Shown: positions 1 to 64,000 of the stretch, piece by piece | Position numbering within the stretch: position 1 is the first letter of the stretch | Layout of the letters: each line of letters starts with the position of its first letter | Virus record (IMG/VR): IMGVR_UViG_3300031867_004305 | Location: 117,043-181,042 of that record | Source of the DNA: a virus | Lineage: Duplodnaviria; Caudoviricetes | Length of the DNA stretch: 64,000 nucleotides | Reading direction: 5' to 3' (one strand) | The notes under the pieces: model-generated | Database searches by the model: none | Told to the model about the DNA's origin: nothing | The model's input: the letters and a program-made list of their open reading frames with translations, nothing else | Translations under genes and position numbers: made by a program

Positions 1-1476
1 GAAGACGCAAACCAATATACCTATAAAGGAGATACAGCTAAAACTGTTCGTGTAGTGCCAGGAACAGATTTGGAAATTACAGCCAGTAGCAATAGAGTAG
101 TAATCAATCACGCCGCAGCCGCAGAAGCAAATGGCGATGCTCTTTCTACACCTAATACAGCTCAAACCCCTGCTTTTGGAGCAACATTTAATATACCTGT
201 TGTGAAAAAGAACGCACGCGGGCATATTACTGCTTTGGATACTACAACTGTTACTATACCTGCGTTTCCAAGTTTAAGCGACACCGATGCTTATACTGGA
301 GTATTGCCTATTACAAAAGGTGGTACTGGTACAGGTGTATTAAACGCGGGAGAAGCCGGTTCAGTTGTTGTGCGTGAGTTAAGTGGTGAAACACTTAGCA
401 CTCGTACTATAGTTAATAATACTACACCTACCGCCGCGGTAAGTAGCACTGGAATACCCACTATGGCTACATTGACAAATACCTTAACTAAAATTAATGG
501 TCTTTCTCAAAGTGGAGACATAGGTACTAATAATAGCGGTATTTACGCTCCTACTAGTGCTGGTAGTTCTGGACAATTTTTAAAATCTAGTGGTACTGGT
601 GCACCTACTTGGGAAACTGTAACTATTCCCGCCATTACACTAAATAATGCTGTGACTAATTCACCTAATTTTTATGCTCCTACTACTTCCGGGGCTGCAG
701 GAGATGTATTAGTTTCAAATGGTACTAGTCAAGCACCTAGTTGGAGTACATTTAAAAGTTTAGTTTTAGAAACAATTTATCCAGTTGGTAGTATTTATAT
801 TACTACGGATGCTACTAGTCCAGCCACTTTATTCGGCGGGACTTGGGATAGGTATGCTCAGGGCAGAGTTTTGCTTGGATATAGTAGTTCCAGTGTTAGT
901 GATGGTACTAATAGTATGACATTTGATACTCTCGGAGCAACTGGTGGTAAATTCTATGTACCAGGTGTTGTAAACCATAATCATAGTATCACTGGTAGCG
1001 TTGGAGGTAGTGATGGAACTCATACACATGGAAGTAGTATGACCGGATTATCAATTAGTGGCGGTAACCATACACACTCCCACACTTTATCTGTTTCTTC
1101 ACATAACCATAGTTTTACTGTACCAGATCATAGACATTATAATGGAGCAAGTAGTGGTTTAAAGGGTAGCGGTTCAGGTACTGCTAGCGATGTAAACTAT
1201 GATAGTGCTAGTCAAAAAACAACTTTTCATACTGGTGGTATCAACTTTACAAAAACACCTGCTACTGGAACAACTGGTTCAGCATCTCCTTCTCTTTCTG
1301 GCAGTATTAGTTCTAGTACCTCACATTCTCATACTATTAGTGGTTCTGTGACTGTAAATTCTACCAATAGCGGCCATAGCCACTCATTTTCTCTAACGGC
1401 ATCTTATAAGGGTGATAGCTCAGTTTCTAACTTACAGCCATATGTAGTAGTTTATATTTGGAAACGTACAAGATAA
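1..1476 (+). CDS. Tail fibre/baseplate protein, 5' end outside window, with gp10-like C-terminal domain
   Basis: Frame open from base 1; Gly/Ser/Thr-rich; IYPVGSIYIT...GGTW...GRVLLG, HxH repeats and a terminal NLQPYVVVYIWKR motif. Confidence 0.75.
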   Translation, partial: EDANQYTYKGDTAKTVRVVPGTDLEITASSNRVVINHAAAAEANGDALSTPNTAQTPAFGATFNIPVVKKNARGHITALDTTTVTIPAFPSLSDTDAYTGVLPITKGGTGTGVLNAGEAGSVVVRELSGETLSTRTIVNNTTPTAAVSSTGIPTMATLTNTLTKINGLSQSGDIGTNNSGIYAPTSAGSSGQFLKSSGTGAPTWETVTIPAITLNNAVTNSPNFYAPTTSGAAGDVLVSNGTSQAPSWSTFKSLVLETIYPVGSIYITTDATSPATLFGGTWDRYAQGRVLLGYSSSSVSDGTNSMTFDTLGATGGKFYVPGVVNHNHSITGSVGGSDGTHTHGSSMTGLSISGGNHTHSHTLSVSSHNHSFTVPDHRHYNGASSGLKGSGSGTASDVNYDSASQKTTFHTGGINFTKTPATGTTGSASPSLSGSISSSTSHSHTISGSVTVNSTNSGHSHSFSLTASYKGDSSVSNLQPYVVVYIWKRTR

Positions 1477-1487
1477 GGAGGTACATT

Positions 1488-1955
1488 ATGTATTATTTTC
1501 AAACAAAATCAGAAGATGAAGGATATGTAACCTTAATGGTAATGTACGCTCCTTCACAAGAGTTTCTAGAACAAGAGCTTAAAAATTCAAACTGTTATTA
1601 TAGCGACAGTATAGAAGACGCAATCAAGCATTTTAACATTCAAATAAAAGATGGCTCTTTTTACATCCCCAACAAAGATGAAGAAGCCCTTAAATCAATA
1701 GGAGTTGCCGCGAACGAATCAAAAAATTTCCGCACCACTCTTAATTCCCTTCTAGCCGAAATGCCCAACTCCGAAGCATTACAAAATGTAATCCTCTTTC
1801 CGGCTTGGGCACCTGATACGCATTATGTTGCGGGCGAACGCATACGTTATGATAACACTCTCTATCGTGTAATTCAAACCCATATTTCCCAACCTGACTG
1901 GTTGCCAAATATCGTAACCAGTCTATTTACACCAATCATTTTAGAAGCCGAATAA
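1488..1955 (+). CDS. Tail-associated protein with C-terminal carbohydrate-binding (CBM5/12-like) domain
   Basis: AGGAGG RBS; C-terminal WAPDTHYVAGERIRYDNTLYRVIQTHISQPDWLP motif. Confidence 0.6.
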   Translation: MYYFQTKSEDEGYVTLMVMYAPSQEFLEQELKNSNCYYSDSIEDAIKHFNIQIKDGSFYIPNKDEEALKSIGVAANESKNFRTTLNSLLAEMPNSEALQNVILFPAWAPDTHYVAGERIRYDNTLYRVIQTHISQPDWLPNIVTSLFTPIILEAE

Positions 1956-2008
1956 ATTACTTTAAATAAGCCAAAGCAAACTCCACCTCACATAACGAGG
2001 TGAGATAA

Positions 2009-2482
2009 ATGAAAAAAATCCTCGTCGCTCTAATCGCGGCTTTGCTTCTTTGCCCTGCGGTAAAAGGCATCCCAATTACCGACGAAGCCTTGACTCATTT
2101 AGGTAAGCCTTATGTATATGCGACAGCCGGTCCAAATACATTTGACTGTTCTGGCTTCACTTGTTACTGCTATAAAGTAGTAGAGGAAGTAGAACTAAAA
2201 CGTTCCGCGAGAGACCAAGGGTATGACGACTCATATGAAAAGATTGAAAGTGCAGAAAGCTTGATACCAGGAGATCTCGTCTTTTTCAACACTAATCAAT
2301 CGGACCTAGACAAAAGCGACCACGCGGGTATGTATCTCGGGAACGGAGAATTTATTCATTGTTCCTCTAGTAAAGGGAAGGTAGTAATTTCTTCTCTGCT
2401 TGAAGGATTTTATAATGAACATTTTTCTTGGGGTAGAAGAGTTATTACACGAACTACTAAAACTTATCCACATCGAAGATGA
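2009..2482 (+). CDS. NlpC/P60 cell-wall peptidase with signal peptide
   Basis: GKPYVYA...FDCSGF...GDLVFF...HAGMYLGNGEFIH catalytic motifs; hydrophobic N-terminus. Confidence 0.9.
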   Translation: MKKILVALIAALLLCPAVKGIPITDEALTHLGKPYVYATAGPNTFDCSGFTCYCYKVVEEVELKRSARDQGYDDSYEKIESAESLIPGDLVFFNTNQSDLDKSDHAGMYLGNGEFIHCSSSKGKVVISSLLEGFYNEHFSWGRRVITRTTKTYPHRR

Positions 2483-2498
2483 AGGAGGAACGATACCT

Positions 2499-3059
2499 AT
2501 GGCATATCAAGCAAAAACTTGGGTTGGGCGCGAGCTAATTAGGGCTACCGCGCTCAACCATATTGAAGAAGGTATTGAAACTAATAGTGAAAAAATTGAA
2601 GCGTTGGAAGAATCCAGCGTTAGTTATAAAGAGCAACAAATTCTTACTGAACAAGAAAAATTGTTGGCTAGGGAGAATATCGGGGCGGCAGGAGCAGGAG
2701 AAGCAGGAATGGCCCAAAATGGAGTTGCTGCCGGCGGTGCTAGCGGCCAGATGCTTGTAAAAACATCTTTAACTGATTATGTTACTGGTTGGACAGATGT
2801 ACCGCATACCAATGTTTTAAATCTTACTGTGCTAGCTAATGCGTGGCAAAATTCTAGTGTAACACTTACTGCGAACGGCGTCACGGCAAGTAATGATATA
2901 GTTGTAAGTATGAGTGAGAATATGACAGAAGCACAATATAATGCTGTGCGAGGAGCCGGTATTATATGTACAGCACAAGGTACAAATAGTATTACTCTAA
3001 CTGCCTATGATGAAGTACCATCAATAAATATTCCTATTACTGTATTTATTTTACCATAA
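2499..3059 (+). CDS. Putative tail/structural protein
   Basis: RBS plus ATG at 2499; LNHIEEGI and GGASGQMLVK motifs seen in fibre proteins. Confidence 0.5.
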   Translation: MAYQAKTWVGRELIRATALNHIEEGIETNSEKIEALEESSVSYKEQQILTEQEKLLARENIGAAGAGEAGMAQNGVAAGGASGQMLVKTSLTDYVTGWTDVPHTNVLNLTVLANAWQNSSVTLTANGVTASNDIVVSMSENMTEAQYNAVRGAGIICTAQGTNSITLTAYDEVPSINIPITVFILP

Positions 3060-3074
3060 TAGGAGGGGAGATAA

Positions 3075-4649
3075 ATGGCAATTACAAGCATTTTCCCTTC
3101 TGGTAATAGCGGCAAAAAAATTAACGATGCTGTTATTACTTTGGTATCGAATAATTTTGTTTATGATGGTATAAAAAAGACACAACAAGTTTCTTCAGTT
3201 GTATTAAATGGGACTACATTGACACAAAATGTTGATTATGTGGTTGTTGGCAACAGAGCCACAAACGCAGGTACATATATGCTTTCTGTTCTTGGTGCGG
3301 GACACTATACAGGCACAGCATCTAGTAGTTGGAATATAGCAAAAGCACAAGGAAGTATTGAAGTCGATACAAATAGTATGACTATACAGGGAGAAGGAAC
3401 AGAAGAAACTGCGGAGTTTTCTGTGGTTGGAGACGGAACTGTGACGGTTAGTAGTAGTGATAGTAGCGTTGCGGTTGCGAGGATTGAAGAAAATAGAGTA
3501 TATGTTGAGTGTGTGGGAAGTGGAGAAGCGAATATTACAGTTGTGTTGGGAGAAGGAAATAATTATTTGGGAGCAAGTTGTGAGATTGCGGTGAGTTGTA
3601 GTACAGTACATATTTATGGGGTGAGTTGGGATAAATCCTCATCCACTGTGCTAACCCGCACGGATGATGCGGCATTGTTTACAGATCCGAATCCAGCTAT
3701 CAACAACGGCACAGGTTCCAGTCCATTTGATAACATATTACCCTGGAGTGGTATGGTTAAAGAAACTATTGATGGTAATACGATGGTCAAGATACCCAAA
3801 TTCTGGTACAAATGGACTGACGAGAACGGCGCATTAAAGTTACAGATTGCCGATGGGCCGCTGGATGGCTTCCACGTCTCTCCCGCCCATGCGGATCGCG
3901 GCGACGGCAAGGGCGAGCGGGATTACGTGTATGTGGGCCGCTACCATTGCGCCAGCGACTACAAGTCCAAGACCGGCGCGTCCCCGAAGGTCAGCATCAC
4001 CCGCGCCACCGCCCGCTCCGGTATTCAGGCGCTCGGCACCGGCTATTACATGTTCGACTACGCCATGTGGTGGACCATCAACATGCTGTACCTGGTGGAG
4101 TTCGCCGACTGGGACTGCCAGAAGGCTATCGGCTACGGCTGCGGCGGCGGCACCGTCCGGAACACCGGCAACAGCGATGGCATGACCTACCACACCGGCA
4201 CGCGGCAGAGCAGCCGCACCACCTACGGCGTGGGCGTGCAGTACCGCTGGATCGAGGATTTGTGGGCCAATGTGTTTGACTGGATGGACGGCATCCGCTT
4301 CAACAACCGCGCGGTGTACGCCTACATCAAGCCCTCTGAGTACGGCAACTGCGAATCCAGCGGCGGCACTCAGGTGTTCTCCACAAGCGCCGATCTGAGC
4401 GGCTGCATCTCCGACTACAAGGTCCCCACCGTCTCCGGGCTGGAATGGGCGCTGTTCCCGAGCAAGGTCACTGGTTCGGACTACACCGTTTACGTTGCGG
4501 ACTACTGCTACCTGAGCAGCGACAGCGTGGTCGCCTTCGTCGGCGGTTACTTCAACCAGTTCCGCTACTACGGCCTGTTCCACGTCGGCCGCAGCAGCGC
4601 GTCGGCCTCGGACGGCAGCATCGGCGCTCGACTCCAATACCTCCCCTGA
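3075..4649 (+). CDS. Receptor-binding tail protein: Ig-like domains + C-type-lectin-like C-terminal domain (DGR-target-like)
   Basis: Ig-like repeats; MVKIPKFWYK; YRWIEDLWANVFDWMDG; terminal GG...GLF...IGARLQYLP. Confidence 0.7.
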   Translation: MAITSIFPSGNSGKKINDAVITLVSNNFVYDGIKKTQQVSSVVLNGTTLTQNVDYVVVGNRATNAGTYMLSVLGAGHYTGTASSSWNIAKAQGSIEVDTNSMTIQGEGTEETAEFSVVGDGTVTVSSSDSSVAVARIEENRVYVECVGSGEANITVVLGEGNNYLGASCEIAVSCSTVHIYGVSWDKSSSTVLTRTDDAALFTDPNPAINNGTGSSPFDNILPWSGMVKETIDGNTMVKIPKFWYKWTDENGALKLQIADGPLDGFHVSPAHADRGDGKGERDYVYVGRYHCASDYKSKTGASPKVSITRATARSGIQALGTGYYMFDYAMWWTINMLYLVEFADWDCQKAIGYGCGGGTVRNTGNSDGMTYHTGTRQSSRTTYGVGVQYRWIEDLWANVFDWMDGIRFNNRAVYAYIKPSEYGNCESSGGTQVFSTSADLSGCISDYKVPTVSGLEWALFPSKVTGSDYTVYVADYCYLSSDSVVAFVGGYFNQFRYYGLFHVGRSSASASDGSIGARLQYLP

Positions 4650-4678
4650 CCCATCCCACCCAACAAAAGGAGGACAAA

Positions 4679-6274
4679 ATGGCAATTATAAGCAATTTTC
4701 CCGCCGGTGGTGGCGGCAGTAAATCATTAAATAACGCCGTCATTACATTAGCTACTTCTAGCTTCGTGTATGACGGTACAGAAAAAAATCAACAAATACA
4801 AAGTGTTGTACTAAATGGCACAACATTACACGAAGGTGCGGATTACCTAGTTACTGGCAATTTGGCTACTGAAGCAGGTACGCATACTATTTCTGTGCTA
4901 GGTATTATGGATTATGGTGGCATAGCAACTGCGACTTGGAATATTGCTAAGGCACAGGGAAGTGTTAGTGTAGAGCCTAGTAGTTTGAAAGTGATTGGCA
5001 AAGGTAGCATTATAACAGCGACTATTAATACTGTTAGTAATGGTATTATTTCTGCTAGTAGTAGTGATGAAAATATAGTAACGGCGAGTGTTAGTGGGAA
5101 TGTTTTAAGTGTGGTTTGTGTGGGAAATGGAGACGTGATTGTTACTGTCTCGCTTGGAGAGGAAAATAATTACCTTGGAGCAAGTTGTGAAGTAAATGTG
5201 ACGTCGAGTTTGGTACATGTCTATGGAGTTAGTTGGGACAAGAGTGATACAACAATACTTACTCGCACAGATGATGCGGCATTATTCATTGACCCCACGC
5301 CCGCCGTCGGCACCGGCAGCGGCAGTAGCCCGTTCGACGACATTCTACCTTGGTCTGGTATGGTGAAGGAGACCGTCGATGGTAACGTCATGGTGAAGAT
5401 ACCCAAGTTCTGGTACAAGTGGACGGACGAGAACGGAGTGCTAAAATTACAGATTGTCGACGGGCCATTGAACGGCTTCCATGTTAGTCCCGCCCATATG
5501 GATAGAGGTGACGGCAAGGGCGAACGCGACTACGTGTATGTGGGTCGCTACCACTGCAACAGCGGCTACAAGTCCCAAACTGGTATGTCCCCAAGGGTTG
5601 GCGACACCCGAGCCTCCGCTCGCTCTGGTATCCAGGCGCTCGGCTCTGGCTACTATATGTTCGACTTCGCCATGTGGTGGACAATTAACATGTTGTATCT
5701 GGTGGAGTTCGCCGACTGGGATTGCCAGAAGACCATCGGCAAAGGTTGCGGTAACAGCTACAACACCATCAGAAACACCGGTACCAGTGATGATGTGGCT
5801 TATCACACCGGCACACATCAGCCAAACCGCAATACCTACTATGAGGGCGTACAGTACCGCTGGATCGAAGATCTGTGGGCTGGTGTTTTTGATTGGATAG
5901 ATGGCATCCGCTTCAGTGGTCGCAATGTCTACGCTTATATCAATCCCTCCGAGTATGGTAACTGCGAATCCAGCGGCGGTACACAGGTGTTCTCCACAAA
6001 CGCTGATATGAGCAGCTGCATTTCCGACTACAACGTCCCCACCATCTCCGGGCTGGAATGGGCTCTGTTCCCAAGCAAGGTAACTGGTGCTGTGAATTAT
6101 ACCTCTTACGTTGCGGATAGTTGCTCTCTGGACAGCAGCTCCGTGGTCGCCTATACTGGCGGTGGCTACTACTCCCAAGGCAGCAGCTACGGCTTGTTCC
6201 GTATCGGCAGCGGAGCCGCCAGCACGATAAACCCCAACGGCTACATCGGTGTCCGACTCCAATACCTTCCCTAA
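4679..6274 (+). CDS. Paralogous receptor-binding tail protein (Ig-like + lectin-like)
   Basis: RBS AGGAGG then ATG at 4679; collinear and highly similar to 3075-4649. Confidence 0.7.
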   Translation: MAIISNFPAGGGGSKSLNNAVITLATSSFVYDGTEKNQQIQSVVLNGTTLHEGADYLVTGNLATEAGTHTISVLGIMDYGGIATATWNIAKAQGSVSVEPSSLKVIGKGSIITATINTVSNGIISASSSDENIVTASVSGNVLSVVCVGNGDVIVTVSLGEENNYLGASCEVNVTSSLVHVYGVSWDKSDTTILTRTDDAALFIDPTPAVGTGSGSSPFDDILPWSGMVKETVDGNVMVKIPKFWYKWTDENGVLKLQIVDGPLNGFHVSPAHMDRGDGKGERDYVYVGRYHCNSGYKSQTGMSPRVGDTRASARSGIQALGSGYYMFDFAMWWTINMLYLVEFADWDCQKTIGKGCGNSYNTIRNTGTSDDVAYHTGTHQPNRNTYYEGVQYRWIEDLWAGVFDWIDGIRFSGRNVYAYINPSEYGNCESSGGTQVFSTNADMSSCISDYNVPTISGLEWALFPSKVTGAVNYTSYVADSCSLDSSSVVAYTGGGYYSQGSSYGLFRIGSGAASTINPNGYIGVRLQYLP

Positions 6275-6291
6275 CAAAGGAGGTCTAACCT

Positions 6292-6621
6292 ATGAATTAC
6301 ATATTCGGAAACAAGGGTGAAATTGAAGTGCTAAAAACCAAAGGCGACTCTCATACCAACCTCACCGGCTATCACTCCATCGAACAAGTCTATCCCGACC
6401 AAACTATCACCGACAACTTCCACATTGTCCGCAAAATAGATAGCAAGGAAGACATCGAGGGTAACTGCTATGATTGGTATGAAATCGACCGCCATTATCG
6501 CACTCAAGATAAAGCCACCCCACTTATAGAAAAAATAAACGCAAACATAGACTACATAAGTATGATGGCAGACATAGAACTACCGGAGGTGGAACCAAAT
6601 GGAACACAGCCCGAAGTTTAA
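6292..6621 (+). CDS. Tail-fibre-associated hypothetical protein
   Basis: RBS; C-terminal ANIDYISMMADIEL typical of fibre assembly helpers. Confidence 0.55.
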   Translation: MNYIFGNKGEIEVLKTKGDSHTNLTGYHSIEQVYPDQTITDNFHIVRKIDSKEDIEGNCYDWYEIDRHYRTQDKATPLIEKINANIDYISMMADIELPEVEPNGTQPEV

Positions 6622-6727
6622 TAAAGTAAAAGACTACTATGATCGTGGCCTTTGGAATGAAACTATGGTACGTAATGCCATCAATAAATGGATTACCGCA
6701 GAAGAAGCGGAAGAAATTTTAAAATAA
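6599..6727 (+). CDS. XkdX-family small protein
   Basis: Read from sequence: MEHSPKFNKVKDYYDRGLWNETMVRNAINKWITAEEAEEILK; GGAGG RBS. Confidence 0.7.
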   Translation: MEHSPKFNKVKDYYDRGLWNETMVRNAINKWITAEEAEEILK

Positions 6728-6783
6728 TTATACCGTGGGCCTTTTTGGCACCACGGTATTTTTCTATATGGAGGCAAAGGAGA

Positions 6784-7209
6784 ATGGAATATATCACTAC
6801 ACGACGAATTAAGCACAAGCGTGGTGCCTGCGGGCAAGAACTCAACATCCCTCGTGGTACCAAATTTGAATCTAAAAATGATATGATACTAGATAATTCT
6901 GGTCGTCTAATTTGCTTCACAACAAGCCAAATCGGCCACGAATACTTCGCACGCAATAACGATAACATGGGTTTGCGGCGTGGTGCCTTAACCTACGCAA
7001 TTGCTTTTAGTTCGCGTGCAAGAATGAATAATGAAAAAACACGCAGACAGCGTTTTACAGATAAAGAAATCGAAACACTAGAAACCAAATGGTCTAAGTT
7101 CCTAGTTCCAGATATAGATGTAATTCTCTTCAACCACAACTTCTTTGAAGCAGAAATTATGGAACTAGAACACATGGCCACTGAAATAAACATCAAAGTA
7201 AAGGAGTGA
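6784..7209 (+). CDS. Hypothetical phage protein
   Basis: AAGGAG RBS and ATG at 6784 within ORF 6688-7209. Confidence 0.6.
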   Translation: MEYITTRRIKHKRGACGQELNIPRGTKFESKNDMILDNSGRLICFTTSQIGHEYFARNNDNMGLRRGALTYAIAFSSRARMNNEKTRRQRFTDKEIETLETKWSKFLVPDIDVILFNHNFFEAEIMELEHMATEINIKVKE

Positions 7210-7215
7210 TACATT

Positions 7216-7536
7216 ATGTATGCCGTTATGCACGGAGACGAAATCCTTTCTATATGCGAAAAACCCACCTACATCAAAGTGAAGCCAAGTACTGGCATAT
7301 ATATCGAAGCCACTCCAGAAGAAGCCTACGGCATCGCTGTGGCGGGAAAAGTTTATAATTTGGGTGATAGAGTAATACTGGAAGGAGCAGATAGCGTCTA
7401 TGTATTAGAGGATAACACAGGAGAATGGATTTATAAGAACTACCAGTCTCTACTACAAACAAAACAGGAACTAGAAGAAAAAAATCAAGAACTAGTTGAT
7501 TGTATCCTCGAAATGAGTGAAACAGTTTATTCATAA
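7216..7536 (+). CDS. Hypothetical tail-module protein
   Basis: ORF with RBS; terminal ELVDCILEMSETVYS. Confidence 0.55.
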   Translation: MYAVMHGDEILSICEKPTYIKVKPSTGIYIEATPEEAYGIAVAGKVYNLGDRVILEGADSVYVLEDNTGEWIYKNYQSLLQTKQELEEKNQELVDCILEMSETVYS

Positions 7537-7547
7537 GGGGTGATATT

Positions 7548-7775
7548 ATGGCTGTAAAGAAAGTAGTTTATGGCTCTAGAACCCTTATAGACCTAACTCA
7601 AGATAATGTTACTAGCGATAAAATGTTAAAGGGTACTTTCGCTCATGATGCTTCGGGTCAAATAATAGAAGGCTCCATTGAAATTGCTACTGACGCAGAA
7701 GTAAGTGCCTATTTTGCAAATATAATTGAAATTGCTGGTGATACAGAAGTGAATACCTATTTTGGTATTGGGTAA
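7548..7775 (+). CDS. Small tail-fibre-related protein
   Basis: KVVYG..TLIDLTQD.VT.DKML.G..AHD.SG..I.G motif common in Firmicutes phage tail modules. Confidence 0.55.
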   Translation: MAVKKVVYGSRTLIDLTQDNVTSDKMLKGTFAHDASGQIIEGSIEIATDAEVSAYFANIIEIAGDTEVNTYFGIG

Positions 7776-7789
7776 GGAGGGATAAAAGC

Positions 7790-9508
7790 ATGGCAACTGA
7801 TAATAAACTTATGACAGCTAGTCAAATAAAGGCTGTTACTGATACTAAACTCAATGCTAATAAAGTATATGATGGATTAGATAAAACTGAGGCTGGTTAT
7901 GTTTTAGATGCAAGACAAGGCAAGATACTAAAGGAAATGGCGGAAAATAGCGTATCAAATGTCACCATAAATGGGGATTACCTACAAGTAGGCAGTACCA
8001 ATTTGACCATTCCCTACGCGACAAAAGCACAGAAGGATGCTAGCGGTAACACCATCACAGAAACCTACGCTCCCATAGCTTCTCCTAACCTAACTGGCAC
8101 TCCTACCGCTCCAACCGCAAATGCAGGCACAAATAGCACCCAAATTGCTACTACCGCGTTCGTTGCTAATGCGATAAGTGGTATGGCAGCCGCAGCCGAA
8201 GTGATGGCATTCAAAGGTACGATTAGCTCTGCGGCAGGCTTACCCGCAACCCACAAACAAGGTTGGACTTATAAAGTTACTACCGCCGGCCAGTACGTTG
8301 GAGTACAGTGTGAAATTGGGGATATGATTATATGTATTGCAGACGGTACAGCCGCGAGCGATAGCGACTGGACTGTGGTTCAGGCAAACATAGATGGAGC
8401 AGTTATTGGCCCCGCAAGTGCGGTTGACAGCCGTATCGCAGTATTTGATGGAGCAACAGGCAAAGTAATAAAGGACAGTGGCTTTACCATAGGGACTTCC
8501 GTTCCTGCCAACGCAGTTTTTACCGATACCAATACCGACACACATCGTCCCATTCAAGTAAATGGAACCCAAGTGCTTGGAGATAATACAACTCCCTTAA
8601 ATCTTGCGGCGGGTAGTAATGTTGGACTTGTAGAGAGTGAAGGAACCGTTACTATAAGTGCCACTGACACAACCTACGAAAGTAAGGCAGCAGCCGCGAA
8701 TGGAACTGAAGTTTCGTTGGTTACTACTGGCGAGAAAGCGATATGGAACGCCAAAACCTCCAATGAAGGTACTGTTACTTCTGTTGCGACAGGAGTAGGT
8801 TTAGCGGGCGGAAGTATTACTACTAATGGTACTATAAAAGCAAAACTAAAAAGTGAAACTGCTTTGACAAACAATGCGGTCGCCGCGACTGAAACCGCAG
8901 GTAGAGTGTATCCAGTTGCAGTGGATAGTAGCGGAGATTTAGCGGTGAATGTGCCATGGACGGATACTGATACTGATACTACTTATACTGCAGGTACTGG
9001 TATTGATATAACAAATGAGGTTGTTACTAATACAGGAGTACGAAGTGTTGCTTCTGGTACTACAAATGGCACTATAAGTGTAAATACAAATGGAACTGAT
9101 GCAGAAGTAGCGGTTGCGGGATTGGGGAATAGTGCTTATGCTAGTATTGCTAATAATTTGACTACTACCGTTGCTGGTTCGGTACTGGATGCTAGTCAAG
9201 GTAAGGAATTGAAAGACAGCGTTGATTTGAAATGCCGTAGATATGTATTCAGTGCTACTTTGCCCACTACTGGATGGACTGAAGGAACTGACTTATATAG
9301 TATTAGTGTGACTGTAAATGGTATTTTAGCTAGTGATGAAGGTGGCGGTATCGGCACAGTACAAAGTGGCGTAGAGGAAACTGACGCTGAAATTAGAAGT
9401 TCATGGGCTAATGTTACTAGGGTTATTACAGCAAATGATAGTATTACTGTCTATGCGTTGGATGTGCCTACGGTAGCGGTTCCATTGAAGATAGAGGTGT
9501 TTAGATAA
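7790..9508 (+). CDS. Tail fibre/structural protein
   Basis: SPNLTGTPTAPTA...TQIATTAFV fibre motif; LDARQGK repeats. Confidence 0.65.
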   Translation: MATDNKLMTASQIKAVTDTKLNANKVYDGLDKTEAGYVLDARQGKILKEMAENSVSNVTINGDYLQVGSTNLTIPYATKAQKDASGNTITETYAPIASPNLTGTPTAPTANAGTNSTQIATTAFVANAISGMAAAAEVMAFKGTISSAAGLPATHKQGWTYKVTTAGQYVGVQCEIGDMIICIADGTAASDSDWTVVQANIDGAVIGPASAVDSRIAVFDGATGKVIKDSGFTIGTSVPANAVFTDTNTDTHRPIQVNGTQVLGDNTTPLNLAAGSNVGLVESEGTVTISATDTTYESKAAAANGTEVSLVTTGEKAIWNAKTSNEGTVTSVATGVGLAGGSITTNGTIKAKLKSETALTNNAVAATETAGRVYPVAVDSSGDLAVNVPWTDTDTDTTYTAGTGIDITNEVVTNTGVRSVASGTTNGTISVNTNGTDAEVAVAGLGNSAYASIANNLTTTVAGSVLDASQGKELKDSVDLKCRRYVFSATLPTTGWTEGTDLYSISVTVNGILASDEGGGIGTVQSGVEETDAEIRSSWANVTRVITANDSITVYALDVPTVAVPLKIEVFR

Positions 9509-10914
9509 TGAGTGAGTTATTTATTACAGATCAATCAGGTGGCAAAAGTAATATTATTTCTCTTCAAGAAGCAACGATCACATTAGCAAATAATGAAAAC
9601 TATGTTTATGATGGAACTGAAAAAACTAGAAGTATTGCTAGTATAGTTATCGACGGGCAGACGCTAGTTGAAGGAAGAGATTATATTGTAGTAGGAAATA
9701 AGGGTACTAATGCGGGAACTTATATTATAAGTGCTTTTGGTATTATGAATTATAATGATGTAATCTCTGCTGAATGGACTATCGCAAAAGCACAAAGTTC
9801 TATTACTGCCACTCCTTCTGCTATGGAAATCCGTAGTATTGGTAACTCCGATACTTCAACTATTACATATATTGGCGATGGTGAATTAAGTGTAAGTAGC
9901 AGTAACGAAGGTATTGCTACCGCTTCACTTGATGAAAATATAGTAACTGTTGAAGATGTTGGAGCAGGTAGTGCTACTATTACTATTACTATTTCAGAAG
10001 GCAGAAATTATTTAGGTACTACGGCTACTATTGATGTTACAACATTAGCGGTTTCTAATATTTTAGAAGAAAATACCTGGGATAGTATTTCAAGAGTATC
10101 TAAAGCAGGTGAAGGAGCATTATATTGGAATGTAGGTGATTCCAAGGCTATTATTGTAAATGGAAAAATCGGTGATTATCTCACACTGAATAATCAAACT
10201 ATGTATGTATTTATTCTAGGCTTCAATCACATAGATGGTGGCGTAGAAGATAATAATATCATGTGGGGATGTTTTAAAAACGGTTCAAAAAATATAGGGT
10301 TACGTAGTGAAGGATATGGTAACTCTTATACTGATAGAGTAGATATGAATATGAATCATTGGGGAAATTATAATTATGGAGGATGGAAAGGATGTGATTT
10401 ACGCTATGACATTTTAGGTGCTACAGAAAAACGTCCTACTGACTATGGCACTCAAGTATCACAATATTCTCGCCTCGGTTATAATGCTACGAATATTGTT
10501 TTTACTAATCCTAAAGCTAATACGCTTATGGCTGCTCTTCCTAATGATTTACGCAGTATTATGCGATTACGCACCCATTATTGTGATAATCATGGAAGCG
10601 GTAATGATGGTTCATATTTTATAACTTCTGTTATAGACGGTATATCATTAATGATGGAATTTGAAGTATTTGGAAGTCGTACTTCTGCTAATTCTTATGA
10701 AAAAGATAAGCAAACACAATTTACTTATTTTAAAAATGGTAATTCTAAAATTTGTTATAGACATGATAATACTGGTAATACTATTACTTGTTGTCTTGGT
10801 TCTTCATATTCTGGTTATTCTGATAGATTTATAAGTATGGGAGATAGTTCTACATCTCCAAGTAATGGATATGCTAATATTGTGAGGGGAATCTTTTCAG
10901 TTTTTAAAACCTAA
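9508..10914 (+). CDS. Ig-like + DUF6273-like receptor-binding protein
   Basis: Same N-terminal Ig cassette as 3075/4679; different C-terminal domain (ILGFNH, GGWKGCDLR, EFEVFG). Confidence 0.55.
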   Translation: MSELFITDQSGGKSNIISLQEATITLANNENYVYDGTEKTRSIASIVIDGQTLVEGRDYIVVGNKGTNAGTYIISAFGIMNYNDVISAEWTIAKAQSSITATPSAMEIRSIGNSDTSTITYIGDGELSVSSSNEGIATASLDENIVTVEDVGAGSATITITISEGRNYLGTTATIDVTTLAVSNILEENTWDSISRVSKAGEGALYWNVGDSKAIIVNGKIGDYLTLNNQTMYVFILGFNHIDGGVEDNNIMWGCFKNGSKNIGLRSEGYGNSYTDRVDMNMNHWGNYNYGGWKGCDLRYDILGATEKRPTDYGTQVSQYSRLGYNATNIVFTNPKANTLMAALPNDLRSIMRLRTHYCDNHGSGNDGSYFITSVIDGISLMMEFEVFGSRTSANSYEKDKQTQFTYFKNGNSKICYRHDNTGNTITCCLGSSYSGYSDRFISMGDSSTSPSNGYANIVRGIFSVFKT

Positions 10915-10964
10915 TTTATAATTATTTCTATAAATAAAATATAGAGTAAAAGGAGGAAAATAAA

Positions 10965-12587
10965 ATGGGAGTACTAAATATTAAGTCTCAACAACTGCGG
11001 TCTTCCGTTTCACCTAAAACTTCAATTGCTCCAGCGATAATTAATCTAACTCCCGGTACAATTACTTATGATGGCACAGAGAAAACCCAGGGAGTAGATA
11101 ACATAATTTTTATGCTTACTGAAGGTACAGATTATATGCTTGCTGGTACAACCGCAATAAATGCAGGTACGCATACTATCACAGCAATAGGTACTAATAA
11201 TTACAAAGATACTGCTTCAATAGAATGGACTATACAAAAAGCAAATAGTTCTATTACACCAAGTGTCTCTTCCCTAAAAATCCAAGAGCCAGAAGATATT
11301 GGTACATTTACAATTATAACTACTGGTGATGGAACTATAAGTGTTTCAAGTAGTAACTCGGCAGTTGCTACAGCAACTCTAAATAATAATACTATAACCG
11401 TTACACCGATAGGAGAAGGAACTGCTACAATCATTGTTACTATTAGTGAAAGTAATAATTATAATGAAGCAAAAGCAAATGTAGAAGTAAATGTAGATTT
11501 TACAAAAGTATTTGGTGTAGTTTGGAATTATAATAGTTCTTCTCCTGTACTTACACGTCTTACACCAGCTAGTGATCCATTTGAATTTGTTAATACTATA
11601 GTTTTAGCTGATCCAATTCCAGCAATTGGAACAGGCCGTGGAAGCAGTCAGTTTGATAATTATATGCCATGGAAAGGAATGGAAGAATATAATGTAATAA
11701 ATAATGAAATTGTATATAAAAAAGGAGATAGCAATTTTAGTCGAGAAAATGATACTGTAATATATATACCAGAATTTTATTATAGAATAATATTAGATAG
11801 TGTAAATAGTAAACTCTATTTCTATATATCAAATCATCCATTTCAAGATTTCGAAAAGCATCCTGGCTCAGGAGCTTATATCGGAAAATATCACCTTGGT
11901 AGCGGATATGTCTGTAGAACAGGAATGGATCCACAAGTTAATATGACAAGAGCTACTGCTAGAACAAATATAACAAGTAATTTAGGTAGTAAGTGGTCTC
12001 AATGGGGCCTACATCATTGGAATGCTATCCAGTTACTATATATAATTGAATTTGCTCATTGGAATAGTCAATCTAAAATTGGCCTAGGACTTGTAAAGAA
12101 TAGTACACGTGAAAAAAGTGGAAAAACTGATACAATGACATATCATACTGGCATTGCTTCAGATTCTAATCTTTATGAGGCTGTTCAGTACAGAGGTATA
12201 GAGAACTTGTGGGGTAATGTAAACCAGTGGATTGATGGCGTAAATATGAATAGTAGTACAATTTACTGTTGTACTGATCCTTCTAAATATTATGATAGTA
12301 CAACTTCTAATTATATTAATTGTGGCTCTGTAACTACTAGTAGTGGTTATATTAGTAGTTTAAATATTAGCTCAAATGCAAATTGGGTAATATTACCTAA
12401 TGGTGCTAGCGGTACCAGTTCTACTTATATACCTGATTATTATGGATATTATAATAGTACTTGGTGGGTAATATTCGTAGGTGGTGGCCATGACTCAGAT
12501 AAACAAGCTGGTTTATTTTATACTTCAGGTGTTTATACATCCTATACAGGCTCATATATCACTTCCCGCCCAGTATTCATCCCCTAA
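10965..12587 (+). CDS. Ig-like + lectin-like receptor-binding protein (third paralogue)
   Basis: YRGIENLWGNVNQWIDG; terminal VGG...AGLFY...SRPVFIP. Confidence 0.65.
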   Translation: MGVLNIKSQQLRSSVSPKTSIAPAIINLTPGTITYDGTEKTQGVDNIIFMLTEGTDYMLAGTTAINAGTHTITAIGTNNYKDTASIEWTIQKANSSITPSVSSLKIQEPEDIGTFTIITTGDGTISVSSSNSAVATATLNNNTITVTPIGEGTATIIVTISESNNYNEAKANVEVNVDFTKVFGVVWNYNSSSPVLTRLTPASDPFEFVNTIVLADPIPAIGTGRGSSQFDNYMPWKGMEEYNVINNEIVYKKGDSNFSRENDTVIYIPEFYYRIILDSVNSKLYFYISNHPFQDFEKHPGSGAYIGKYHLGSGYVCRTGMDPQVNMTRATARTNITSNLGSKWSQWGLHHWNAIQLLYIIEFAHWNSQSKIGLGLVKNSTREKSGKTDTMTYHTGIASDSNLYEAVQYRGIENLWGNVNQWIDGVNMNSSTIYCCTDPSKYYDSTTSNYINCGSVTTSSGYISSLNISSNANWVILPNGASGTSSTYIPDYYGYYNSTWWVIFVGGGHDSDKQAGLFYTSGVYTSYTGSYITSRPVFIP

Positions 12588-12650
12588 TCCCAAAACAAAC
12601 AAACCCAAACCCATTCCCATTCTCACCACAATATATAAGGAGGAAACAAC

Positions 12651-12803
12651 ATGCTAGCAAAACTATGGGCCGATCAAATTATTGACGGCAACAAAAAGTT
12701 CAGCGAAGTTCCTCGCCTTTTAAAGGAACAAGTCCGAGCGATTCTTATTGAGAAGGAACGTGAAGATTTATTAGAAGAGCAGGAGGTAACACAAAATGAG
12801 TAA
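12651..12803 (+). CDS. CD1375-like small protein
   Basis: Read from sequence: MLAKLWADQIIDGNKKFSEVPRLLKEQVRAIL...; AGGAGG RBS. Confidence 0.6.
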   Translation: MLAKLWADQIIDGNKKFSEVPRLLKEQVRAILIEKEREDLLEEQEVTQNE

Positions 12804-14247
12804 CATAATGACAAAACGTGGTTCACAAGATAACGTAGTGACTTACGAACATTATTGTGATACCACAGCAGATTTGACTAATATACCTAAAAACCAAATT
12901 ACACTTGGGTCTATCGCGGTGGTACTACAAGATGAAGATGGCGGATTAGGTATTTATATCGCGAGCTCAAATAAAGAATGGATCGCAGTTTCAACCTCTA
13001 GTGGAGGAGCTGGTGGAGGTATTCCTTTTGTTGGCAAACTGCCTATCCATTTGTGCGGTGAAGGTGAATATGACGCTGAAACCGGCAAGCCGACAGTGGA
13101 AAGCCCGGAGGAAGATATTTTCTACCTTGTTCCTACAGGTGATTCGTTGGGTGATGACCAGTTTAAGGCTTGGGTGTATTCCGAAGGCCGCTGGGAAAGC
13201 TGGGAAAGCATGAGTGTTGAAATCCCGCAAAGCGACTGGAATCAGAGTGACCCTACGGCGACGGATTATATCAAGAATAAGCCCGCGATTAAAGCAGGAA
13301 CAGGCACAAGCTCTATCTTGGAGGCCAGTGCGGCTGTGGCAAGCGGGCCACAGTCCCATGCCGAGGGTGCTGGCACAAAAGCAAGCGGGCCACAGTCCCA
13401 TGCCGAGGGTGGTGGCACAGAAGCAAGCGGGATACAGTCCCATGCCGAGGGTAGTGGCACAAAAGCAAGCGGGGCACAGTCCCATGCCGAGGGTGCTGGC
13501 ACAAAAGCAAGCGGGGTACAGTCCCATGCCGAAGGTAGTAGCACAGAAGCAAGCGGGCCACAGTCCCATGCCGAGGGTAATGGCACAAAGGCATTGGGGC
13601 AGACTGACCATAGCGAAGGATACCAGTGTGTAGCGGGCGCTGCAACCGGTGGTCAACCAGGCAATCATGCCGAAGGTTACGGAACAAAAGCAACGGGTGG
13701 CGCGTCCCATGCCGAAGGTTACGGAACAACAGCAAGCGGGGAACAGTCCCATGCCGAGGGTAATGGCACAACAGCAAGCGGGCAACAGTCCCATGCCGAA
13801 GGTGGTGGCACAAAAGCAAGCGAGGCATATTCCCATGCCGAAGGTGGTGGCACAAAAGCAACGGGTGTCGCGTCCCATGCCGAAGGTGGTGGCACAGAAG
13901 CAAGCGGGCCACAGTCCCATGCCGAGGGTGGTGGCACAAAAGCAAGCGGGCCACAGTCCCATGCCGAGGGTAGTGGCACAACAGCAAATCATGCAAGCCA
14001 ACATGTATTTGGCGAATACAATATTGCAGATAGTTCTGCAGAAGCAGAAACAAAACGAGGCGACTATGTTGAAATCGTTGGTAACGGTACAAAGAATGAC
14101 GCTCGTTCCAACGCACGTACCCTTGACTGGTCTGGCAATGAATGGCTGGCCGGGAACTTGACGGCGGCTGGCGGCAGTATCACAATAGGTGCTACGACTA
14201 TTACCGAAGCGCAGTTGCAGGCGTTACTTGCACTGCTGAATGCTTAA
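12796..14247 (+). CDS. Tail fibre/adhesin with YadA-head-like 14-aa SHAEG repeats
   Basis: ASGxQSHAEGxGTx repeats; IVGNG...RSNARTLDWSGN motif. Confidence 0.7.
   Translation: MSNIMTKRGSQDNVVTYEHYCDTTADLTNIPKNQITLGSIAVVLQDEDGGLGIYIASSNKEWIAVSTSSGGAGGGIPFVGKLPIHLCGEGEYDAETGKPTVESPEEDIFYLVPTGDSLGDDQFKAWVYSEGRWESWESMSVEIPQSDWNQSDPTATDYIKNKPAIKAGTGTSSILEASAAVASGPQSHAEGAGTKASGPQSHAEGGGTEASGIQSHAEGSGTKASGAQSHAEGAGTKASGVQSHAEGSSTEASGPQSHAEGNGTKALGQTDHSEGYQCVAGAATGGQPGNHAEGYGTKATGGASHAEGYGTTASGEQSHAEGNGTTASGQQSHAEGGGTKASEAYSHAEGGGTKATGVASHAEGGGTEASGPQSHAEGGGTKASGPQSHAEGSGTTANHASQHVFGEYNIADSSAEAETKRGDYVEIVGNGTKNDARSNARTLDWSGNEWLAGNLTAAGGSITIGATTITEAQLQALLALLNA
13340..13990 (+). repeat. 42-nt coding tandem repeat (about 15 units, some degenerate)
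   Basis: Unit GCAAGCGGGCCACAGTCCCATGCCGAGGGTGGTGGCACAAAA. Confidence 0.9.
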
Positions 14248-14408
14248 CGTCCAATGTAGTCCACGATTCCCGGAACTATGAAATCATGGGTGAAATGGAC
14301 ACATTAAGCAATTCTGGAAAATACTGGTATTTCTGATAAATACCAAAAGGAAGAAGGGCTACTCAGTAGCCCTTATAATAAAAACTAAATTAAAATTGAA
14401 ATAATAAT

Positions 14409-14458
14409 ATTTAACTCCATTTTAATCTCCATAAAACAATATTAAAATGGAGTTAAAT
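14409..14458. repeat. 18-bp perfect inverted repeat
   Basis: ATTTAACTCCATTTTAAT ... ATTAAAATGGAGTTAAAT. Confidence 0.8.
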
Positions 14459-14487
14459 TAATATAAAATAAAATGGTGGTGAGCCAA

Positions 14488-14679
14488 ATGAATATAATGA
14501 CAAAACGCGGCTCGGAAGATAACATCGTAACTTACGAGCATTATTGTGATACCGCCACTGATATGCAAAACATAGACCCAAAATACATCACTCTTGGTTC
14601 CATCTGTATTGTAGTAAAGGGAGCAACTGGCTTAGAGGTATATATCGCAGGTAGTGATAAACAGTGGGCTATCGTATAA
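14488..14679 (+). CDS. Small protein paralogous to N-terminus of 12796-14247
   Basis: NIMTKRGS.DN.VTYEHYCDT shared between the two. Confidence 0.7.
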   Translation: MNIMTKRGSEDNIVTYEHYCDTATDMQNIDPKYITLGSICIVVKGATGLEVYIAGSDKQWAIV

Positions 14680-14691
14680 GGAGGTAATACA

Positions 14692-16518
14692 ATGGACATA
14701 ATTGATATCATCCTAGCCAAAAAACAAGCACAAGGTACTGGTGCGGCCTTAGCAGCGGCCGCACAACAGGCCATTGTAGACGCAAATAACGCGACTTCCA
14801 CAGTAAATGGTTTATTGGACGACGCCCAATCCGCTACCGAAGCAGCGAATGCCGCGAACGCACAAGCACAGGCCGCCGCGGCAATCTATGATGGTCTACT
14901 TGCCATAACCGACGAAGCTTTTGTAGCGGAACTAGAACCACAACTAACTGAAATCGTTTCTGACTACGCAGTAGAAAATGTAACAGTAGAAGAAGAAACC
15001 GAACCTGCTGTCAAAACCAAAAAACTCAAAGTCCGCAAAAAGAACATCGACAATGCCTACACCCTAATGAAGTCCTACACTACCACAGGCAACAACGAAG
15101 ATGGCACTATGACCCAAAAGGCCATAACTGATGCTATCGCGGCGATACCTACTGGTGGCGGTAATAGCGGTTCCATCTCTATCGATGCCGACCCAGGACA
15201 CCTTGTTGTAGTAGGACAAGATGGCGAATTAACAGCAACTGACCTAACCGAAGATGACCTAATTCGTACAGCGGTTGCTATGGGAACCTATCAACCCAAG
15301 GACGCACTAGGACTAGAAATTGACTACGAAAATAAAACTTTTACCCGCCTATACAGCAACACAACATCCACCAACTTCGATGCCTTCGATATGTTTGGCG
15401 GCCGCAAGCGTTGTATCGTATCTGACGCGGGCGAAATCGTAGCTTTCCATGGCCAAAATAATTACGTTGAAGATGGCTCACTAGGCCAAGTTATGGTCTA
15501 TCAGCCCAAATTTTACTACCTAATCCAACCTACCAAACTGGACGGTAATAAAATCCTAAAAGAAATTGTAGCAATTTCTTCAACCAAACAATCAGGCTTA
15601 GCTCTATTCCCGCTATTCTACGACGCCAATGGCAATGAACTAGAATATGCTCTACTTCCAGCCTATGAAGGATGTGCCTATCGCACAAATTCAAGCACTT
15701 ACGTACTAGACGACGCACAAACAGTCAATCTAACAAACGATAAGCTCTCATCTATCGCTGGAGCCAAGCCTATTTCAGGTGAAACTCAAGCCTTTACTGT
15801 TTCCGCCGCGACCAAAATGGCTTCCAATCGTGGAAACGGCTGGCAAATTACTAATCTACCTTTTGAAGCACTAAATCAAATCTTAATGTCAATTGAATTT
15901 GGTACCTTAAACGTCCAAAGTGCTTTCTATCGTGGTATAGTAGACCTACAAAATCAAACTACAAATGCCAGTTGTATTACTGGTGCTACCGCAACATTAG
16001 GTTCTCAGAGTGGTATGGCGGAAACTACAACTCAAACCTACGGTCTCACAACCGAAACTCTTACTGGTAACGGCAAAAGTTCCATTTCCTATCGTGGTAT
16101 GGAAAATCCATATGGTAATATTTGGCGTTTTGTTGGCGGCGTAAAAGTAAGTAGTGGTAAATTCAGTTACAACACTCACCAGTTATCATTTGCCCTACCA
16201 ACCAATACAAGTTGGATTTCCGCTTTTGGATATGACCGCGAAATGCCTTGGGCTTTCTTACCAATTGAATGTACTGGTGCGAATAGTTCCTTACCTGTGG
16301 GTGACCAATTCTTCCCCATCGCAGGTAATGATGATGAATACTGTTGTGTTGCCGGAGGTAAAAATTCTTCAGCAAACAGTGCTGGACCATTCTACTATGG
16401 TGTAGACCATAAATATAATATTTTCGCCTACTCCTATAGTGCACGCATAATGTATATTCCCACCGCTACGAACTCTTACTATCAATCTAACCTAACAAAA
16501 TGGAGGGGAGTAAGATGA
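14692..16518 (+). CDS. Tail protein with lectin-like C-terminal domain
   Basis: QVMVYQPKFYY; SYRGMENPYGNIWRFV; terminal GG...AGPFYY...SARIMYIP. Confidence 0.6.
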   Translation: MDIIDIILAKKQAQGTGAALAAAAQQAIVDANNATSTVNGLLDDAQSATEAANAANAQAQAAAAIYDGLLAITDEAFVAELEPQLTEIVSDYAVENVTVEEETEPAVKTKKLKVRKKNIDNAYTLMKSYTTTGNNEDGTMTQKAITDAIAAIPTGGGNSGSISIDADPGHLVVVGQDGELTATDLTEDDLIRTAVAMGTYQPKDALGLEIDYENKTFTRLYSNTTSTNFDAFDMFGGRKRCIVSDAGEIVAFHGQNNYVEDGSLGQVMVYQPKFYYLIQPTKLDGNKILKEIVAISSTKQSGLALFPLFYDANGNELEYALLPAYEGCAYRTNSSTYVLDDAQTVNLTNDKLSSIAGAKPISGETQAFTVSAATKMASNRGNGWQITNLPFEALNQILMSIEFGTLNVQSAFYRGIVDLQNQTTNASCITGATATLGSQSGMAETTTQTYGLTTETLTGNGKSSISYRGMENPYGNIWRFVGGVKVSSGKFSYNTHQLSFALPTNTSWISAFGYDREMPWAFLPIECTGANSSLPVGDQFFPIAGNDDEYCCVAGGKNSSANSAGPFYYGVDHKYNIFAYSYSARIMYIPTATNSYYQSNLTKWRGVR

Positions 16519-16793
16519 TTAAACATGGAACAACCTATTCATCAATTCGTCCCCAAGGGATAGAAATAAACGAGTCAAAAGTTTTTGTCGCTACAAACAT
16601 CGTAGAGACTACAGGAGAAAATGACCACGGTGATTTTCTTACTTACTATTCCTACGATTTAGATGAATATGATAAAAATGAGTATATGGGAATGCTTGCG
16701 GAAAAAAATATCCAATTAGAGCAAGAATTACTAAATACTCAAATGGCTCTTTGCGACCTATATGAAGCAATGGAAAAAGGGGGTAGTTTATAA
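16515..16793 (+). CDS. Tail-fibre-associated hypothetical protein
   Basis: RBS; terminal TQMALCDLYE motif. Confidence 0.55.
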   Translation: MIKHGTTYSSIRPQGIEINESKVFVATNIVETTGENDHGDFLTYYSYDLDEYDKNEYMGMLAEKNIQLEQELLNTQMALCDLYEAMEKGGSL

Positions 16794-16903
16794 TGGCAAA
16801 GATTTATGCTAACCTCATTATACACGGCCTCAAAACATTAGATGATGTTCCGCAACATTTGCGGCTTGCTGTAGAAACATTACTTATGAAAGAAAATGTT
16901 TGA
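16793..16903 (+). CDS. CD1375-like small protein
   Basis: Read from sequence: MAKIYANLIIHGLKTLDDVPQHLRLAVETLLMKENV. Confidence 0.6.
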   Translation: MAKIYANLIIHGLKTLDDVPQHLRLAVETLLMKENV

Positions 16904-16928
16904 CTTTTTTTGAAAATTGGGTTATAAT
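16900..16928 (+). promoter_or_regulatory. sigmaA-type promoter, first of about 20 similar copies
   Basis: TTGACT-17 bp-TATAAT. Confidence 0.85.
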
Positions 16929-16993
16929 TATTACATCAGGAGGAGGAAAGGAACTCTTTCCTGATGTAATAAATTATAAGGAGAGGAACTTAT

Positions 16994-17296
16994 ATGAAGT
17001 ATTATTCAGAGGTACTAAACAAGTATTATGACAATGCTAATGATTGTCTAACTGCTGAGCGTGAATATAAGGCAAAGCAGGAAAAGGAAGAGTATGAAAA
17101 GAAGCGTGTTGCGGCCGAACGCAAGGCAGCCGCAGATAAGGTTGAAGCCGCACGCAAGGTTATGACTGAGGCTCAGTCAAACTACAAGAAGGAACTAGAA
17201 GCCTTCTGTGCTAAGTATGGTAGTTATCACTACTCTACTAAGGACGTAAGTGATATTCCTACCCTATTTAGTGATATTTTCAATATCTTTTCCTAA
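16994..17296 (+). CDS. Hypothetical coiled-coil protein
   Basis: ORF with RBS downstream of promoter. Confidence 0.65.
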   Translation: MKYYSEVLNKYYDNANDCLTAEREYKAKQEKEEYEKKRVAAERKAAADKVEAARKVMTEAQSNYKKELEAFCAKYGSYHYSTKDVSDIPTLFSDIFNIFS

Positions 17297-17321
17297 CAAA
17301 CGCCCGTGAAAACGGGCATAT

Positions 17322-17414
17322 GCCCGCGTACTCAAGTTTGGCTGAAGAGGTCGGTCTTGAAAACCGAGAGGTCAGGAAACTGGCGCAGGGGTTCAAATCC
17401 TCTCGCGGGCGCCA
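17322..17414 (+). tRNA. tRNA-Ser(UGA)
   Basis: Cloverleaf; TCGGT-CTTGAAA-ACCGA; long variable arm; GCCA end. Confidence 0.92.
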
Positions 17415-17429
17415 TGTCCCATTAGCGGT

Positions 17430-17527
17430 TAGGCACACACAGCAATTTTTATTTATTATAAGAATTGTATTATTTGTTTGTTTTCGTGCCGCGGCTGATA
17501 GTACAAAAATAATTTTGATGTGCCTAG
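17430..17527 (+). ncRNA. CAGCAA-family stem RNA 1
   Basis: TAGGCACA-CACAGCAA ... TGTGCCTAG terminal stem. Confidence 0.65.
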
Positions 17528-17575
17528 AAAATACAATCTGAAATTATTAGTAGTGCTATTGGTCGCGAGAATTAT

Positions 17576-17652
17576 GCCGGTGTAGTTCAGATGTATAGAA
17601 CAACAGTCCTCTAAATTGTAAGTCGTGGGTTAGAGCCCCACCGCCGGTGCCA
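17576..17652 (+). tRNA. Atypical tRNA, Arg(UCU)-like
   Basis: Cloverleaf with CCA; loop CCTCTAA (C at position 33); T-loop TTAGAGC. Confidence 0.6.
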
Positions 17653-17668
17653 TTTAAAAGAGGTAAAA

Positions 17669-18643
17669 ATGAAACTACAATTCCTAATTCCTCAATACAG
17701 AGAAACAGAGGAAATGATTTGGCCTTTACTTACTTCAATTGCTCTTCAGCGTAGATTAGACTTTTCTGAGATAGGTGCTATCATTTGTAATGATGGTAGT
17801 GATACGATATTATCAGAAAGCTTTTTAGCACAATTTCCATATAGGATAGAATATATTCGTGCACCGCACGGCGGAGTATCTGCCGCGCGCAATATTTGTT
17901 TGCGACAAGCTACCGCAGATTATGTTATGTTTTGTGATGCGGATGATATGTTTTGTTCTACACATGAGTTGTGGCAGGCTTTGGATTCGCTTTATAAAGA
18001 CCCGTGTGATGTTTTGGTCTGTGATTATATAGAAGAATGGGCTACTTCGAAACAAAAATATACTTATAAAACTGTTACTGAACCAGACCATACTATTCAC
18101 GGGAAGATTTTTTCCCGTGTTTTTCTAATGGAAAAACAAATTTTTTGGAATGAAAAATTAACAAATATAGAAGATAATTATTTTTGTTTTTTAGTTTATA
18201 GCGAAAATCCAAAATTAGGGCAATACCATTATTCTACATATATGTATTGTAATTCAGAAGGCTCAATCACGCATAAGTTAGATTATAATTATTTTTCTAC
18301 ATTGGACGTTATTAAATGTTTTGTAGCGTTAATAGAAGAACTGCTGCGACGAGGTAATTATAATTGGGCACAAGATATGCTATTGAGTGTTTATTATAAA
18401 ATTTTCTTTACTACAAATCTAGAAGAATGGCAAACAGAAGAAAGAAGGGATTTAAAAACTAAAGTTGAACAAAGTTTTAAAAAAGAACTCCTTCCTTATT
18501 GGGATTTATATCTACAAACCAATGAGGAACAACGAGTTCAATTGTATAAGGAAACTAAAGTAGCTATAGAATATATTTGGCATCCATTTATTGAAACTAT
18601 TAGTTTCAAAGATTGGATAGAATATATAAGGGGGTTAACATGA
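17669..18643 (+). CDS. Glycosyltransferase family 2
   Basis: IPQY...CNDGSD...GVSAARN...YVMFCDADD motifs. Confidence 0.88.
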
Positions 18644-20544
18644 AAAAACTAATTACAGCAATTTTACTCCTCTTCTTCATTCCCCACATTCTTCTCGCAG
18701 AAGAAATTACTTCTATCCAAGACATTCTTCCATCAGAAGAAACTTTGTCTATTGAGGATACCGAAGTAATCATATCAGCGGAAGAAGAATTAACTCCAGA
18801 AGAATACACATTCAATCTTGAGCCGGAAGTTGAATTTATTGCTTCTAATGAAACAGAAGAAGAAGAAACAACCGAAGAAGAAACAACCGAAGGAGAAGAG
18901 GAAGAAGAAGAAACAACCGATGAAGAAACAGTAGTCTTTAAAGGAGAAGTTGAACTAACCGAAACACTCGGTATAGTAGATATTTCTCAAACCGTAAGCG
19001 TTTATAACTACTTCTACGACCGTGTAGCCAAGAAGTATTCAGTTCCTATGCAGACTGAAGTAAAACAACTAGGGCTTGACGCATACGTGCGTGTGCACCT
19101 AAATGCTTATCGCACGGTCAAGGCAACAGACGAAGAAGAAGAAATAGACTGGGATTTTCTTGAATGTGGCGTTTTAGACGCAGACGGAAATCTTCTTGAA
19201 GAAGGAACTCCCGACTATGTACTTATTGGTGATACAGTATACTACACCAAAATACTACCAAAGGGATATACTTTTTACGTAGCTTATTACGGACGTTTTA
19301 ATGACTATCAGCATTTAGCAACTAGTTCTCGCGTTAGCACTCGTCCTAGTGCCGACGCAGTTCAAAGTCAAAATTTTTATCCTGACTTTAGTAGCGACGA
19401 CCCTTGGAATAACATAAATATTCAAGAAAAAGAAAAAGACGAAGTAGAACAAGTAGCTTCTTTGACTTTTGAAGTCATAGAAGGCGAAGATTACGGAGAA
19501 CTTGAAGCGACAGTAGATGAAGAACAACTAAAAAATTATGCGATGCCAGGCGATAATATAGAGATGGAAGTCCAATTAGATGTAACTGGCGAAGAAGGCT
19601 ATATTTATGAAGTATTTCATAATATCAAAGCAATAACTTCTATGTCAGAACTAACCGATTCTATCATAGAAAATCTAAAAGTTTGGTTATCTGTAGACAA
19701 TGAAGAAAGAAATGAAATATATAATTCTGAAATACCTGAAGAAAAACAGTCATTAGGCCAATATATCAAAGGCCAAATACTAAATCTATGGTATTCTTTT
19801 ACACTCGCACCCGAATTAGATAATGATTTTGAAAGTGAACAACTCACTATCAAAACAGAATACGAATACGCAATCGCGGCGACCCCTACACCTTCACCTA
19901 CACCGACGCCAACTCCATCTCCAACCCCAACACCTACTCCATCGCCATCTCCTACACCTACACCAAGTCCTACTCCTACACCAACACCTAGCCCTACTCC
20001 CACTCCAACTCCCAGTCCTACCCCAACAATAACACCTTCTCCTAGTCCAACTCCAACACCAACTCCAACGCCTACACCCACACCTACCCCAACTCCAACA
20101 CCAACACCTACTCCTAAACCTACACATACGCACAAACCAACTTCAACACCAAAACCGACTCGTACTCCTAAACCTACAGAGGAAGTAGTTATAATAGTAA
20201 CTCCTACACCCACACCTACGCCCACTCCTACTTCTTCTCCTACTCCCACTCCTATTCCTACTCCAACCCCAACACCCACTCCAAAACCAACGATGTCACC
20301 ACGCGAGAAGGAACGTATTAGAAATTACATTATCAAAAATCGCGATACTGACCCAAGACTAAGCCAATACAAAGACATGACTGTAGAAGAATTAGAAGAG
20401 TTAATTGACCTTCTAGATTATGAAACTCCTTTGTATGGCGAGTTACTCAAAACAGGAGACGAAATCCCTATTTATCCATTTATTTTTGCGGGTGCGGGTA
20501 TATTAATTCTTTTATTTGCGATTTTCCGCAAACGTATTATTTGA
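18640..20544 (+). CDS. Secreted Pro/Thr-rich protein with sortase-type anchor
   Basis: Signal peptide; acidic domain; (PT/PS)n stalk; [16 protein letters not shown] + TM helix + RKR tail. Confidence 0.75.
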
Positions 20545-20569
20545 CTTTACATAAAAATTCTGCTATAAT
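20541..20569 (+). promoter_or_regulatory. sigmaA-type promoter for tRNA cluster
   Basis: TTGACT-17 bp-TATAAT with TG extension. Confidence 0.85.
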
Positions 20570-20636
20570 TATATTGTAAGGTTGAGAAAGGGCTACACTT
20601 CCTCCCTAGTCATAATGACTTAAAGAAGTGTTTTAT

Positions 20637-20710
20637 GGGGTATTAGTTCAATAGTAGAACACGACCCTTGCAAGGTTGAAACAGCGGAGCGTTACCGCTA
20701 TACTCCACCA
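20637..20710 (+). tRNA. tRNA-Ala(UGC)
   Basis: G3:U70 pair; CTTGCAA loop; non-canonical T-loop AGCGTTA; ACCA. Confidence 0.85.
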
Positions 20711-20815
20711 GGAGGTACGAAAGCACGGTGCCAAGCCCCAAGCAGCGTCATGAACTGTACAGTGCCTTGTGTGTTTCCTATTTCCACAAGTAAAGCTAAA
20801 AAAAATAGGACGCGT

Positions 20816-20890
20816 GTACCATTCGTTCAGTGGATAGGACACCTGACTACGGATCAGGAAACAGGAGTTCAAATCTTCTATGGTACGCCA
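20816..20890 (+). tRNA. tRNA-Arg(ACG)
   Basis: CCTGA-CTACGGA-TCAGG; GCCA. Confidence 0.92.
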
Positions 20891-20893
20891 CAA

Positions 20894-20961
20894 CTAGACA
20901 CGTACAGCAATCTTTTCTATACTACCTGCGCCATTTTTGCTGGAAATTAGAATGTGTCTAG
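20894..20961 (+). ncRNA. CAGCAA-family stem RNA 2
   Basis: CTAGACACG-TACAGCAA ... TGTGTCTAG, filling the spacer between two tRNAs. Confidence 0.65.
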
Positions 20962-20965
20962 ATTT

Positions 20966-21039
20966 AGGAGTTTAGTGTAATGGTAGCATACCGGTCTCCA
21001 ACACCGTTGGTGAGGGTTCAAATCCTTCAACTCCTGCCA
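20966..21039 (+). tRNA. tRNA-Trp(CCA)
   Basis: CTCCAAC loop; GCCA end. Confidence 0.9.
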
Positions 21040-21470
21040 TTAGGTTCCTCCTGTAAAAATCCTTCTGTTCGCGACAGTGAAAAGGGGTGGTTGGGGCTAG
21101 TAATATAAGCAAAGTAGAACTTATATTGCGTGTTCGCCATTAAAGAACGCTGGGAGTTCTCTTACCCCATAAGGTAGTCCGGAATACTCACAAGATTCGC
21201 TCGGTAACTAATTTTATCGTAACTTGAAATTAGCGGTAGTCAACCTCGTAAGTGTTGGACGTGTTGGCCTACGAATAGAAGCTACCAGTCTTCAGGTAAA
21301 TGGAGAATGAGGTGCCCGGGTGGGCGTGCCAACCAAGAGTAGAAAGAGGCACAATGGAGTATACACAACGCGAGTGTTTATTCCTACTGTTACTCGCGGC
21401 AGGTAGGATGATAGAACTGATGGATTGAGGCCCGGAGGTATTGATTCTGAACTTGCTGCGAGATTTATAC
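21040..21470 (+). ncRNA. Unassigned structured ncRNA candidate (~430 nt)
   Basis: No credible ORF; GC-enriched; several hairpins (GTAATATAAG/CTTATATTGC, CGCGAGT/ACTCGCG). Confidence 0.5.
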
Positions 21471-21619
21471 CGATCCCTAGCTCAGTAGGTCTAGAGCAGC
21501 GGCCTTCACGAAGTACAATCAAGTAGATGGTCTGAAATTACTCAGGCGGGTGACAGGTTCAAATCCTTCCTTCGTGACCAATAAGCCGTGTGTCCTGGGT
21601 TCGAGTCCCAGGGGATCGA
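21471..21619 (+). tRNA. tRNA-Ile(UAU) interrupted in the anticodon by a 74-nt tRNA-like insert (21507-21580)
   Basis: CGATCCC/GGGATCG acceptor, D and T arms intact; GCGGC-CTT[insert]ATAA-GCCGT. Confidence 0.8.
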
Positions 21620-21699
21620 GAGATACATAAACTCAGCCTTCACGTGGCGTATCTTGTTTTCACTAATGGGTTTACTTTATAAAAAGGAGGTATTTAATT

Positions 21700-22338
21700 A
21701 TGCCATACATTTATAAAATTGTAAATGATATTAATAATAAAATATATGTTGGGAAAACATTGAAAACAGTTCAAGAAAGATGGAAGCAGCATTTATATGA
21801 TTATGATAAAAAAAGAAATGAAAAACGACCTTTATATGATGCTATGTTAAAATATGGTCCTAATCATTTTCATATAGAAGAATTAGAAAATGTTTTAGAC
21901 GCGACTTTATTAAATGAACGCGAAAAATATTGGATTGAATTTTTACATTCTTTTCAAGATGGGTATAACGCCACATGCGGCGGAGATGGGACCCCATATG
22001 CTGATTATGCATTAATCTATGAATTATATACAATTCATAACTTAACATTTGAAAAAATTCAAAATATAACTAATTATGATATGCGTACTATACGTGCTGC
22101 TATTATGAGTTGTGGTATTTCAAAAGAAAATATTGAAAAAATCCGCTTACAAAGATTAAGAAAGCCTGTAATGCAGTTAGATATAAAAACAGAAGAAATT
22201 TTAAAAATTTTTCCTAGTTGTACTGCTGCACAGCGTGAAGTTAGTAATAATCCAAATGATTATTCTGGTACTCATATTTCTGCTGTATGCCGTGGCAAAA
22301 GACGTACTGCCTATGGTTATAAATGGAAATACTTGTAA
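21700..22338 (+). CDS. GIY-YIG homing endonuclease with NUMOD1-like C-terminus
   Basis: YIYKI.N.IN.KIYVGKT...R...H...E...GYN.T.GG; terminal ISAVCRGKRRTAYGYKW. Confidence 0.88.
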   Translation: MPYIYKIVNDINNKIYVGKTLKTVQERWKQHLYDYDKKRNEKRPLYDAMLKYGPNHFHIEELENVLDATLLNEREKYWIEFLHSFQDGYNATCGGDGTPYADYALIYELYTIHNLTFEKIQNITNYDMRTIRAAIMSCGISKENIEKIRLQRLRKPVMQLDIKTEEILKIFPSCTAAQREVSNNPNDYSGTHISAVCRGKRRTAYGYKWKYL

Positions 22339-22409
22339 GCACTAGTGGGAGAATGGTTATCCGGAAGTCTGCAAAACTTCATAAGCCAGTTCAATTCTGG
22401 CCTAGTGCT
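22339..22409 (+). tRNA. tRNA-Cys(GCA), CCA not encoded
   Basis: GAAGT-CTGCAAA-ACTTC; U discriminator. Confidence 0.88.
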
Positions 22410-22429
22410 CTAAAAAGGAGAAAGATTTT

Positions 22430-22624
22430 ATGGCAATAAGAGTTATTAAACACGGACTTGATTTTTTAAATGCAGAGTGCCCGAAATGTAAATGTTTATT
22501 TGAATTTACAATTGAAGATATGGAAACCTACTCTACTGGTATAGACAAAATTGAACAAATTAGATGCCCTGATTGCAATTATCCAATGAAATGGTGGTAT
22601 GGAGAAAAATCAGGACGAACATAA
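22430..22624 (+). CDS. Small zinc-ribbon protein
   Basis: CPKC...CPDC; paralogue of 31502-31705. Confidence 0.6.
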   Translation: MAIRVIKHGLDFLNAECPKCKCLFEFTIEDMETYSTGIDKIEQIRCPDCNYPMKWWYGEKSGRT

Positions 22625-22658
22625 ATTATTATATTTCAAAATTAAAATTACCACTTAC

Positions 22659-22688
22659 AAAACGCACGGGAAACCGTGCGTTTTTTCT
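22659..22688 (+). terminator. Intrinsic terminator
   Basis: CGCACGG-GAAA-CCGTGCG followed by T-run. Confidence 0.8.
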
Positions 22689-22913
22689 ATTTGACTTCTA
22701 GTAGAAATTATAGTATAATTATTATATAAAAGAAAAGGAGCATTTTTATGAACGTTATTTTTATTTCCCCTGACAATAATCGAGAAACTTTTAAAAATAT
22801 TCATAATTTTGAAGAGAAGAAAGAAGGAGTATCTTTCTATAATAATATAAATGACTATTGGTTCATAAGATATAGTGCTTTCAAGGCTTTTATCCTTTCG
22901 GAGGTAAAGAACA

Positions 22914-23375
22914 ATGACACTTGACGAATGTAGAGTGGAAACTCAAAAGCACATTGAAAAGGTGCGTAAGTATATCCGCTTTTTTACTGATAAGTTAACT
23001 ACTCGTGGCGAAAATCATGATGCTAGCAAATTAGATACTCCAGAAATTGAACTATTTGCCGAGCATACTGAACGTCTAAATGAAATTGAATATGGCTCTG
23101 ATGAATATAAGGCGGAATTAGAAGCTTTGAAGCCCGCTTTGGATCATCATTACGCTGTCAATTCTCACCATCCAGAGCACTGGCCAAATGGTGTGAATGA
23201 TATGTCATTATGGGATATTTGTGAAATGTTTTGCGACTGGAAAGCATCTGCTGAACGAGTACGTGCGGGTAATATTTTAAAATCTATTGAAACAAACGCA
23301 GAGCGTTTTAAAATTGATAATCAATTAAAGCAGATTTTAATAAATACCGCTCGTTTGATGGAGGAACATGAATAA
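22914..23375 (+). CDS. DUF5662-like (HD-related) protein
   Basis: HDASKL...HHY..N.HHPEHW...EMFCDW motifs. Confidence 0.7.
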   Translation: MTLDECRVETQKHIEKVRKYIRFFTDKLTTRGENHDASKLDTPEIELFAEHTERLNEIEYGSDEYKAELEALKPALDHHYAVNSHHPEHWPNGVNDMSLWDICEMFCDWKASAERVRAGNILKSIETNAERFKIDNQLKQILINTARLMEEHE

Positions 23376-23509
23376 AGAACTCACTCATGATTTTATAAAA
23401 TTTGTGATGGAAAATTATGGAATACGACTAACAATGACTGAATCAGATGGTGAAAAGTTTGAAGAACTTTTTCCTGATTTAGCCACGGTATTAGAAAAGG
23501 AGAAAGAAA

Positions 23510-24058
23510 ATGATAACTCATAATGATGGTTCTATTGAAATTGAAATACCCGATTTACATATACCAGAATCAGAAGTAGATAGTATTACTCGCAATTTTC
23601 TTCATTCACGCGATGTAAAGACTATTGAAACTAAAATTGAAGATTTAAGGCAAACACTTCTGTCATTGGAAAATAATAATAATCGTCTTCAAAAGCGTTT
23701 CAATGAAATCTATGATGAAAAGTGGAAAGACAATGAACTTATGGAAATGAAGCTAAAAATGGAGCGTGCAATTCGTGAACGAAGCTATGGCTTCCCGCTA
23801 ACTGAAGAGCAACGAAATCGCTCCTATGATTGGCAACGTAAACATGATACAGAAGTTCATTCTAATCCAGAAGGCTATCATGGAGCATCTGGCGGCGGCT
23901 TCTCATACACTTTCTATCCTACCGGCTTAGGTACAACTTGTGATTGCTTTTGTAATCAATGTAAGGCAAAGGCAATTCGTGAGGCCGGTGCAAAATGGTA
24001 TGACAGATGCAAGGAACTTGGCGGTGTTTGTGAAGTCGTTGGATGGGAGGCTTTCTAA
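23510..24058 (+). CDS. Hypothetical protein
   Basis: ORF with RBS; GASGGGFSYTFYPTGLG. Confidence 0.6.
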   Translation: MITHNDGSIEIEIPDLHIPESEVDSITRNFLHSRDVKTIETKIEDLRQTLLSLENNNNRLQKRFNEIYDEKWKDNELMEMKLKMERAIRERSYGFPLTEEQRNRSYDWQRKHDTEVHSNPEGYHGASGGGFSYTFYPTGLGTTCDCFCNQCKAKAIREAGAKWYDRCKELGGVCEVVGWEAF

Positions 24059-24239
24059 TTGATTTGGGATGATAATTTATATGACGCGATGAAAGATGTA
24101 TATGACTATGCCTATCGCGTTTTTTTTGGAAAAGCACCCATAGATGTTACTTATCGTGTGAATTATGGCAGTAGAGGAGCAGAACAAAAAGTTTTACAGT
24201 ATATTTGGAACACTTATATTGAACCGAAGGGAGAAAATA

Positions 24240-24821
24240 ATGAGTAATATTTATTTCAGTAGTGACTTGCATTTTTGTCATAACCGCGGTTTTCTTTATG
24301 AGCCACGCGGTTTTTCATCTATCGAAGAACATGACTCTGCCATTATTGAAAACTGGAATAAAATAGTTAAAAATAATGATGTTGTTTTTCTACTTGGTGA
24401 TTTAATGCTTAATGATAATGTAAATGGTATTAAAAAATTAAATAAATTAAATGGCACGATATATTACATACGAGGAAACCATTGCTCAAATGCGCGTTGC
24501 GTCCTATACGAAGAACAAACTAATATGATTCCGCTATGTAATAATTTCTTTAGTAGTTGGGCTTCATTAGAAAAAATCAAAGGATATAATTTGTATTTAT
24601 CTCATTATCCAACTATAATTGGCTCATTAAAAGATATGACGCCATTAAACAAGAGATTAATAAATCTTCATGGTCATCTTCATAGTAAAAATAAATTCTA
24701 TCAAGATATTCCTTTTATGTATAATGTAGCACTTGACGCACATAATAACGCGCCCGTATCATTTGATGAAATTATTTCAGATATTGAAGCAAAAGCAAAT
24801 GAATGTATTGCTATGCTATAA
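24240..24821 (+). CDS. Calcineurin-like metallophosphoesterase
   Basis: SDLHFCH, LGD, GNH, SHYP, HGHLH motifs. Confidence 0.88.
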   Translation: MSNIYFSSDLHFCHNRGFLYEPRGFSSIEEHDSAIIENWNKIVKNNDVVFLLGDLMLNDNVNGIKKLNKLNGTIYYIRGNHCSNARCVLYEEQTNMIPLCNNFFSSWASLEKIKGYNLYLSHYPTIIGSLKDMTPLNKRLINLHGHLHSKNKFYQDIPFMYNVALDAHNNAPVSFDEIISDIEAKANECIAML

Positions 24822-25129
24822 GGAGATAATATGATTTACGAGGGGCCTTATGTACTTATTTTAATTATCCTATTAGGGATAGGCGCTAGTTTATTATTGA
24901 CTGGTTTTATGAATAGTTAATCAAGGAGGAAATATGGGATTACCATTTATTTTTGGGAAAAAGAAAACAGAAGAAACCCCTGATATTACTAATGAAGAAT
25001 TAGAGAAAATATTAAAATCTGCTCCTGTAATATCTTCAAATACAATAAAACCAGAAGTTATAAGTTTAACTACTTCACGTGAATTAAAGTATTTAAAGAA
25101 ACGAATATGGAAATTCTATCATAAATAAT

Positions 25130-25158
25130 TTGACTTTTACTAAAAAATCTGCTATAAT
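25130..25158 (+). promoter_or_regulatory. sigmaA-type promoter of the DUF2828 gene
   Basis: TTGACT-17 bp-TATAAT with TG extension. Confidence 0.85.
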
Positions 25159-25222
25159 AATATTGTAAGAAAGAAACGAGCCCTAGTCCAGGGCTGACCA
25201 AATGAAAAGGAGAAAATAAATT

Positions 25223-26758
25223 ATGAATCGTCTTTACAATGCTATGGCTTCTCAGAACACCTACAAGACTACCGAGAATGGTGCTATCGCACGCACCACG
25301 ACCAGCTCTAAGCTATATGACCTCTTCTCTTTCGGCGCGGCTTACCGTCAGCGTACCGAGAGTGATTGCGTGCTACTATTTAAGGAGGCATATAAGGAAA
25401 GTCCTATGTATGCCCTAAAGTGCCTGTTCTATATCCGCGATATTCGCGGCGGACAGGGTGAGCGTCGTTTCTTCCGCACTTGCCTGCATTGGCTTGCGGA
25501 TTATGACCGCAATGCCGTACTACGCAATCTTGACCAGATTGCTGAGTATGGCCGCTGGGATGACCTATATGCCCTAGTGGGGACTTCTTGTGAACATGAT
25601 GCTCTTTATGCTCTTGGCAAGCAGCTTGCCCTTGATTACAAGACCAAGGGTGCTATTTCCCTTGCCGGTAAGTGGGCAGCTTCAGAGAACGCTTCTTCTG
25701 CCAAGACTAAGCGTTATGGTCGTCTAACTGCTCATACTATGGGTCTAACTTCTCGTCAATATCGCAAGGTGCTTTCTACCCTTCGTGAGCGTATTCGTGT
25801 TCTGGAGCGACTTATGTCCGCAAATCGTTGGAATGAGATTGAATTTGACAAGATTCCTTCTCGTGCTGGCCTAATCTACAAGAACGCTTTTGCACGCCGT
25901 GATATCATCAAGGCGAAGTATGAGTCTTTTGCAAAGGATAAGACTACCAAGGTTAACGCGGCAGCCCTCTATCCTTACGATGTCGTAGCTAAGGCAATTA
26001 AGCTGATGGGCTCTGACAGCTGGTATGGCCGTGGTAATCATGTTGCTCTTGACAATACCGATCGTCTAATGATTAACAAGTATTGGGAGAATCTTGTTGA
26101 TTATCTGACTGGTGCTCCACTAAATGCGGTGGTAGTGGCTGATACAAGCGGAAGTATGTGTTCAGGTGCTAATAGTGTGGCTCCAATTGATGTTGCTGTT
26201 TCTTTGGCTCTATACGCGGCCGAACGTATGCGTGGTCCTTTTGCCAATCATTATATTTCTTTTAGCCGTAAGGCTCGTTTAATCGAGACTACTGGCGTGG
26301 ATTTTTGTGATAAGGTAGATAGGATTGTAAGGACGAATCTATGTGAAAATACGAATTTAGCTTCCGTATTTGACCTTATCCTAAGTACTGCTTGTCACTA
26401 TAATCTATCTCAAAAGGATATGCCAGAAAGCATTATTATTGTAACAGATATGGAAGTAGATTCCGCACAGGGTTATTCTTCTTGGGGACGAGCACCTGAA
26501 TATGGACACGGCGGTAAGGGAATTCAAACCTTTATGGATAAGATGCGTAGTCGTTGGACTGACGCAGGATATAAAATGCCAAAAATTGTATTTTGGAACG
26601 TAAACGCACGAAATAATACAATTTTGGATGATGGCCCTGATGTTACTAATGTCAGCGGTTGCTCACCGGTTCTATTTGAATCTATCCTATCTGGAAAAAG
26701 TTCTTATGATCTTATGATGGATAAGCTAAATAGTAATCGTTATAAGCCAATTCATTAA
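25223..26758 (+). CDS. DUF2828-family TROVE/Ro60-like protein with C-terminal vWA domain
   Basis: TENGA, RDIRGGQGERRFF, EYGRWDDL, KW motifs; MIDAS DTSGSM; TDME; FWNVN. Confidence 0.82.
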   Translation: MNRLYNAMASQNTYKTTENGAIARTTTSSKLYDLFSFGAAYRQRTESDCVLLFKEAYKESPMYALKCLFYIRDIRGGQGERRFFRTCLHWLADYDRNAVLRNLDQIAEYGRWDDLYALVGTSCEHDALYALGKQLALDYKTKGAISLAGKWAASENASSAKTKRYGRLTAHTMGLTSRQYRKVLSTLRERIRVLERLMSANRWNEIEFDKIPSRAGLIYKNAFARRDIIKAKYESFAKDKTTKVNAAALYPYDVVAKAIKLMGSDSWYGRGNHVALDNTDRLMINKYWENLVDYLTGAPLNAVVVADTSGSMCSGANSVAPIDVAVSLALYAAERMRGPFANHYISFSRKARLIETTGVDFCDKVDRIVRTNLCENTNLASVFDLILSTACHYNLSQKDMPESIIIVTDMEVDSAQGYSSWGRAPEYGHGGKGIQTFMDKMRSRWTDAGYKMPKIVFWNVNARNNTILDDGPDVTNVSGCSPVLFESILSGKSSYDLMMDKLNSNRYKPIH

Positions 26759-26781
26759 AAGACGGATTATTCCGTCTTTTT
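26757..26781 (+). terminator. Intrinsic terminator
   Basis: AAAAGACGGA-TTAT-TCCGTCTTTTT. Confidence 0.75.
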
Positions 26782-26798
26782 ATTTAGGATGTGATTCT

Positions 26799-27542
26799 AT
26801 GGGAAGGCCCGCTAAAGATTTAACAAATCAAAGATTTCAACGATTATTAGTAATTAAGCGTGATGGTTCTACAGCTGATGGTCATGCTAAATGGTTATGT
26901 TTATGTAACTGCGGTAATTATATAAGTGTATCATCCAATAGTTTAAAACGCGGTGATACTAAATCTTGTGGATGCTTAAATAAAGATGTAGCAAGAGAAA
27001 AAGGTAGACAATCTTATAAAGATCTCACTAATAAACGTTTTAATAAACTAATTGCTAAAGAATATTTAGGAAGTAATAATAAAGGAAGTGGTTTATGGAG
27101 ATGCGAATGTGATTGTGGAAATAATAATTTTATTACAACGTCGCACCATTTAATTAGCAGCAATACGCAAAGCTGTGGTTGCTTAAAATCAAAAGGAGAA
27201 GCAAATATAAAACAACTACTTATAAATAATAATATTAATTTTATTTCACAATATTACTTTAAAGATTTATATTATGAAAGTAATATACCTGTTCGATTTG
27301 ATTTTTATTTACCCGATTATAACCGATTAATTGAATTTGATGGTATTCAACATTATACTTCTGGCGGTGGATGGAACACCGCTGAATTATTTAAACGCAA
27401 TAAAAAACACGACGAAATTAGAAACCAATATGCCCTTTCCCACAACATTCCTCTCGTTCGCATACCATATTGGGAACGTGATAATATTACTCTTGAAATG
27501 TTATTTAGTGATGAATATTTAGTGAAAGAAGAAGATGAATGA
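26799..27542 (+). CDS. Putative homing endonuclease (Zn-binding repeats + Vsr/DUF559-like nuclease)
   Basis: Two DLT..RF..L...W.C.C.CG...SCGC repeats; RFDFYLP...IEFDGIQH. Confidence 0.75.
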   Translation: MGRPAKDLTNQRFQRLLVIKRDGSTADGHAKWLCLCNCGNYISVSSNSLKRGDTKSCGCLNKDVAREKGRQSYKDLTNKRFNKLIAKEYLGSNNKGSGLWRCECDCGNNNFITTSHHLISSNTQSCGCLKSKGEANIKQLLINNNINFISQYYFKDLYYESNIPVRFDFYLPDYNRLIEFDGIQHYTSGGGWNTAELFKRNKKHDEIRNQYALSHNIPLVRIPYWERDNITLEMLFSDEYLVKEEDE

Positions 27543-27612
27543 AAATTCATCTTCTTTTTTATTGACTAAATATAAAAATTATAGTATAATAATTATAGAA
27601 AGGATGAGGAAT

Positions 27613-27969
27613 ATGAATTATTATATCTATCTTGATGATGTACGCGAAGATGATACTTGGTTTCGGCAACATTTAAATACAGAGCATTGGATTCCTTGCG
27701 TTGTTCGTTCCTATGATGAAGTAATTCATGTTCTCAATCATATGCGAGATTATATGAATGAGAATGAAGTGCTTATTCTTGACCTCGACCACGACCTTGG
27801 CGAAACTGAAGAAGGCTATAATGAACTCGCGCGCACAGGATATGACGTTTGTAAGTGGATTGTTGAAAACGATTTTCAAAATCTTTACTTTCATATACAT
27901 AGTATGAACCCCGTTGGGTCTGCAAATATGCGGCAACTTCTTACTCATTATGGATATAAGGAGATTTAG
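27613..27969 (+). CDS. Cyclic-phosphate-processing receiver domain protein
   Basis: IYLDDVR...LDHDLG...GYDVCKWI...IHSMNPVG signature. Confidence 0.75.
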   Translation: MNYYIYLDDVREDDTWFRQHLNTEHWIPCVVRSYDEVIHVLNHMRDYMNENEVLILDLDHDLGETEEGYNELARTGYDVCKWIVENDFQNLYFHIHSMNPVGSANMRQLLTHYGYKEI

Positions 27970-27970
27970 T

Positions 27971-28189
27971 ATGAAAAATCCTTGGGAAGATTGTACTCAT
28001 TATGATGGCTGGAATGGGTTTGAAGGAGCGGTAGTAAAACATGACCGTGGTATTTGGTCTGATGAAGTGTTTGATAATTGGTTAAGTGAATATTGTGAAC
28101 GTTGCCCATTCTTTGCGAGTGGAGAGGCTTGTGTATATGGAGACAAAGATGTTATGAAAATGATGAAAAACAAATATGAGGAAATTTAA
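27971..28189 (+). CDS. Hypothetical Cys-rich protein
   Basis: ORF in operon context. Confidence 0.5.
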   Translation: MKNPWEDCTHYDGWNGFEGAVVKHDRGIWSDEVFDNWLSEYCERCPFFASGEACVYGDKDVMKMMKNKYEEI

Positions 28190-28397
28190 TATGTGGAAAA
28201 AAGTAAAGGATTGCGAAACTCTTTCAATACAAGCCCTTGCAGCTATGGCACTCGTAGAAAAGAAAAATAATCGTTTAATTACTTGGTCTACTAGTGACGG
28301 ATTAATTCATTTATGCTCTTTTGAAACTTTAGCACAAATCAAAGAAACTGAAATAGAATCCAATACAAAATTTACTCTATGGGAGAAAAAATAAAGT

Positions 28398-29048
28398 ATG
28401 AGAAAGTATGAAAAGATTGATACTCTCTATCAAAGAGACACAACCGGAACTAAAAAGTTGCTTCCGGGAGTATTTCGTGATCCTACCGTAGAATATCTCA
28501 GCGACAATAATTGGATTTGGACTGAAAAGGTTGATGGCACTAATATCCGTGTATGTTGGGATGGCCATACTGTAACCTTTGGCGGCCGCACCGATAATGC
28601 TGCTATTCCCGCAGAACTTGTTACTCGTTTGAATGAGTTGTTCGGTGGAGAAACAAATGCTCAAATTTTTGAACAGGTTTTCGGCGATAAGGAAGTCATT
28701 CTTTTCGGTGAAGGCTATGGTCGCAAGATTCAAAAGGGCGGTGGAAAGTATATTCCCGACGGCGTAGATTTTATTCTTTTTGATGTGCTTATTGGCGACA
28801 ATTATCAAGAACGAGAATGGGTAGAAGAAACTGCCACAATGTTTGGAATTAAAGCTGTTCCTATTGTTGGCACTGGTAGTCTATATGCCGCAGGAGAGTA
28901 TGTAAAAACCCATCCTAATTCTGTAATTGCAGAAGAGCCGCGTGAAATGGAAGGAGTAGTATGTCGTCCTGCAATTGAACTACGCAATCGTCGCGGCGAG
29001 CGTATAATCGTAAAAATCAAATGGGAAGATATGAAGGAGCTAGTATAA
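28398..29048 (+). CDS. ATP-dependent RNA ligase (Rnl2-like nucleotidyltransferase core)
   Basis: Motif I EKVDGTN, III FGEGYG, IIIa FILFDV, IV EGVVCR, V IVKIK. Confidence 0.85.
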   Translation: MRKYEKIDTLYQRDTTGTKKLLPGVFRDPTVEYLSDNNWIWTEKVDGTNIRVCWDGHTVTFGGRTDNAAIPAELVTRLNELFGGETNAQIFEQVFGDKEVILFGEGYGRKIQKGGGKYIPDGVDFILFDVLIGDNYQEREWVEETATMFGIKAVPIVGTGSLYAAGEYVKTHPNSVIAEEPREMEGVVCRPAIELRNRRGERIIVKIKWEDMKELV

Positions 29049-29050
29049 TT

Positions 29051-29260
29051 ATGCTAATACGTTATGAAGTAGAGTTTTGGGATGAAATGGATCATCAAAT
29101 ACGAGCAGAGAAGGGTTTAACAGCAAGCGTCTCTACTCTAGGAGAAGGCGTAGATAAAATTGCTGAATATTATGGTAAAAGTAATATCAGTTTTATTAAA
29201 GTATATGAATGTGAAGATTGTATTTGTGATGAAGAACTAAAAGATTTACTAGAAGATTAG
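29051..29260 (+). CDS. Hypothetical protein
   Basis: ORF with RBS. Confidence 0.5.
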   Translation: MLIRYEVEFWDEMDHQIRAEKGLTASVSTLGEGVDKIAEYYGKSNISFIKVYECEDCICDEELKDLLED

Positions 29261-29263
29261 TAT

Positions 29264-29292
29264 TTGACTTTTATTAAAAATTCTGATATAAT
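29264..29292 (+). promoter_or_regulatory. sigmaA-type promoter for tRNA-Met and the large ncRNA
   Basis: TTGACT-17 bp-TATAAT. Confidence 0.85.
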
Positions 29293-29328
29293 TATTATAC
29301 AAGGTGAGGGAAAGAGCCCTCACAACGA

Positions 29329-29406
29329 TGCGGGATCGCCAAGTTGGTTAAGGCACGAGCCTCATAAACTCGTTACGCGTGGGTCCGAGTCCCACTCCCG
29401 CAACCA
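29329..29406 (+). tRNA. tRNA-Met(CAU)
   Basis: TGCGGGA/TCCCGCA acceptor; CTCATAA loop; ACCA. Confidence 0.85.
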
Positions 29407-29412
29407 CCAACG

Positions 29413-30144
29413 AACAGGCGTTGTAAAATATCCTGTGTCCGCAAGAGTGATTGATACTAGTCTAAGTGGTCTCAACGGCGGAATATAAATAGGCAAAACC
29501 AAATTAGTATTGTATTAAATGAGCGGTGTTTAATGGGAACTGGAAATTACACACGGAAGCCCTGAGCGGGAGTACTACCGCAAGTTCTGCTATATGGGAG
29601 CAGACGCTCATTTAAAGCAACCGGTTGATTTACGTAATTAAGTCGTTAGGAGCGACATGAGCAGCAATGCGGTAATACCGGTGCACCGGTAGCAAAGTTA
29701 CCCTGGCTCCCCAGATGGCGCACTGGGTTATCAAAGGGCCGCTTGGCACCCTATCCCGAGCGTCTTCGTCGCGGTGCTAGAAACTCGCCCCATTAGCTGA
29801 GGGTCGAGGCAAAGAGGGAACGTTGTTGGTGGTAACGGTGAAGATTCGCCCGGTATTCTAGGCTTGCCGTAAAAGTGGTGGGTATACACACCACAGTCTA
29901 AACCCCAGTATATGTTGCGAACGACCTGGGTAAACAAAGTCGTTAGTTGGCGTCTTATCCCAAGCCTTTACGCGGCGACGCTATAAGTACCAAGAAGCAT
30001 TTTTAATGCTGGGCGTGAAACAAAGAGGGAACTAGGAGGCTGTGACCAAGGGTGATGTGGTCTGACAGTCCGAGTAATGACCGTTGAAGTCATTCGGTCG
30101 GTAGCAGGGCTCGGCCGTTACAACAGTGGATGCATACGCTTGTT
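29413..30144 (+). ncRNA. Large structured ncRNA candidate (~730 nt)
   Basis: End-to-end pairing AACAGGCGT/ACGCTTGTT; many internal helices; no credible ORF. Confidence 0.65.
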
Positions 30145-30302
30145 AGCCCTTTTTATTGATTCGGGAGGAAGTGTCCGTAGATGAACTTCTCGGAGTAATC
30201 GCCAAAATCGAATCGTGGTATACCATTGTACGAAACTTCTGTCATCCTTAGTTTCTTGCAGTTTCAAGGATGAGGGTCGCGGCCACCAGAGCGCCGCAAT
30301 AT

Positions 30303-30373
30303 GCTGCGTTAGTCCAGTGGTAAGACACGAGGCTTTCAATCTCGGCAGAGGGGTTCAATTCCCCTACGCAGTA
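30303..30373 (+). tRNA. tRNA-Glu(UUC), CCA not encoded
   Basis: CGAGG-CTTTCAA-TCTCG. Confidence 0.85.
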
Positions 30374-30506
30374 CTCCTCCTTTTGGAGATATTTCCTAAC
30401 CTTACAAGAAAAAGTCAAGTTGAAAACTTGACTTTTTTCAATTTTATGTTATAATTATACATAAAGGTAGGCCCAGGCCTATTTAAATAAAGCGAGGTGT
30501 ATAATT

Positions 30507-31451
30507 ATGGCAGAAAATAAATTTACAGCCACAGATTTAAAAGAAATGCAAAACTGGTCGTTAGAGCATAAGATTGGAGTAACTCAAACGCGTATTTGCG
30601 AATTTGGATTACATTATGATAATCAAGTATTCGTAGCCTTTAGTGGCGGAAAAGATAGTACAGTATTATTAGATTTAGCTAGACGTTGTATTCCAGATGT
30701 ACCAGCAGTTTTTATTGATACTGGACTTGAATATCCAGAAGTAAAGCAATTCGTTAAATCTCATGAAAATGTAGAAATTATTCGGCCTAAAAAAACTTTT
30801 AGACAAGTTATTGAAGAATTTGGATACCCTATTGTAAGCAAGAAAATTGCCGGTTATGTAGCAACAGCAAAACGTAATCCAGATTCTGCTCGTGCAAAAT
30901 TCCTTAGTGGAGAGTATGATAGTAAAATTTTTGGGTTTGGAGATGGAAAATGGAATTTTCTTGTAGATGCTCCTTTTAAGGTAAGTGACTATTGTTGCGA
31001 TGTAATGAAAAAACAACCTAATCATCACTATTCAAAAGAAACGGGTCGTTATCCTATTTTAGGAACTTTAGCTTGTGAATCTATCGCTCGTCGTAATGAA
31101 TGGATGCGTAGCGGATGTAATTTATTTGATAGTAAGAAACCCACTTGTAAACCTTTATCTTTCTGGACTGATAATGACATTTTTGAATATATCAAACGCT
31201 TTGATGTACCTTATTGTTCTTTGTATGGAGATATCGTGAAAGATAAAAAGGGAAATTGGACTACTACAGGAATTAATAGAACAGGTTGTATTTTCTGTGG
31301 CTTCGGCTGTCATCGTGAGAAGTGCCCAAATAGATTCCAACAATTAAAAGAAACTCATCCAAAAATTTGGGAATACTGTATGCGACCTTGGGATGAAGGT
31401 GGACTTGGATTGCGTGAAGTTTTAGAATATATAAATGTACCAGTTGAATAA
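30507..31451 (+). CDS. PAPS-reductase-family (PP-loop) protein
   Basis: FSGGKDSTVL; DTGLEYPE; CC..MKK; RTGCIFC. Confidence 0.85.
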   Translation: MAENKFTATDLKEMQNWSLEHKIGVTQTRICEFGLHYDNQVFVAFSGGKDSTVLLDLARRCIPDVPAVFIDTGLEYPEVKQFVKSHENVEIIRPKKTFRQVIEEFGYPIVSKKIAGYVATAKRNPDSARAKFLSGEYDSKIFGFGDGKWNFLVDAPFKVSDYCCDVMKKQPNHHYSKETGRYPILGTLACESIARRNEWMRSGCNLFDSKKPTCKPLSFWTDNDIFEYIKRFDVPYCSLYGDIVKDKKGNWTTTGINRTGCIFCGFGCHREKCPNRFQQLKETHPKIWEYCMRPWDEGGLGLREVLEYINVPVE

Positions 31452-31501
31452 TTGACTTCTTCTAAAAATTATATTATAATACATATAGAAAGGAGATAAT
31501 T

Positions 31502-31705
31502 ATGATTAAAATTATCAAGCATGGTCATGCACAATATAAAGCCACTTGTGAATATTGCGAATGTGTCTTCTCATTTGAAGATGAAGATATTCAAAATAGT
31601 GGATGCCAATGGGACTGGTATGAATGGGTTACTTGTCCAGAATGCCATCGAAAAAATGAATTATCCAGTCGTAGTGCTTTTAAATTCCACCAATTTCAGG
31701 ATTGA
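31502..31705 (+). CDS. Small zinc-ribbon protein
   Basis: CEYC...CPEC; own promoter. Confidence 0.6.
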   Translation: MIKIIKHGHAQYKATCEYCECVFSFEDEDIQNSGCQWDWYEWVTCPECHRKNELSSRSAFKFHQFQD

Positions 31706-31872
31706 CTTTCTATAAAAATTATAGTATAATTATTATAGTAAGAGGAAAGGAGCAAATCATTTATGGATTATCTTGATGATTTTGTTTGCGAATATCAATC
31801 TGATGAATTTGAAGAAGATTCGTTCTGGTTTTGGATTGATGAATATGATTTAGGAATGGGGATAGAAAATTA

Positions 31873-32217
31873 ATGTATAGTAGAGATTATCTTGATGATT
31901 ATGACCCATCATCAACCTATTCGGACGCCTTTTCTACAACTGGTAGAACTGCGGCGGAACGTCGTAAGAATGATTGGAAGTATGCTAAACGTAATCAAGC
32001 GATAGTTAATGCGATTGGCGGCGTTGATAAGCCTCTTCATTATTATGTTAAAACCGCACCAGAATATTATTATCAAAGATGTAATAAAACTAATAATAAA
32101 GGCAAACATCGCACCGCTTATGGTAATTATAATGATTCTAAAAATTGGAGTCCAAACGATAAACGTAAATTAAACGATTATCAAAATCAAATTGAAGAAT
32201 TATTTGACGAAGAATAA
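31873..32217 (+). CDS. Hypothetical protein
   Basis: 114-aa ORF on the coding strand. Confidence 0.55.
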   Translation: MYSRDYLDDYDPSSTYSDAFSTTGRTAAERRKNDWKYAKRNQAIVNAIGGVDKPLHYYVKTAPEYYYQRCNKTNNKGKHRTAYGNYNDSKNWSPNDKRKLNDYQNQIEELFDEE

Positions 32218-32544
32218 AAATTGTGATATAATATTTATAGAAACAAGGAAAGGATGATAATTGTGCGTAAGACTTCTCGTACTGTGTTTTCTTCTTCTTG
32301 GACTCGCCGCGAGCAGGCTGAAAAGCTTGATGAGTGGCAGAATTAGCCGGTATAAGCAGACAAATTGCGGCCAATAGAATGCCGGTACCGTAAATGTTCT
32401 TCTAACGCCTCTCGAAGAAGCGCACCACTAGAAGACTTATTACCTAGGTAGTTGCGGCGAACAACGATAAAAATCGCTAGTTGCCCAGATACTTACTTGA
32501 AGGGTTTCTGCCGCGTTAATCTTGGTATCGGATTGCGGTTGTAT

Positions 32545-32679
32545 CCACGCGTGGTGCAAATGGCGAGACACAGCGGACTTACGTAGGCCCAGTGGCTTGT
32601 TGGAGAGCAACACTCCTTCCTACGACCAAAATCCGCGACGCAAGATACATTGCTGGTTCAAATCCAGTCGCGTGGACCA
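32545..32679 (+). tRNA. tRNA-Leu(UAA) interrupted in the anticodon by a 47-nt tRNA-minihelix-like insert (32582-32628)
   Basis: CCACGCG/CGCGTGG-ACCA; GCGGA-CTTA[insert]AAA-TCCGC; long variable region; T arm intact. Confidence 0.8.
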
Positions 32680-32682
32680 TAT

Positions 32683-32759
32683 GTTCCATTACCCCAATTG
32701 GTAGAGGGAATCGGCTCAAACCCGATGTAGTTTCAGTTCGAATCTGAAATGGAACACCA
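32683..32759 (+). tRNA. tRNA-Leu(CAA), short variable loop
   Basis: ATCGG-CTCAAAC-CCGAT; ACCA. Confidence 0.88.
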
Positions 32760-32837
32760 GAAAATTTTATTTCGAGTTCAAATTGAAATAATTTGAACTT
32801 CGAATAGCCACTTTCTAGTAGAAGGAGGTGGTAAGTA

Positions 32838-33794
32838 ATGGAAACTTACACAAATATTTGGTTAGATATTTCAGAAGAACAATGGAGAAAAATTATTTCT
32901 ACTAGTCTAACTCGTGCAGAGGTCGCACGCAAAGTTAATCGTTGTCCCAATTCAAGTTTTAATGAGCGTTTAAAAAAATATTGTGATGAACATAATATCT
33001 CTATTGAACATTTTACAATTAATGAAAATGGCAATAAAGAGAAATATCAACTTGAAGAAATTCTAGTAGAAAACTCTCCTGCTTCGAGAAAAACATTAAG
33101 AGACTATTTAGCAAAATATAACATTCTAGAATATAAATGTGCTATTTGCGGGAATGTTGGAGAATGGAATGGAGTTTCTTTAACTTTACAAATAGACCAT
33201 ATTAATGGAATAAATAATGATAATAGAAAAGAAAATCTTCGTTGGTTATGTCCAAATTGTCATTCTCAAACTGACACGTTTACTGGGAAAAATAAAACTA
33301 AAAAAGAAGTTGTTAATTTCACAGTAGAAGAAGCGATTAAAGCATTAAGACAAACTGAAAATGTAAATCAAGCAACTAAATTAATCGGTTGTGCGCAAGG
33401 TGGAGCAAATTGGATTAGAGTAAATGATATTAAGAAAGAATATGGAATTGTTCAATCTGGAGATTTAAAAAAAGAAGAAAAATATAAGTTTGAAGAAAAT
33501 CATATTAATGTAAAACCAATGAACTTTATTAAATTATGTAAAAAGTGCGGTCGTCCATTATCGACAAAAGATGCTGAGTATTGTCAAACTTGTATTCACG
33601 AATTTCAACGAAAATGTGAATGGCCTTCCCGCGAAGAACTTAAAAAATTAATCCGTTCCACACCTTTTTTACAAATAGGTAAAAAATATAATGTAAGTGA
33701 TAACGCTGTAAGAAAATGGTGTTTAAATTACGGTTTACCATCTAAAAAAAAGGAAATCAAAGCAATTTCAGATGAAGAGTGGGCTACCATTTGA
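32838..33794 (+). CDS. HNH homing endonuclease
   Basis: CAIC...LQIDHING...DNRKENLRWLCPNCH. Confidence 0.88.
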   Translation: METYTNIWLDISEEQWRKIISTSLTRAEVARKVNRCPNSSFNERLKKYCDEHNISIEHFTINENGNKEKYQLEEILVENSPASRKTLRDYLAKYNILEYKCAICGNVGEWNGVSLTLQIDHINGINNDNRKENLRWLCPNCHSQTDTFTGKNKTKKEVVNFTVEEAIKALRQTENVNQATKLIGCAQGGANWIRVNDIKKEYGIVQSGDLKKEEKYKFEENHINVKPMNFIKLCKKCGRPLSTKDAEYCQTCIHEFQRKCEWPSREELKKLIRSTPFLQIGKKYNVSDNAVRKWCLNYGLPSKKKEIKAISDEEWATI

Positions 33795-33848
33795 CTTTCT
33801 TCTAAAATTATAGTATAATAATTATAACAAAAGGAAAGGATGATATAA

Positions 33849-34067
33849 ATGGAAAATATCATTCATGAAGAAGCCGAAAAAATTAAACAGAATATCATTA
33901 ATGAATTTGGAAAGAATAATATTTTAGATTTACACGTAGAATTAAATGAAGATTGGCGTGGAGACTATCTCGCTTGGTGGATTATTTTAAAAAATAATCG
34001 CAGAATAGAATGTATTAGATACTATAACAGCGATGGAACAATCAAAAAGAATTTGACTTTCTTCTAA
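33849..34067 (+). CDS. Hypothetical protein
   Basis: Promoter + RBS + ORF. Confidence 0.55.
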   Translation: MENIIHEEAEKIKQNIINEFGKNNILDLHVELNEDWRGDYLAWWIILKNNRRIECIRYYNSDGTIKKNLTFF

Positions 34068-34113
34068 AATTATAATATAATAATTATAGTAAAGGGAAAG
34101 GAATTAAGATGTA

Positions 34114-34179
34114 AGGCGGAAACAGCAACATTCTTTTAAGTAGCAATCTGTTAAATTGTAAGACTTATTAACCGCCTAG
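34114..34179 (+). ncRNA. CAGCAA-family stem RNA 3, carrying an Asn(GUU)-like anticodon hairpin
   Basis: AGGCGG-AAACAGCAA ... GCAAT-CTGTTAA-ATTGT ... CCGCCTAG. Confidence 0.65.
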
Positions 34180-34186
34180 AATTTAT

Positions 34187-34264
34187 GTGCCCGTGGCGCA
34201 ACTTGGCAGACGCGCTACACTTAGGATGTAGATTTTCAGAGTTCAAATCTCTGCGGGCGCACCA
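34187..34264 (+). tRNA. tRNA-Leu(UAG), short variable loop
   Basis: CTACA-CTTAGGA-TGTAG; ACCA. Confidence 0.88.
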
Positions 34265-34551
34265 GTCACTTCCCACAAATAGTGACAAGTCGCGTTAACA
34301 TTCGTTTGTTAGCTACGCTGGGAAAACGCGACTTTAAAATATAAGGAAGCCAGGCCAACGGCACTAACCGTATGTAGTGACCGCCGTAACTATCACATTC
34401 TAGGAGCCTTGATACCGGTATTAGGCTTAATACTCCCCGAAAGTGCACGAACAAATCCTAGGATGTTATGGCATCAAGTAAAGAGCCTTCTCGTGGCGAT
34501 GCTGATTTCGACTAATCTTTACAAAGTATTAAAGGCAGAGCACTTTAATAT

Positions 34552-34580
34552 TTGACTTTTTCTGAAAATTCTGGTATAAT
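34552..34580 (+). promoter_or_regulatory. sigmaA-type promoter directly upstream of the ROOL-like RNA
   Basis: TTGACT-17 bp-TATAAT. Confidence 0.85.
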
Positions 34581-34603
34581 TATTACAGAAACAAGGAAAG
34601 GAA

Positions 34604-35197
34604 GTAGATACCCTATTTAATAAAATGGTTGAACCAAGTGAAGAAGAGCTAACCACTCTGCTTGGACTATCCGAAAAACAGCCCCAAACTTGATGGGATA
34701 CTTTCAAGCCAAGGCCGCGAAATCAGTAATGATTAGCGATATGGAGAAACTCCTAATGTTAAGGGTAGGTGCTTGGTTATCCGCTAACAAAAACTTGGCT
34801 CCTCGCGGCGTCGTAATAGAAGGTGGGCGTTAAAAGCGTGACCTGAATCCAAGTTAGGCGTAGGATGGCTGCCACCGCAAACCTTGGAAATGCCAACAAG
34901 ACGCTTGGTGTCGTTGAAACCTAGAAATAGGATATAAGCGAGGTTCACAGAAAAAGTAGCCCAAAACGACAATGATTCTAATAGATATTTGTAAATATTA
35001 CTTGGAATTATTGTGCTGAACGGTTCGGGTGAAATTTGAGAGTAAGCAATCTCTCCGTTGCTCACCGAAAGGTAGGGTGAAGAAGTCCGGAATTGCTACC
35101 CGTGGCTCAGCCTTCATCTTCAACGTGGTTGAATATGTTAGAAGGATAATACAAGTACGACGAAGGTCGCAACGGTTTTATTAAATAGGGTATTTGC
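34604..35197 (+). ncRNA. Large ncRNA, ROOL-like (~590 nt)
   Basis: Long closing helix ATACCCTATTTAATAAAA/TTTTATTAAATAGGGTAT; size and tRNA-cluster context fit ROOL; family assignment is recollection, not a search. Confidence 0.6.
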
Positions 35198-35294
35198 CCT
35201 AAACTTTAAGGTAGCATTGGAGTAATTAACCAATGAGATGAAGATGCTCCTACATCAGCTTAAAGTTTAAAATATAATCATAGGAGTGATTAAT

Positions 35295-35855
35295 ATGCCA
35301 AAGAAAATTGATTTAACAGGAAAAATTTTTGGAATCGTACAGGTAGACTCACCAGCACCAAGTCAATCTGGTAAAACATATTGGAATTGTCATTGTACTA
35401 TTTGTAATACTAAAAAAGTAATTCAAGGCTGTGCTTTAAAAAATGGTTCTATTAAAACTTGCGGTTGTGGTTGTTCTTTTCATAAACAAAACACTTCAAA
35501 AATTTGCGAAATTTGCGGAAAAGAATTTATTCCAATAAAATTTGGCGGTGCTAGAAAATATTGTTATGAATGTTCTCCGCAAGAAGGCTCAGAAACAGAT
35601 AAACGCACAGTTATAAGACGAGCTTTGAAAAAGATGCTAGTTGATTATAAAGGTGGAAAATGTGAGCTATGTGGATATAATAAATGTTTACGAGCATTAG
35701 AATTTCATCATTTAAATCCATCTGAAAAAGATTTTGGAATTTCTGGATGTATAACTAAAAATGTAGAAGAATTAAAAAATGAAGTTAATAAATGTATTTT
35801 AGTTTGTTCTAATTGTCATGCGGAAATCCATGAAGAGCTAGACGAGGCCCGTTAG
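35295..35855 (+). CDS. HNH endonuclease
   Basis: GGKCELCGY...LEFHH...CILVCSNCHAEIH; stop codon overlaps tRNA-Asn. Confidence 0.85.
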   Translation: MPKKIDLTGKIFGIVQVDSPAPSQSGKTYWNCHCTICNTKKVIQGCALKNGSIKTCGCGCSFHKQNTSKICEICGKEFIPIKFGGARKYCYECSPQEGSETDKRTVIRRALKKMLVDYKGGKCELCGYNKCLRALEFHHLNPSEKDFGISGCITKNVEELKNEVNKCILVCSNCHAEIHEELDEAR

Positions 35856-35922
35856 TCCAGTTGGCAGAACGATAGACTGTTAATCTATGTCAGCGCTGGT
35901 TCGAGTCCAGCACGGGCCGCCA
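35846..35922 (+). tRNA. tRNA-Asn(GUU)
   Basis: ATAGA-CTGTTAA-TCTAT; GCCA. Confidence 0.9.
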
Positions 35923-35999
35923 TCACGATAGCAAATAAGTGAATAAACGGATGTGCGGTTAGCTGACCTTAAAGCCATTTCATAAAAGGAGTAATAAAT

Positions 36000-36416
36000 A
36001 TGGGATTAGATAATGGTATAATTGTCCGTTCAAATCGTCGTAAGATTACGCGTGATATGCTACCAGAAGGAATGGTATATCCTTGGGATGAAAAATTTGA
36101 CAGTCCAGAAGGAGGGGTAGAGATTCTTTACTGGCGAAAGAATTGGGGTTTAAGAGATATAGTAGTAGATACTTTTCCAGTTTATGAAGATACTGGTTAT
36201 GACTACCTTATCGAAACTCCGCAACAAGTATTTGAACTAATCCGAATTATTGTTCCTTTTATGAGTAAGGAAAAGTGGGAAGAAGACGGTGATTCTATTT
36301 GGGATTACGATGAAATACTTCCTATTTTACAACAAAATATCATAAATTTGGCATTAATTGCTTCATTTATGAAAAATAACCCTGATGTTTATTTATTATT
36401 CTACGACTCATATTAA
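36000..36416 (+). CDS. Conserved phage hypothetical protein (MGLD...YWRK...YDSY)
   Basis: ORF with RBS and recognisable motif. Confidence 0.6.
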   Translation: MGLDNGIIVRSNRRKITRDMLPEGMVYPWDEKFDSPEGGVEILYWRKNWGLRDIVVDTFPVYEDTGYDYLIETPQQVFELIRIIVPFMSKEKWEEDGDSIWDYDEILPILQQNIINLALIASFMKNNPDVYLLFYDSY

Positions 36417-36428
36417 GGAGAAAATTAC

Positions 36429-36968
36429 ATGAACGAAGTAAGACTAAAGATTCTACCTCCTTGGACTATTGTAATTCGTAAGTTCGAGGCCCTATTTGAT
36501 GGTGACCCACAAATTGCTTGTAATTGTAACTTTAATGGTGCTAATCCTTCTATCGTTCTTGCTTGTAATAACGGAGATAAGGTCGCCGCACTCCTGAAGA
36601 TTCTACCTTCCGAAGTTGATTTTGGTAATATTAAGCTAAAGGTTGTGGTCGATGGCATTCCTTCTAATAAGGCATTTACTAGTAAGGTTGAGCTATTTGA
36701 CACCGCTTTTAAGGGTAATCCCGCATATGCATATTCCATATGTCCTGCTGAAGAAGGTTATATGTGGATTGGAACTACTTATGTAGTGTTCAAGAATTTC
36801 GTCGTACAGTTTGCTGCTGATAATCTAAACGATTGTCACGGCATTATTAGCACTCTATATCAAGATATTGCAGAAGAGCTTCTACGTGGAGAAGCTACTG
36901 AAGGTGTTTTTTACAATACTGATGTAGAACGTGCGAATCTCGGTAAGCCCCTAGGTGAGTGGCCATAA
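36429..36968 (+). CDS. Hypothetical phage protein
   Basis: ORF with RBS; VVQF.ADNL.D..G motif. Confidence 0.6.
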   Translation: MNEVRLKILPPWTIVIRKFEALFDGDPQIACNCNFNGANPSIVLACNNGDKVAALLKILPSEVDFGNIKLKVVVDGIPSNKAFTSKVELFDTAFKGNPAYAYSICPAEEGYMWIGTTYVVFKNFVVQFAADNLNDCHGIISTLYQDIAEELLRGEATEGVFYNTDVERANLGKPLGEWP

Positions 36969-36981
36969 GCCACTCTAATCT

Positions 36982-37057
36982 GGGCCTATAGTTCAGCGGC
37001 TAGAATGTCCGGTTGTCTCCCGGAAGATCGCAGGTTCGAATCCTGTTAGGCTCGCCA
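36982..37057 (+). tRNA. tRNA-Asp(GUC)
   Basis: TCCGG-TTGTCTC-CCGGA; GCCA. Confidence 0.9.
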
Positions 37058-37175
37058 TAGACTCATCCAGCAATTTCTTTTGCGCTGTAGGAGCCGGTAA
37101 TATTGGTTCAAATCCAATTCTCCTCACCATATGAGGAGATAGTGTAATAGGTAGCACGCCGTAAAATGAGTCTAG
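37058..37175 (+). ncRNA. CAGCAA-family RNA 4: permuted tRNA mimic (YrlA-like)
   Basis: TAGACTCAT-CCAGCAA; T arm, then closed acceptor TCTCCTCA-CCATA-TGAGGAGA, then D arm; ATGAGTCTAG. Confidence 0.75.
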
Positions 37176-37183
37176 TATATTAT

Positions 37184-37260
37184 AGGGGTGTGGGCTAAAG
37201 GTGAGCCGCCTCATTTGGGGTGAGGACATCAAGTGAGTTCGATTCTCACCACTCCTACCA
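37184..37260 (+). tRNA. tRNA-Pro(UGG)
   Basis: CCTCA-TTTGGGG-TGAGG; ACCA. Confidence 0.88.
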
Positions 37261-37358
37261 ATTAAGAAAAAGAGAAGCGTAAGAGTAATTAACTTATGAG
37301 ATAACAATACCTCAATATTGAGTCTTTTTCTTATATAAATATTATTGAGGCGATATTT

Positions 37359-37907
37359 ATGCCTAAAAGAATGACACAAGAAGATTTTAATGCTAGAATA
37401 AAAGATTACACTAATGATTCTATAATAGTTATTGGAGAATATAAAAATAAAAAAACTCCTGTTTTAATACAATGTAAAAAATGTAATTACAAATGGTATT
37501 ATTCTCCAGCATCATTAATGCCTAGTTCTACAAAAAATTATCATTTTAAAGGTTGCCCTAATTGTAAAAAAGTAACTCTTTTTTGCTTAGAATGTGGAAA
37601 AGAATTTACTCGGTTAAAAACTGAAATAAATGACAATAATTTTTGTTGTAAAACTTGTGCAAATCGTTATAAAAATAAACAAAAAATCAATAAAATTGAT
37701 AGTTTAGCATACAGACGCAATGCTTTTGAATATTATCCGCACAAATGCGATATTTGTGGTTGGAATAAAGATGAAAGAGTATTAGAAGTTCATCATTTAG
37801 ACGAAGATAGAACTAATAATCATATTGATAATTTACGAATTTTGTGTCCAAATTGTCATAAATTTTTAACATTGCATCTTTATTCTTATGAAGAAATGAA
37901 ACAGTAA
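37359..37907 (+). CDS. HNH endonuclease
   Basis: CDICGW...LEVHH.DEDRTNN.IDNL.ILCPNCH. Confidence 0.85.
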   Translation: MPKRMTQEDFNARIKDYTNDSIIVIGEYKNKKTPVLIQCKKCNYKWYYSPASLMPSSTKNYHFKGCPNCKKVTLFCLECGKEFTRLKTEINDNNFCCKTCANRYKNKQKINKIDSLAYRRNAFEYYPHKCDICGWNKDERVLEVHHLDEDRTNNHIDNLRILCPNCHKFLTLHLYSYEEMKQ

Positions 37908-38010
37908 TCAACTGGGTTTGGAGATTATCCCAACCGTAAAATCTCCTCCTTTCTGGTTTGACTTTTCTTAAAAATTTTGATATAATAAATATATCAAAGG
38001 AAAGGAAATA

Positions 38011-38244
38011 ATGAGTATGAAAAAGGAAGTTTTAGGTGTCAATCAAACTAAGGCAGAATTTGTCAAGTCTATTCATGATTGGCTGATGCGTACACTTAAA
38101 TCTTTAGATCGTGAAGAATATCAAAAATGTTTTAAAATTGAAGGATCTAGTATCATGTGTGAACTTCCAGATAATTTTTTTGATAATTATGAAATTCCTT
38201 CTGGCACACGCATTGAAATGAAATTTATTACAAAGAAATCTTAA
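38011..38244 (+). CDS. Hypothetical protein
   Basis: Promoter + RBS + ORF. Confidence 0.55.
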   Translation: MSMKKEVLGVNQTKAEFVKSIHDWLMRTLKSLDREEYQKCFKIEGSSIMCELPDNFFDNYEIPSGTRIEMKFITKKS

Positions 38245-38248
38245 AATT

Positions 38249-38351
38249 TTAAGCCGTCACAGCAATCTTTTTAAGTGGTTAAATTATTTTGATTGAGAAG
38301 CAAAATGAGAGACGGTTCAAACCCATCACAATTAAACAATTAACGGCTTAA
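38249..38351 (+). ncRNA. CAGCAA-family RNA 5 with degenerate D/anticodon/T arms in normal order
   Basis: TTAAGCCGT-CACAGCAA ... AAGTGGTTAA ... GACGG-TTCAAAC-CCATC ... ACGGCTTAA. Confidence 0.65.
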
Positions 38352-38367
38352 TATTAATACAGTGAAT

Positions 38368-38447
38368 AAGGCACACACAGCAATTACTTTTATAATTACA
38401 AGATATAGATATTGGGCAGTATATTAAAGTAAATTATTAGTGCCTTG
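38368..38447 (+). ncRNA. CAGCAA-family stem RNA 6
   Basis: AAGGCAC-ACACAGCAA ... GTGCCTTG. Confidence 0.65.
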
Positions 38448-38454
38448 AATTTAT

Positions 38455-38529
38455 GCCGGCGTAGCCCAATGGTAAGGCAGCTCACTTGTAATGAGCAGAT
38501 TGGGGTTTCGACTACCTCCGCCGGCTCCA
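38455..38529 (+). tRNA. tRNA-Thr(UGU)
   Basis: GCTCA-CTTGTAA-TGAGC; TCCA. Confidence 0.9.
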
Positions 38530-38549
38530 TTATTTAAAAGGAGTTTATT

Positions 38550-38966
38550 ATGGGATTTTTCACTAAAAAGAAACCAGTTACAGAACCGCTTAACCCCATT
38601 GAGAAAAAGTGCGAACATAAGTTTCAAGATTTTCCTTGGTTTTTAACTTGGGATTTACAATATAATAAATATATTATAAAAGTAATTGAACCTTATGTTT
38701 GTATCTTTTGCGGCGAAAGGAAAAATAAAATCCTCGCTTCTTATACTGGTACTAATTATAAGGAAGGCGAAAAACTTTTAAATGAACTCCATAATCGCTT
38801 TGATAATCATATTAAATATCAAGAAGAAGTAGAAGATATGATAAATGATATGATTTTAGTAGATCCAGAATACTTAAAATGGTATCATTTACTACGCGAA
38901 CAACAAGATCCATCTACTTCTCGGCCGCAAACCGAATTTAATAAGAAACCAGAATTAAAATTATGA
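38550..38966 (+). CDS. Hypothetical protein
   Basis: ORF with RBS; CEH...CIFC. Confidence 0.55.
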   Translation: MGFFTKKKPVTEPLNPIEKKCEHKFQDFPWFLTWDLQYNKYIIKVIEPYVCIFCGERKNKILASYTGTNYKEGEKLLNELHNRFDNHIKYQEEVEDMINDMILVDPEYLKWYHLLREQQDPSTSRPQTEFNKKPELKL

Positions 38967-38970
38967 TAAA

Positions 38971-39087
38971 TAGGCACATGCAGCAACTTACATAGATAAT
39001 CTATGAGTCATCGGTTCGATTCCGATTATGCAATCCAAAGCTTTGCGTATCGCCCAGATGGTAGGGCAATAGAAACAAGGTGCCTAG
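38971..39087 (+). ncRNA. CAGCAA-family RNA 7: permuted tRNA mimic (YrlA-like)
   Basis: TAGGCAC-ATGCAGCAA; ATCGG-TTCGATT-CCGAT; TATGCAA-TCCAAAGCT-TTGCGTA; GCCC-AGATGGTA-GGGC; GTGCCTAG. Confidence 0.75.
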
Positions 39088-39100
39088 ATGAAAGGTTTTT

Positions 39101-39538
39101 ATGAAGATTTATATTTCTTATTTTGCTCAAATTCGCAATTTTCCGCCTAACCTTGTTGGGCTTTCTACTGCCGTTTGGAACCCAAAATGGCTTCAGAAGG
39201 GAAGAAGTCAAAATGGAATTATTTGGTTAGATATTCCGCCTCTAAAACCCGGTAAGAGGTGTAATGGGCTATGTAATGGCAAATGTTCTCCTAAGCATCC
39301 AAATGATTGTAGTTTCTTACGTGAATATAAAAATCAACTAGATAAAATAGATTTCAATATGATAATGGAGCATCTTCAAGTATTAAGTGAGGCTATAAAA
39401 GTTGAAGAACAATTTGATGATGTAGATTTTGCGTTATTAGTCTATGAAAAATATGATAATATTTGTTCTGAACGATGGCCTCTTATTCAATGGTTTAAAG
39501 AGCATAGTGTTATATTAGAAGAATGGGAACTAACATAA
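39101..39538 (+). CDS. DUF488-like protein
   Basis: IYISYFA...PKW...L.P...LLVYEK...CSER; 3' end overlaps tRNA-Gln. Confidence 0.55.
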   Translation: MKIYISYFAQIRNFPPNLVGLSTAVWNPKWLQKGRSQNGIIWLDIPPLKPGKRCNGLCNGKCSPKHPNDCSFLREYKNQLDKIDFNMIMEHLQVLSEAIKVEEQFDDVDFALLVYEKYDNICSERWPLIQWFKEHSVILEEWELT

Positions 39539-39597
39539 TAGTAGTGTATTCGGCTCTGACCCGAAGTGTGATAGTTCAATTCTATCGTTCCCAGCCA
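39524..39597 (+). tRNA. tRNA-Gln(CUG)
   Basis: TTCGG-CTCTGAC-CCGAA; GCCA. Confidence 0.85.
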
Positions 39598-39600
39598 TAT

Positions 39601-39675
39601 GGGTGTGTAACCAAGAGGTAAGGTAACGGACTTTTAATCCGTGATTCGTGGGTTCGATCCCCGCCACACCCACCA
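39601..39675 (+). tRNA. tRNA-Lys(UUU)
   Basis: ACGGA-CTTTTAA-TCCGT; ACCA. Confidence 0.92.
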
Positions 39676-39685
39676 ATTATAATAC

Positions 39686-39775
39686 GCGGTATTAGCGTAG
39701 AGGCCGAACGCGGGAGTTTGCTAAACTCTGTCGATCTTCAGTGATCCGAAGGTTCGAATCCTTCATACCGCGCCA
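39686..39775 (+). tRNA. tRNA-Ser(GCU)
   Basis: GGAGT-TTGCTAA-ACTCT; long variable arm; GCCA. Confidence 0.88.
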
Positions 39776-39777
39776 AA

Positions 39778-39934
39778 TGTGGACAGTAGGCTTGGAAGCA
39801 GCCATCTGATAATGAGTCTTTAATTTCTCCATCTGTGCGAAATGTATTATAGGCTACATTTGTTATAATGTCCTATGAGTATGATGTGCGGATGGGCAAT
39901 AGAAATATGAAGTTTGGCGTAATAGCACACCACA
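39778..39934 (+). ncRNA. 23S rRNA L11-binding-domain (H43/H44) mimic
   Basis: GGCTTGGAAGCAGCCATC and GCGTAATAGCACA closed by TGTGG/CCACA. Confidence 0.7.
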
Positions 39935-40063
39935 TAGCTCATCTGCCATGTGTAGAAGGAGCGGAGAAATCGTTCTGCGATTTCGTTAATAGACTTGCCC
40001 ACGCCTCTGATTCAAGCGTACCTTGGGGAGCACGCGGCCACAGCGGTTAAAGTGGCACTATGC

Positions 40064-40138
40064 GCGGGTGTAGTTCAACGGCTCGAATACCTGGCTTCCA
40101 CCCAGGAGATGAGGTTTCGACTACCTCTACTCGCACCA
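40064..40138 (+). tRNA. tRNA-Gly(UCC)
   Basis: CCTGG-CTTCCAC-CCAGG; ACCA. Confidence 0.88.
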
Positions 40139-40142
40139 ATAT

Positions 40143-40218
40143 AGGCGTGTAGCCAAGTGGTTAAGGCACATGGCTTTGACCCATGCATTCGCTGGTTCAA
40201 ATCCAGCCACGCCTGCCA
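40143..40218 (+). tRNA. tRNA-Gln(UUG)
   Basis: CATGG-CTTTGAC-CCATG; GCCA. Confidence 0.92.
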
Positions 40219-40222
40219 ATTT

Positions 40223-40286
40223 TAGACGCCATTGTGCCACAACAACAGCAATTATTTTGTAGCTCCATTTTTTATAAGGCGTCTAG
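40223..40286 (+). ncRNA. CAGCAA-family stem RNA 8
   Basis: TAGACGCC-(small hairpin)-AACAGCAA ... GGCGTCTAG. Confidence 0.6.
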
Positions 40287-40309
40287 CAAAGTTCAAGGAG
40301 GTATTCGGG

Positions 40310-40618
40310 GTGAACAAAGAAATTTTAGATTTTATGAAGCGTCGTTTTCCAATAGATAAGGATTGCGATTGGATGGAAGGAAATTGTTACTATTTCGCAC
40401 GCATTCTCAAAATGCGTTTTAAGGGAGAAATTTGGTATGACCTTGTAGATGGACATTTTCTTTTCCGTAATTTTGATGATTTTTATGATTGGAGTGGTTT
40501 ACGAAATGAATATGATTTAAGTAAGCCTGAAACTGTAGAAAATCTAGTAAAGTGGTCAGATTATAAGCAAATTGATCCTATACATTATAATAGAATTGTA
40601 CGTGACGTAATTGAATAA
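40310..40618 (+). CDS. Hypothetical protein
   Basis: AAGGAGG RBS + GTG; GNCYYFA.IL motif. Confidence 0.55.
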   Translation: MNKEILDFMKRRFPIDKDCDWMEGNCYYFARILKMRFKGEIWYDLVDGHFLFRNFDDFYDWSGLRNEYDLSKPETVENLVKWSDYKQIDPIHYNRIVRDVIE

Positions 40619-40630
40619 AGGAGAAAAAAT

Positions 40631-40870
40631 ATGAGTAAATTTTTAAAGAATATCAATGATCTAGAAGCATTTAAAGCAGCCGTAAGAAAGTGTACTGGTG
40701 ATGTTTATCTACTAAAGGATGATAAGTCAGAACAGTTTAATTTAAAGAGTACCTTGTCAGAGTATCTTGGTTTAGCGAGACTAGCAGATGCTCATGGCGA
40801 TGAATATGAGATCTTTTGCCAGTTCCCTGCCGATGAAAGTAATCTGTTGAAGTATTTCTTTGAAAGATAA
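40631..40870 (+). CDS. Hypothetical protein
   Basis: F..AV..C.GDVYL....NLKS.LS motif. Confidence 0.55.
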   Translation: MSKFLKNINDLEAFKAAVRKCTGDVYLLKDDKSEQFNLKSTLSEYLGLARLADAHGDEYEIFCQFPADESNLLKYFFER

Positions 40871-40914
40871 TAGAATAGTTTTGGTATTGTAAGAATACCT
40901 AATAGATAGAGGAA

Positions 40915-40940
40915 CGCCCGCATTTGCGGGCGAATTTTTT
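40915..40940 (+). terminator. Intrinsic terminator
   Basis: CGCCCGC-ATTT-GCGGGCG followed by T-run. Confidence 0.75.
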
Positions 40941-40957
40941 GTATATGGGGTGAGAAA

Positions 40958-43030
40958 ATGAGCAAAACTTCTAGAACACCACCAGATTATAGTATATATT
41001 TTAAAGATAATTATCCATTTAATGTTGGTCAAAGATATATTTATTTTTCTTCTTTAGCTAAAACACGTTCTAAAATAGGACAATATACATATAAACAGGC
41101 TTCTGAGCTTATAAATAAAGGAATGGGACAAATTACATATAATCCTAAAAAAGAAAATAAAATGTGGCAAGCTTTACAACGATTACAACAAGCAGCAAAT
41201 ATCGAAAGAGAAAAAGAAATAAGAGTAATAGAAGAATTTTTAAATAGATTTCCAGAAAAGGTACCAGAATCTTTACGCACAATAAAAAAAGATGATTATC
41301 TATCAATAATACAGCAAATTAATTTTTTAATAAAAGGTATTAAACCATTTCAAGAACAACTAAAATTAGAACAAAAAAGAGAAAATGAACAAAGAATTTT
41401 AGAAAATGATCAATTACAAAATAAAGAACAAAAATATCCAAAATTAAAATCATTATTTAAAGGAGAGCTAAGCGGGAAAAAATCACTTAATAATAAAACA
41501 ACAGATCAAATGCTTAATGGTATTTTTGATGAAGATACTAATATAAGTATGTATCAAAAAATTATTATTGAAAAATATGGAGCTAAATTATTTGAATTTA
41601 AGCAAACTTTAATATTAAACGAAGGTCAAATGAATGCTCTATTGCGAATTTTAGGGGTAAAAGCTAATGAATTGTTTATGCGAAAAGTCTCTGATTATTT
41701 TACTTATGGTATTAATAAAAATAAAGAAGAATTTTTAAAACAAATAGAAAATGCAATAACTACCGATACTGAATTAGATGATTTTTTTAATAATTTAATG
41801 AATTCGCCCAATTTAAATGAATCTTTATTATCAATTGCTAAACAATATGGTTTAGATAATACATCAGGACAAATAGAAAACATTGAAAAAAAAATACAAA
41901 TATTTAAAAATCGTTTATTTGAATCATATAAAAAAGAACATAAAAACGCTTCAATAAAAGATTTTGATGAATGGAGAAAAATAATCGGAGCAGATGATGA
42001 CACTATTTCAAAAATGTATACTAGTGTTAATAACGTATCAGCACAAGGGTATTATCAATCAGAAAATATAGCAATAGCAGAATTAATTACCGCTGGCATT
42101 TCAGCAACATTAGGAGGAAATACTAATCCAACAGATGATTTTCTAGCTGGAAAATTATTTTTTGAATTTACGACTAATTCAGATTTTAATAATAAATTAA
42201 TTCAAGCTGAAAAAGAAATTAATCAAAAAAGAATAGAAACTTATAATAAAATATTAACCACCACTAATAAAGAAAGTTATAAAACCAATATAAAAGCTCT
42301 AAAAGATTTAAGGACAGAGCAAGAGCAATATATTAAAACTTTACAAGAAGAAGCGAAACAGGTAGAAAAAAATTTAGAACTTTTTTTAAGCCAAGTAAAT
42401 ATACATGGTACAATTAAAGGATATGAGTCTTCAGGTAAAAGATATAGAGAAGAAATAGGTTTCCAAGGCGCCAGCTTTGGATCAAATATTTTTGAACAAC
42501 TATCAATAATACAAGAAACTATGGGAGATATTATATCAATACAAGATATACAATGGTTACAATTTGCTATGATTAACGCGGCAACACAAGCTATTGGGGC
42601 AAATAATAAAACAAGTTTAGAAGACTATTTTTCTTCAATGATAGGATATTTAATGTTCAACGATGGACAAATGCTAGTAGAGGATGCGGCGAATCAGCGA
42701 GGCTATATCGCAAATGGAAGTAATGATATCCATTTATATATGATTAATTCAATTTATTTACCTAATTCATACATATTACAAAAAACTTATGAAGCCTTAA
42801 CACAAATTGCGGGTGATATCGAATCTAAAAATAACGGCATAAAAGCACGACTATATGTTTATACAGGAGAGCCAATTAATTATACTCGTAATTTAACTTT
42901 AGAAGAATGGGACGCTTCTTATGATGTCGCCTATAATGCCACATATTTAGATATGCATTTTCTTGCCGGCTTTCTTGATATTTTAAATAATATAGCTACT
43001 CAAGTATCTAACGCTCTTAATTTAAATTAA
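40958..43030 (+). CDS. Large AT-rich hypothetical protein
   Basis: 690-aa ORF; no recognised motif. Confidence 0.7.
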   Translation: MSKTSRTPPDYSIYFKDNYPFNVGQRYIYFSSLAKTRSKIGQYTYKQASELINKGMGQITYNPKKENKMWQALQRLQQAANIEREKEIRVIEEFLNRFPEKVPESLRTIKKDDYLSIIQQINFLIKGIKPFQEQLKLEQKRENEQRILENDQLQNKEQKYPKLKSLFKGELSGKKSLNNKTTDQMLNGIFDEDTNISMYQKIIIEKYGAKLFEFKQTLILNEGQMNALLRILGVKANELFMRKVSDYFTYGINKNKEEFLKQIENAITTDTELDDFFNNLMNSPNLNESLLSIAKQYGLDNTSGQIENIEKKIQIFKNRLFESYKKEHKNASIKDFDEWRKIIGADDDTISKMYTSVNNVSAQGYYQSENIAIAELITAGISATLGGNTNPTDDFLAGKLFFEFTTNSDFNNKLIQAEKEINQKRIETYNKILTTTNKESYKTNIKALKDLRTEQEQYIKTLQEEAKQVEKNLELFLSQVNIHGTIKGYESSGKRYREEIGFQGASFGSNIFEQLSIIQETMGDIISIQDIQWLQFAMINAATQAIGANNKTSLEDYFSSMIGYLMFNDGQMLVEDAANQRGYIANGSNDIHLYMINSIYLPNSYILQKTYEALTQIAGDIESKNNGIKARLYVYTGEPINYTRNLTLEEWDASYDVAYNATYLDMHFLAGFLDILNNIATQVSNALNLN

Positions 43031-43120
43031 AGTAAATAATACCTTAAAGTTCTTCTTTCACAACTACATATTTTATGAGAAATGTTCTTCATTTCATCAT
43101 ATTTACGGAGGGGAAGACCA

Positions 43121-43585
43121 ATGGGAAATGCCCAACAAGTGTGGGAGTGGATAGGCCATAACTTATGGCAAATTATAGTTATCGCCTCTGTATTCATACA
43201 AATCGCTCCCATAAAAATAAATCCCTGGACTACTATATTCAAATGGATAGGCAAATCACTCATAGGCGAAACATGCGGAAAAATTGATAGTATAGTTTCT
43301 AAACTTGATTGTCTTGACAATGAAGTAAAGAAAAATGAAATAGATAGAATACGCTGGGAAATTCTTGATTTTTCCAACTCTTGTCAAAAACATAAAAAAC
43401 ATACTAAAGAAGAATTCAAGCATATTATCGAATTGAATGATAAGTATAATGTTTTGCTTGCTATGACTGGCGAGCAAAACGGCGTTTTCCAAGCTGAATA
43501 TAGGTATATTAAAAAAATATATGATAAACTAAATGAATCCGGTGGTTTTTTAATACCGGGAGAAGGAGATGATTCTAATGACTAA
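43121..43585 (+). CDS. Putative lysis-cassette membrane protein
   Basis: N-terminal TM helix; IQIAPIKINPW; IRWEILDF motif. Confidence 0.6.
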   Translation: MGNAQQVWEWIGHNLWQIIVIASVFIQIAPIKINPWTTIFKWIGKSLIGETCGKIDSIVSKLDCLDNEVKKNEIDRIRWEILDFSNSCQKHKKHTKEEFKHIIELNDKYNVLLAMTGEQNGVFQAEYRYIKKIYDKLNESGGFLIPGEGDDSND

Positions 43586-43787
43586 TTTAAAGAAATGGTT
43601 CGCGGCCGCAGGTGTTCGCGCACTAAAGACAGTAGCCCAAACAGCAGTAGCAACTATTAGCACAAGTGCTATTATGTCTGAAGTAAATTGGCCAGTAGTT
43701 GCTTCGGCATCTTTATTAGCTGGTATTCTAAGTCTATTAACTAGCGTTGCTGGTCTACCTGAACTCAAAGTCGAGGAAGAGGCGTAA
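43578..43787 (+). CDS. Holin (r1t-like)
   Basis: AAGVRALKTVAQTA...SLLTSVAGLPE. Confidence 0.85.
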   Translation: MTNLKKWFAAAGVRALKTVAQTAVATISTSAIMSEVNWPVVASASLLAGILSLLTSVAGLPELKVEEEA

Positions 43788-43852
43788 GCCTTTTCCTTGA
43801 CTTTTTTTTATTTTTATAGTATAATAATAAAAAAGAGATAAGGAGAAAAATA

Positions 43853-44365
43853 GTGGAACATAGAAGTCGTGAAAAAATTATTCCTCTTGAAATTTATACT
43901 GATGGCTCATTGAAAAAATTAGGACAGCAATCTACTTTTGGAGGATGGGCTTTTTATGTTTTAAAAGAGGGAAAAGAATTGTATCATAAATCTGGCAATG
44001 TTCCTATGACAACTAACCAACGCATGGAATTGAAAGCTATTTTAGAGGCTCTAAAATATGCTGAAACCGTGCGTGAACGTCAAGAAAAGGTAATTATTTA
44101 TAGCGACTCAGCCTACGCGGTAAATTGTTATGATAAAGAATGGTATATGACATGGCGTACAAATGGCTGGATGAATGCTTCAAAAAAGCCAATAGCAAAT
44201 CAAGATTTGTGGTTAGAAATTATTCCTTTTTTTGATAATTTTTGGTATGAACTACGCAAAGTAGAAGGACATACTGGAGTTTATTGGAATGAAAAATGTG
44301 ATGAACTTGCACAACTTGAAGCCGAAACTCTTAAAATAAAATGGCGAGGTTATAAACATGAATAA
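43853..44365 (+). CDS. rnhA: Ribonuclease HI
   Basis: IYTDGS, TTNQRMEL, SDSAY, NQDLW, GH...NEKCDELA. Confidence 0.9.
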   Translation: MEHRSREKIIPLEIYTDGSLKKLGQQSTFGGWAFYVLKEGKELYHKSGNVPMTTNQRMELKAILEALKYAETVRERQEKVIIYSDSAYAVNCYDKEWYMTWRTNGWMNASKKPIANQDLWLEIIPFFDNFWYELRKVEGHTGVYWNEKCDELAQLEAETLKIKWRGYKHE

Positions 44366-44699
44366 TAGTATCTTTGAAGTAACACGAGATGAATATAAAG
44401 GATTTGTAGATGAAATAAAACAAGAATGCCGCCGTGTTGAAGTAGTACAAATTGATAAAAAGCATACCGCGGCAAAAATATATAGTAAAAAGACTGGAAA
44501 ATGTTTATGTAGTAGAGTAGCATATTCTGCTGAAACAGGTGAACCTGATCCAGAAAAATATTATATTTTTGAAATGCCTGATAATGATGAACGTAAGGCT
44601 CCTACTCCAATTAGAAAAATCGTTTTAGAAACTAAAGAACAAGTCCAAGCATTCTTTGATTTTCTCGCACGAAAAAATAAGGAGACAAAAAATGATTGA
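44358..44699 (+). CDS. Hypothetical protein
   Basis: ORF in operon. Confidence 0.55.
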   Translation: MNNSIFEVTRDEYKGFVDEIKQECRRVEVVQIDKKHTAAKIYSKKTGKCLCSRVAYSAETGEPDPEKYYIFEMPDNDERKAPTPIRKIVLETKEQVQAFFDFLARKNKETKND

Positions 44700-44901
44700 A
44701 TTATTTACTGATATTTCTCCTTTTATAAAACAACAACTAGAACGAGTTGTAAATCTAGCTATAGATTCTATGGAACTAAAAGAATGTGCAGCATTAATTG
44801 CTGACTTTGCTAAGACTCGTCCCGATAGAGAACAAGATTTTATAGATTTTTATTTCAATTTAAGAATGGAGCAAATGAAAAATGAAAACAATTCTAATTA
44901 G
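44692..44901 (+). CDS. Hypothetical protein
   Basis: ORF with RBS. Confidence 0.5.
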   Translation: MIELFTDISPFIKQQLERVVNLAIDSMELKECAALIADFAKTRPDREQDFIDFYFNLRMEQMKNENNSN

Positions 44902-45415
44902 TGGAAAAGCTGGTCATGGAAAAGATACAGTAGCACAACTAATGAAAGAGGAACTTGAAAAGCAAGGAGAAAAAGTTCTAATTATCAAATTTGGAGACCC
45001 TGTGAAATGGTTCGCACGCGAATATTATAATTGGAATGGAGAAAAGGATGAAGCTGGACGAAGTCTTCTGCAATATATCGGCACTGAAATGATGCGAACT
45101 TATGATAACCATTATTGGGGTAATATTGTAGCTAAATTCATCGCGGCAAATCATGATTTTACTGTAGCTTTAATTCCTGATTGGCGTTTCAATTCAGAAG
45201 AATATTGTATTAATATGGAAATAGGAAACTATTACACATTAAGAGTAGAGAGACCTGGATATAGAAATCCTAATATGACAGAACAACAATTAAAGCATGT
45301 AAGCGAAACTGAATTAGATCATAAATCTTTTGATTATATCATTTATAACAGTAGTGATTTAGAGAATTTGCGTGAAAATGTAAAGCTAGCACTTGATTAT
45401 TTTAAAAATATGTGA
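44882..45415 (+). CDS. Deoxynucleoside monophosphate kinase-like P-loop protein
   Basis: ISGKAGHGKDT; R.LLQ.IGTE; DWRF; H.SETELD. Confidence 0.8.
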   Translation: MKTILISGKAGHGKDTVAQLMKEELEKQGEKVLIIKFGDPVKWFAREYYNWNGEKDEAGRSLLQYIGTEMMRTYDNHYWGNIVAKFIAANHDFTVALIPDWRFNSEEYCINMEIGNYYTLRVERPGYRNPNMTEQQLKHVSETELDHKSFDYIIYNSSDLENLRENVKLALDYFKNM

Positions 45416-45442
45416 TATAATTTAAAAAAGGAGAAAAATACA

Positions 45443-46567
45443 ATGGATTATTTTACTAGTGAACCTATGCGTTATTGGGCTCCTGCGAGTTCTATGACAC
45501 CAGAAATTAAACGCCAGCACTTAGAAGAGATGATTGCGAGCGGTCAATATATTTGGAGCCGTAAGTACGATGGAAACTGGTCTCGTGCTGTTATTACTCC
45601 TGAACGTAATGCTTTACAAACACGTGGCATTAGTAAGAAAACCGGGACTTATGGCGAGATTCAAAATAAAGTTTTCTTTTGGAATGATGTTGTAAAAGCT
45701 TTTTCTGACACTACTGTAATTCTTGGTGAAGTTTACCTACCCGGCGGCATAGATAAAGACGTTGGTTCTATCTTGCGATGCCTTGACCCAAAAGCACTCG
45801 CACGACAAAAAGACAAAAAGTTAGAATGGCGTATTTTTGATATTCTTGCTCTCAATGGCAAAGACATGATGAATTGCGGTGTTGAAGAACGTGTAAAACT
45901 TATTCCAGAAGTTGTGAAAATGATAAATAGTCCATTAGTTACTGGAATTGATTATCACTACATGGATGAAGATTTTTTTGATGATTTAAATAATATTTTT
46001 ATGGACGGCGGCGAAGGTGCCGTATGTTATAAGCGTTCTTCCATTTATATTCCAGGAAAGCGTGGCCCTTCTGCTTGGGAAACTTGTAAAGTAAAGCAAG
46101 AGATTTCCGCAGATGTTGATTGTTTTATTACAGGCATTGAACCAGCTGTACGAGATTACACTGGCAAAGATATTGGTTCTTGGAATCTGTGGGAAGATGA
46201 ACGCAGTGGTGAAAAACTAAGTGGCGAACTATATGGCGAATACCGCAATGGACGAGCCATTCGTCCAGTATCAAAAGGGTATTTTTATGGATGGCCCGGT
46301 GCAATTTATACTAGCGTATATGATGATAATGGCAACATCATTCCACTATGTAAAGTTGCTGGTCTCACAGAAGATTTCAAAACTGAACTTCGTGATAATT
46401 TTGACGAATGGTATATGTGCCCGCTAACTATTGGGGGTATGATGGTTTCAACAGCCCAAGCGGAAAGTGATGGAACTGGCATCTCGATTCGCCACCCTTA
46501 TATAAAGAGTATTAGAAAGAATGATATCGACCCAAAAGATTGTACTCTATCAAAAATTCTTTCTTAA
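45443..46567 (+). CDS. ATP-dependent DNA ligase
   Basis: KYDG, LGEVY, IFDIL, EGAV, CKVK motifs; OB-fold ending IRHP. Confidence 0.82.
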   Translation: MDYFTSEPMRYWAPASSMTPEIKRQHLEEMIASGQYIWSRKYDGNWSRAVITPERNALQTRGISKKTGTYGEIQNKVFFWNDVVKAFSDTTVILGEVYLPGGIDKDVGSILRCLDPKALARQKDKKLEWRIFDILALNGKDMMNCGVEERVKLIPEVVKMINSPLVTGIDYHYMDEDFFDDLNNIFMDGGEGAVCYKRSSIYIPGKRGPSAWETCKVKQEISADVDCFITGIEPAVRDYTGKDIGSWNLWEDERSGEKLSGELYGEYRNGRAIRPVSKGYFYGWPGAIYTSVYDDNGNIIPLCKVAGLTEDFKTELRDNFDEWYMCPLTIGGMMVSTAQAESDGTGISIRHPYIKSIRKNDIDPKDCTLSKILS

Positions 46568-46616
46568 TATATAAATAAAATAAATCTAAGCTACTCAAAG
46601 TGGCGAGGAGGAACTA

Positions 46617-47219
46617 ATGAACGACCTTGAATTTTTAGGGTTTGCTAATGATGTTAGCACTCTTGATCCTGTAATGTATCAGTACTTTAATCAACTTTTA
46701 AATAAAAGAACTATTGTTCTTAATTCTGAAATTGATGAAAGTATTTTAGAAACAGTTGTACTTCCATTAAAAGATTTTGAGCAAGATGGTGATAATACTC
46801 CTATACGACTGATTCTAAACACTCCAGGAGGCTCTGTTGCTGATGGATTAATGCTTTGTAATATTATTGATAATTATAAAAAGCCTTTAGAAATTATCGT
46901 GCCTTCTTATTCTTGTAGTATGGGAACAATTATTTTATGCTCAGGTAACAAAAATCCTAATATAACAAAAAAATGTTATCCTTTTTCTTTTGCTTTATTT
47001 CATTCTGGTCAAACCTATGTTGGTGGAGAATCTACTTCAGTAGATGATGTTATTGATTTTAACCGTAGTGTAGATAATAAAATTAAGGAATATGTAATCA
47101 ATAATACAAATATTTCTGAAGAACTTTATACCCAGCATCATCGTAAGCAATGGTATATTTCCGCTGAAGAAATGTTGGAATATGGTTTAGTAAATGAAAT
47201 AATCGGAAGTGAGAATTGA
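46617..47219 (+). CDS. clpP: ClpP-like protease
   Basis: LNTPGGSV; CSMG; His; W.ISAEE.LEYGLV. Confidence 0.8.
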   Translation: MNDLEFLGFANDVSTLDPVMYQYFNQLLNKRTIVLNSEIDESILETVVLPLKDFEQDGDNTPIRLILNTPGGSVADGLMLCNIIDNYKKPLEIIVPSYSCSMGTIILCSGNKNPNITKKCYPFSFALFHSGQTYVGGESTSVDDVIDFNRSVDNKIKEYVINNTNISEELYTQHHRKQWYISAEEMLEYGLVNEIIGSEN

Positions 47220-48439
47220 TGCTTTATTTTGCTGATACTTCTGCACTTTTAAATGGATGTGCAAAGGAGTATGAAAAAATTTGGATTAGTCCTCTTGTAG
47301 TTAGTGAACTAGAAAATATAAAAACTAGTTTAACAAAAGATGAACATATTAAATATCTCGCACGTCAACTCGTCCGAGATATTCTTTTTAACGTCAAGTA
47401 CGAGAATTTCAAACCTTCTCAAAGAAAAATAGACTCTTTTATCAAGCATCATCCGACATTAAGCAATATAAACGACCATCGTATACTTGCGGCCGCATAT
47501 CTTTTACAGGTACAAACCGGAGAAAACGTTACTTTTCTAACCAGTGATGGCTCTTTATATTTGTTAGCCTGGGGCGTTGGAATAGAAACAGTATATTACC
47601 AGCCAAAAGAAGAAAAGAAAGAAGAATACTGTGGCTGGAATAAATTTGTTCCAAATGAAGAACAGTTAATTTCTTTATATACAGACCCAACAATAAATAT
47701 TTTAAACGCAAATATAAACGAATATTGCGAAATCTTTGAAAATGATGAATTAAAAGATGTACTTCGTTGGACAGGAGAAAAATATACTTCTCTAAAATAT
47801 AACAGTTTCAAAAATAATTTTTTGAATAAAAAAATACAACCTTATAATTTAGAACAAAAAATGGCTTTTGATTTATTACAAAATTCTGATATAGCGGTTA
47901 AAATACTAGTTGGCCCGCCAGGCACTGGCAAAGATTATTTAATGTTACTACATGCTCTTGATTTAATACAAAAAGGAGTAATGGATAAAATTATCTTTGT
48001 AAGAAATCTAGTGCCTTTCAAAGATGCTCCTGAAATAGGATTTTTAGCTGGTGATTTACAACAAAAAATCTCTTGGGGTCTAGGTCCAATTAGTAGTATT
48101 TTAGGAGAAGAAGGACTTGCTGAATATGAAGAACAAGGACTTATTGAAGCGGTAAATCTAGGCTTTATTCGCGGATGTTCCTGGGATAAAACTATTATCT
48201 ATGTTTCAGAAGGTCAAAATATTACTGGCGGCGGTTATAAATTATTAGTAAGTAGATGCGGCCAAGGCAGTCAGTTATGGGTAAATGGTGATATTTTACA
48301 AACTGATAATAAAGAGTTTGAAAAAAATAACGGCCTATTTAGACTTTGTAATTCATTAAAGGATAATAAATTAGCTGGTATGGTTAAATTATTGAAAACT
48401 GAACGCAGCGAAGTGGCTGATTTAGCAAAAATTATATAA
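47219..48439 (+). CDS. phoH: PIN-domain PhoH-family protein
   Basis: DTSALL...ELE...NDHRIL...TSD PIN domain; GPPGTGKD; FIRG; GDILQTD. Confidence 0.82.
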   Translation: MLYFADTSALLNGCAKEYEKIWISPLVVSELENIKTSLTKDEHIKYLARQLVRDILFNVKYENFKPSQRKIDSFIKHHPTLSNINDHRILAAAYLLQVQTGENVTFLTSDGSLYLLAWGVGIETVYYQPKEEKKEEYCGWNKFVPNEEQLISLYTDPTINILNANINEYCEIFENDELKDVLRWTGEKYTSLKYNSFKNNFLNKKIQPYNLEQKMAFDLLQNSDIAVKILVGPPGTGKDYLMLLHALDLIQKGVMDKIIFVRNLVPFKDAPEIGFLAGDLQQKISWGLGPISSILGEEGLAEYEEQGLIEAVNLGFIRGCSWDKTIIYVSEGQNITGGGYKLLVSRCGQGSQLWVNGDILQTDNKEFEKNNGLFRLCNSLKDNKLAGMVKLLKTERSEVADLAKII

Positions 48440-48516
48440 GAGGGAAATTTTTCCCTCTTTTATTTTTTGACTTTTTTCAAATTTTGTGATATAATAAAAG
48501 AAAAAAGGAGATAAAA

Positions 48517-48831
48517 ATGGATATCAATTATTTCAAAGAAATGAAAGATAAATTTTGGAACCAAACAATTGCCGATGAATTAAAAACAACATTTAATATC
48601 AACAATTGGGCTGAAAATTTATATGAGCAAATTCAAGATGATGTTGCGGCAATGGCTGCCTTTGTAACTGTTCTAAATCATAAATGCTGGTATTGGTATG
48701 ATAATCATAATGAAGAACTTTCTAAAATCTATTCAGACCTTTATTATAAGTATAATTATTTAGAATGGGATTGGCTTGAAGCTCATGGAACTGAAGAAGA
48801 AAAACATTGGTATTTTAAGACCTTGGATTAA
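48517..48831 (+). CDS. Hypothetical protein
   Basis: Promoter + RBS; VLNHKCWYWY motif. Confidence 0.6.
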   Translation: MDINYFKEMKDKFWNQTIADELKTTFNINNWAENLYEQIQDDVAAMAAFVTVLNHKCWYWYDNHNEELSKIYSDLYYKYNYLEWDWLEAHGTEEEKHWYFKTLD

Positions 48832-48843
48832 TGGAGGAGTAAT

Positions 48844-49362
48844 ATGAAAATTTATTTGGCAGGTTCAATATTTTATCACGGTGATGTTCTACGAAATACT
48901 GAATGGGCCGCAAAAATTCGTGCTGCAATACCTAATGTAGATTTATATAGCCCAATTGAAAATACTGAAATTAATGGGACAGAAGGCAAAAAGAAGTTCG
49001 CAGGCTCACAAGAAATTGCTAATGGTGATAATATTAGACTAAATAATACCGACATTCTAGTCGCCTGTATTGATGGAGATATTCTTCCCGCGGGTACTTG
49101 TGCGGAAATTGGCAAGTTCCATGAAAAAATTGAGCGTGGTGACCATAAATACGTTGTTGGTATTTGTACAGATAATCGTCAAATGTACCTAACTCATAGT
49201 GAAGCTAAAAATATTGGTGGTGCCGCCGCACTTGGAGAACAGCAATATAGTTATCAAAATCTATACGTAACTGGTCTAATTAAGCAAGGTGGTATTTTAG
49301 TATCTAATATTGAAGATGCTATTGCTTTTATTAAGGAAAAGGAGAATGAATTTGATGAATAA
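48844..49362 (+). CDS. Nucleoside 2-deoxyribosyltransferase-family protein
   Basis: IYLAG...YSP...D...GT.AEIG...NLYVTGLI. Confidence 0.8.
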   Translation: MKIYLAGSIFYHGDVLRNTEWAAKIRAAIPNVDLYSPIENTEINGTEGKKKFAGSQEIANGDNIRLNNTDILVACIDGDILPAGTCAEIGKFHEKIERGDHKYVVGICTDNRQMYLTHSEAKNIGGAAALGEQQYSYQNLYVTGLIKQGGILVSNIEDAIAFIKEKENEFDE

Positions 49363-50653
49363 TATGTTATATGGTATCAATGACAAGCCACAGACCTTAA
49401 AAGAATGGGTTGGTTATTCTTTTCAGGTTGTTTTATCTTGTATTACAGCAACACTTTTAATTTGTTTAATCGCAGGCACTAATCTAACTGCTGGTATGTG
49501 CGCCGCAGGTATTTCAACAATATTTTTTCTATTTATCACAAAATTTAGAGCTCCCATTATAATTTCAAATAGTGGTGCGACAGTTTCCGCAGTTATCGGT
49601 GCTATTGCTCTCGCCGGGCCAGTTCAAAAAAATTTTGCTGGGGTAATTTTAGGTGGCATAGTTATTGCTAGTATTTATTGCCTTGCCGCCTTATTTATTA
49701 AGCGATTTGGCGTAGATTGGATAACTAAATTAATTACGCCAGTAATGTCAGGAGCAATTATATTAATTATTTCTATTCAATTAGGGTTTTTTATTCCTAC
49801 TTATGCACAAATTAATAATTCTTATTCATTACTTGGCGTTGGAATAGCATTGTTTGATATGTTAATTACTTTACTTTGTGCATTTTATGGTAAAGGAATT
49901 ATTAAACGTTGGCCCATTCTTTTTGGTGTTTTAGGAGGTTATGTTTTAAGTTTAATTTTAACTCTAACCAATTTTGCTCCATTAGTAGATTTAACACATT
50001 TCCAAAATATGAAATTAATTACTATTCCTGATTTTGCATTTTTACATGTTTCGTTTAAAAATTTTGATTGGAGCGTTTTACCACAAATTATTATTAGTTT
50101 CGCATTAGTTTCCGCCGCGGCATTAGCCGAACATCTTGGGGATATGATAAATGCTTCAAATATTTGTGGAAGAGATTTTCTAAAAGATCCTAGTTTATCA
50201 AAAACGCTATGCGGCGATGGTTTAGGCTCTTTAATTGGAACTATTATTGGTGCTCAGCCAAATACAACTTATACAGAGAATCTTTCTGCAATTCTTATTA
50301 GTAAATGTGCAAGTGTGTATATTACATTACTCGCAGCAATAGAGTTAATTTTATTAGCATTCTTAGGGCCTTTTAATGCCGCACTTCAAGCAATGCCTAA
50401 TGCAGTATTCGCGGGAGCATCCATTTGCTGCTATGGCATGATTGGGGCAAGTGCAATGAAATACTTAAAACAAACAAACATTAACTTTGAAAATCAAAAG
50501 ACTATGTGGATTTTTGCTATTATGCTAATGGTAGGAACTTCTGGTTTAACGATTACTTCCGGAGCTTTTAATATTTCAGGTATTTGCCTTGCAATTATTG
50601 TGGGAATTATTTTAAATATTATTTTAAAAGATGAAAATCTAGAAAATACTTAA
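49355..50653 (+). CDS. NCS2 (uracil/xanthine) nucleobase permease
   Basis: Multi-TM; EHLGD; GDGLG; PNTTYTEN NAT signature. Confidence 0.88.
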   Translation: MNNMLYGINDKPQTLKEWVGYSFQVVLSCITATLLICLIAGTNLTAGMCAAGISTIFFLFITKFRAPIIISNSGATVSAVIGAIALAGPVQKNFAGVILGGIVIASIYCLAALFIKRFGVDWITKLITPVMSGAIILIISIQLGFFIPTYAQINNSYSLLGVGIALFDMLITLLCAFYGKGIIKRWPILFGVLGGYVLSLILTLTNFAPLVDLTHFQNMKLITIPDFAFLHVSFKNFDWSVLPQIIISFALVSAAALAEHLGDMINASNICGRDFLKDPSLSKTLCGDGLGSLIGTIIGAQPNTTYTENLSAILISKCASVYITLLAAIELILLAFLGPFNAALQAMPNAVFAGASICCYGMIGASAMKYLKQTNINFENQKTMWIFAIMLMVGTSGLTITSGAFNISGICLAIIVGIILNIILKDENLENT

Positions 50654-50728
50654 AAAAATCAGAGAAATGAGAAGAAATTAATATATTTCTTCTCTTTCTC
50701 CATCACTATCCCTATGGAGGGATTGAAT

Positions 50729-50926
50729 ATGACTTTAAAGGAAAAAATTCAATATCTAATTGACAACGGTTTTTCATTCAATCAATTAGGAAAAATTTGC
50801 GGATGCCATGCAACTAGTATTTCTAAATGGATGAAAACAGATTACAATATTTCCAAACGGATGGAAGAATCAATAGAACACCATATTCAATCTTTTATTA
50901 AACAATTAGAAGAAATATGGATGTGA
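50729..50926 (+). CDS. Small HTH protein
   Basis: SFNQLGKICGCHATSISKW. Confidence 0.6.
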   Translation: MTLKEKIQYLIDNGFSFNQLGKICGCHATSISKWMKTDYNISKRMEESIEHHIQSFIKQLEEIWM

Positions 50927-50930
50927 TTTT

Positions 50931-51758
50931 ATGGGAAAATTTATTGACATGACAAATTGGGTTATGAAAGAACACGGCGTTCCTGCTAGTAAAATAACCG
51001 TTCTTCATAAAAATACTAAAATATACCATCCAATAGAATGGTGGTGTAAATGTGAATGCGGAAAAATTTTCTCTGTTCGCGGAACAGAGATTCGTTCTGG
51101 CCGCACAAAAAGTTGCGGATGTTTACAGAAAGAAAAGGCTGCCCAAATTGGTCATAATAATCAAATTAATTTAGTTAATAAAACTTTTGGTTATTTAACT
51201 GTTTTATATGATTCTGGCAAAAGACGAAATAGACAAACTATTTGGCATTGTAAATGTGTTTGTGGCAATGAGAAAGATGTCTCCGAAGACGATTTAAAAC
51301 AAAGTAAAACGACTTCGTGTGGTTGTAGAAAATATTCTCTTGGCGAAGAAAATATAAAAAATATTTTAGATAAAAATAATATTTCTTATAAATATAATAT
51401 TGCTTATTTCCAAGATTTATATGGATTAAATAATTCTTTATTACGATATGATTTTATTATTTTTAATGATAATAATGAACCAATTAGATTAATAGAATTT
51501 GATGGGATACAACATTTTCAATCAGTGCCATTGTTTGGCGGTGAAGAAAATTTTAAAAATACTCAACAAAGAGATAATATTAAAAATCAATATGCCCTAT
51601 CCCATAAAATTCCACTTGTTCGTATTCCTTATAAAGAACGTGATAAAATAACCCTTGATTTACTTATGAGTGATAAATATTTAGTAGAAGATAAAAATAT
51701 TTTAGACATATTCTTACGTGAAAATTTAGAAGGGACTCCACCGCCTCCTTTATTTTGA
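50931..51758 (+). CDS. Putative homing endonuclease, paralogue of 26799-27542
   Basis: SCGC repeats; RYDF...IEFDGIQH; shared QYALSH.IPLVRIPY. Confidence 0.75.
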   Translation: MGKFIDMTNWVMKEHGVPASKITVLHKNTKIYHPIEWWCKCECGKIFSVRGTEIRSGRTKSCGCLQKEKAAQIGHNNQINLVNKTFGYLTVLYDSGKRRNRQTIWHCKCVCGNEKDVSEDDLKQSKTTSCGCRKYSLGEENIKNILDKNNISYKYNIAYFQDLYGLNNSLLRYDFIIFNDNNEPIRLIEFDGIQHFQSVPLFGGEENFKNTQQRDNIKNQYALSHKIPLVRIPYKERDKITLDLLMSDKYLVEDKNILDIFLRENLEGTPPPPLF

Positions 51759-52220
51759 CTTTAAAACAAAATTATGCTATACTTATTTTAGAAAGGAAAA
51801 AATATGATACAATGGCATGAATATTCTTATTTAGCAGAGACTTGCGGCAATACGCATTGTAAATATTTTGAAATAGATGGTTGTCATCATCCTTATGTAA
51901 AAGACTGTAAAAATGCTAGTTTATATTGGCCTTGGCAATTAGATTATGAAAATATGAAAATCTTAATTCAACGGAGAGAAGAATGCAACTCAATGAACAA
52001 CACATGAAAACAATTATCATGTTTAACAAAACCCATTAACGTGCTTGCTGGCACAAGAAACACAGAGCAAGAAAAAAGAACTACGCCCGAGCATGGTATA
52101 TGCTGAGAAGAGGAAATCAAATTTCTAGGCGAGAATGGAATAAAATGTTTAAGAAATAAATTAGAAATAATACCTATCTTATGATAGGATTATTTCTTTA
52201 TATTGGAGGTGTGTGATTAA

Positions 52221-52418
52221 ATGACACAGGCAGAGGATGTACTAAATACATTGTTTATAGATTTCAAACAAAAATTAAAAGATATGGGAATGAGCCAACA
52301 AGAAGCCGCGGATAAATTAGAAATTACTCGTTCACATTTAAATAAGGTTATAAACAAGCGAACAACACCCTCATTAAAATTAATTCAAGATATGGAGAAT
52401 TTTTGTTATGGAAAATAA
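52221..52418 (+). CDS. XRE-family HTH regulator
   Basis: MSQQEAADKLEITRSHLNKVIN...PS. Confidence 0.8.
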   Translation: MTQAEDVLNTLFIDFKQKLKDMGMSQQEAADKLEITRSHLNKVINKRTTPSLKLIQDMENFCYGK

Positions 52419-52593
52419 ACTTTATATAATCTATATGCCAAGAGTTGCGGCCGCATTACGCGATTTAGGATTTAAACTAATAAAAACTACTGCTAATATA
52501 AAAAAACCTCAATATGATGTTTATTGGTTTGAAGATACCCCTGAGTTGCGTGCAGCCATTCCTCAAGCTGCCGCAATAGCAAAAAAACACTGA
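52408..52593 (+). CDS. Hypothetical protein
   Basis: ORF overlapping upstream stop. Confidence 0.55.
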   Translation: MENKLYIIYMPRVAAALRDLGFKLIKTTANIKKPQYDVYWFEDTPELRAAIPQAAAIAKKH

Positions 52594-52611
52594 TTACAGG
52601 AGGAATTCAGG

Positions 52612-52950
52612 ATGATTACAGGTAAAAATAATGCTCCCGCTTTATATATAAATGGGCAAAAATGGAAACAACAAAACGAACAACGTATAAGTGTCGCGGA
52701 CAGACTATTGGTAGCAATAGGCAATAAAAAAGGATTAACAGCAAATGACAGGCTGCTACTTATAGTTTTAATAGGACAAACGGATGATCCGACTCGCCCT
52801 TTTCATCCATCAGAAAAATGGATAAGAGATAGAACTGGTATGTCGCATGATACATATATAGAACGGCGTAAATCCCTCGCGGCAAAAGGTATAATTGAAT
52901 ATAAAGAGTATGAATCAATTACTATTAATTTAGAAGCATTAGAAAACTAG
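52612..52950 (+). CDS. Winged-helix protein, possible replication initiator
   Basis: FHPSEKWIRDRTGMS..T....RKSL..KGII resembles initiator HTH; abuts the repeat array. Confidence 0.5.
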   Translation: MITGKNNAPALYINGQKWKQQNEQRISVADRLLVAIGNKKGLTANDRLLLIVLIGQTDDPTRPFHPSEKWIRDRTGMSHDTYIERRKSLAAKGIIEYKEYESITINLEALEN

Positions 52951-53250
52951 TCGGATTTTCCTACCTATTATTAGGTCGGAAAATCGTTCTATATTTTAGG
53001 TAGGAAAATCCGCCCGAACAAGTAGGAAATTCCTACTTATTATTAGGTAGGAAAATTCTACCGAGAAGTTGTCAGAAAATCCTACCTATAACATAATAAA
53101 AACATAATAAATAAACATAATAATAACAATAAAAATAATTATTGGAGCAAGTAGGATTTTCCGACCTTCTGATATTTACTGCTTCGCCCGCTGGGCTCCG
53201 CAGTAAATATCAGAACCGCTTCGCGGAATTTTCGCTCCGCGTGAAACGAA
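52950..53250. repeat. Iteron-like palindromic repeats + AT-rich tract + hairpin (putative origin)
   Basis: About 7 copies of GT(A/C)GGA(A/T)3(T)CC(T/G)AC; ACATAATAA x3; 16-bp inverted repeat 53167-53215. Confidence 0.65.
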
Positions 53251-53302
53251 TATTTGACACAATTTAAAAACTATGCTATAATAAGAAAAAAGGAGAAATG
53301 AA

Positions 53303-53665
53303 ATGGATATTCAAGGTGTAAATATTCTTACTCAACAAATAATTTTTGGTCCTATATGGCAAGGTATTGCTGCATGGGTTATTATAATGTGCATTACTTT
53401 TTTCTTTGCTATGATGTGGATAGATGGATGTGAAGATTGGGCTGGTCCTGTTAGTGCGGTTTGTTTTGCTTTATTTATTATTTGTTTAGCTTTAAATTTT
53501 ACAGATCATGATAAAACTTTTTTAAATCATCCATCTAAGATTGAATATACAATTGAAATAATTGATGACAATGCGTGGAAAGAACTTGGTCCCAATTATA
53601 CAGTAAAGAAAAAGCCTTATGAAATGAAGGAAATTTATGTGGTTGAAGGAGATTATGTAGAATGA
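53303..53665 (+). CDS. Two-TM membrane protein
   Basis: Promoter + RBS; two hydrophobic helices. Confidence 0.6.
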   Translation: MDIQGVNILTQQIIFGPIWQGIAAWVIIMCITFFFAMMWIDGCEDWAGPVSAVCFALFIICLALNFTDHDKTFLNHPSKIEYTIEIIDDNAWKELGPNYTVKKKPYEMKEIYVVEGDYVE

Positions 53666-53967
53666 TTAAGATTATTGGTCCCCGTGGAACAGGAAAGACA
53701 ACCAAACTATTTGAACTCGCACGCGAAAACAATGCTATGATTCTTACTTCAAATTCTCGTGCTATGAAAGAGAAAGCACGTAGTCGTGGATATAATGACA
53801 TAGAAATTATTGGCTATGGCGACTTGGACAGTGATAATTTTTCTCTTAATAAAAATGTTTTTGTAGATAATGCTGACGACGTACTCAACTGTTTAATCAA
53901 TAAGTTTTATAGTATCAAAGTAATTGGATATACGGCTACAATAGATGAAAATGAAACGAGGAACTAA
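53662..53967 (+). CDS. Small P-loop protein
   Basis: GPRGTGKTT. Confidence 0.6.
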   Translation: MIKIIGPRGTGKTTKLFELARENNAMILTSNSRAMKEKARSRGYNDIEIIGYGDLDSDNFSLNKNVFVDNADDVLNCLINKFYSIKVIGYTATIDENETRN

Positions 53968-54187
53968 CCACTGGTGGGAAGTGCGGCGATACCAAGGAGA
54001 TATCGCACTTTACGCCCATTGTAAATGCGGTTTCCAATACAACTGTTCTTCATATGAAAAAGATGAAGAAGGCTATTGGAAATCAAAAATAAAATACATT
54101 TATTCATATTGCCCGCATTGCGGTGCCTGCAAGAAATGGTATAATGAAGAGCCAAAGAAATATAATAAATATTCATGGGAGGGATAA
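53951..54187 (+). CDS. Zinc-ribbon protein
   Basis: CKCG...YCPHCG. Confidence 0.55.
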   Translation: MKRGTNHWWEVRRYQGDIALYAHCKCGFQYNCSSYEKDEEGYWKSKIKYIYSYCPHCGACKKWYNEEPKKYNKYSWEG

Positions 54188-54188
54188 T

Positions 54189-54440
54189 ATGCCTAATCAA
54201 CCAGATATTAACATTGTTGCTAATTTAGACGTAGACAATACTAACGCAAATGAACATATTAAAGAAGTTAGAGAAAATCTTGAAGAACTTGCTGAACTAA
54301 TCGAAGAAATTGAATTACCAGATATTCGTCCAATTATTAACTTTTATGGTTGCTCCTTTAACTTTGCAAACGATGGATGTGCAGAAGGAAGATATTATAA
54401 TGGTTCCGATATTTATAATCGAGGAAAGGAAGATTCTTAA
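54189..54440 (+). CDS. Hypothetical protein
   Basis: ORF in operon. Confidence 0.5.
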   Translation: MPNQPDINIVANLDVDNTNANEHIKEVRENLEELAELIEEIELPDIRPIINFYGCSFNFANDGCAEGRYYNGSDIYNRGKEDS

Positions 54441-55156
54441 TGAATAGAATTTTTGTCATGGGAGATAAACATTTTCCCGCAGAATATAAATATTTAAGTT
54501 TTAAACATTGGCCACTCGGCCATGAACTTTCGCGTGAAGATTATATAATTATTTTAGGCGATTTTGGAATTTGCTGGGATAATTCCGCGGAAGAAAATTG
54601 GTGGCTAGATTGGTTTAATGATAAGCCATGGACTACCCTTTGGATTGATGGTAATCATCAAAATTTTCCACTTTTATATTCGTATCCAATAGAAAATTGG
54701 AAAGGCGGCCAAACTCATGTTTTGCGGCCAAATGTAAGACATCTATGCCGTGGAGAAGTTTTTAATTTAAATGGTCAGACTTTTTTTACCTTTGGAGGAG
54801 CTCGTAGCGTAGATAAGGTTTATAGAAAAGAAGGAAGGTCTTGGTGGCCAGAAGAAATTGCATCCTATCAAGAGATGGAATACGGTATTAATAATCTTGA
54901 AAGATATAATTTTAATATTGATTACATTCTCGCACATTGTGCTCCAAATCATATAGTAGATATTTTATATCCTTATGAAAATCAACATGATGCAATGACT
55001 TCATATTTAGAGCATGTATGTCAAAGAACTCATTTTAATAAATTTTTTTGTGGTCATTATCATATTGACCGTTCATATGATGATCAAAAATTTAATATTC
55101 TTTATCAAGACATACTTGAAATTATGCCTGATGGAAGATGGGAGATAGTAGCATGA
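54440..55156 (+). CDS. Metallophosphoesterase
   Basis: GDKH, LGDFG, DGNH, GGARSVD, HCAP, GHYH. Confidence 0.88.
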   Translation: MNRIFVMGDKHFPAEYKYLSFKHWPLGHELSREDYIIILGDFGICWDNSAEENWWLDWFNDKPWTTLWIDGNHQNFPLLYSYPIENWKGGQTHVLRPNVRHLCRGEVFNLNGQTFFTFGGARSVDKVYRKEGRSWWPEEIASYQEMEYGINNLERYNFNIDYILAHCAPNHIVDILYPYENQHDAMTSYLEHVCQRTHFNKFFCGHYHIDRSYDDQKFNILYQDILEIMPDGRWEIVA

Positions 55157-55289
55157 TAGGAGATATACTTATTATTATTGTAGGAGCAATAATTACATTA
55201 GCCATTGTACTTCCTTGGATTTCTCTTTGGTCGTTAAATGGTATTGAACAAGAATTACGAAAATTCAGACAAATCATGGAGCGTAAATT

Positions 55290-55664
55290 ATGAGCCAAAA
55301 ATATGAATATAAAACAGAAATGACAACTGATATATTAGATTATATTAATTCCAATATTACATTAGAAGATTGGGAATTTCGTGATGACCTTGAAGATTAT
55401 CTCTTTAATGAATTATGGGCGGACGATTCTATTACGGGTAATGGTGGTAATTATTATAGTCTTGAATTTGTTTGTAATAATTGTCTGGCTTATAATCTTG
55501 ATCTAATGATGGAAGCTTGCGAAGGGTTTTGTGTAGATATGAAAACTCTTTTACAGCATTATCATGATGGAGATTTAGCTAGATATTTGGATTGTACTAT
55601 AAGATGTTATTTACTTGGGGAAGTTCTTTATGATGTTTTAAATGAAATTTGGAAGTCAGAATAA
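55290..55664 (+). CDS. Hypothetical protein
   Basis: LW.DDSITGN...D.TIRCYLLG motif. Confidence 0.6.
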   Translation: MSQKYEYKTEMTTDILDYINSNITLEDWEFRDDLEDYLFNELWADDSITGNGGNYYSLEFVCNNCLAYNLDLMMEACEGFCVDMKTLLQHYHDGDLARYLDCTIRCYLLGEVLYDVLNEIWKSE

Positions 55665-55731
55665 GATTTGACTTCTTATTTAATTTCTGATATAATATTT
55701 ATAGAAAAAAAAGAAAGGAATTAATAATAAA

Positions 55732-56388
55732 ATGAATAAGTCCGAATATATTGGTTTAAATTATGTAAAGAAATTTATTGATCCTGATGCGTATGGTATT
55801 GGAGGTTTTAATGCCGCTGCACCAGATATTATTTCACCTCGTTTAAATTCAATAATAGAAGTAAAAGAACCTGTAGCTCAGGCTGGTCAATTTGTAAAAA
55901 GTACAATAAATAAAAATCCTTTTAGCCGTGCTATAGCGGCTAAACCTCGTGAAGAGGTTACTCCAGAAGAAGCAAAAAATTGGGTGCGAGAGCACTATCG
56001 CCAAAAGGGAGTTGGATATTTTTTAATTGTAAATAAAGATTCTACTTGTACTTTCTATACTTTTGAAGAATTTTTTGCTAATTGGAATTTTAAAATTGAA
56101 TCAAGATCTGTAAAGGGTAGTGGGTCTAGCCCATTAGCAAAAAAATATTGGAATCAAATTCCAGAAGATTTATTAAAAATTGGATTAATAGATGGCTTTA
56201 ATAGTCGTAAAAGAAAAGTAAAAATTTGTCCTGATAAAAATTTATGGAATTATAAATACTCTTTTAAAGTTCTTTACGATGATAAAACCATAAGAGCTGC
56301 AGGGGTAAATGCAAATGGTATGATTTATGTAAAATCAACTACACGAAATGAAACTTGGATTTTTCAACTGGACGGTCGATATAAATGA
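55732..56388 (+). CDS. Putative PD-(D/E)xK nuclease
   Basis: APDIIS...IIEVKE; own promoter at 55668-55696; overlaps the methyltransferase start. Confidence 0.5.
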   Translation: MNKSEYIGLNYVKKFIDPDAYGIGGFNAAAPDIISPRLNSIIEVKEPVAQAGQFVKSTINKNPFSRAIAAKPREEVTPEEAKNWVREHYRQKGVGYFLIVNKDSTCTFYTFEEFFANWNFKIESRSVKGSGSSPLAKKYWNQIPEDLLKIGLIDGFNSRKRKVKICPDKNLWNYKYSFKVLYDDKTIRAAGVNANGMIYVKSTTRNETWIFQLDGRYK

Positions 56389-57329
56389 TAACTCTAATAG
56401 AATTATTTGCTGGTATTGGTACACAATATCAAGCATTTAAAAATAACTATGAAGTAAAATGTATAGGCATTTCAGAAATAGATCCTCGTCCATTAAAAGC
56501 GTATAAAGCTTTATTTGGCGAGCCAAATAATTTCGGAGATATTACAAAAATTAAAGAATTGCCAGAGTCTGACGTCTGGACTTATTCTTTTCCTTGTACA
56601 GACTTATCTATTGCAGGTAAACAAGAAGGATTTGAAGGAAAACATTCTTCCTTAATTTATGAAGTATATCGTTTACTTTGCGTTTCTCCGAAACCAGAAG
56701 TATTAATTATGGAAAATGTAGCTAATATTTGTAATACAAAATTTATGCCACAATTTCAAGATTGGATTGATACTCTTACTGAATTGGGTTATACTTCTAC
56801 TTGGAAAAAAATTAAAGCAAATGTTTATGGTGGAGCAACTATTCGTGAACGCGTTTATATGATTTCTATATTAGATGCTAATACAAAATATAATTTTCCT
56901 CCCACTATTCATCAGGACAAGGTTTTACAAGATTTTTTAGAACCAATCAAAAATGAATATTACATAGATGAATATCATGGCCCTACACCAAATACTATTA
57001 AAAATTTTTCTAATTCAATAAAGTTATGTGATTATAAAAATGGCGGGCAGGGGAATCGTGTTTATAGCCCATATGGAATGGGTGTAACACTTACCGCTAC
57101 GGGTGGAGGCAAAGCTGGTTCTAGTGGTGGATTATATTATCGAGAAAATAAAATATATAAATTATCTCCTATAGAAATGTGTAAGATCATGGGGTGGCCT
57201 AAAGAACAGGCTCAAATTATTTGCTCAGCTCTAACTCCTCGAGAAGTCGGTTTTTGCATGGGAAACGCAATTGATTTAACTGTTTTAACTAAAATAGTAG
57301 CTGGAATAAAGGAGCAAAATATTTTATGA
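56385..57329 (+). CDS. C5-cytosine DNA methyltransferase
   Basis: ELFAGIG, FPC, ENV, RERVY, GNAI motifs. Confidence 0.9.
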   Translation: MITLIELFAGIGTQYQAFKNNYEVKCIGISEIDPRPLKAYKALFGEPNNFGDITKIKELPESDVWTYSFPCTDLSIAGKQEGFEGKHSSLIYEVYRLLCVSPKPEVLIMENVANICNTKFMPQFQDWIDTLTELGYTSTWKKIKANVYGGATIRERVYMISILDANTKYNFPPTIHQDKVLQDFLEPIKNEYYIDEYHGPTPNTIKNFSNSIKLCDYKNGGQGNRVYSPYGMGVTLTATGGGKAGSSGGLYYRENKIYKLSPIEMCKIMGWPKEQAQIICSALTPREVGFCMGNAIDLTVLTKIVAGIKEQNIL

Positions 57330-57790
57330 AAATTTATTTAGCTGGCCCTTGCGATACTGAAAATCGCACAATTATGATGAATATTGCTTGGTGGCTTCGT
57401 CATGAACCAGGTTTTGAAGTTTATTGCCCTTGGGAACTTAAAATTGAAGATGCTTGGCACATGTCACAAGAAAATTGGGGCGCGCAAGTATTTTGGAAAG
57501 ATGTAGAGGCAATTGATGATTGCGATGTTTTTCTAATGATTAGCCTTGGAAGGCATAGCACAGCTGGTACAAATTGGGAACAAGGGTATGCTTTTGCGAA
57601 GAAAAAAGTTATTTATGTTATTCAAATTACAGAAGAAACAACTTCTTTAATGACTTTTTGCGGGTGCTCTCATTTTTGGAACTCAAATAAAAAGAATCTT
57701 TATGAAGATATTAAAAAGATTATTGAAGTGATTCTTGATCCGACTTTATTACTTTATCAACATAAAGAATGTGAAACGGTATTAACATAA
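57326..57790 (+). CDS. Nucleoside 2-deoxyribosyltransferase-family protein
   Basis: IYLAGP...D.EAIDDCD...GTNWEQGYA. Confidence 0.8.
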   Translation: MKIYLAGPCDTENRTIMMNIAWWLRHEPGFEVYCPWELKIEDAWHMSQENWGAQVFWKDVEAIDDCDVFLMISLGRHSTAGTNWEQGYAFAKKKVIYVIQITEETTSLMTFCGCSHFWNSNKKNLYEDIKKIIEVILDPTLLLYQHKECETVLT

Positions 57791-57959
57791 TGCGGAAAAC
57801 ATTTAAACAATTACGAGAATATTGGTCTTTCTTTAATTATTGCTATAATTGGGGGCCCTTGGCCAAAAGCTGAATGGATTTATGAAAATAGAATTGAGCC
57901 TATTGCCCAAAAGCATCCTATTTTAAATCTTATAGCATCTATTATATAGGAGAAATAAA

Positions 57960-58364
57960 ATGTCTAAATACCAAGAAATATTAGATTATGTGAAATGGTA
58001 TCAAGAAAACCATAAAGATAAAAATGGTAATATTCCAAACCCTATTTTTGAAATTATGCTTTTTGAATATCCAAATAAAGAAATGACTTATCCTACACCA
58101 GAAGGAAATGTTCGTTCTGGCTGGCCAGATACTGGTTGTATAGACCATATGGGATTTTACTATGAATTGGATACTGCAATTCAGGCAATGAATGAAAATT
58201 GGTGTGATATTCAAGAAACTTGTTACTATGCTGGTTTTATTATTTGTCGCTTTCCTGGGCTATATTATGCTGGAATTTCTAGAATGTATTTTCTTTGGAA
58301 CGAAGAAAAGAAAGGTTTCTTTGAAACAGAAGAACCGGAAATTTTTAAGCACGTTGCTTATTGA
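57960..58364 (+). CDS. Hypothetical protein
   Basis: GFY...A...N.CDIQET.Y motif. Confidence 0.6.
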   Translation: MSKYQEILDYVKWYQENHKDKNGNIPNPIFEIMLFEYPNKEMTYPTPEGNVRSGWPDTGCIDHMGFYYELDTAIQAMNENWCDIQETCYYAGFIICRFPGLYYAGISRMYFLWNEEKKGFFETEEPEIFKHVAY

Positions 58365-58652
58365 CTTTTTCTTTAATTTATATGAAAAGTATTTGTGCGG
58401 CGGTATTAAAGACGAAGATTGGGTGAAGATTAGAGATGGTAAAATACTTTTGTGATAAATGCGGGAAAGAATTATTTTGGTATGGAAATATTACGCCAAG
58501 TAATACTTATGCAAATATTAATATAATGGTACAACAATTTAATACAGATGGTTATAAAACTTATGACGCTCCATCAGGGCAATGGTTGGATTTATGTATG
58601 GAGTGTAAATATGGTCAAGTCAATAAAAATGAAGACTAGGTGAAGATTAGAG

Positions 58653-59441
58653 ATGTCTAAATGTGGTATTTATGGTTTTTTTCAAATTTCTAGTGGTAAA
58701 TGGTATGTTGGGCAATCTATTGATATAGAACGTCGTGAAAAAGAACATCGCACTTGCATTGATTTAGATTGGCATCAATTTCTTTTAAAAAATCCAAATG
58801 ATTTTATTTTTACTATTTTAGAAGAATGTAAAGAAGAAGAACTTGATTCGCGCGAAGCCTATTATATTAATTTATATAATAGTTATGAACATGGTTTTAA
58901 TTCTACCCATGGTAATCATATTGAAGAACAGCAAGAAAAAATAGATACAAGCATACTTCTAACAGAATGGCGCGGATATACTATTACTGATGAAGATAAA
59001 CAACGTATTTTAAGGGCAATTCAAAGAGAATCTTTTTCAAAATTAATTCAAAAAATTTTAATAGAATTAGATAAACAATATGATTATATTAAGTATGATT
59101 TAACTTGGAAATTTGATGAGAATTGTTTTTTAATTAAAGCTTTTCCTTTTAAAGACGGCGGATGTAAATTGGACGACGCTATATTTATATATTTAAATTT
59201 AAAAAATAATACCACAAAAGAAGAACAAGATAATCTTTTTCAACAACAAATACCAGAAAATCTTTACTATTTTATGAGAGACATAGACTCTTATAACGGA
59301 CCATATCATAATTATTTTTATATCTTTAATAGGTATGGATATAAATGCAATGCTATTTTTAGACTTTTATCATGGCACTATAATTGGACAAATTCCCAAG
59401 AAATAATAAAAGATATTGAACCACACTATGTCAACTTTTAA
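58653..59441 (+). CDS. GIY-YIG domain protein
   Basis: CGIY...WYVGQSIDIERR..EH...E.YYI...GFN. Confidence 0.8.
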   Translation: MSKCGIYGFFQISSGKWYVGQSIDIERREKEHRTCIDLDWHQFLLKNPNDFIFTILEECKEEELDSREAYYINLYNSYEHGFNSTHGNHIEEQQEKIDTSILLTEWRGYTITDEDKQRILRAIQRESFSKLIQKILIELDKQYDYIKYDLTWKFDENCFLIKAFPFKDGGCKLDDAIFIYLNLKNNTTKEEQDNLFQQQIPENLYYFMRDIDSYNGPYHNYFYIFNRYGYKCNAIFRLLSWHYNWTNSQEIIKDIEPHYVNF

Positions 59442-59717
59442 TAGTTGACTTTTCTTTTAATTTATGGTATAATTAAATGTAAAGAAAAGGAGGGATAATG
59501 TGAATATTGAATGTAATAATTGCAAAGATTTAAAAGATCAATTTGGTAATTTTGTATTTTGTCCTTTTCTTAAACGTTTTGTAGACTGGGAGTATTGGAA
59601 TGGAACTTGTCCAGAAGATTGTCCTAAATTAAATAATAAAATAAATTTTTCTGGACTGGAAGAACTTACATAAAGTTTAGTCCAGTAAAATCACTTATCT
59701 TATGAGAGGTGATGAAT

Positions 59718-60461
59718 ATGCCAGATAAAGTTAAAAATGAAATTGGTAATATTTATGGTTATTTAACTGTAATAAAACGAGCAGAAAATAATAAAGAAGG
59801 CAGAGCACAATGGCTTTGTCAATGCAAATGTGGGAATCAAGTTGTAGTTCTTGGAAAACATTTACGCTCGGGGAATACTAAATCCTGCGGTTGTTATCAG
59901 CGTGAACAAGCCAAAAAAAGTAATTTATTGCGCGGTGGAGATTTAACTGGAAAACGTTTTGGAAAATTAGTAGTTATAAAAGAAGACGGTTTTATTACTA
60001 GAACAAATGGTAAACACAGCAGATTGTGGTTATGCCAGTGTGATTGCGGCAATCAATGCCATGTTCAACACCAGTATCTTACTTTTGGTGATACTTCCTC
60101 ATGTGGCTGTATTAATTCAAAAGGCAATATGACAATTCACCGATTATTAACTTTAAAAGGAATTAAATTCAGTACAGAATATGTTTTTCCAGATTTATTT
60201 GGAGATGGTGGCCGTCAATTGCGATATGATTTTGCGATTTTAAATGAGGATGATACTTTAAAATGCTTAATTGAATATCAAGGCGATATTCATTATACTG
60301 TTCGTTCTCACGGTTGGAATACGCCTGAAGCTTTTGAAATTAGAAAAAAATATGATAAAAGAAAATTAGACTATTGTCTTGACAATAATATAAAATTATG
60401 TTATATTACATATAAAGATGATATAGAAGAAAAATTGGAGGAAATAATTAATGGCTTATAA
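59718..60461 (+). CDS. Putative homing endonuclease, third SCGC-repeat paralogue
   Basis: SCGC repeats; RYDFAI...IEYQGDIH. Confidence 0.75.
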   Translation: MPDKVKNEIGNIYGYLTVIKRAENNKEGRAQWLCQCKCGNQVVVLGKHLRSGNTKSCGCYQREQAKKSNLLRGGDLTGKRFGKLVVIKEDGFITRTNGKHSRLWLCQCDCGNQCHVQHQYLTFGDTSSCGCINSKGNMTIHRLLTLKGIKFSTEYVFPDLFGDGGRQLRYDFAILNEDDTLKCLIEYQGDIHYTVRSHGWNTPEAFEIRKKYDKRKLDYCLDNNIKLCYITYKDDIEEKLEEIINGL

Positions 60462-62316
60462 TGCTGATTCAATTCAAGTAAGAGATTTTAGAACCGCGGC
60501 CAGAACAACTCCTGGTATGTATATAGGTGCTGATGGCCAAGATGCGGTTTTTAATTGTTTTCTTGAAATTCTTAATAATTCTTGTGACGAAGCTATTATG
60601 GGCCGCGGAAAAGAAATTATTGTAGAAGTAACGGATAATGATATTCAAATTACCGATTTTGGCGCCGGAGTTCCTCATGGCCCAAATAAAGATTGTGATG
60701 AAGTATTAATTGAACTTTATACATCTGCCCATTCATCCGGAAAATTTTCAAATGATAATTATTCTCGTGTGCGAGGTATGCACGGTGTTGGGGCTTCAAC
60801 AGTATGTGTTTGTTCTAAATCATTTGTTGTCACAACTAAACGTGAAGGTGGCGAATGGACTTTAAAATTCATAGATGGAATTCCAGTTGCACCTAAAGCC
60901 GCGCGTCTTCGTGACACAAAAGAAACTGGAACTATAATTTATTTTCAACCAGATAAAGAAATTTTTCATATAGATGATAATACTCCTGCTTTTGATATTC
61001 CTCGTATTAGAGACGAACTTCGTTTAACAAGTTATTTTATTCCTAACGTCGCCTTTACTCTACGAGATGGAACACGAGAAGATTGTTTCTTTTCTAAAAA
61101 TGGATTAAAAGATTTTGCGGCTGCACAAATTACGAATGCTCTACATAAAAATTATATTTATGGAAATAAGCATTTTGATGGAGATATTGATATTGAAGTC
61201 TTTGCTCAATGGACCTCTGGAAAAGAAAAATGTTATGTATTTTCAAACGGGGCATTAAATGCATCTGGCGGTACTCCGGTGTCTGGCATGAAAGCGGCTT
61301 TTACTAGAACAATTAACGATCAGTCAAAAGAATCTTTTGACGGTGATATGATTCGTAAAGGTCTTGTTACAATTATTAATATCAAGCATCCGCATCCTGT
61401 TTATCAAAATCAGGTTAAAGATAAAATACAAAATCAAGAACTTCGCGGTCAAACACAAACAGTTTTTACTGAAGCAATTAAAGATTGGATTATCAAGAAC
61501 AGAGAAGATTTTGAAAAAATTATTAATCTTCTAATTCGTGACAAGAAAGCAGAAGCAGCCGCGGAAAAAGCAAGACTTGGAGTTCTAAATTTTGATAAAA
61601 AAGAAGCGGAACATAAAAAGAAAAAAATTACTTCTTCTGATAAATTTAAGGATTGCGAGAAACACGGACAAGATTCTATGCTAATTGTTTGCGAGGGTAA
61701 TTCTGCGTTGGGTGGACTTCTTCCTGCGCGCGATGTTAATACAGAGGCTCTTTATGCTGTGCGCGGTAAAGTAAAGAATCTATTAAAGCACCCACTTGAT
61801 GAATGTCTTGAAAATCAGGAAGTTTCGGATATTGTTATGGCGCTTGGTTGCGGCATTCAGAACCGATATAATAGTAAGAAGTTGAATTATGGTAAAGTCG
61901 CTATTGCCACAGACGCCGATGTGGATGGATATTCAATTATGTGCTTAATTGCTACTATGTTTTATGTACTTATGCCTGATTTTATTAAAGAAAAAAGATT
62001 ATGTTGGCTACGAGCACCTTTATATAGGCTAAGTAAAGGAAATCAAAAAATTTATGCTTACACAGATGAAGAATTAAAAGAATTATCTAAAGGCAGAGAA
62101 AATTGGGAACAAAGTCGCTATAAGGGCCTTGGGGAGTGTTCCCCTGAAGATATGGAAAAATCGATGCTTCATCCTACCGAACGACGTCTTGAAATATTAA
62201 CCATTAATGACGCAGAAGCCGCGGCTGAAAGTCTAAAGATGCTTATGGGTGTTGATGTTGAACCAAGAAGAGAATTTCTGTTTGAGAATGTTGATTTTAG
62301 TATTTTAAATAATTAG
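60451..62316 (+). CDS. gyrB: Type IIA topoisomerase subunit B
   Basis: PGMYIG, E...N..DE, HSSGKF, GMHGVG, EGNSA, RGK, DADVDG, RYKGLGE. Confidence 0.92.
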   Translation: MAYNADSIQVRDFRTAARTTPGMYIGADGQDAVFNCFLEILNNSCDEAIMGRGKEIIVEVTDNDIQITDFGAGVPHGPNKDCDEVLIELYTSAHSSGKFSNDNYSRVRGMHGVGASTVCVCSKSFVVTTKREGGEWTLKFIDGIPVAPKAARLRDTKETGTIIYFQPDKEIFHIDDNTPAFDIPRIRDELRLTSYFIPNVAFTLRDGTREDCFFSKNGLKDFAAAQITNALHKNYIYGNKHFDGDIDIEVFAQWTSGKEKCYVFSNGALNASGGTPVSGMKAAFTRTINDQSKESFDGDMIRKGLVTIINIKHPHPVYQNQVKDKIQNQELRGQTQTVFTEAIKDWIIKNREDFEKIINLLIRDKKAEAAAEKARLGVLNFDKKEAEHKKKKITSSDKFKDCEKHGQDSMLIVCEGNSALGGLLPARDVNTEALYAVRGKVKNLLKHPLDECLENQEVSDIVMALGCGIQNRYNSKKLNYGKVAIATDADVDGYSIMCLIATMFYVLMPDFIKEKRLCWLRAPLYRLSKGNQKIYAYTDEELKELSKGRENWEQSRYKGLGECSPEDMEKSMLHPTERRLEILTINDAEAAAESLKMLMGVDVEPRREFLFENVDFSILNN

Positions 62317-62326
62317 GAAATAATTA

Positions 62327-62554
62327 ATGACATATAATTTAAATGATTATAGAGAAGTAAATTGTAAAGAATTCCAAGAATATTTTAAAAACGCTCCTAA
62401 AACTTATCCAGTAGTTTTTTCAGATTTACAAATTAATTTTGGTAATTGTTATACTTATGGTTATTGTACCTATGATACAAATAAAATTATTGGAATATTT
62501 AAAGGAGCAAATTGTAATGAACAATTTAGTAAATATTACATATTAAAAAGTTGA
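62327..62554 (+). CDS. Hypothetical protein
   Basis: Short ORF between topoisomerase genes. Confidence 0.45.
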   Translation: MTYNLNDYREVNCKEFQEYFKNAPKTYPVVFSDLQINFGNCYTYGYCTYDTNKIIGIFKGANCNEQFSKYYILKS

Positions 62555-62608
62555 CTTTTATACGAATCTATGTTATAATATAATAAATAAGAAAAGGAAG
62601 TGAACAAT

Positions 62609-64000
62609 TTGATTTACGAAACTGATTTTCAAAAACAAATTGAAGGAGCTTTCTTGACTTACGCCGCTTCGGTGGCACAGGAACGTGCAATACCGGATGC
62701 TAGGGATTTTCTAAAGATTGGCTTACGTCAAGGATTGTACGCTCAATTTTCTAATAAGATAACACATAAAGATAAATTTCAAAAAGCACAAAAGTCTGTT
62801 GCTGCAGCGATGGCTCAGTCATATGTCCATGGTGATGTAGCAATGTATGATACTTTTATACGAACTGCTCGTCCATGGTCATATCGTTATCCGATTGAAG
62901 AAGTTCAAGGTAACTATGGTAATCCATCTTCTCCTGATAGCCACGCGGCCGCACGTTATGTTGAAATGCGTGCTGGTGAAATGGCTGATTACTTCTTTGC
63001 GGGTTTAAAGAAAAACGCAATTGGAGAACAATGGTATTCTAATTATGATGATACAGAAATGATTCCTTCTGTATTGCCTTCTATTGGATTCTGGAATATT
63101 GTAAATGGATGTTCTGGTATTGCCGTTGCAATGGCAACTTCAGTTCCACAATTTAATTTGCGCGAAGTAAACGAGGCACTAATTAAGATTATCCAGAATC
63201 CCGATGTAAGTTTCAATGAAATTTATTGTGCTCCTGATTTTGCGACTGGCGGAACTATTACAAATGCAAAGGCAATTCGTGAAAGTCTCAAGAATGGCAA
63301 GGGTGAATCTATTCGTATCAAGGCGAAACTAGATTATTTCCCTGACCAGAATATGATTCAAGCAACTGAACTACCTTATGGTGTTTTTACAAACACTATA
63401 ATTGACCAACTAGCCACTCTAACAAATGAAAATGAAAGTTATGGAATAGAACGAGTTGTAGATCATACCAAGAAAGTAGCTGATATTCGTATCTATCTTT
63501 CAAAAGGCGCAAATCCAAAGCGAATGATAGCCAAGCTTTACAAGGACACAAGTCTTGAGAATTGGTATGCAGTAAACATGATTCTGCTGGATAATGGGCG
63601 CTTTCCAAAAGTATTTGGTTGGCGTGAAGCGTGTGATGCCTACATCACTCATATTCGTGAATGTAAGCGTAACATTATTCAATTTGATTTGGATAAGGCA
63701 CTTGCACGCGAAAATGTAGTAGAAGGACTTATTCTTGCGGCAGCTTCTATTGATGAAGTCGTAGCAATTATTCGTTCTTCTCAAAATCCAGCAGAAGCAT
63801 CTGAAAAACTTATTGCTCGTTTTAAGTTTAATGAAGAACAGACAAAGGCAATTCTCGCTATGAAACTTTCTTCATTAACAAAAATAGATGCTATCAAATT
63901 AAACGATGAACTAGAAGAACTTAAAAGAAAAATAGAGGAGTATCGTCACTTATTATCTGATACTACCGCTTTGAATAATGAACTAATTAAAATACTACAG
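62609..64000 (+). CDS. gyrA: Type IIA topoisomerase subunit A, runs off window
   Basis: Read from sequence: ERAIPDARD.LK, HGD, QGNYG, AAARYVE, NG.SGIAVAMAT, PDFATGG, TELPY; missing from ORF track because it has no stop in the window. Confidence 0.9.
   Translation, partial: MIYETDFQKQIEGAFLTYAASVAQERAIPDARDFLKIGLRQGLYAQFSNKITHKDKFQKAQKSVAAAMAQSYVHGDVAMYDTFIRTARPWSYRYPIEEVQGNYGNPSSPDSHAAARYVEMRAGEMADYFFAGLKKNAIGEQWYSNYDDTEMIPSVLPSIGFWNIVNGCSGIAVAMATSVPQFNLREVNEALIKIIQNPDVSFNEIYCAPDFATGGTITNAKAIRESLKNGKGESIRIKAKLDYFPDQNMIQATELPYGVFTNTIIDQLATLTNENESYGIERVVDHTKKVADIRIYLSKGANPKRMIAKLYKDTSLENWYAVNMILLDNGRFPKVFGWREACDAYITHIRECKRNIIQFDLDKALARENVVEGLILAAASIDEVVAIIRSSQNPAEASEKLIARFKFNEEQTKAILAMKLSSLTKIDAIKLNDELEELKRKIEEYRHLLSDTTALNNELIKILQ

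What the first reader, a model, noticed from the sequence alone, without database searches (positions are those of the whole stretch)
17430..40286. Family of eight dispersed stem-CAGCAA RNAs: candidate non-canonical Y RNAs for the DUF2828 Ro-like protein
Seen: elements at 17430, 20894, 34114, 37058, 38249, 38368, 38971 and 40223. Each has a 6-9 bp terminal stem of different sequence but preserved pairing, mostly AG... paired to ...CTAG. An invariant CAGCAA follows the 5' strand closely (after a small extra hairpin in the last element). Most abut tRNA ends, so tRNA processing would release them. The interiors differ: plain AT-rich loops, an anticodon hairpin, or tRNA arms. Established: Ro60/Rsr TROVE-vWA proteins bind the terminal stem of Y RNAs, which carry a variable effector module. 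Inference: CAGCAA plus stem is the binding handle for the DUF2828 protein (25223-26758), giving a modular RNP with swappable RNA cargos. The canonical bulged-C Ro site is not evident.
Basis: partly seen in the sequence, partly recalled or inferred. Interest (0 to 1): 0.88.

Follow-up and report, generated by a model that had tools for sequence, protein, structure and literature searches.

The report
Partner RNAs of phage Ro60-like protein
A 181-kb rumen phage carries eight small RNA genes in its tRNA operons that share one "handle" (a closing stem plus CAGCAA); the same handle accompanies the Ro60-shaped DUF2828 protein gene in many phages and gut bacteria, so these are most likely that protein's Y-RNA-like partners, a family I found in neither Rfam nor the papers searched.

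Summary
All eight elements are real. Each has a 6-10 bp closing stem, usually UAG(G/A)C... paired to ...CUA(G). Unpaired CAGCAA follows 1-3 nt later (15 nt in E8), then a variable interior. A strict descriptor finds seven of them in 21.6 kb on one strand; 0.9 hits are expected per whole genome.

A covariance model built only from distant relatives recovers E6, E2 and E3 as the window's top hits. The handle tracks the DUF2828 gene:
- Viral loci: 178 same-strand hits against 20 opposite-strand.
- Bacterial loci: 204 against 18, piled up beside the gene.
- 141 genomes of one bacterial family: model hits in 6 of 8 DUF2828-positive genomes and 0 of 133 negative ones, every hit just upstream of the gene.

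The window's DUF2828 protein is predicted to fold like Ro60. Interiors are tRNA parts: E4 and E7 have the YrlA-type permuted tRNA core, and E3 is an anticodon-loop mimic kept by a compensatory change.

No Rfam family accounts for the elements (YrlA 30.9 of 69 bits; Dictyostelium Class I 11.8 of 41.5). Protein-RNA binding is inferred, not shown. This scan has already reported the same family on other DNA (375 notes, at least 269 genomes). I rate it a new variant of the Ro60/Y-RNA kind.

The parts
17429..17527 (+). E1: 9-bp closing stem (one G-U), CAGCAA at 17440, AU-rich 74-nt interior
   Evidence: z -3.2. Ortholog in L006 shows a compensatory change in the stem, A-U to G-C. Lies 14 nt after tRNA-Ser.
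20894..20961 (+). E2: 10-bp closing stem, CAGCAA at 20905, short form
   Evidence: Independent model R1 scores 33 bits, E 1.1e-4. Sits 3 nt after tRNA-Arg and 4 nt before tRNA-Trp. Orthologs in L002, L003 and L007.
34114..34177 (+). E3: 6-bp closing stem, CAGCAA at 34123; interior is an anticodon-arm mimic (loop CUGUUAA)
   Evidence: R1 scores 23.1 bits, E 0.017. Orthologs keep the inner hairpin through C-G to U-A and carry loop CUUUUAA. Promoter-like site at 34053-34081. Lies 9 nt before tRNA-Leu.
37058..37174 (+). E4: 9-bp closing stem, CAGCAA at 37068; interior is a permuted tRNA-like core (T arm, closed acceptor stem with ACCA in its loop, D arm)
   Evidence: (z -5.1). Starts at the base after the CCA end of tRNA-Asp. 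Orthologs in L007 (94% identity) and L165.
38249..38351 (+). E5: 9-bp closing stem (UUAAGCCGU), CAGCAA at 38260; interior has an imperfect T-arm-like hairpin
   Evidence: Ortholog in L007 at 95% identity.
38367..38447 (+). E6: 8-bp closing stem, CAGCAA at 38378, AU-rich interior
   Evidence: Best R1 hit in the window: 34 bits, E 6.5e-5. Lies 7 nt before tRNA-Thr.
38971..39086 (+). E7: 7-bp closing stem, CAGCAA at 38981; YrlA-like permuted tRNA core (T arm, acceptor hairpin with UCCA in its loop, D arm)
   Evidence: Full-length but sub-threshold match to Rfam YrlA: 30.9 bits against a gathering score of 69, E 3e-4. Orthologs show compensatory changes in the acceptor hairpin.
40222..40286 (+). 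E8: 9-bp closing stem, 15-nt linker, CAGCAA at 40246; atypical member
   Evidence: Ortholog with the same linker in related phage G001 (L165 3220-3294). Lies 3 nt after tRNA-Gln. R1 does not find it in the window.
25223..26758 (+). DUF2828 + DUF7788 protein (511 aa), predicted Ro60-like ring with a vWA domain; proposed protein partner
   Evidence: Pfam PF11443 at 1.7e-30 and PF25043 at 2.6e-34. AlphaFold2 model pLDDT 84.6, pTM 0.84. The twelve best Foldseek PDB matches are all Ro60/TROVE. D307, S309 and S311 are invariant, forming a DxSxS MIDAS motif.
24165..24821 (+). Phosphoesterase gene just upstream of DUF2828 (RNA-repair context)
   Evidence: phrog_547, E 6e-47
27535..27969 (+). cREC (cyclic-phosphate processing receiver) domain protein
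   Evidence: PF20274, E 7.5e-20
28398..29048 (+). RNA ligase
   Evidence: PF09414, E 1.2e-15; phrog_548
20541..20569 (+). Promoter-like site (TTGACT-17-TATAAT) ahead of tRNA-Ala, tRNA-Arg, E2 and tRNA-Trp
   Evidence: Consensus match only.
34053..34081 (+). Promoter-like site of the same form, about 30 nt ahead of E3 and tRNA-Leu
   Evidence: Consensus match only.
37958..37986 (+). Promoter-like site ahead of a small ORF, E5, E6 and tRNA-Thr
   Evidence: Consensus match only.

Best explanation
The eight elements are genes for small non-coding RNAs of one family, each built from two modules.

- Handle: the 5' and 3' ends pair into a 6-10 bp stem with a preferred sequence (AGRCNC paired to GNGYCU). 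A 1-3 nt linker and single-stranded CAGCAA follow.
- Cargo: the interchangeable interior is usually a piece of tRNA. It can be a T arm, closed acceptor stem and D arm in permuted order (E4, E7), an anticodon-arm mimic (E3), or a plain AU-rich loop.

The RNAs are transcribed with the phage tRNAs from strong promoters. Because most abut tRNA ends, the RNase P and 3'-end processing of the neighbouring tRNAs would cut them out (inferred).

The handle is the docking site for the phage's Ro60-like DUF2828 ring protein, in the way Y RNAs dock on Ro60/Rsr (inferred from linkage and fold). The resulting particle presents tRNA-like cargo. It works with the RNA-repair genes beside it (phosphoesterase, cREC, RNA ligase here; RtcB or RlaP in relatives). 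Its likely role is to protect or mend tRNAs, or to counter host defence, during infection.

Shown: the family, its structure, its covariation, its linkage to DUF2828 and the protein's predicted fold. Inferred: binding, processing and function.
For: Family and structure:
- All eight copies are present and fold with the closing stem. The count is far above chance.
- Model R1, built from 31 copies in distant phages with no window copy, ranks E6, E2 and E3 first in the window.
- Orthologs show compensatory changes in stems and inner hairpins.

Linkage to DUF2828:
- 80 viral loci give 178 same-strand against 20 opposite-strand descriptor hits. Forty hits fall in the 1 kb upstream of the gene and 20 just downstream.
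- 80 bacterial-contig loci give 204 against 18; 65 of the 80 loci are positive.
- In whole 3.7-4.2 Mb genomes of Pseudoflavonifractor capillosus and Enterococcus sp. LJL51, the only R1 hits lie directly upstream of the DUF2828 gene.
- In 141 genomes of one bacterial family, PF11443 is present in 8. R1 hits occur in 6, all of them DUF2828-positive, and every hit is on the same contig and strand within 1.6 kb upstream. None occurs in the other 133. By my arithmetic the hypergeometric probability is about 3e-9.
- DUF2828 is the only gene family common to all 82 full-flank loci. The next real neighbour family occurs in 18.

Protein: the predicted structure matches Ro60/Rsr/phiLo Ro60 over its full length, E 1e-8 to 3e-5, TM 0.45-0.59.

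Cargo: 71 of 196 long interiors have a UUCRA T loop (0.2 expected from shuffles). 33 of 172 short interiors have an anticodon-like 7-nt loop (2 expected). E7 aligns full-length to YrlA.

Context: a phosphoesterase, cREC and RNA ligase sit beside the gene here. RtcB and RlaP sit beside it in relatives. This resembles the Salmonella rsr-yrlBA-rtcBA operon (PMC7790460, title and abstract as listed).

Literature: a Felix O1-type phage protein (Bas63 gp130), described as structurally like Ro60 and lying directly upstream of the tRNA genes, counters the Ppl defence system (PMC11482910).
Against:
- In this window the copies lie 4-15 kb from the DUF2828 gene rather than next to it.
- CAGCAA is only moderately more unpaired than the interior in predicted ensembles: 0.50-0.76 against 0.51 across 368 copies. 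It is largely paired in E1, and partly paired in E4 and E8.
- The loci were chosen through DUF2828. Only start from the RNA.
- The known Ro60 recognition motif (GNCGAA/CGAA, PMC4201824, PMC12135203) is absent.
- Two of the eight DUF2828-positive genomes had no R1 hit.
Confidence: 0.7

Rival explanations
1. The RNAs are real and belong to the same pathway, but the handle is read by another factor, such as a processing nuclease, the RNA ligase, RtcB, or a host tRNA enzyme. DUF2828 is linked only because it works on the same substrates.
For: RNA-repair genes recur beside DUF2828. The conserved ends (AAG... and ...CUUGU) could be cleavage or ligation signals. The canonical Ro60 motif is absent.
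Against: No other gene family is present in more than 18 of the 82 loci, while DUF2828 is in all. Genomes with the RNA always have DUF2828 next to it. The protein's fold is that of a Y-RNA-binding ring.
Confidence: 0.15
2. The elements are cis-acting signals within long transcripts, not stable trans-acting RNAs. They could be leader-trailer helices that punctuate tRNA-operon processing, or autoregulatory sites on the DUF2828 mRNA.
For: Many copies in other genomes sit directly upstream of the DUF2828 gene. In the window most abut tRNAs. In some relatives the handle encloses a whole tRNA-like body.
Against: Here the copies are 4-15 kb from the gene, number eight, and carry conserved, covarying tRNA-like interiors. 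That conservation is unnecessary for a punctuation signal. Arrays of 3-10 copies with different interiors are typical. The look-alike Dictyostelium Class I RNAs are stable, abundant RNAs (PMC7919456).
Confidence: 0.1
3. The elements are DNA-level repeats with inverted termini, such as miniature mobile elements or recombination sites.
For: The terminal inverted repeats include the palindrome CTAG. Homing endonuclease genes lie in the region.
Against: Stem sequences differ between copies while pairing is kept, including G-U pairs. Strand bias is strict: 178:20 and 204:18. The copies share no sequence beyond the handle. Orthologs sit at fixed syntenic places.
Confidence: 0.03

Closest known systems
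Bacterial and phage Ro60 (Rsr, TROVE + vWA) with YrlA/YrlB Y RNAs (Rfam RF02553; Chen et al. 2014, PMC4201824)
   Same: Small RNAs whose paired ends and an adjacent conserved 5' motif form a protein handle. They are encoded beside and on the same strand as a Ro60-fold ring protein, with a tRNA-like module (T arm, closed acceptor, D arm) and RNA-repair neighbours. E7 aligns end to end with the YrlA model, and E4 has the same architecture.
   Different: The protein is DUF2828/DUF7788, not Pfam TROVE, with 11-15% identity to solved Ro60s. The motif is single-stranded CAGCAA after the stem, not GNCGAA within a bulged helix. Most copies lack the full tRNA-like domain. Scores are far below the YrlA threshold (30.9 of 69 bits for E7, nothing for the rest).
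Thermus phage phiLo Ro60 with Yrl1/Yrl2 (PMC12135203; PDB 9KOP, 9L5Y)
   Same: A phage-encoded Ro60-fold protein with small RNAs encoded next to it, and binding that depends on a short motif near the 5' strand of the closing stem. 9L5Y and 9KOP are among the top fold matches.
   Different: The phiLo RNAs use the CGAA motif in a stem-bulge-stem, and the protein is a recognisable TROVE member. No tRNA-operon setting or tRNA-part cargo is described.
Class I RNAs of dictyostelid social amoebae (Rfam RF01414; PMC7919456; search pattern in PMC5054030)
   Same: The same design: a ~6-bp stem joining the ends whose sequence varies but whose pairing is kept, and a conserved unpaired motif right after the 5' strand that ends in CAGCAA (pattern GTTGRCCTTACAGCAA ... 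GTCAACTG). The start is AAG and the end CUGU; the phage/bacterial consensus is AAG... and ...CUUGU. The interior is variable and genes are many per genome.
   Different: RF01414 scores E6 at only 11.8 bits against a gathering score of 41.5. Class I RNAs are eukaryotic, have DUSE promoters, are 42-65 nt long and are reported to bind Rnp1A. The published search found them in no other organisms. Whether Dictyostelium has a DUF2828 protein was not tested here.
Bas63 gp130, a Ro60-like protein of a Felix O1-type phage that counters the Ppl defence system (PhageMaP preprint, PMC11482910)
   Same: A Ro60-like phage protein encoded directly upstream of the tRNA array, as in phage wV8, where I find four handle RNAs. 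The authors guessed that some of the annotated tRNAs might be Y RNAs.
   Different: No RNA family, handle or motif is described there. That gp130 is a DUF2828 member is my inference from gene position and fold; I did not check it.

Membership tests
YrlA Y RNA (Rfam RF02553) | Score at or above the Rfam gathering threshold (69 bits) | tested here: not met
   Only E7 matches, at 30.9 bits (E 3e-4 on 2 kb). No other element matches at E <= 10. No YrlA match at gathering in 8 rich related loci.
YrlA Y RNA (Rfam RF02553) | GNCGAAN0-1G (CGAA) motif in the 5' strand of the closing helix | tested here: not met
   None of the eight handles contains it (read). The family consensus is AGRCNC-WNA-CAGCAA.
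YrlA Y RNA (Rfam RF02553) | tRNA-like domain: T arm, closed acceptor-like stem, D arm, in that order | tested here: inconclusive
   Present in E4 and E7, partial in E5, absent in E1, E2, E3, E6 and E8.
YrlA Y RNA (Rfam RF02553) | Encoded near, and on the same strand as, a Ro60 ortholog with a Pfam TROVE domain | tested here: not met
   The partner scores only PF11443 and PF25043, not PF05731. phmmer against PDB finds no Ro60. Same strand, 4-15 kb away.
Ro60/Y-RNA ribonucleoprotein (functional kind) | Ring of helical repeats plus a vWA domain with a MIDAS site | tested here: met
   Model pLDDT 84.6. The top 12 PDB matches are all Ro60/TROVE over the full length. DxSxS is invariant.
Ro60/Y-RNA ribonucleoprotein (functional kind) | The protein binds the RNA's closing stem and motif | not testable with these tools
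   Supported only by co-occurrence and co-location.
Dictyostelium Class I RNA (Rfam RF01414) | Score at or above the gathering threshold (41.5 bits) | tested here: not met
   The best element hit is E6, at 11.8 bits and E about 4 on the 181-kb genome.
Dictyostelium Class I RNA (Rfam RF01414) | Short stem joining the ends, followed by a conserved unpaired motif ending in CAGCAA | tested here: met
   compared with the published pattern (PMC5054030) and description (PMC7919456).
Dictyostelium Class I RNA (Rfam RF01414) | DUSE promoter, 42-65 nt length, dictyostelid host | tested here: not met
   Phage setting with sigma-70-like promoters. Element lengths are 64-117 nt.
DUF2828 protein family (Pfam PF11443 with PF25043) | Score above the curated cut-offs | tested here: met
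   106.6 bits against a cut-off of 29, and 118.9 bits against 27.1. phrog_850 at 5e-115.

The most novel reading that the evidence does not exclude
The phage and bacterial CAGCAA-handle RNAs and the unexplained Class I RNAs of social amoebae are one ancient RNA family whose universal partner is the DUF2828 Ro60-like ring. In phages the interchangeable cargo (anticodon arms of Lys, Arg, Asn and Met type, tRNA elbows, whole tRNA bodies) serves as decoys or baits. These would let the particle intercept host anticodon nucleases, or steer repair enzymes to cut tRNAs.
Probability: 0.25. Interest if true: 0.9.

Novelty: new variant of a known kind. Interest (0 to 1): 0.8.

Why it matters
Ro60 and its Y RNAs are a classic RNA-surveillance particle, but DUF2828 has no assigned function. 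It is a Ro60-shaped family present in about 700 sequenced phage records, including Felix O1-type, Listeria P100-type, Enterococcus and mycobacterial phages, as well as giant viruses and gut bacteria.

Giving it a defined, easily recognised RNA partner makes its function directly testable in cultured phage-host pairs. It explains unannotated gaps in many phage tRNA arrays. It suggests that phages deploy tRNA look-alikes on a protein platform in the conflict over tRNAs. It also offers a candidate explanation for the Dictyostelium Class I RNAs, which were reported as unique to that group.

This window adds two things. E7 is a hybrid that carries the new handle on a YrlA-type body and so ties the two RNA families together. 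And the copies can be scattered through tRNA operons rather than clustered at the gene.

Tried and rejected
- phmmer of the protein against PDB sequences found no Ro60. The relation shows only at the fold level.
- Model R1 was built from short forms. It misses the long forms E4, E5 and E7 and the long-linker E8 in the window; a descriptor scan was needed for those.
- A possible ninth copy at 29602-29765 (8-bp AGACGCUC stem, variant motif AAGCAA, 164-nt span) is more likely a helix of the large conserved noncoding region there. I did not count it.
- Searching Pfam TROVE in the same 141 genomes found none. I therefore could not test whether true TROVE loci lack the CAGCAA handle.
- Lineage-specific outer stem pairs, as a sign of co-evolution with the protein, gave only a weak signal: 2.48 against 2.07 identical positions of 4. 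I do not rely on it.
- The ESM Atlas look-up returned only DUF2828 clusters from phages and giant viruses. It did not help with the Dictyostelium question.
- The supplement of the YrlA paper is not held. I could not check whether its 22 phage 'YrlA' RNAs include handle RNAs.
- I considered and rejected MITE-like repeats, terminators and chance (see the rival explanations).

Full report
SETTING. The window is the last 64 kb of a single 181-kb, 36.6% GC virus record. It holds 19 tRNA genes, all on the + strand between 17.3 and 40.2 kb, and a ROOL RNA at 34610-35188. It also holds a 511-aa protein at 25223-26758 that matches Pfam DUF2828 and DUF7788.

THE OBSERVATION. Refined coordinates are E1 17429-17527, E2 20894-20961, E3 34114-34177, E4 37058-37174, E5 38249-38351, E6 38367-38447, E7 38971-39086 and E8 40222-40286.
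- Each has a closing stem of 6-10 bp. The sequences differ but the pairing is kept.
- The 5' strand starts (U/A)AG(G/A)C, or UAAGC in E5, and the 3' strand ends CUA(G) or CUU.
- CAGCAA follows after 1-3 nt, or after 15 nt in E8, and is followed by a U-rich stretch.
- All eight minimum-free-energy folds keep the closing stem.
- A strict descriptor finds eight hits on the + strand of the whole genome. One hit falls on the - strand. Sixty simulated genomes gave a mean of 0.88 and a maximum of 4.
- Six of the eight lie within 14 nt of a tRNA end. E4 starts at the base after the CCA of tRNA-Asp.
- Promoter-like sites of one form (TTGACT-17-TATAAT) precede the units that hold E1, E2, E3 and E5/E6.
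- The 'extra hairpin' in E8 is not supported. Its 15-nt linker is nevertheless conserved in a related phage.

IS IT A FAMILY? I fetched 80 viral loci through the DUF2828 protein, at 29-97% identity. The descriptor finds 178 hits on the gene's strand and 20 on the other. Forty of the same-strand hits lie in the 1 kb before the gene and 20 lie just after it; none lie in the gene's first 1 kb. The consensus is AGRCNC, then WNA, then CAGCAA.

I built covariance model R1 from 31 short copies in distant loci. No window copy and no close relative was included. Run on the window with filters off, its top three hits are E6 (34 bits), E2 (33 bits) and E3 (23 bits), with E1 fourth. Orthologs show compensatory changes. 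The E1 stem reads GGCACA/UGUGCC here and GGCGCA/UGCGCC in L006. The E3 inner hairpin changes from C-G to U-A. The E7 acceptor hairpin changes from A-U to C-G.

LINKAGE TO DUF2828.
- Eighty loci from bacterial assemblies, an independent collection, give 204 same-strand hits against 18. Sixty-five of the 80 loci are positive, mostly within 1 kb upstream of the gene.
- Whole-record searches that start from the RNA model give the same picture. In four 170-190 kb phages, nearly all hits are on the gene's strand, either next to it or in the tRNA region around it.
- In the genomes of Pseudoflavonifractor capillosus ATCC 29799 and Enterococcus sp. LJL51, the only two hits in each lie directly upstream of the DUF2828 gene.
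- In 141 genomes of one bacterial family, 8 have PF11443. R1 hits 6 genomes, all among those 8, and each hit is on the same contig and strand just upstream of the gene. None of the other 133 has a hit. By my arithmetic the chance probability is about 3e-9.
- Across 82 loci with full flanks, DUF2828 is the only gene family present in all. The next real neighbour occurs in 18.

THE PROTEIN. Sequence search against solved structures finds nothing. An AlphaFold2 model built on 36 homologs has pLDDT 84.6 and pTM 0.84. Its twelve best PDB matches are all Ro60: Xenopus and human Ro60, Deinococcus Rsr and Thermus phage phiLo Ro60. The matches cover the full length, with E 1e-8 to 3e-5, TM 0.45-0.59 and 11-15% identity. 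The vWA MIDAS residues DxSxS are invariant.

THE CARGO. E7 aligns end to end with Rfam YrlA at 30.9 bits: closing stem, T arm, closed acceptor-like stem, D arm. E4 has the same permuted order. In both, the loop that closes the acceptor stem starts with N-CCA, like a tRNA 3' end. This feature is kept in relatives and recalls the RNase P cleavage and CCA addition seen for M. smegmatis YrlA (PMC4201824).

E3 carries a 4-bp hairpin with the loop CUGUUAA. Its orthologs have CUUUUAA on a compensated stem.

Over 368 distinct copies, 71 of 196 long interiors have a UUCRA T loop (0.2 expected from shuffles). Thirty-three of 172 short interiors have an anticodon-like 7-nt loop (2 expected). The commonest triplets are UCU, UUU, CAU and GUU. 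In some bacterial loci the handle encloses a whole tRNA-like body.

CONTEXT. Around the gene lie a phosphoesterase (24165-24821), a homing-endonuclease-like ORF, a cREC cyclic-phosphate domain protein (27535-27969) and an RNA ligase (28398-29048). In relatives the gene is followed by RtcB or RlaP, and Listeria phage P100plus has an RtcB-type ligase 1.3 kb downstream. This parallels the Rsr-Y RNA-RtcB repair operon of Salmonella (PMC7790460, as listed).

COMPARISON WITH WHAT IS KNOWN.
- Rfam. At gathering thresholds Rfam finds only tRNAs and ROOL in the window, and only tRNAs and one tmRNA in eight copy-rich related loci. At E <= 10 only E7 touches YrlA.
- Ro60 motif. The known recognition motif is GNCGAA/CGAA inside a bulged helix (PMC4201824; PMC12135203). 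It is absent here.
- Earlier notes of this scan. These pointed me to the Class I RNAs of Dictyostelium, and I checked the papers. Class I RNAs have a 6-bp stem joining the ends, start AAG, end CUGU, and carry an 11-nt unpaired motif after the 5' strand (PMC7919456). The published search pattern is GTTGRCCTTACAGCAA ... GTCAACTG (PMC5054030). The design is the same, but the Rfam model RF01414 scores E6 at only 11.8 of 41.5 bits. This is a resemblance, not membership.
- Papers. 'DUF2828' occurs in five papers, none about phages or RNA. A 2024 preprint reports that a Ro60-like protein of the Felix O1-type phage Bas63, encoded directly upstream of the tRNAs, counters the Ppl defence system. The authors guess that some of the annotated tRNAs may be Y RNAs (PMC11482910). 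No RNA family is described there.

CULTURED SYSTEMS. The handle RNAs lie in unannotated gaps beside the DUF2828 gene in four cultured phages:
- E. coli phage wV8: four copies in the tRNA array.
- Listeria phage P100plus: three copies upstream.
- Enterococcus phage vB_EfaM_A2: two copies upstream.
- Mycobacterium phage Silverleaf: two copies after its 'Ro-like RNA binding protein' gene.

VERDICT. The family, its fold and its linkage to a Ro60-fold protein are shown. Binding, processing and function are inferred. The scan has reported the same family before on other DNA (375 notes in at least 269 genomes), and I re-tested its main claims here independently. I class it as a new variant of the Ro60/Y-RNA kind. 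Interest is high because it assigns a testable partner and role to a widespread protein family of unknown function.

Noticed in passing
window 29440-30310: A G+C-rich noncoding stretch of about 800 nt lies between tRNA-Met and tRNA-Glu. It is conserved at 77-84% identity, in mosaic pieces, in related phages (L001-L009, L081). It has no Rfam match even at E <= 10. It could be a further large structured RNA alongside ROOL.
   Followed up: partly
window 34610-35188: A full-length ROOL RNA (307.6 bits) has its own strong promoter-like site at 34552-34580. It sits between E3/tRNA-Leu and the next tRNAs and is conserved in L002, L004 and L007.
   Followed up: partly
window 39776-40063: A G+C-rich spacer of about 290 nt lies between tRNA-Ser and tRNA-Gly and has no Rfam match. 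Its first half is conserved in related phage G001. The second half, together with tRNA-Gly, is missing there.
   Followed up: partly
window 24165-29048: An RNA-repair-like gene set surrounds DUF2828: a phosphoesterase, a cREC cyclic-phosphate domain protein and an RNA ligase. A homing-endonuclease-like ORF (26799-27542) is wedged in directly after the DUF2828 gene.
   Followed up: partly
L125 4948-5020 and 5484-5557; L124 5627-5697; L153 5114-5184: In bacterial-contig relatives the stem-plus-CAGCAA handle encloses complete tRNA-like bodies that ARAGORN and Rfam call as tRNAs (Met, Arg, Thr, Ile). Some annotated tRNAs next to DUF2828 genes are therefore probably handle RNAs.
   Followed up: partly
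window 21507-21577 and 32399-32435: There is a weak tRNA-model match at 21507-21577 (22 bits) and a sub-threshold abiF RNA match at 32399-32435 (29 of 37 bits). Earlier first-reader notes on this genome describe split tRNAs with ACCA-ending inserts at 21471-21619 and 32545-32679.
   Followed up: no
G006 (Clostridiales bacterium CCNA10) C1:1056324-1060000: Five further model hits cluster on the + strand about 40 kb from this bacterium's DUF2828 gene, so there may be a second locus or a prophage tRNA region. I did not inspect it.
   Followed up: no

Follow-up and report, generated by a model that had tools for sequence, protein, structure and literature searches.

The sole tRNA-Ile gene of a cattle-rumen phage, tRNA-Ile(UAU), carries inside its anticodon a 74-nt insert that is itself shaped like a tRNA. 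This shape is kept in related loci, which suggests that the insert may be excised by enzymes that trim tRNAs and the exons resealed by an RNA ligase of the phage. The stretch of DNA analysed (the window) is the final 64 kb of a complete 181,042-bp IMG/VR record with a G+C content of 36.6%.

A tRNA-shaped insert within the anticodon of tRNA-Ile(UAU)

The split gene consists of the following parts:
21471..21506 (+): 5' exon of tRNA-Ile(UAU), positions 1-34 (acceptor 5' strand, D arm, 5' strand of the anticodon stem, loop nucleotides CTT)
21507..21580 (+): putative intron, the 74-nt tRNA-shaped insert (Rfam tRNA match of 22.1 bits, below threshold; MFE fold; covariation)
21581..21619 (+): 3' exon of tRNA-Ile(UAU), positions 35-73 (loop nucleotides ATAA, 3' strand of the anticodon stem, variable loop, T arm, acceptor 3' strand, discriminator A)

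Apart from the insert, which lies between nucleotides 34 and 35, the cloverleaf at 21471-21619 is intact. Its acceptor strands (21471-21477 with 21612-21618) and anticodon stem strands (21499-21503 with 21585-21589) pair, a D arm is present, the T arm spans 21595-21611 and the discriminator A is at 21619. The anticodon loop consists of CTT, the 74 nt and ATAA, as the preliminary description had it, and ARAGORN in intron mode recognizes exactly 21471-21619 as a single tRNA with a 74-nt intron. The claim that removal of the insert restores a 7-nt loop was likewise borne out: with exactly 21507-21580 deleted, the remaining 75 nt are called as tRNA-Ile(tat) by ARAGORN, with no need of intron mode, and the same junction is present in the uninterrupted L153 allele described below. 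The resulting loop, CTTATAA, also occurs in over 80 phage tRNA-Ile(UAU) genes that have no insert and share the identical anticodon arm. When the 149-nt precursor is folded, its MFE structure shows the outer cloverleaf as well as the inner acceptor stem. Neither ARAGORN with default settings nor Rfam at the gathering threshold reports a gene at 21471-21619; as ARAGORN permits introns at 37/38 only, it misnames the split tRNA-Ile as Arg-tct. Because tRNA finders miss or mislabel such genes, the tRNA repertoires of large phages and the estimates of their codon supply are biased. The outer tRNA-Ile has no encoded CCA, its discriminator A being followed by GAG (window 21612-21622); CCA is encoded by the insert and by most other tRNAs of the phage, and also by the outer tRNA of two related alleles (L007 and L004).

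The insert has a 7-bp acceptor stem, a discriminator A, a CCA end and the T-loop TTCAAAT, and its D and anticodon arms are degenerate. Its description as tRNA-shaped from +1 to CCA agrees with an end-to-end alignment to the Rfam tRNA model, scoring 22.1 bits (E 0.025 in a 341-nt search) and hence below the gathering score of 29; ARAGORN calls no tRNA in the insert alone. With a T stem of 3 pairs and an "anticodon" loop of 6 nt (or 8), the insert is a mimic and not a decoding tRNA. By our own arithmetic a 7/7 terminal stem with a CCA end has a chance of (6/16)^7 x 1/64, about 2e-5, per insert; the nested arrangement is genuine and by far exceeds chance expectation. The predicted structure also contains the features of an RNase P substrate: the 7-bp acceptor stem stacked on the T arm, a 3' RCCA and a 3-nt leader, CTT.

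The insert had been held to be neither a group I intron nor bordered by a bulge-helix-bulge, and the Rfam scan and precursor folds agree on both counts. A cmscan of 21380-21720 matched no Rfam family of group I introns or small ribozymes even at E 10, and the last base of the insert is the A of CCA in 9/9 alleles, not the terminal omega-G of group I introns. Group I introns likewise occupy tRNA anticodon loops (in bacteria, plastids and phages), show a patchy, mobile distribution and have homing endonuclease genes nearby. They measure, however, ~200 nt or more and possess a P1-P9 core and a terminal G, whereas the present insert has 74 nt and ends in A; moreover, unlike group I introns, the five unrelated inserts found here have only the tRNA shape in common. 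No bulge-helix-bulge appears in the MFE or centroid folds of the precursor, where the borders flank a 7-8-bp helix formed by the insert alone. The complete 181-kb phage record yielded no EndA (PF01974, which the same search detects in four archaeal control genomes), RtcB, T4 Rnl1, RNase Z-like protein or CCA-adding enzyme, and we know of no EndA in bacteria. The archaeal and eukaryotic tRNA introns (removed by EndA/TSEN with RtcB or Trl1) resemble the scheme proposed here in that they depend on proteins, take two cuts and a ligation, and have exons held by the tRNA body. They differ in lying at 37/38 and in leaving a cyclic phosphate and a 5'-OH, whereas the inserts here lie at 34/35 or 35/36 and the expected ends are a 3'-OH and a 5'-P. 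We give roughly even weight to the insert being a third kind of intron, neither self-splicing nor of the bulge-helix-bulge type, that would act as a tRNA mimic and recruit the cellular tRNA end-processing enzymes.

Insert families, covariation and sister phages

Split loci were sought with a pattern comprising only the two halves of the outer anticodon arm, with no requirement for CCA. It returned six viral contigs with inserts of 74-77 nt, and a metagenome scan with the same pattern added inserts of 77 and 83 nt. Viral and metagenome contigs together yield nine distinct alleles; their inserts (74-83 nt) fall into five unrelated families and all lie at the 34/35 site. Every insert of the nine tRNA-Ile alleles ends in ACCA, six of these alleles coming from the search that was blind to CCA; the first 7 nt of each insert pair with the 7 nt preceding ACCA, and each folds so on its own. 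In the inner acceptor 7/7 pairs show double compensatory changes and 98.4% of the cells are paired. The outer tRNA covaries at 5/7 acceptor pairs and 3/5 T-stem pairs, its anticodon stem being invariant by the design of the search. Taking all stems together, 99.2% of the cells are paired versus 35-47% in slid-partner controls, and the observed covariation was reached by none of 500 shuffles. Judged by these substitutions, the tRNA shape of the insert is maintained by selection. The preliminary description had looked to relatives for inserts with a covarying stem and a CCA end, and had named decayed outer arms, or inserts lacking the stem and CCA, as evidence to the contrary; the nine tRNA-Ile alleles show the former throughout and none of the latter.

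The same exons hold different inserts, and one insert family occurs in different exon backgrounds, hence inserts and exons have evidently been reshuffled. Among 185,579 prokaryote genomes the split-anticodon-arm pattern gave 31 matches against ~34 expected by chance and none in a tRNA, so that collection contains no cellular copy with this anticodon arm. Both the locus and the surrounding 8 kb are unmatched among the INPHARED phages, and no exact uninterrupted copy of the window's own allele is present in IMG/VR.

The ligase protein described below retrieved 17 related loci. In one of them (L153, ligase 90% identical) the tRNA-Ile(UAU) at the same locus, with a matching upstream flank, is uninterrupted and has the exons of the split L007 allele, which fixes the insertion point at CTT|ATAA. 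The tRNA-Leu(UAA) of L153 is uninterrupted as well, but its tRNA-Glu(UUC) and tRNA-Asn(GUU) are split by inserts of 44 and 49 nt. Another sister phage (G002, ligase 95% identical) has three split genes, for tRNA-Ile(UAU), tRNA-Leu(UAA) and tRNA-Lys(UUU); a "tRNA-His" with a 399-nt "intron" that ARAGORN reports in it was rejected as a false call in a promoter-like repeat region.

The window itself holds a second split gene, a class II tRNA-Leu(UAA) at 32545-32679:
32545..32581 (+): 5' exon of tRNA-Leu(UAA), positions 1-35 (ARAGORN intron mode, nested check)
32582..32628 (+): 47-nt minihelix-type insert between anticodon positions 35 and 36 (6-bp acceptor stem, one hairpin, ACCA)
32629..32679 (+): 3' exon of tRNA-Leu(UAA) with the long variable arm and an encoded CCA (from the sequence)

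The homologous insert in G002 carries a compensatory change in its stem, and the tRNA-Leu(UAA) gene is uninterrupted in sister phages. The other inserts of this lineage are minihelices of 44-50 nt, made of an acceptor stem, one hairpin and NCCA, which together form the smallest kind of RNA that RNase P accepts. Their sites are 34/35 or 35/36, in tRNAs for Leu, Lys, Glu and Asn; with sites varying in this way, the cut sites track the insert and not the host tRNA. One homolog of the split tRNA-Leu(UAA) (L152:7237-7376, +) has an insert ending in ACAA instead of ACCA; this copy may be in decay, or the variant may be tolerated.

The inserts closest to a real tRNA are found in G002 and L004/L005, in which the tRNA-Ile insert is a canonical tRNA of 76-77 nt with the anticodon CUA, called outright by ARAGORN:
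L003:991-1141 (G002, -): canonical tRNA(CUA) nested in tRNA-Ile(UAU) (ARAGORN)
L004:25-174 (+): canonical tRNA(CUA) nested in tRNA-Ile(UAU) (ARAGORN)

The acceptor stem, T-loop and 3' end of these inserts are clearly homologous to those of the window's mimic, which accordingly looks like a decayed tRNA with its ends retained. The canonical inserts also lend themselves to a reading in which the inner RNA is a product of a two-in-one gene or switch and the nesting couples or opposes the two outputs, for instance by yielding tRNA-Ile only upon expression of the ligase. We consider this very unlikely, because the inner RNA of the window, with its 6-nt loop, 3-bp T stem and lack of an ARAGORN call, cannot decode, the minihelix inserts have no anticodon arm at all, and in G002, as in the window phage (G000), the code is standard and TAG makes up ~10% of stops, so that a suppressor is not evidently needed. 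The nested tRNA(CUA) is of the amber-suppressor type, and signs of TAG recoding were absent from these sister phages. Such recoding was rejected as the reason for the nested tRNA(CUA), since in G000 and G002 the gain in open frames from TAG readthrough does not exceed that from TGA.

It may also be that the insert is never spliced. The tRNA-Ile gene would then have been inactivated by a selfish element derived from a tRNA, RNase P would free the inner mimic or no useful product would arise, and the outer cloverleaf would owe its intact look to the youth of the insertions. The presence or absence of inserts among near-identical sisters, typical of young mobile elements, is in line with this, the host may decode AUA by itself, and the outer tRNA could be intact in part because inserts have lately spread into functional genes, and not because selection acted once they were in place. 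Such a dead gene is nevertheless unlikely in our estimation: 188 of 189 outer-stem cells are paired in the nine insert-bearing alleles, which have four different outer acceptor stems, and the insert family that occurs in different exon backgrounds is itself diverged, which implies age. The insertions always lie within the anticodon and run exactly from +1 to CCA, a precision needless in dead genes, and the split genes read codons that are frequent in the long open frames of the phage (ATA, 27% of the Ile codons; TTA, 38% of the Leu codons) and have no intact duplicate in it. Removal of the insert from the RNA, by whatever route, we regard as probable, and this removal would be the reason why the insert is tolerated. 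Parts of the region are present in six bovine-gut sequencing runs (best share 0.28 of words); the joint 21506>21581 is not among the 15 joints listed out of 42, which derive from assembled contigs only of four bovine-gut runs.

The RNA ligase and the proposed splicing route

The candidate for resealing the exons is encoded downstream of the split tRNA-Ile:
28398..29048 (+): Rnl2-type ATP-dependent RNA ligase, 216 aa, candidate exon sealer (PF09414, phrog_548, nearest solved chain)

That this gene encodes a phage Rnl2-type ligase, as had been assumed from the start, is well supported by its sequence. The protein matches PF09414 with 58.5 bits (cut-off 27) and phrog_548, an RNA ligase family, motif I is intact (KxDG, here KVDG at residues 44-47), and the nearest solved chain is T4 Rnl2 (1S68, E 0.0065). 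It consists of the N-terminal nucleotidyltransferase domain only and is devoid of the C-terminal domain of T4 Rnl2. T4 Rnl2 has 334 aa and needs its C-terminal domain for 5'-adenylylation, and Rnl2 prefers nicked duplexes over breaks in loops. The ligase gene lies inside the tRNA island, and homologs with 93-95% identity are present in G001 and G002, both of which have a split tRNA-Ile. As the ligase is also found where the tRNA-Ile has no insert, in sister phages and one unrelated phage, tRNA repair by itself can account for its presence. In an unrelated phage with a nested tRNA-Ile (G003), a gene encoding a PHA02142 OB-fold and a PF09414 ligase (L141:7093-9453, +) contains an intein that carries a LAGLIDADG endonuclease.

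For a sample independent of the ligase, IMG/VR was scanned with a pattern of two T-loops ~45 nt apart with NCCA between them, which gave more than 119 matches. Nesting was verified in 14 of the 80 loci listed (out of these >119), in 11 by splicing followed by ARAGORN and in three by the intron mode of ARAGORN only. About 65 of the 80 listed two-T-loop loci (L180-L259) have no nesting in the anticodon; in these, a solitary hairpin resembling a T arm, together with an acceptor-like 3' strand, follows a normal tRNA within 15-18 nt of the CCA. In this sample an Rnl1- or Rnl2-type ligase occurs in 6/7 large nested records and 9/21 large non-nested ones (p 0.06), and, with G000-G008 added, in 10/11 nested records and 11/26 without nesting (Fisher one-sided p 0.007); "without" here stands for no verified nesting at the matched site, and the statistics ignore kinship. 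The ligases of most other lineages with nested tRNAs are of the Rnl1 type, and RtcB was found in 0/13 records with nested tRNAs. One record with nested tRNAs in which no ligase was found (G022) is 72% complete, and G006 has the ligase without the split tRNA. Given the kinship among the records, controls defined at the matched site only and a ligase that occurs without a split tRNA in G006, the association is suggestive, being confounded by phylogeny and genome size.

The enzymatic steps that follow are our proposal, put forward from the observed anatomy, covariation, presence/absence polymorphism, ligase identity and ligase co-occurrence. The ends left by RNase P and RNase Z are a 3'-OH and a 5'-P, and a +1 nucleotide, a 7-bp acceptor stem on a hairpin and NCCA are the features that the bacterial RNase P and RNase Z read. 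A +1, an acceptor stem stacked on a hairpin and NCCA are also the sole features that the unrelated inserts share. We propose that RNase P would read the inner acceptor/T-arm stack with the 3' ACCA and cut at 21506/21507, giving the 5' exon a 3'-OH. An endonuclease cut right behind the inner CCA, at 21580/21581, would then give the 3' exon a 5'-phosphate; this second cut could be made by RNase E/Y, or by an RNase Z-type enzyme once the 5' end of the mimic has been matured. The exons would be held together by the outer acceptor and anticodon stems until an ATP-dependent ligase that needs a 3'-OH and a 5'-P, possibly the protein encoded at 28398-29048, seals the anticodon loop to generate tRNA-Ile(UAU). 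The insert would be a selfish, exchangeable element, present or absent among sisters and in the window decayed from a real tRNA to the essentials for processing.

For the second cut, the original scheme cautioned that only some RNase Z enzymes cut behind CCA. This caution stands for the B. subtilis-type enzyme, which is strongly inhibited by CCA, and is relaxed by the RNase Z of archaea (methanogens) and T. maritima and, weakly, of B. subtilis, which cut directly behind an encoded CCA (PMC7479834). For cutting of this kind the 5' end must already be matured and the acceptor stem present; the archaeal enzymes tolerate the loss of other arms (PMC7479834). RNase E is able to make CCA ends directly (cited in PMC7479834). 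The initial reading of the insert as an intron removed by tRNA end-processing and sealed by the phage ligase is supported in part, by ends that coincide with a tRNA +1 and CCA, by 7/7 covarying pairs and by a ligase of the Rnl2 type; tRNA maturation gated by the ligase, as that reading has it, would be a possible regulatory device. For the full pathway of RNase P, a cut behind CCA and an ATP-dependent ligase, we judge the chances to be nearly balanced.

The insert could also be spliced by another route, by a dedicated phage nuclease, a different host RNase or a host ligase, its tRNA shape then being a handle for something else. In its favour, many genes of the tRNA island have no Pfam match, a TROVE/vWA-like RNA-binding protein and a metallophosphoesterase are encoded there too, no RNase Z-like protein is encoded by the phage itself, and CCA is not strictly invariant, as seen from the ACAA tail in L152. 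Against such a route, the conserved +1, 7-bp stem, NCCA and T hairpin are generally known as RNase P and RNase Z determinants, RtcB is missing from all 13 nested records, and a sequence-specific nuclease would find nothing but the tRNA shape in common among the five unrelated inserts. We hold this alternative to be rather improbable.

If removal by RNase P, a cut behind CCA and ligation is correct, RNase P and RNase Z would be able to serve as splicing nucleases, with a phage RNA ligase completing the splicing. To our knowledge, the tRNA introns of bacteria and phages are thought to be removed by self-splicing only, and the role of T4 Rnl2 has been unclear since its discovery. The proposed pathway would suggest a natural substrate for the Rnl2-type ligases and give the Rnl1- and Rnl2-type enzymes a housekeeping role beyond the repair of anticodon-nuclease damage. 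One gene could, in addition, yield two tRNAs, for example in a sister phage with a canonical tRNA(CUA) insert.

Related systems and the surrounding tRNA island

Full-text literature searches found no mechanism described for such inserts and retrieved a single remark, from 2019, on the tRNA introns of Lak phages. Devoto et al. (2019, PMC6784885) call the introns of Lak megaphage tRNAs "enigmatic", mention that one of them may itself encode a tRNA, and propose no mechanism. According to Fig. 4 and Table S6 of that paper, the Lak introns are likewise short, located in the anticodon loop, not of group I and present or absent between related phages (PMC6784885). In the Tyr and Phe introns listed in Table S6, however, the tRNA-like part lies 3' of ~25-30 extra bases and has no CCA end (PMC6784885), whereas the insert described here runs exactly from +1 to CCA, lies at 34/35 inside the anticodon and belongs to a 181-kb rumen phage with the standard code and an Rnl2-type ligase. 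The Lak introns are related in kind to the present insert and not the same.

In the T4 tRNA repair system (PrrC, Pnkp, Rnl1) a phage ATP-dependent ligase reseals a break in a tRNA anticodon loop, as we propose here. The T4 break is host-defence damage and its ends need healing, whereas in the proposed pathway the break would be programmed by the architecture of the gene and no healing would be needed. The split and permuted tRNA genes of Nanoarchaeum and Cyanidioschyzon and the YrlA Y RNA modules are likewise unusual, processing-dependent tRNA architectures, and the tRNA mimics among these systems are RNase P substrates. None of the three, however, is known to have a tRNA mimic inside the anticodon of another tRNA. 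That phages harbour a third, protein-dependent tRNA splicing pathway, in which mobile introns disguised as tRNAs would be removed by RNase P and RNase Z and the exons joined by Rnl1- or Rnl2-type ligases, seems to us about as plausible as its opposite.

The tRNA island is 23 kb long and has 19 ordinary tRNA genes and a ROOL RNA. Its other features are:
21700-22338 (+): GIY-YIG+NUMOD1 homing endonuclease, 81 nt downstream of the split tRNA-Ile
24165-24821 (+): metallophosphoesterase (phrog_547), between the split tRNA and the ligase
25223-26758 (+): DUF2828/DUF7788 protein (phrog_850, "RNA-binding protein", possibly Ro/TROVE-like), between the split tRNA and the ligase
26799-27542, 32838-33794 and 37359-37907 (+): three HNH homing endonucleases, scattered in the island
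34610-35188 (+): ROOL RNA, full-length, 307.6 bits, inside the island

Each of the two split tRNAs is followed directly by one of the four homing-endonuclease genes. The idea that the GIY-YIG gene is linked to the insert was rejected: this gene is missing behind the same split tRNA in G002 and L007, which makes it a separate insertion. The metallophosphoesterase and the DUF2828/DUF7788 protein look like an RNA repair or quality-control module.

Just upstream of the tRNA-Ile, the window encodes a conserved RNA of ~350 nt (21066-21420, +). Contigs from RNA libraries cover 21070-21378 at a depth of 93 in one run, compared with 0-4 in most coding bins and a higher depth only at 29180-30481, and those of a second run cover 21072-21421 and then pass into adapter. 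The ~350-nt RNA has no Rfam match, and the z-score of its single-sequence fold is -1.15. Homologs with 71-90% identity are located upstream of tRNA-Ile(UAU) in the relatives, whether the tRNA is split or not, and their RNAalifold consensus has 12 pairs with compensatory changes besides long invariant blocks. We consider the RNA at 21066-21420 a candidate for a new phage ncRNA.

Follow-up and report, generated by a model that had tools for sequence, protein, structure and literature searches.

Gene content and layout of the locus

The window, that is the whole stretch of 64,000 nucleotides that was analysed, is part of the 181-kb genome of an uncultured large phage. On its plus strand, positions 24240-29260 hold an RNA end-repair set made up of a calcineurin-type phosphoesterase, a Ro60/TROVE-fold vWA protein, a cREC (cyclic-phosphate processing receiver) protein and a 216-aa Rnl2-like ligase. 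The same span additionally holds a homing-endonuclease gene (mobile) and four small ORFs.

24240-24821, plus strand: calcineurin-type metallophosphoesterase, about 193 aa (phrog_547 'phosphoesterase', E 6e-47; phrog_1649, E 2e-6)
24934-25128, plus strand: conserved small ORF of 64 aa that separates the phosphoesterase gene from the TROVE gene (tblastn matches in loci L013, L014, L017 and L019)
25130-25158, plus strand: promoter-like site TTGACT-17-TATAAT before the TROVE-like gene (11 of 12 consensus positions; consensus match only)
25223-26758, plus strand: Ro60/TROVE-fold ring protein with a vWA/MIDAS domain, 511 aa (Pfam DUF2828, E 1.7e-30; DUF7788, E 2.6e-34)
26799-27542, plus strand: homing-endonuclease-like gene, 247 aa (PHROG homing/HNH endonuclease families, E 4e-41 to 2e-13)
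27535-27969, plus strand: cREC domain protein (PF20274, 71.8 bits, E 7.5e-20)
27562-27590, plus strand: promoter-like site TTGACT-17-TATAAT before the cREC-to-ligase gene string (11/12 match)
27971-28189, plus strand: small Cys-rich ORF, 72 aa, 1 nt past the cREC stop codon
28191-28394, plus strand: small ORF, 67 aa, tightly packed between its neighbours (relatives in L009 and L037)
28398-29048, plus strand: stand-alone Rnl2-like ATP-dependent RNA ligase, 216 aa (PF09414, E 1.2e-15)
29051-29260, plus strand: small ORF, 69 aa, in most relatives likewise downstream of the ligase gene (matched by tblastn in L009-L012, L014, L015, L017, L025 and L037)

The set lies between tRNA-Cys (22339-22410) and tRNA-Met (29329-29406), which bears out the claim of an earlier note on this DNA that it is embedded in a tRNA island. 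The four family assignments made there were also confirmed, all four proteins being found in their place on the plus strand with matches far beyond chance. The homing-endonuclease-like gene, the four small ORFs and a polynucleotide kinase-HD gene outside the window had not been mentioned in it.

Packing is operon-like in the string that runs from the cREC gene via the ligase gene to the 69-aa ORF, in which the genes are 1-3 nt apart downstream of one promoter-like site. Because this site (27562-27590) is contained in the 5'-terminal part of the long cREC ORF, a start of the cREC protein at M24 or M27 (27604 or 27613) is suggested. The site before the TROVE-like gene is one of four identical-type promoter-like sites in the region. 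The homing-endonuclease-like gene between the TROVE and cREC genes is a mobile insert outside the repair function; it is absent in L015 and placed elsewhere in L019 and L025. Family searches gave no match for the 64-aa and 67-aa ORFs. The Cys-rich ORF of 72 aa gave a weak CCCH match only (E 0.0046) and no match in the protein atlas search, and the 69-aa ORF, which is possibly a partner of the ligase, had neither a family nor an atlas match.

The TROVE-(endonuclease)-cREC-ligase core, with the cREC gene between the other two, is kept in 14 related loci whose TROVE proteins are 57-97% identical. Where the TROVE identity of a locus falls to 52-56%, the minimal ligase was not present within 10 kb. 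The phosphoesterase gene was found in only part of the close relatives, being absent from several of them, and the kinase gene lies about 51 kb away. This indicates that the set behaves as loosely linked modules rather than as one obligate system.

Predicted healing, sealing and RNA-binding proteins

The phosphoesterase ORF is readable from 24165, yet its homologues begin at M26 of this ORF. A direct Pfam match was not obtained for the protein; its homologues (50-87% identity) carry PF12850/PF00149, and conservation of the metal-binding motifs GD, GNH, H and GHxH is 90% or higher. These sequence features make it a candidate healer of 3'-phosphate or 2',3'-cyclic phosphate ends. The cREC protein, in which the blocks DxDHDxG and IHSxN are conserved in 25 relatives, is predicted to be a phosphoesterase for 2',3'-cyclic ends. 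Matches to both cREC and Metallophos were found together in one metagenome ORF. The kinase is encoded elsewhere in the genome:

G000:C1:89729-90688, about 51 kb upstream of the set: polynucleotide kinase-HD (Pnk-HD; AAA_33 plus HD), 319 aa (phrog_505 'polynucleotide kinase')

Pnk-HD is conserved in four relatives (G004, G005, G006 and G008), and in the distant loci L104, L138 and L165 kinase and phosphoesterase genes adjoin each other. The earlier note had found no polynucleotide kinase and had taken this to fit substrates that already bear a 5'-P, which is true of the window only. Since the genome encodes the AAA_33 plus HD protein, the phage can presumably also handle 5'-OH ends. In Clostridium thermocellum, Pnkp combines a kinase, a calcineurin-type phosphoesterase and a ligase in the Pnkp-Hen1 bacterial RNA repair system. 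The kinase domain of Pnk-HD aligns with that of this enzyme (PDB 4gp7 and related entries, E 7e-9), and a calcineurin-type phosphoesterase is the end healer there and the candidate for this role here; in the phage, however, the domains are separate proteins and the ligase is from another family.

The ligase consists of the nucleotidyl-transferase domain alone, with no appended domain. T4 Rnl2 (gp24.1) is its closest match in sequence and in structure: every nucleotidyl-transferase motif is present, the two proteins being equivalent in motifs I, III, IIIa, IV and V, and the top PDB match of the ligase model (pLDDT 96) in Foldseek is the T4 Rnl2 nucleotidyl-transferase domain (1s68/2hvr, E about 3e-11). 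Residues K44, E105, E185, G186 and K206 are invariant in 70 sequences, K44 being the predicted lysine nucleophile. Unlike T4 Rnl2, the window ligase stops 8 residues past motif V and lacks the C-terminal domain, and it scores 25.3 bits against the TIGR02307 cut-off of 197. In T4 Rnl2 the C-terminal domain is needed for step 2 of nick sealing, and Rnl2-type enzymes favour duplex nicks over broken loops. The phage enzyme belongs to a family of stand-alone ligases of about 215 aa (2631 cluster representatives, nearly all of 205-225 aa). It is the sole RNA ligase found in this genome, where neither an RtcB match nor a second PF09414 ligase was detected; a search of the genome for Rnl1, run without a working positive control, gave no match.

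The TROVE-like protein matches phrog_850 'RNA-binding protein' (E 5e-115) and has an invariant MIDAS motif, DTSGSM. The top Foldseek matches of its AlphaFold model, with a probability of 1.0, were Ro60 of phage phiLo (9kop/9l5y), Deinococcus Rsr (2nvo) and Xenopus Ro60 (1yvr/2i91). It thus shares the ring-plus-vWA fold and the MIDAS motif with the proteins of known Ro60-Y RNA particles (Salmonella rsr-yrlBA-rtcBA, Deinococcus Rsr and Thermus phage phiLo; PMC12135203; PMC4201824; PMC7790460), and its gene likewise adjoins an RNA ligase and is near a candidate for a tRNA-like small RNA:

38971-39089, plus strand: YrlA-like (tRNA-like Y RNA) candidate (Rfam RF02553, 30.9 bits, E 0.0043; gathering score of 69 not reached)

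This RNA is a possible partner of the Ro60-like protein. In contrast to the known particles, the phage protein gave no match to Pfam TROVE, the neighbouring ligase is ATP-dependent and not RtcB, and the RNA partners are candidates only. Taken protein by protein, the Pfam and PHROG matches, the folds (the ligase and TROVE-like models matching the T4 Rnl2 nucleotidyl-transferase domain and Ro60 proteins) and the motifs uphold the general reading of the locus as an RNA healing and sealing set.

Split tRNAs and their co-occurrence with the ligase

Two split tRNAs, detected by ARAGORN with introns allowed, are candidate substrates of the ligase.

21471-21619, plus strand: split tRNA-Ile(UAU) with a 74-nt tRNA-shaped insert ending in ACCA
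32545-32679, plus strand: split tRNA-Leu(UAA) with a 47-nt insert ending in ACCA

The design of the former recurs in six other contigs. Inserts in phage tRNAs, described as 'enigmatic' tRNA introns, have been reported for the Lak megaphages (Devoto et al. 2019, PMC6784885), and there also one insert is itself tRNA-like. Lak-C1 encodes a ligase homologue that is 34% identical; unlike the window ligase, it measures 281 aa, and no tRNA adjoins it within the 12.7 kb that were inspected. The enzymes for splicing are not named in that paper.

The earlier note had proposed that the set may splice the two split tRNAs besides serving in anti-defence repair, and the splicing role was neither refuted nor demonstrated by the co-occurrence that it had suggested as a check. 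A PF09414 ligase is encoded in 10/10 near-complete genomes with CCA-ended split tRNAs, as expected for a role in splicing, but it is also present in 13/13 complete comparison phage genomes, and for that reason the co-occurrence cannot discriminate. In G009, a complete relative of 92 kb, the ligase gene adjoins intact tRNAs and a split tRNA was not found; in four similar records none was found within 10 kb of the ligase. Furthermore, six of the ten split-tRNA phages have a different, OB-fused ligase instead of the stand-alone type. Together with the universal presence of the ligase in the comparison set, this implies that the ligase is not dedicated to splicing.

These data also bear on a stronger version of the proposal, namely that the set mainly matures the split tRNAs and that repair of nuclease damage is secondary or absent. 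Excision of the insert by host RNase P and a nuclease for 3' end processing would then leave 3'-OH and 5'-P ends, after which the ligase would seal the anticodon loop. Besides the ligase in every split-tRNA genome, its homologue in Lak-C1 and the lack of any other ligase found here, such a role is favoured by the identical loop position of both ACCA-ending inserts and by the split tRNA-Leu, of which G005 has an identical copy although the ligases of the two phages are 81% and their TROVE proteins 58% identical. However, the split tRNAs vary by genome while the cassette is constant: tRNA-Ile is whole in G005 and G008, tRNA-Leu is whole in G008, and tRNA-Glu is split in G008 and whole here. Moreover, 3'-OH/5'-P ends would need none of the healing enzymes (Pnk-HD, cREC and phosphoesterase). 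With the ligase so widespread, present in G009 and replaced by another type in six split-tRNA phages, we consider this version unlikely.

A putative toolkit for RNA end repair

The reading that we favour, with moderate confidence, is that of a phage RNA end-healing and -sealing toolkit of separable modules in a tRNA island, the main job of which is most likely to preserve tRNA integrity against host anticodon nucleases, and which may in addition be used for exon sealing. In the following scheme all enzyme activities and substrates are predicted. Metal-independent RNases would leave 2',3'-cyclic phosphate and 5'-OH ends, which would be healed before ligation. The cREC protein and the metallophosphoesterase may act on the cyclic or 3' phosphate, opening and removing it. 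The 5'-OH would be phosphorylated by the unlinked Pnk-HD, and cleaning of 3' ends could be a further task of its HD domain. The ligase, adenylylated at K44, would then join the 3'-OH to the 5'-P ends. The Ro60-like ring, which probably carries tRNA-like Y RNAs of the phage, might bind damaged or misfolded RNA or recruit host enzymes. In this way the phage's own and the host tRNAs would be kept intact during infection. As the sole RNA ligase found in the genome, the enzyme is also the natural candidate for joining the exons after the tRNA-shaped inserts have been excised from the two split tRNAs, and splicing is a plausible second job. Against the favoured reading count the missing C-terminal domain of the ligase and the preference of Rnl2-type enzymes for duplex nicks, the loose linkage of the kinase and phosphoesterase genes to the set, and the fact that the partner of a characterised phage Ro60 is host PNPase and not a ligase (PMC12135203).

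Alternatively, the TROVE-like protein could form a Ro60-Y RNA particle that surveys RNA or hijacks a host exonuclease, and the ligase, cREC and phosphoesterase genes could be unrelated neighbours in an accessory arm. Its top structural match, phiLo Ro60, binds phage Y-like RNAs and host PNPase, not a ligase (PMC12135203), and the YrlA-like candidate, the separate promoter-like site of the TROVE gene and the more distant TROVE loci in which the minimal ligase is not nearby are in line with such a particle. Nevertheless, TROVE, cREC and ligase genes remain adjacent in the 14 loci despite endonuclease insertions, and the linkage of cREC and RNA ligase recurs in phages and cells (PMC7824862), which makes a chance neighbourhood improbable. 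Less probable still is a ligase that acts in non-tRNA metabolism, for example on RNA-containing replication nicks or in the maturation of large structured RNAs of the island, with healing enzymes that act on nucleotides or on molecules of signalling (cyclic nucleotides, ADP-ribose derivatives). In favour of it, processing of cyclic ADP-ribose has been put forward as another role of cRec (PMC7824862), ROOL and further large RNAs are nearby, and the ligase gene of 90-106 kb relatives adjoins genes for integrase, AAA_24, DnaB-like helicase and beta-CASP, with neither cREC nor TROVE beside it. Even there, however, the ligase gene is within 6 kb of a tRNA cluster; in addition, the ligase has the fold and motifs of RNA ligases and not of DNA ligases, and the Pnk domain belongs to the Pnkp type that acts in RNA repair.

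The model for the favoured role in tRNA repair is the T4 pair of Pnkp and Rnl1, by which anticodon-loop breaks in PrrC-cleaved tRNA-Lys are healed and sealed (kinase, 3' phosphatase and ATP-dependent ligase). The present set differs from it in that the ligase is Rnl2-like and not Rnl1, the phosphatases are of the metallophosphoesterase, HD and cREC types and not HAD, and the genes are dispersed. Large phages are already known to carry a toolkit of this kind: Iyer, Anantharaman, Krishnan, Burroughs and Aravind (2021, PMC7824862) described an RNA-repair repertoire of jumbo and other large phages, read as counter-defence against RNase effectors, with an ATP-dependent Rnl2-type ligase, cRec genes in RNA ligase operons, ROT/TROVE paired with an RNA that resembles tRNA, a polynucleotide kinase, and phosphatases of the calcineurin-like and HD types. 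The parts list of this phage is identical. By comparison, the split tRNAs of the island are not discussed in that survey, the 181-kb genome is below the jumbo cut-off, the ligase is a bare nucleotidyl-transferase domain, the TROVE protein is from the DUF2828/DUF7788 branch, and the kinase is HD-fused and unlinked.

Setting and layout of the region

The cassette is read here as a counter-defence kit for healing and sealing RNA with a Ro60-like RNA-binding component, because in components and linkage it matches the RNA-repair repertoire described for large phages (Iyer et al., PMC7824862). In this reading it would be one more case of the kits that large phages direct against host RNases. The 181-kb source record, of which the window covers bases 117043-181042, is complete according to CheckV. 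The cassette lies among 19-20 tRNA genes (ARAGORN and Rfam) that span 17.3-40.2 kb of the window, and is flanked by tRNA-Cys (22339-22410) and tRNA-Met (29329-29406). The four families that an earlier note had recognized as an RNA healing and sealing set were confirmed by profile or PHROG matches, motifs and predicted folds; a homing-endonuclease-like gene and four small ORFs had been missing from that description.

Features of the region
22691-22719 (+), promoter-like site, TTGACT-17-TATAAT, 11/12 consensus match
24240-24821 (+), phosphoesterase gene
24934-25128 (+), small ORF, 64 aa
25130-25158 (+), promoter-like site, TTGACT-17-TATAAT, 11/12 consensus match
25223-26758 (+), TROVE-like vWA protein gene
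26799-27542 (+), homing-endonuclease-like gene; in relatives present, absent or placed elsewhere
27535-27969 (+), cREC gene
27562-27590 (+), promoter-like site, TTGACT-17-TATAAT, 11/12 consensus match
27971-28189 (+), small ORF, 72 aa
28191-28394 (+), small ORF, 67 aa
28398-29048 (+), RNA ligase gene
29051-29260 (+), small ORF, 69 aa
29264-29292 (+), promoter-like site, TTGACT-17-TATAAT, 11/12 consensus match

From cREC through the 69-aa ORF the intergenic gaps are 1-3 nt. Promoter-like sites precede the TROVE gene, the string from cREC to the ligase and tRNA-Met, and thereby split the region into units. TTGACT-17-TATAAT is probably the standard promoter of the phage or its host, cutting the island into short transcription units. 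About 40 nt around the site at 29264-29292 are repeated at several other positions in the genome.

Several neighbours were noted in passing. A DUF5662 protein (22914-23375, +; E 1e-35), conserved in nearly all relatives, is encoded just upstream of the cassette. Downstream of the ligase lies a PAPS-reductase/PP-loop-like gene (30507-31451, +; PF01507, E 4e-22), 89-96% identical in four relatives, whose product may act in the modification of tRNA or nucleic acid. The tRNA island also contains a full-length ROOL RNA (34610-35188, +; RF03087, 307.6 bits). Megablast of the 5.2-kb region gave zero matches among deposited phages, and none of the ten proteins scanned against NCBIfam reached its cut-off.

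A nucleotidyl-transferase-only ligase and its modular neighbourhood

The ligase matched PF09414 (RNA_ligase) with 58.5 bits against a gathering threshold of 27 (E 1.2e-15; 58.8 bits in the genome scan). Alignment with T4 Rnl2 placed motifs I, III, IIIa, IV and V at KVDGTN, FGEGYG, FILFDV, EGVVCRP and IVKIK. Across 70 diverse homologues residues K44, E105, E185, G186 and K206 were invariant, and D129, F128 and K208 were conserved in at least 90%. The predicted model has a nucleotidyl-transferase fold (pLDDT 96), for which Foldseek returned the corresponding domain of Rnl2 as top match (1s68/2hvr, E ~3e-11, probability 1.0), followed at lower rank by Naegleria Rnl5 (NgrRnl), REL1 and archaeal Rnl3, also with probability 1.0. 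T4 Rnl2 (gp24.1, TIGR02307) has a signature C-terminal domain, whereas the window ligase, with 216 aa, stops 8 residues past motif V and scores only 25.3 bits against the Rnl2 equivalog cut-off of 197.15. Neither was the N-terminal OB domain (PF21189) of the Rnl5/DraRnl type detected, a domain that was found in the ligases of three other phage genomes (G004, G014 and G017).

An exhaustive search yielded 2631 cluster representatives of the family. Nearly all of the best 150 of these are 205-225 aa long, so the short form is the normal architecture and not a truncation. Homologues labelled 'RNA ligase' occur in crAss-like phages, Streptomyces phages, Campylobacter phages and 15 Lak megaphage records. 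The ligase belongs to a very large, uncharacterized, nucleotidyl-transferase-only family with thousands of metagenome members. To our knowledge, the RNA ligases characterized so far all belong to families that require an additional domain. The 69-aa ORF was considered as a detached Rnl2 C-terminal domain joined by a frameshift. This was ruled out, as the ligase stop is clean and its homologues are equally short; moreover, in one fetched IMG/VR locus (L014) the small ORF lies upstream of the ligase. Searches of Pfam, PHROGs and the protein atlas gave no match for the 72-, 67- and 69-aa ORFs.

The gene order TROVE-(endonuclease)-cREC-ligase-69-aa ORF recurs among 17 loci fetched via the ligase. 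The phosphoesterase is upstream in only some of these and is absent from several close relatives. When IMG/VR loci were fetched via the TROVE protein, a tight TROVE-cREC-ligase triad was present in 14 of 80, all with a TROVE protein at least 57% identical to that of the window. In more distant TROVE loci the minimal ligase was not present within 10 kb, and cREC, phosphoesterase and kinase genes stood at varying distances. In relatives of 90-106 kb neither cREC nor TROVE accompanies the ligase (60% identical), whose neighbours are a few intact tRNAs, an integrase gene and replication genes. Since composition and spacing vary in this way between loci, the set is modular. Genes for a Pnk-like kinase and a phosphoesterase are immediate neighbours in three of the distant TROVE-bearing loci (L104:6193-8193, L138:17932-19506 and L165:17497-18572), unlike in the genome of the window.

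Predicted end-healing functions and the Ro60-like protein

The absence of a polynucleotide kinase had been taken in the earlier note to fit substrates that already bear a 5'-phosphate. The window itself indeed contains no convincing kinase; this does not hold for the genome, which encodes a candidate at G000:C1:89729-90688 (G000 being the genome of the window), a 319-aa protein with an AAA_33 (63 bits) and an HD domain. Its kinase domain aligns with the structures of the Clostridium thermocellum Pnkp kinase, P-loop included (4gp7, E 7e-9), the protein matches phrog_505 'polynucleotide kinase', and it is kept at 40-42% identity in four relatives (G004, G005, G006 and G008). The argument from a missing kinase therefore fails, and the RNA ends that are handled need not already bear a 5'-phosphate. 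Judged by these matches, the AAA_33-HD protein would provide the 5'-OH polynucleotide kinase of a heal-and-seal pathway of the T4 Pnkp/Rnl1 or CthPnkp type. As this kinase adds to the cassette, candidates for every step of a route through kinase, phosphatase and ATP-dependent ligase are present. The three are not linked physically or in an operon, the kinase lying ~51 kb from the cassette. In the genome no match to RtcB, no second PF09414 ligase and no match to a CCA-adding enzyme were found; a search for Rnl1, run without a working positive control, gave no match.

The phosphoesterase matched phrog_547 (E 6e-47). It did not match PF00149 or PF12850 at E <=0.01, nor did a genome-wide scan for Pfam Metallophos give a hit at E <=1. 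Homologues at 50-87% identity carry PF12850/PF00149. About 1200 homologues, of 185-193 aa and mostly with these families, begin at M26, which is base 24240, the start given in the earlier note. The metal-binding motifs DxH, GD, GNH, H and GHxH are recognizable as SDLH, GDL, GNH, SHYP and GHLH. Residues G53, D54, G79, N80, H81, H122, G145, H146 and H148 are at least 90% conserved; the DxH block falls below 90% in the same alignment, probably because of truncated rows. As phmmer against PDB sequences returned nothing for either the phosphoesterase or the TROVE-like protein, the identities of both were drawn from the Pfam matches of homologues, motifs and a fold search.

The cREC protein matched PF20274 with 71.8 bits (gathering threshold 27, E 7.5e-20), and in 25 relatives the residues of its DxDHDxG and IHSxN blocks (D57, D59, H60, D61, G63, H96, S97 and N99) are at least 85% conserved. 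A 153-aa metagenome homologue of the phosphoesterase (P0345) has precomputed Pfam matches to both cREC (PF20274) and Metallophos; this fusion or read-through of adjacent genes hints at cooperation between the two. Hydrolysis of 2',3'-cyclic phosphate ends by cREC has been predicted (PMC7824862).

In the 511-aa TROVE-like protein DUF2828 and DUF7788 were the sole Pfam families at E <=0.01, the Pfam TROVE domain (PF05731) giving no match at this threshold. Its AlphaFold model is of moderate confidence (pLDDT 78.7). At full length Foldseek matched it to the Ro60 of Thermus phage phiLo (9kop, 9l5y), Deinococcus Rsr (2nvo) and Xenopus Ro60 (1yvr, 2i91), with TM 0.38-0.56 and probability 1.0. The model thus predicts the HEAT-repeat ring and vWA/MIDAS architecture of Ro60/TROVE proteins, and 40 homologues all share the MIDAS motif DTSGSM. 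A candidate Y RNA was seen as a YrlA match at 38971-39089, whose score of 30.9 bits falls below the Rfam gathering score of 69. A literature search on the function of DUF2828 turned up nothing relevant. Because a phage Ro60 has been described that works together with host PNPase (PMC12135203), the ring protein of the cassette may serve surveillance rather than repair.

Split tRNA genes and the possible role of the ligase

With introns allowed, ARAGORN called two intron-bearing tRNA genes in the window, tRNA-Ile(UAU) at 21471-21619 and tRNA-Leu(UAA) at 32545-32679. Each insert interrupts the anticodon loop and terminates in ACCA, and the two genes are the sole decoders of AUA and UUA in the genome. 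The split sets differ in relatives: Glu and Leu in G005, Ile in G004, three genes in G006, and two others in G008, where Ile and Leu are uninterrupted. Introns in phage tRNAs were first reported in megaphage Lak-C1 (PMC6784885), which has a 281-aa homologue of the window ligase.

The earlier note had proposed that the module may both repair tRNAs and splice these two, and had named split tRNAs in ligase-less phages as an observation that would speak against this. No such phage was encountered: with split tRNAs in distant loci called by ARAGORN and a CCA filter, a PF09414 ligase was present in all 10 near-complete genomes with a CCA-ended split tRNA, of the minimal type in G000, G005, G006 and G008 and of an OB-fused type (415-456 aa) in G004 and G014-G018. 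This co-occurrence is nevertheless discounted as evidence, because a PF09414 ligase was also present in 13/13 complete genomes of the comparison set (21/24 records overall); in one complete genome (G009) the ligase was present and no split tRNA was found. ORFs of 440-460 aa with weak PF09414 matches were considered as possible DNA ligases but proved to be OB and RNA-ligase proteins. The G004 ligase (L039:17094-19454 = G004:C1:47093-49453), an OB and nucleotidyl-transferase protein, is interrupted by a Hint/LAGLIDADG intein, and an RlaP nucleotidyl-transferase and a Metallophos protein are encoded nearby.

As the only ligase found in the genome, the window ligase is the natural candidate for sealing the exons of both split tRNAs, a role that we consider possible, if somewhat doubtful. 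A protein-only bacterial tRNA splicing route is put forward just as tentatively. Ordinary tRNA end-processing enzymes would excise the tRNA-shaped, CCA-ended inserts from the anticodon loop, after which the 216-aa phage ligase would rejoin the exons, perhaps together with the Ro60-like ring or the small conserved ORFs beside it. A literature search on enzymes for phage tRNA-intron splicing turned up nothing relevant. If this route were true, the removal of the 'enigmatic' introns of phage tRNAs, known first from Lak megaphages, would be explained. The only ligase found and the split sole decoders of AUA and UUA in one genome offer a concrete in vitro system for the splicing of phage tRNA introns.

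A GIY-YIG/NUMOD1 homing endonuclease gene directly follows the split tRNA-Ile (21700-22338, +), and an HNH endonuclease gene directly follows the tRNA-Leu pair (32838-33794, +). The inserts might spread with these neighbouring nucleases or shield their target sites. Within the split tRNA-Ile of G006 (91253-91404) the insert itself (G006:C1:91293-91369, -) was called by plain ARAGORN as a tRNA with anticodon CTA ('Pyl'), so in that phage the intron may double as an amber-suppressor-like tRNA.
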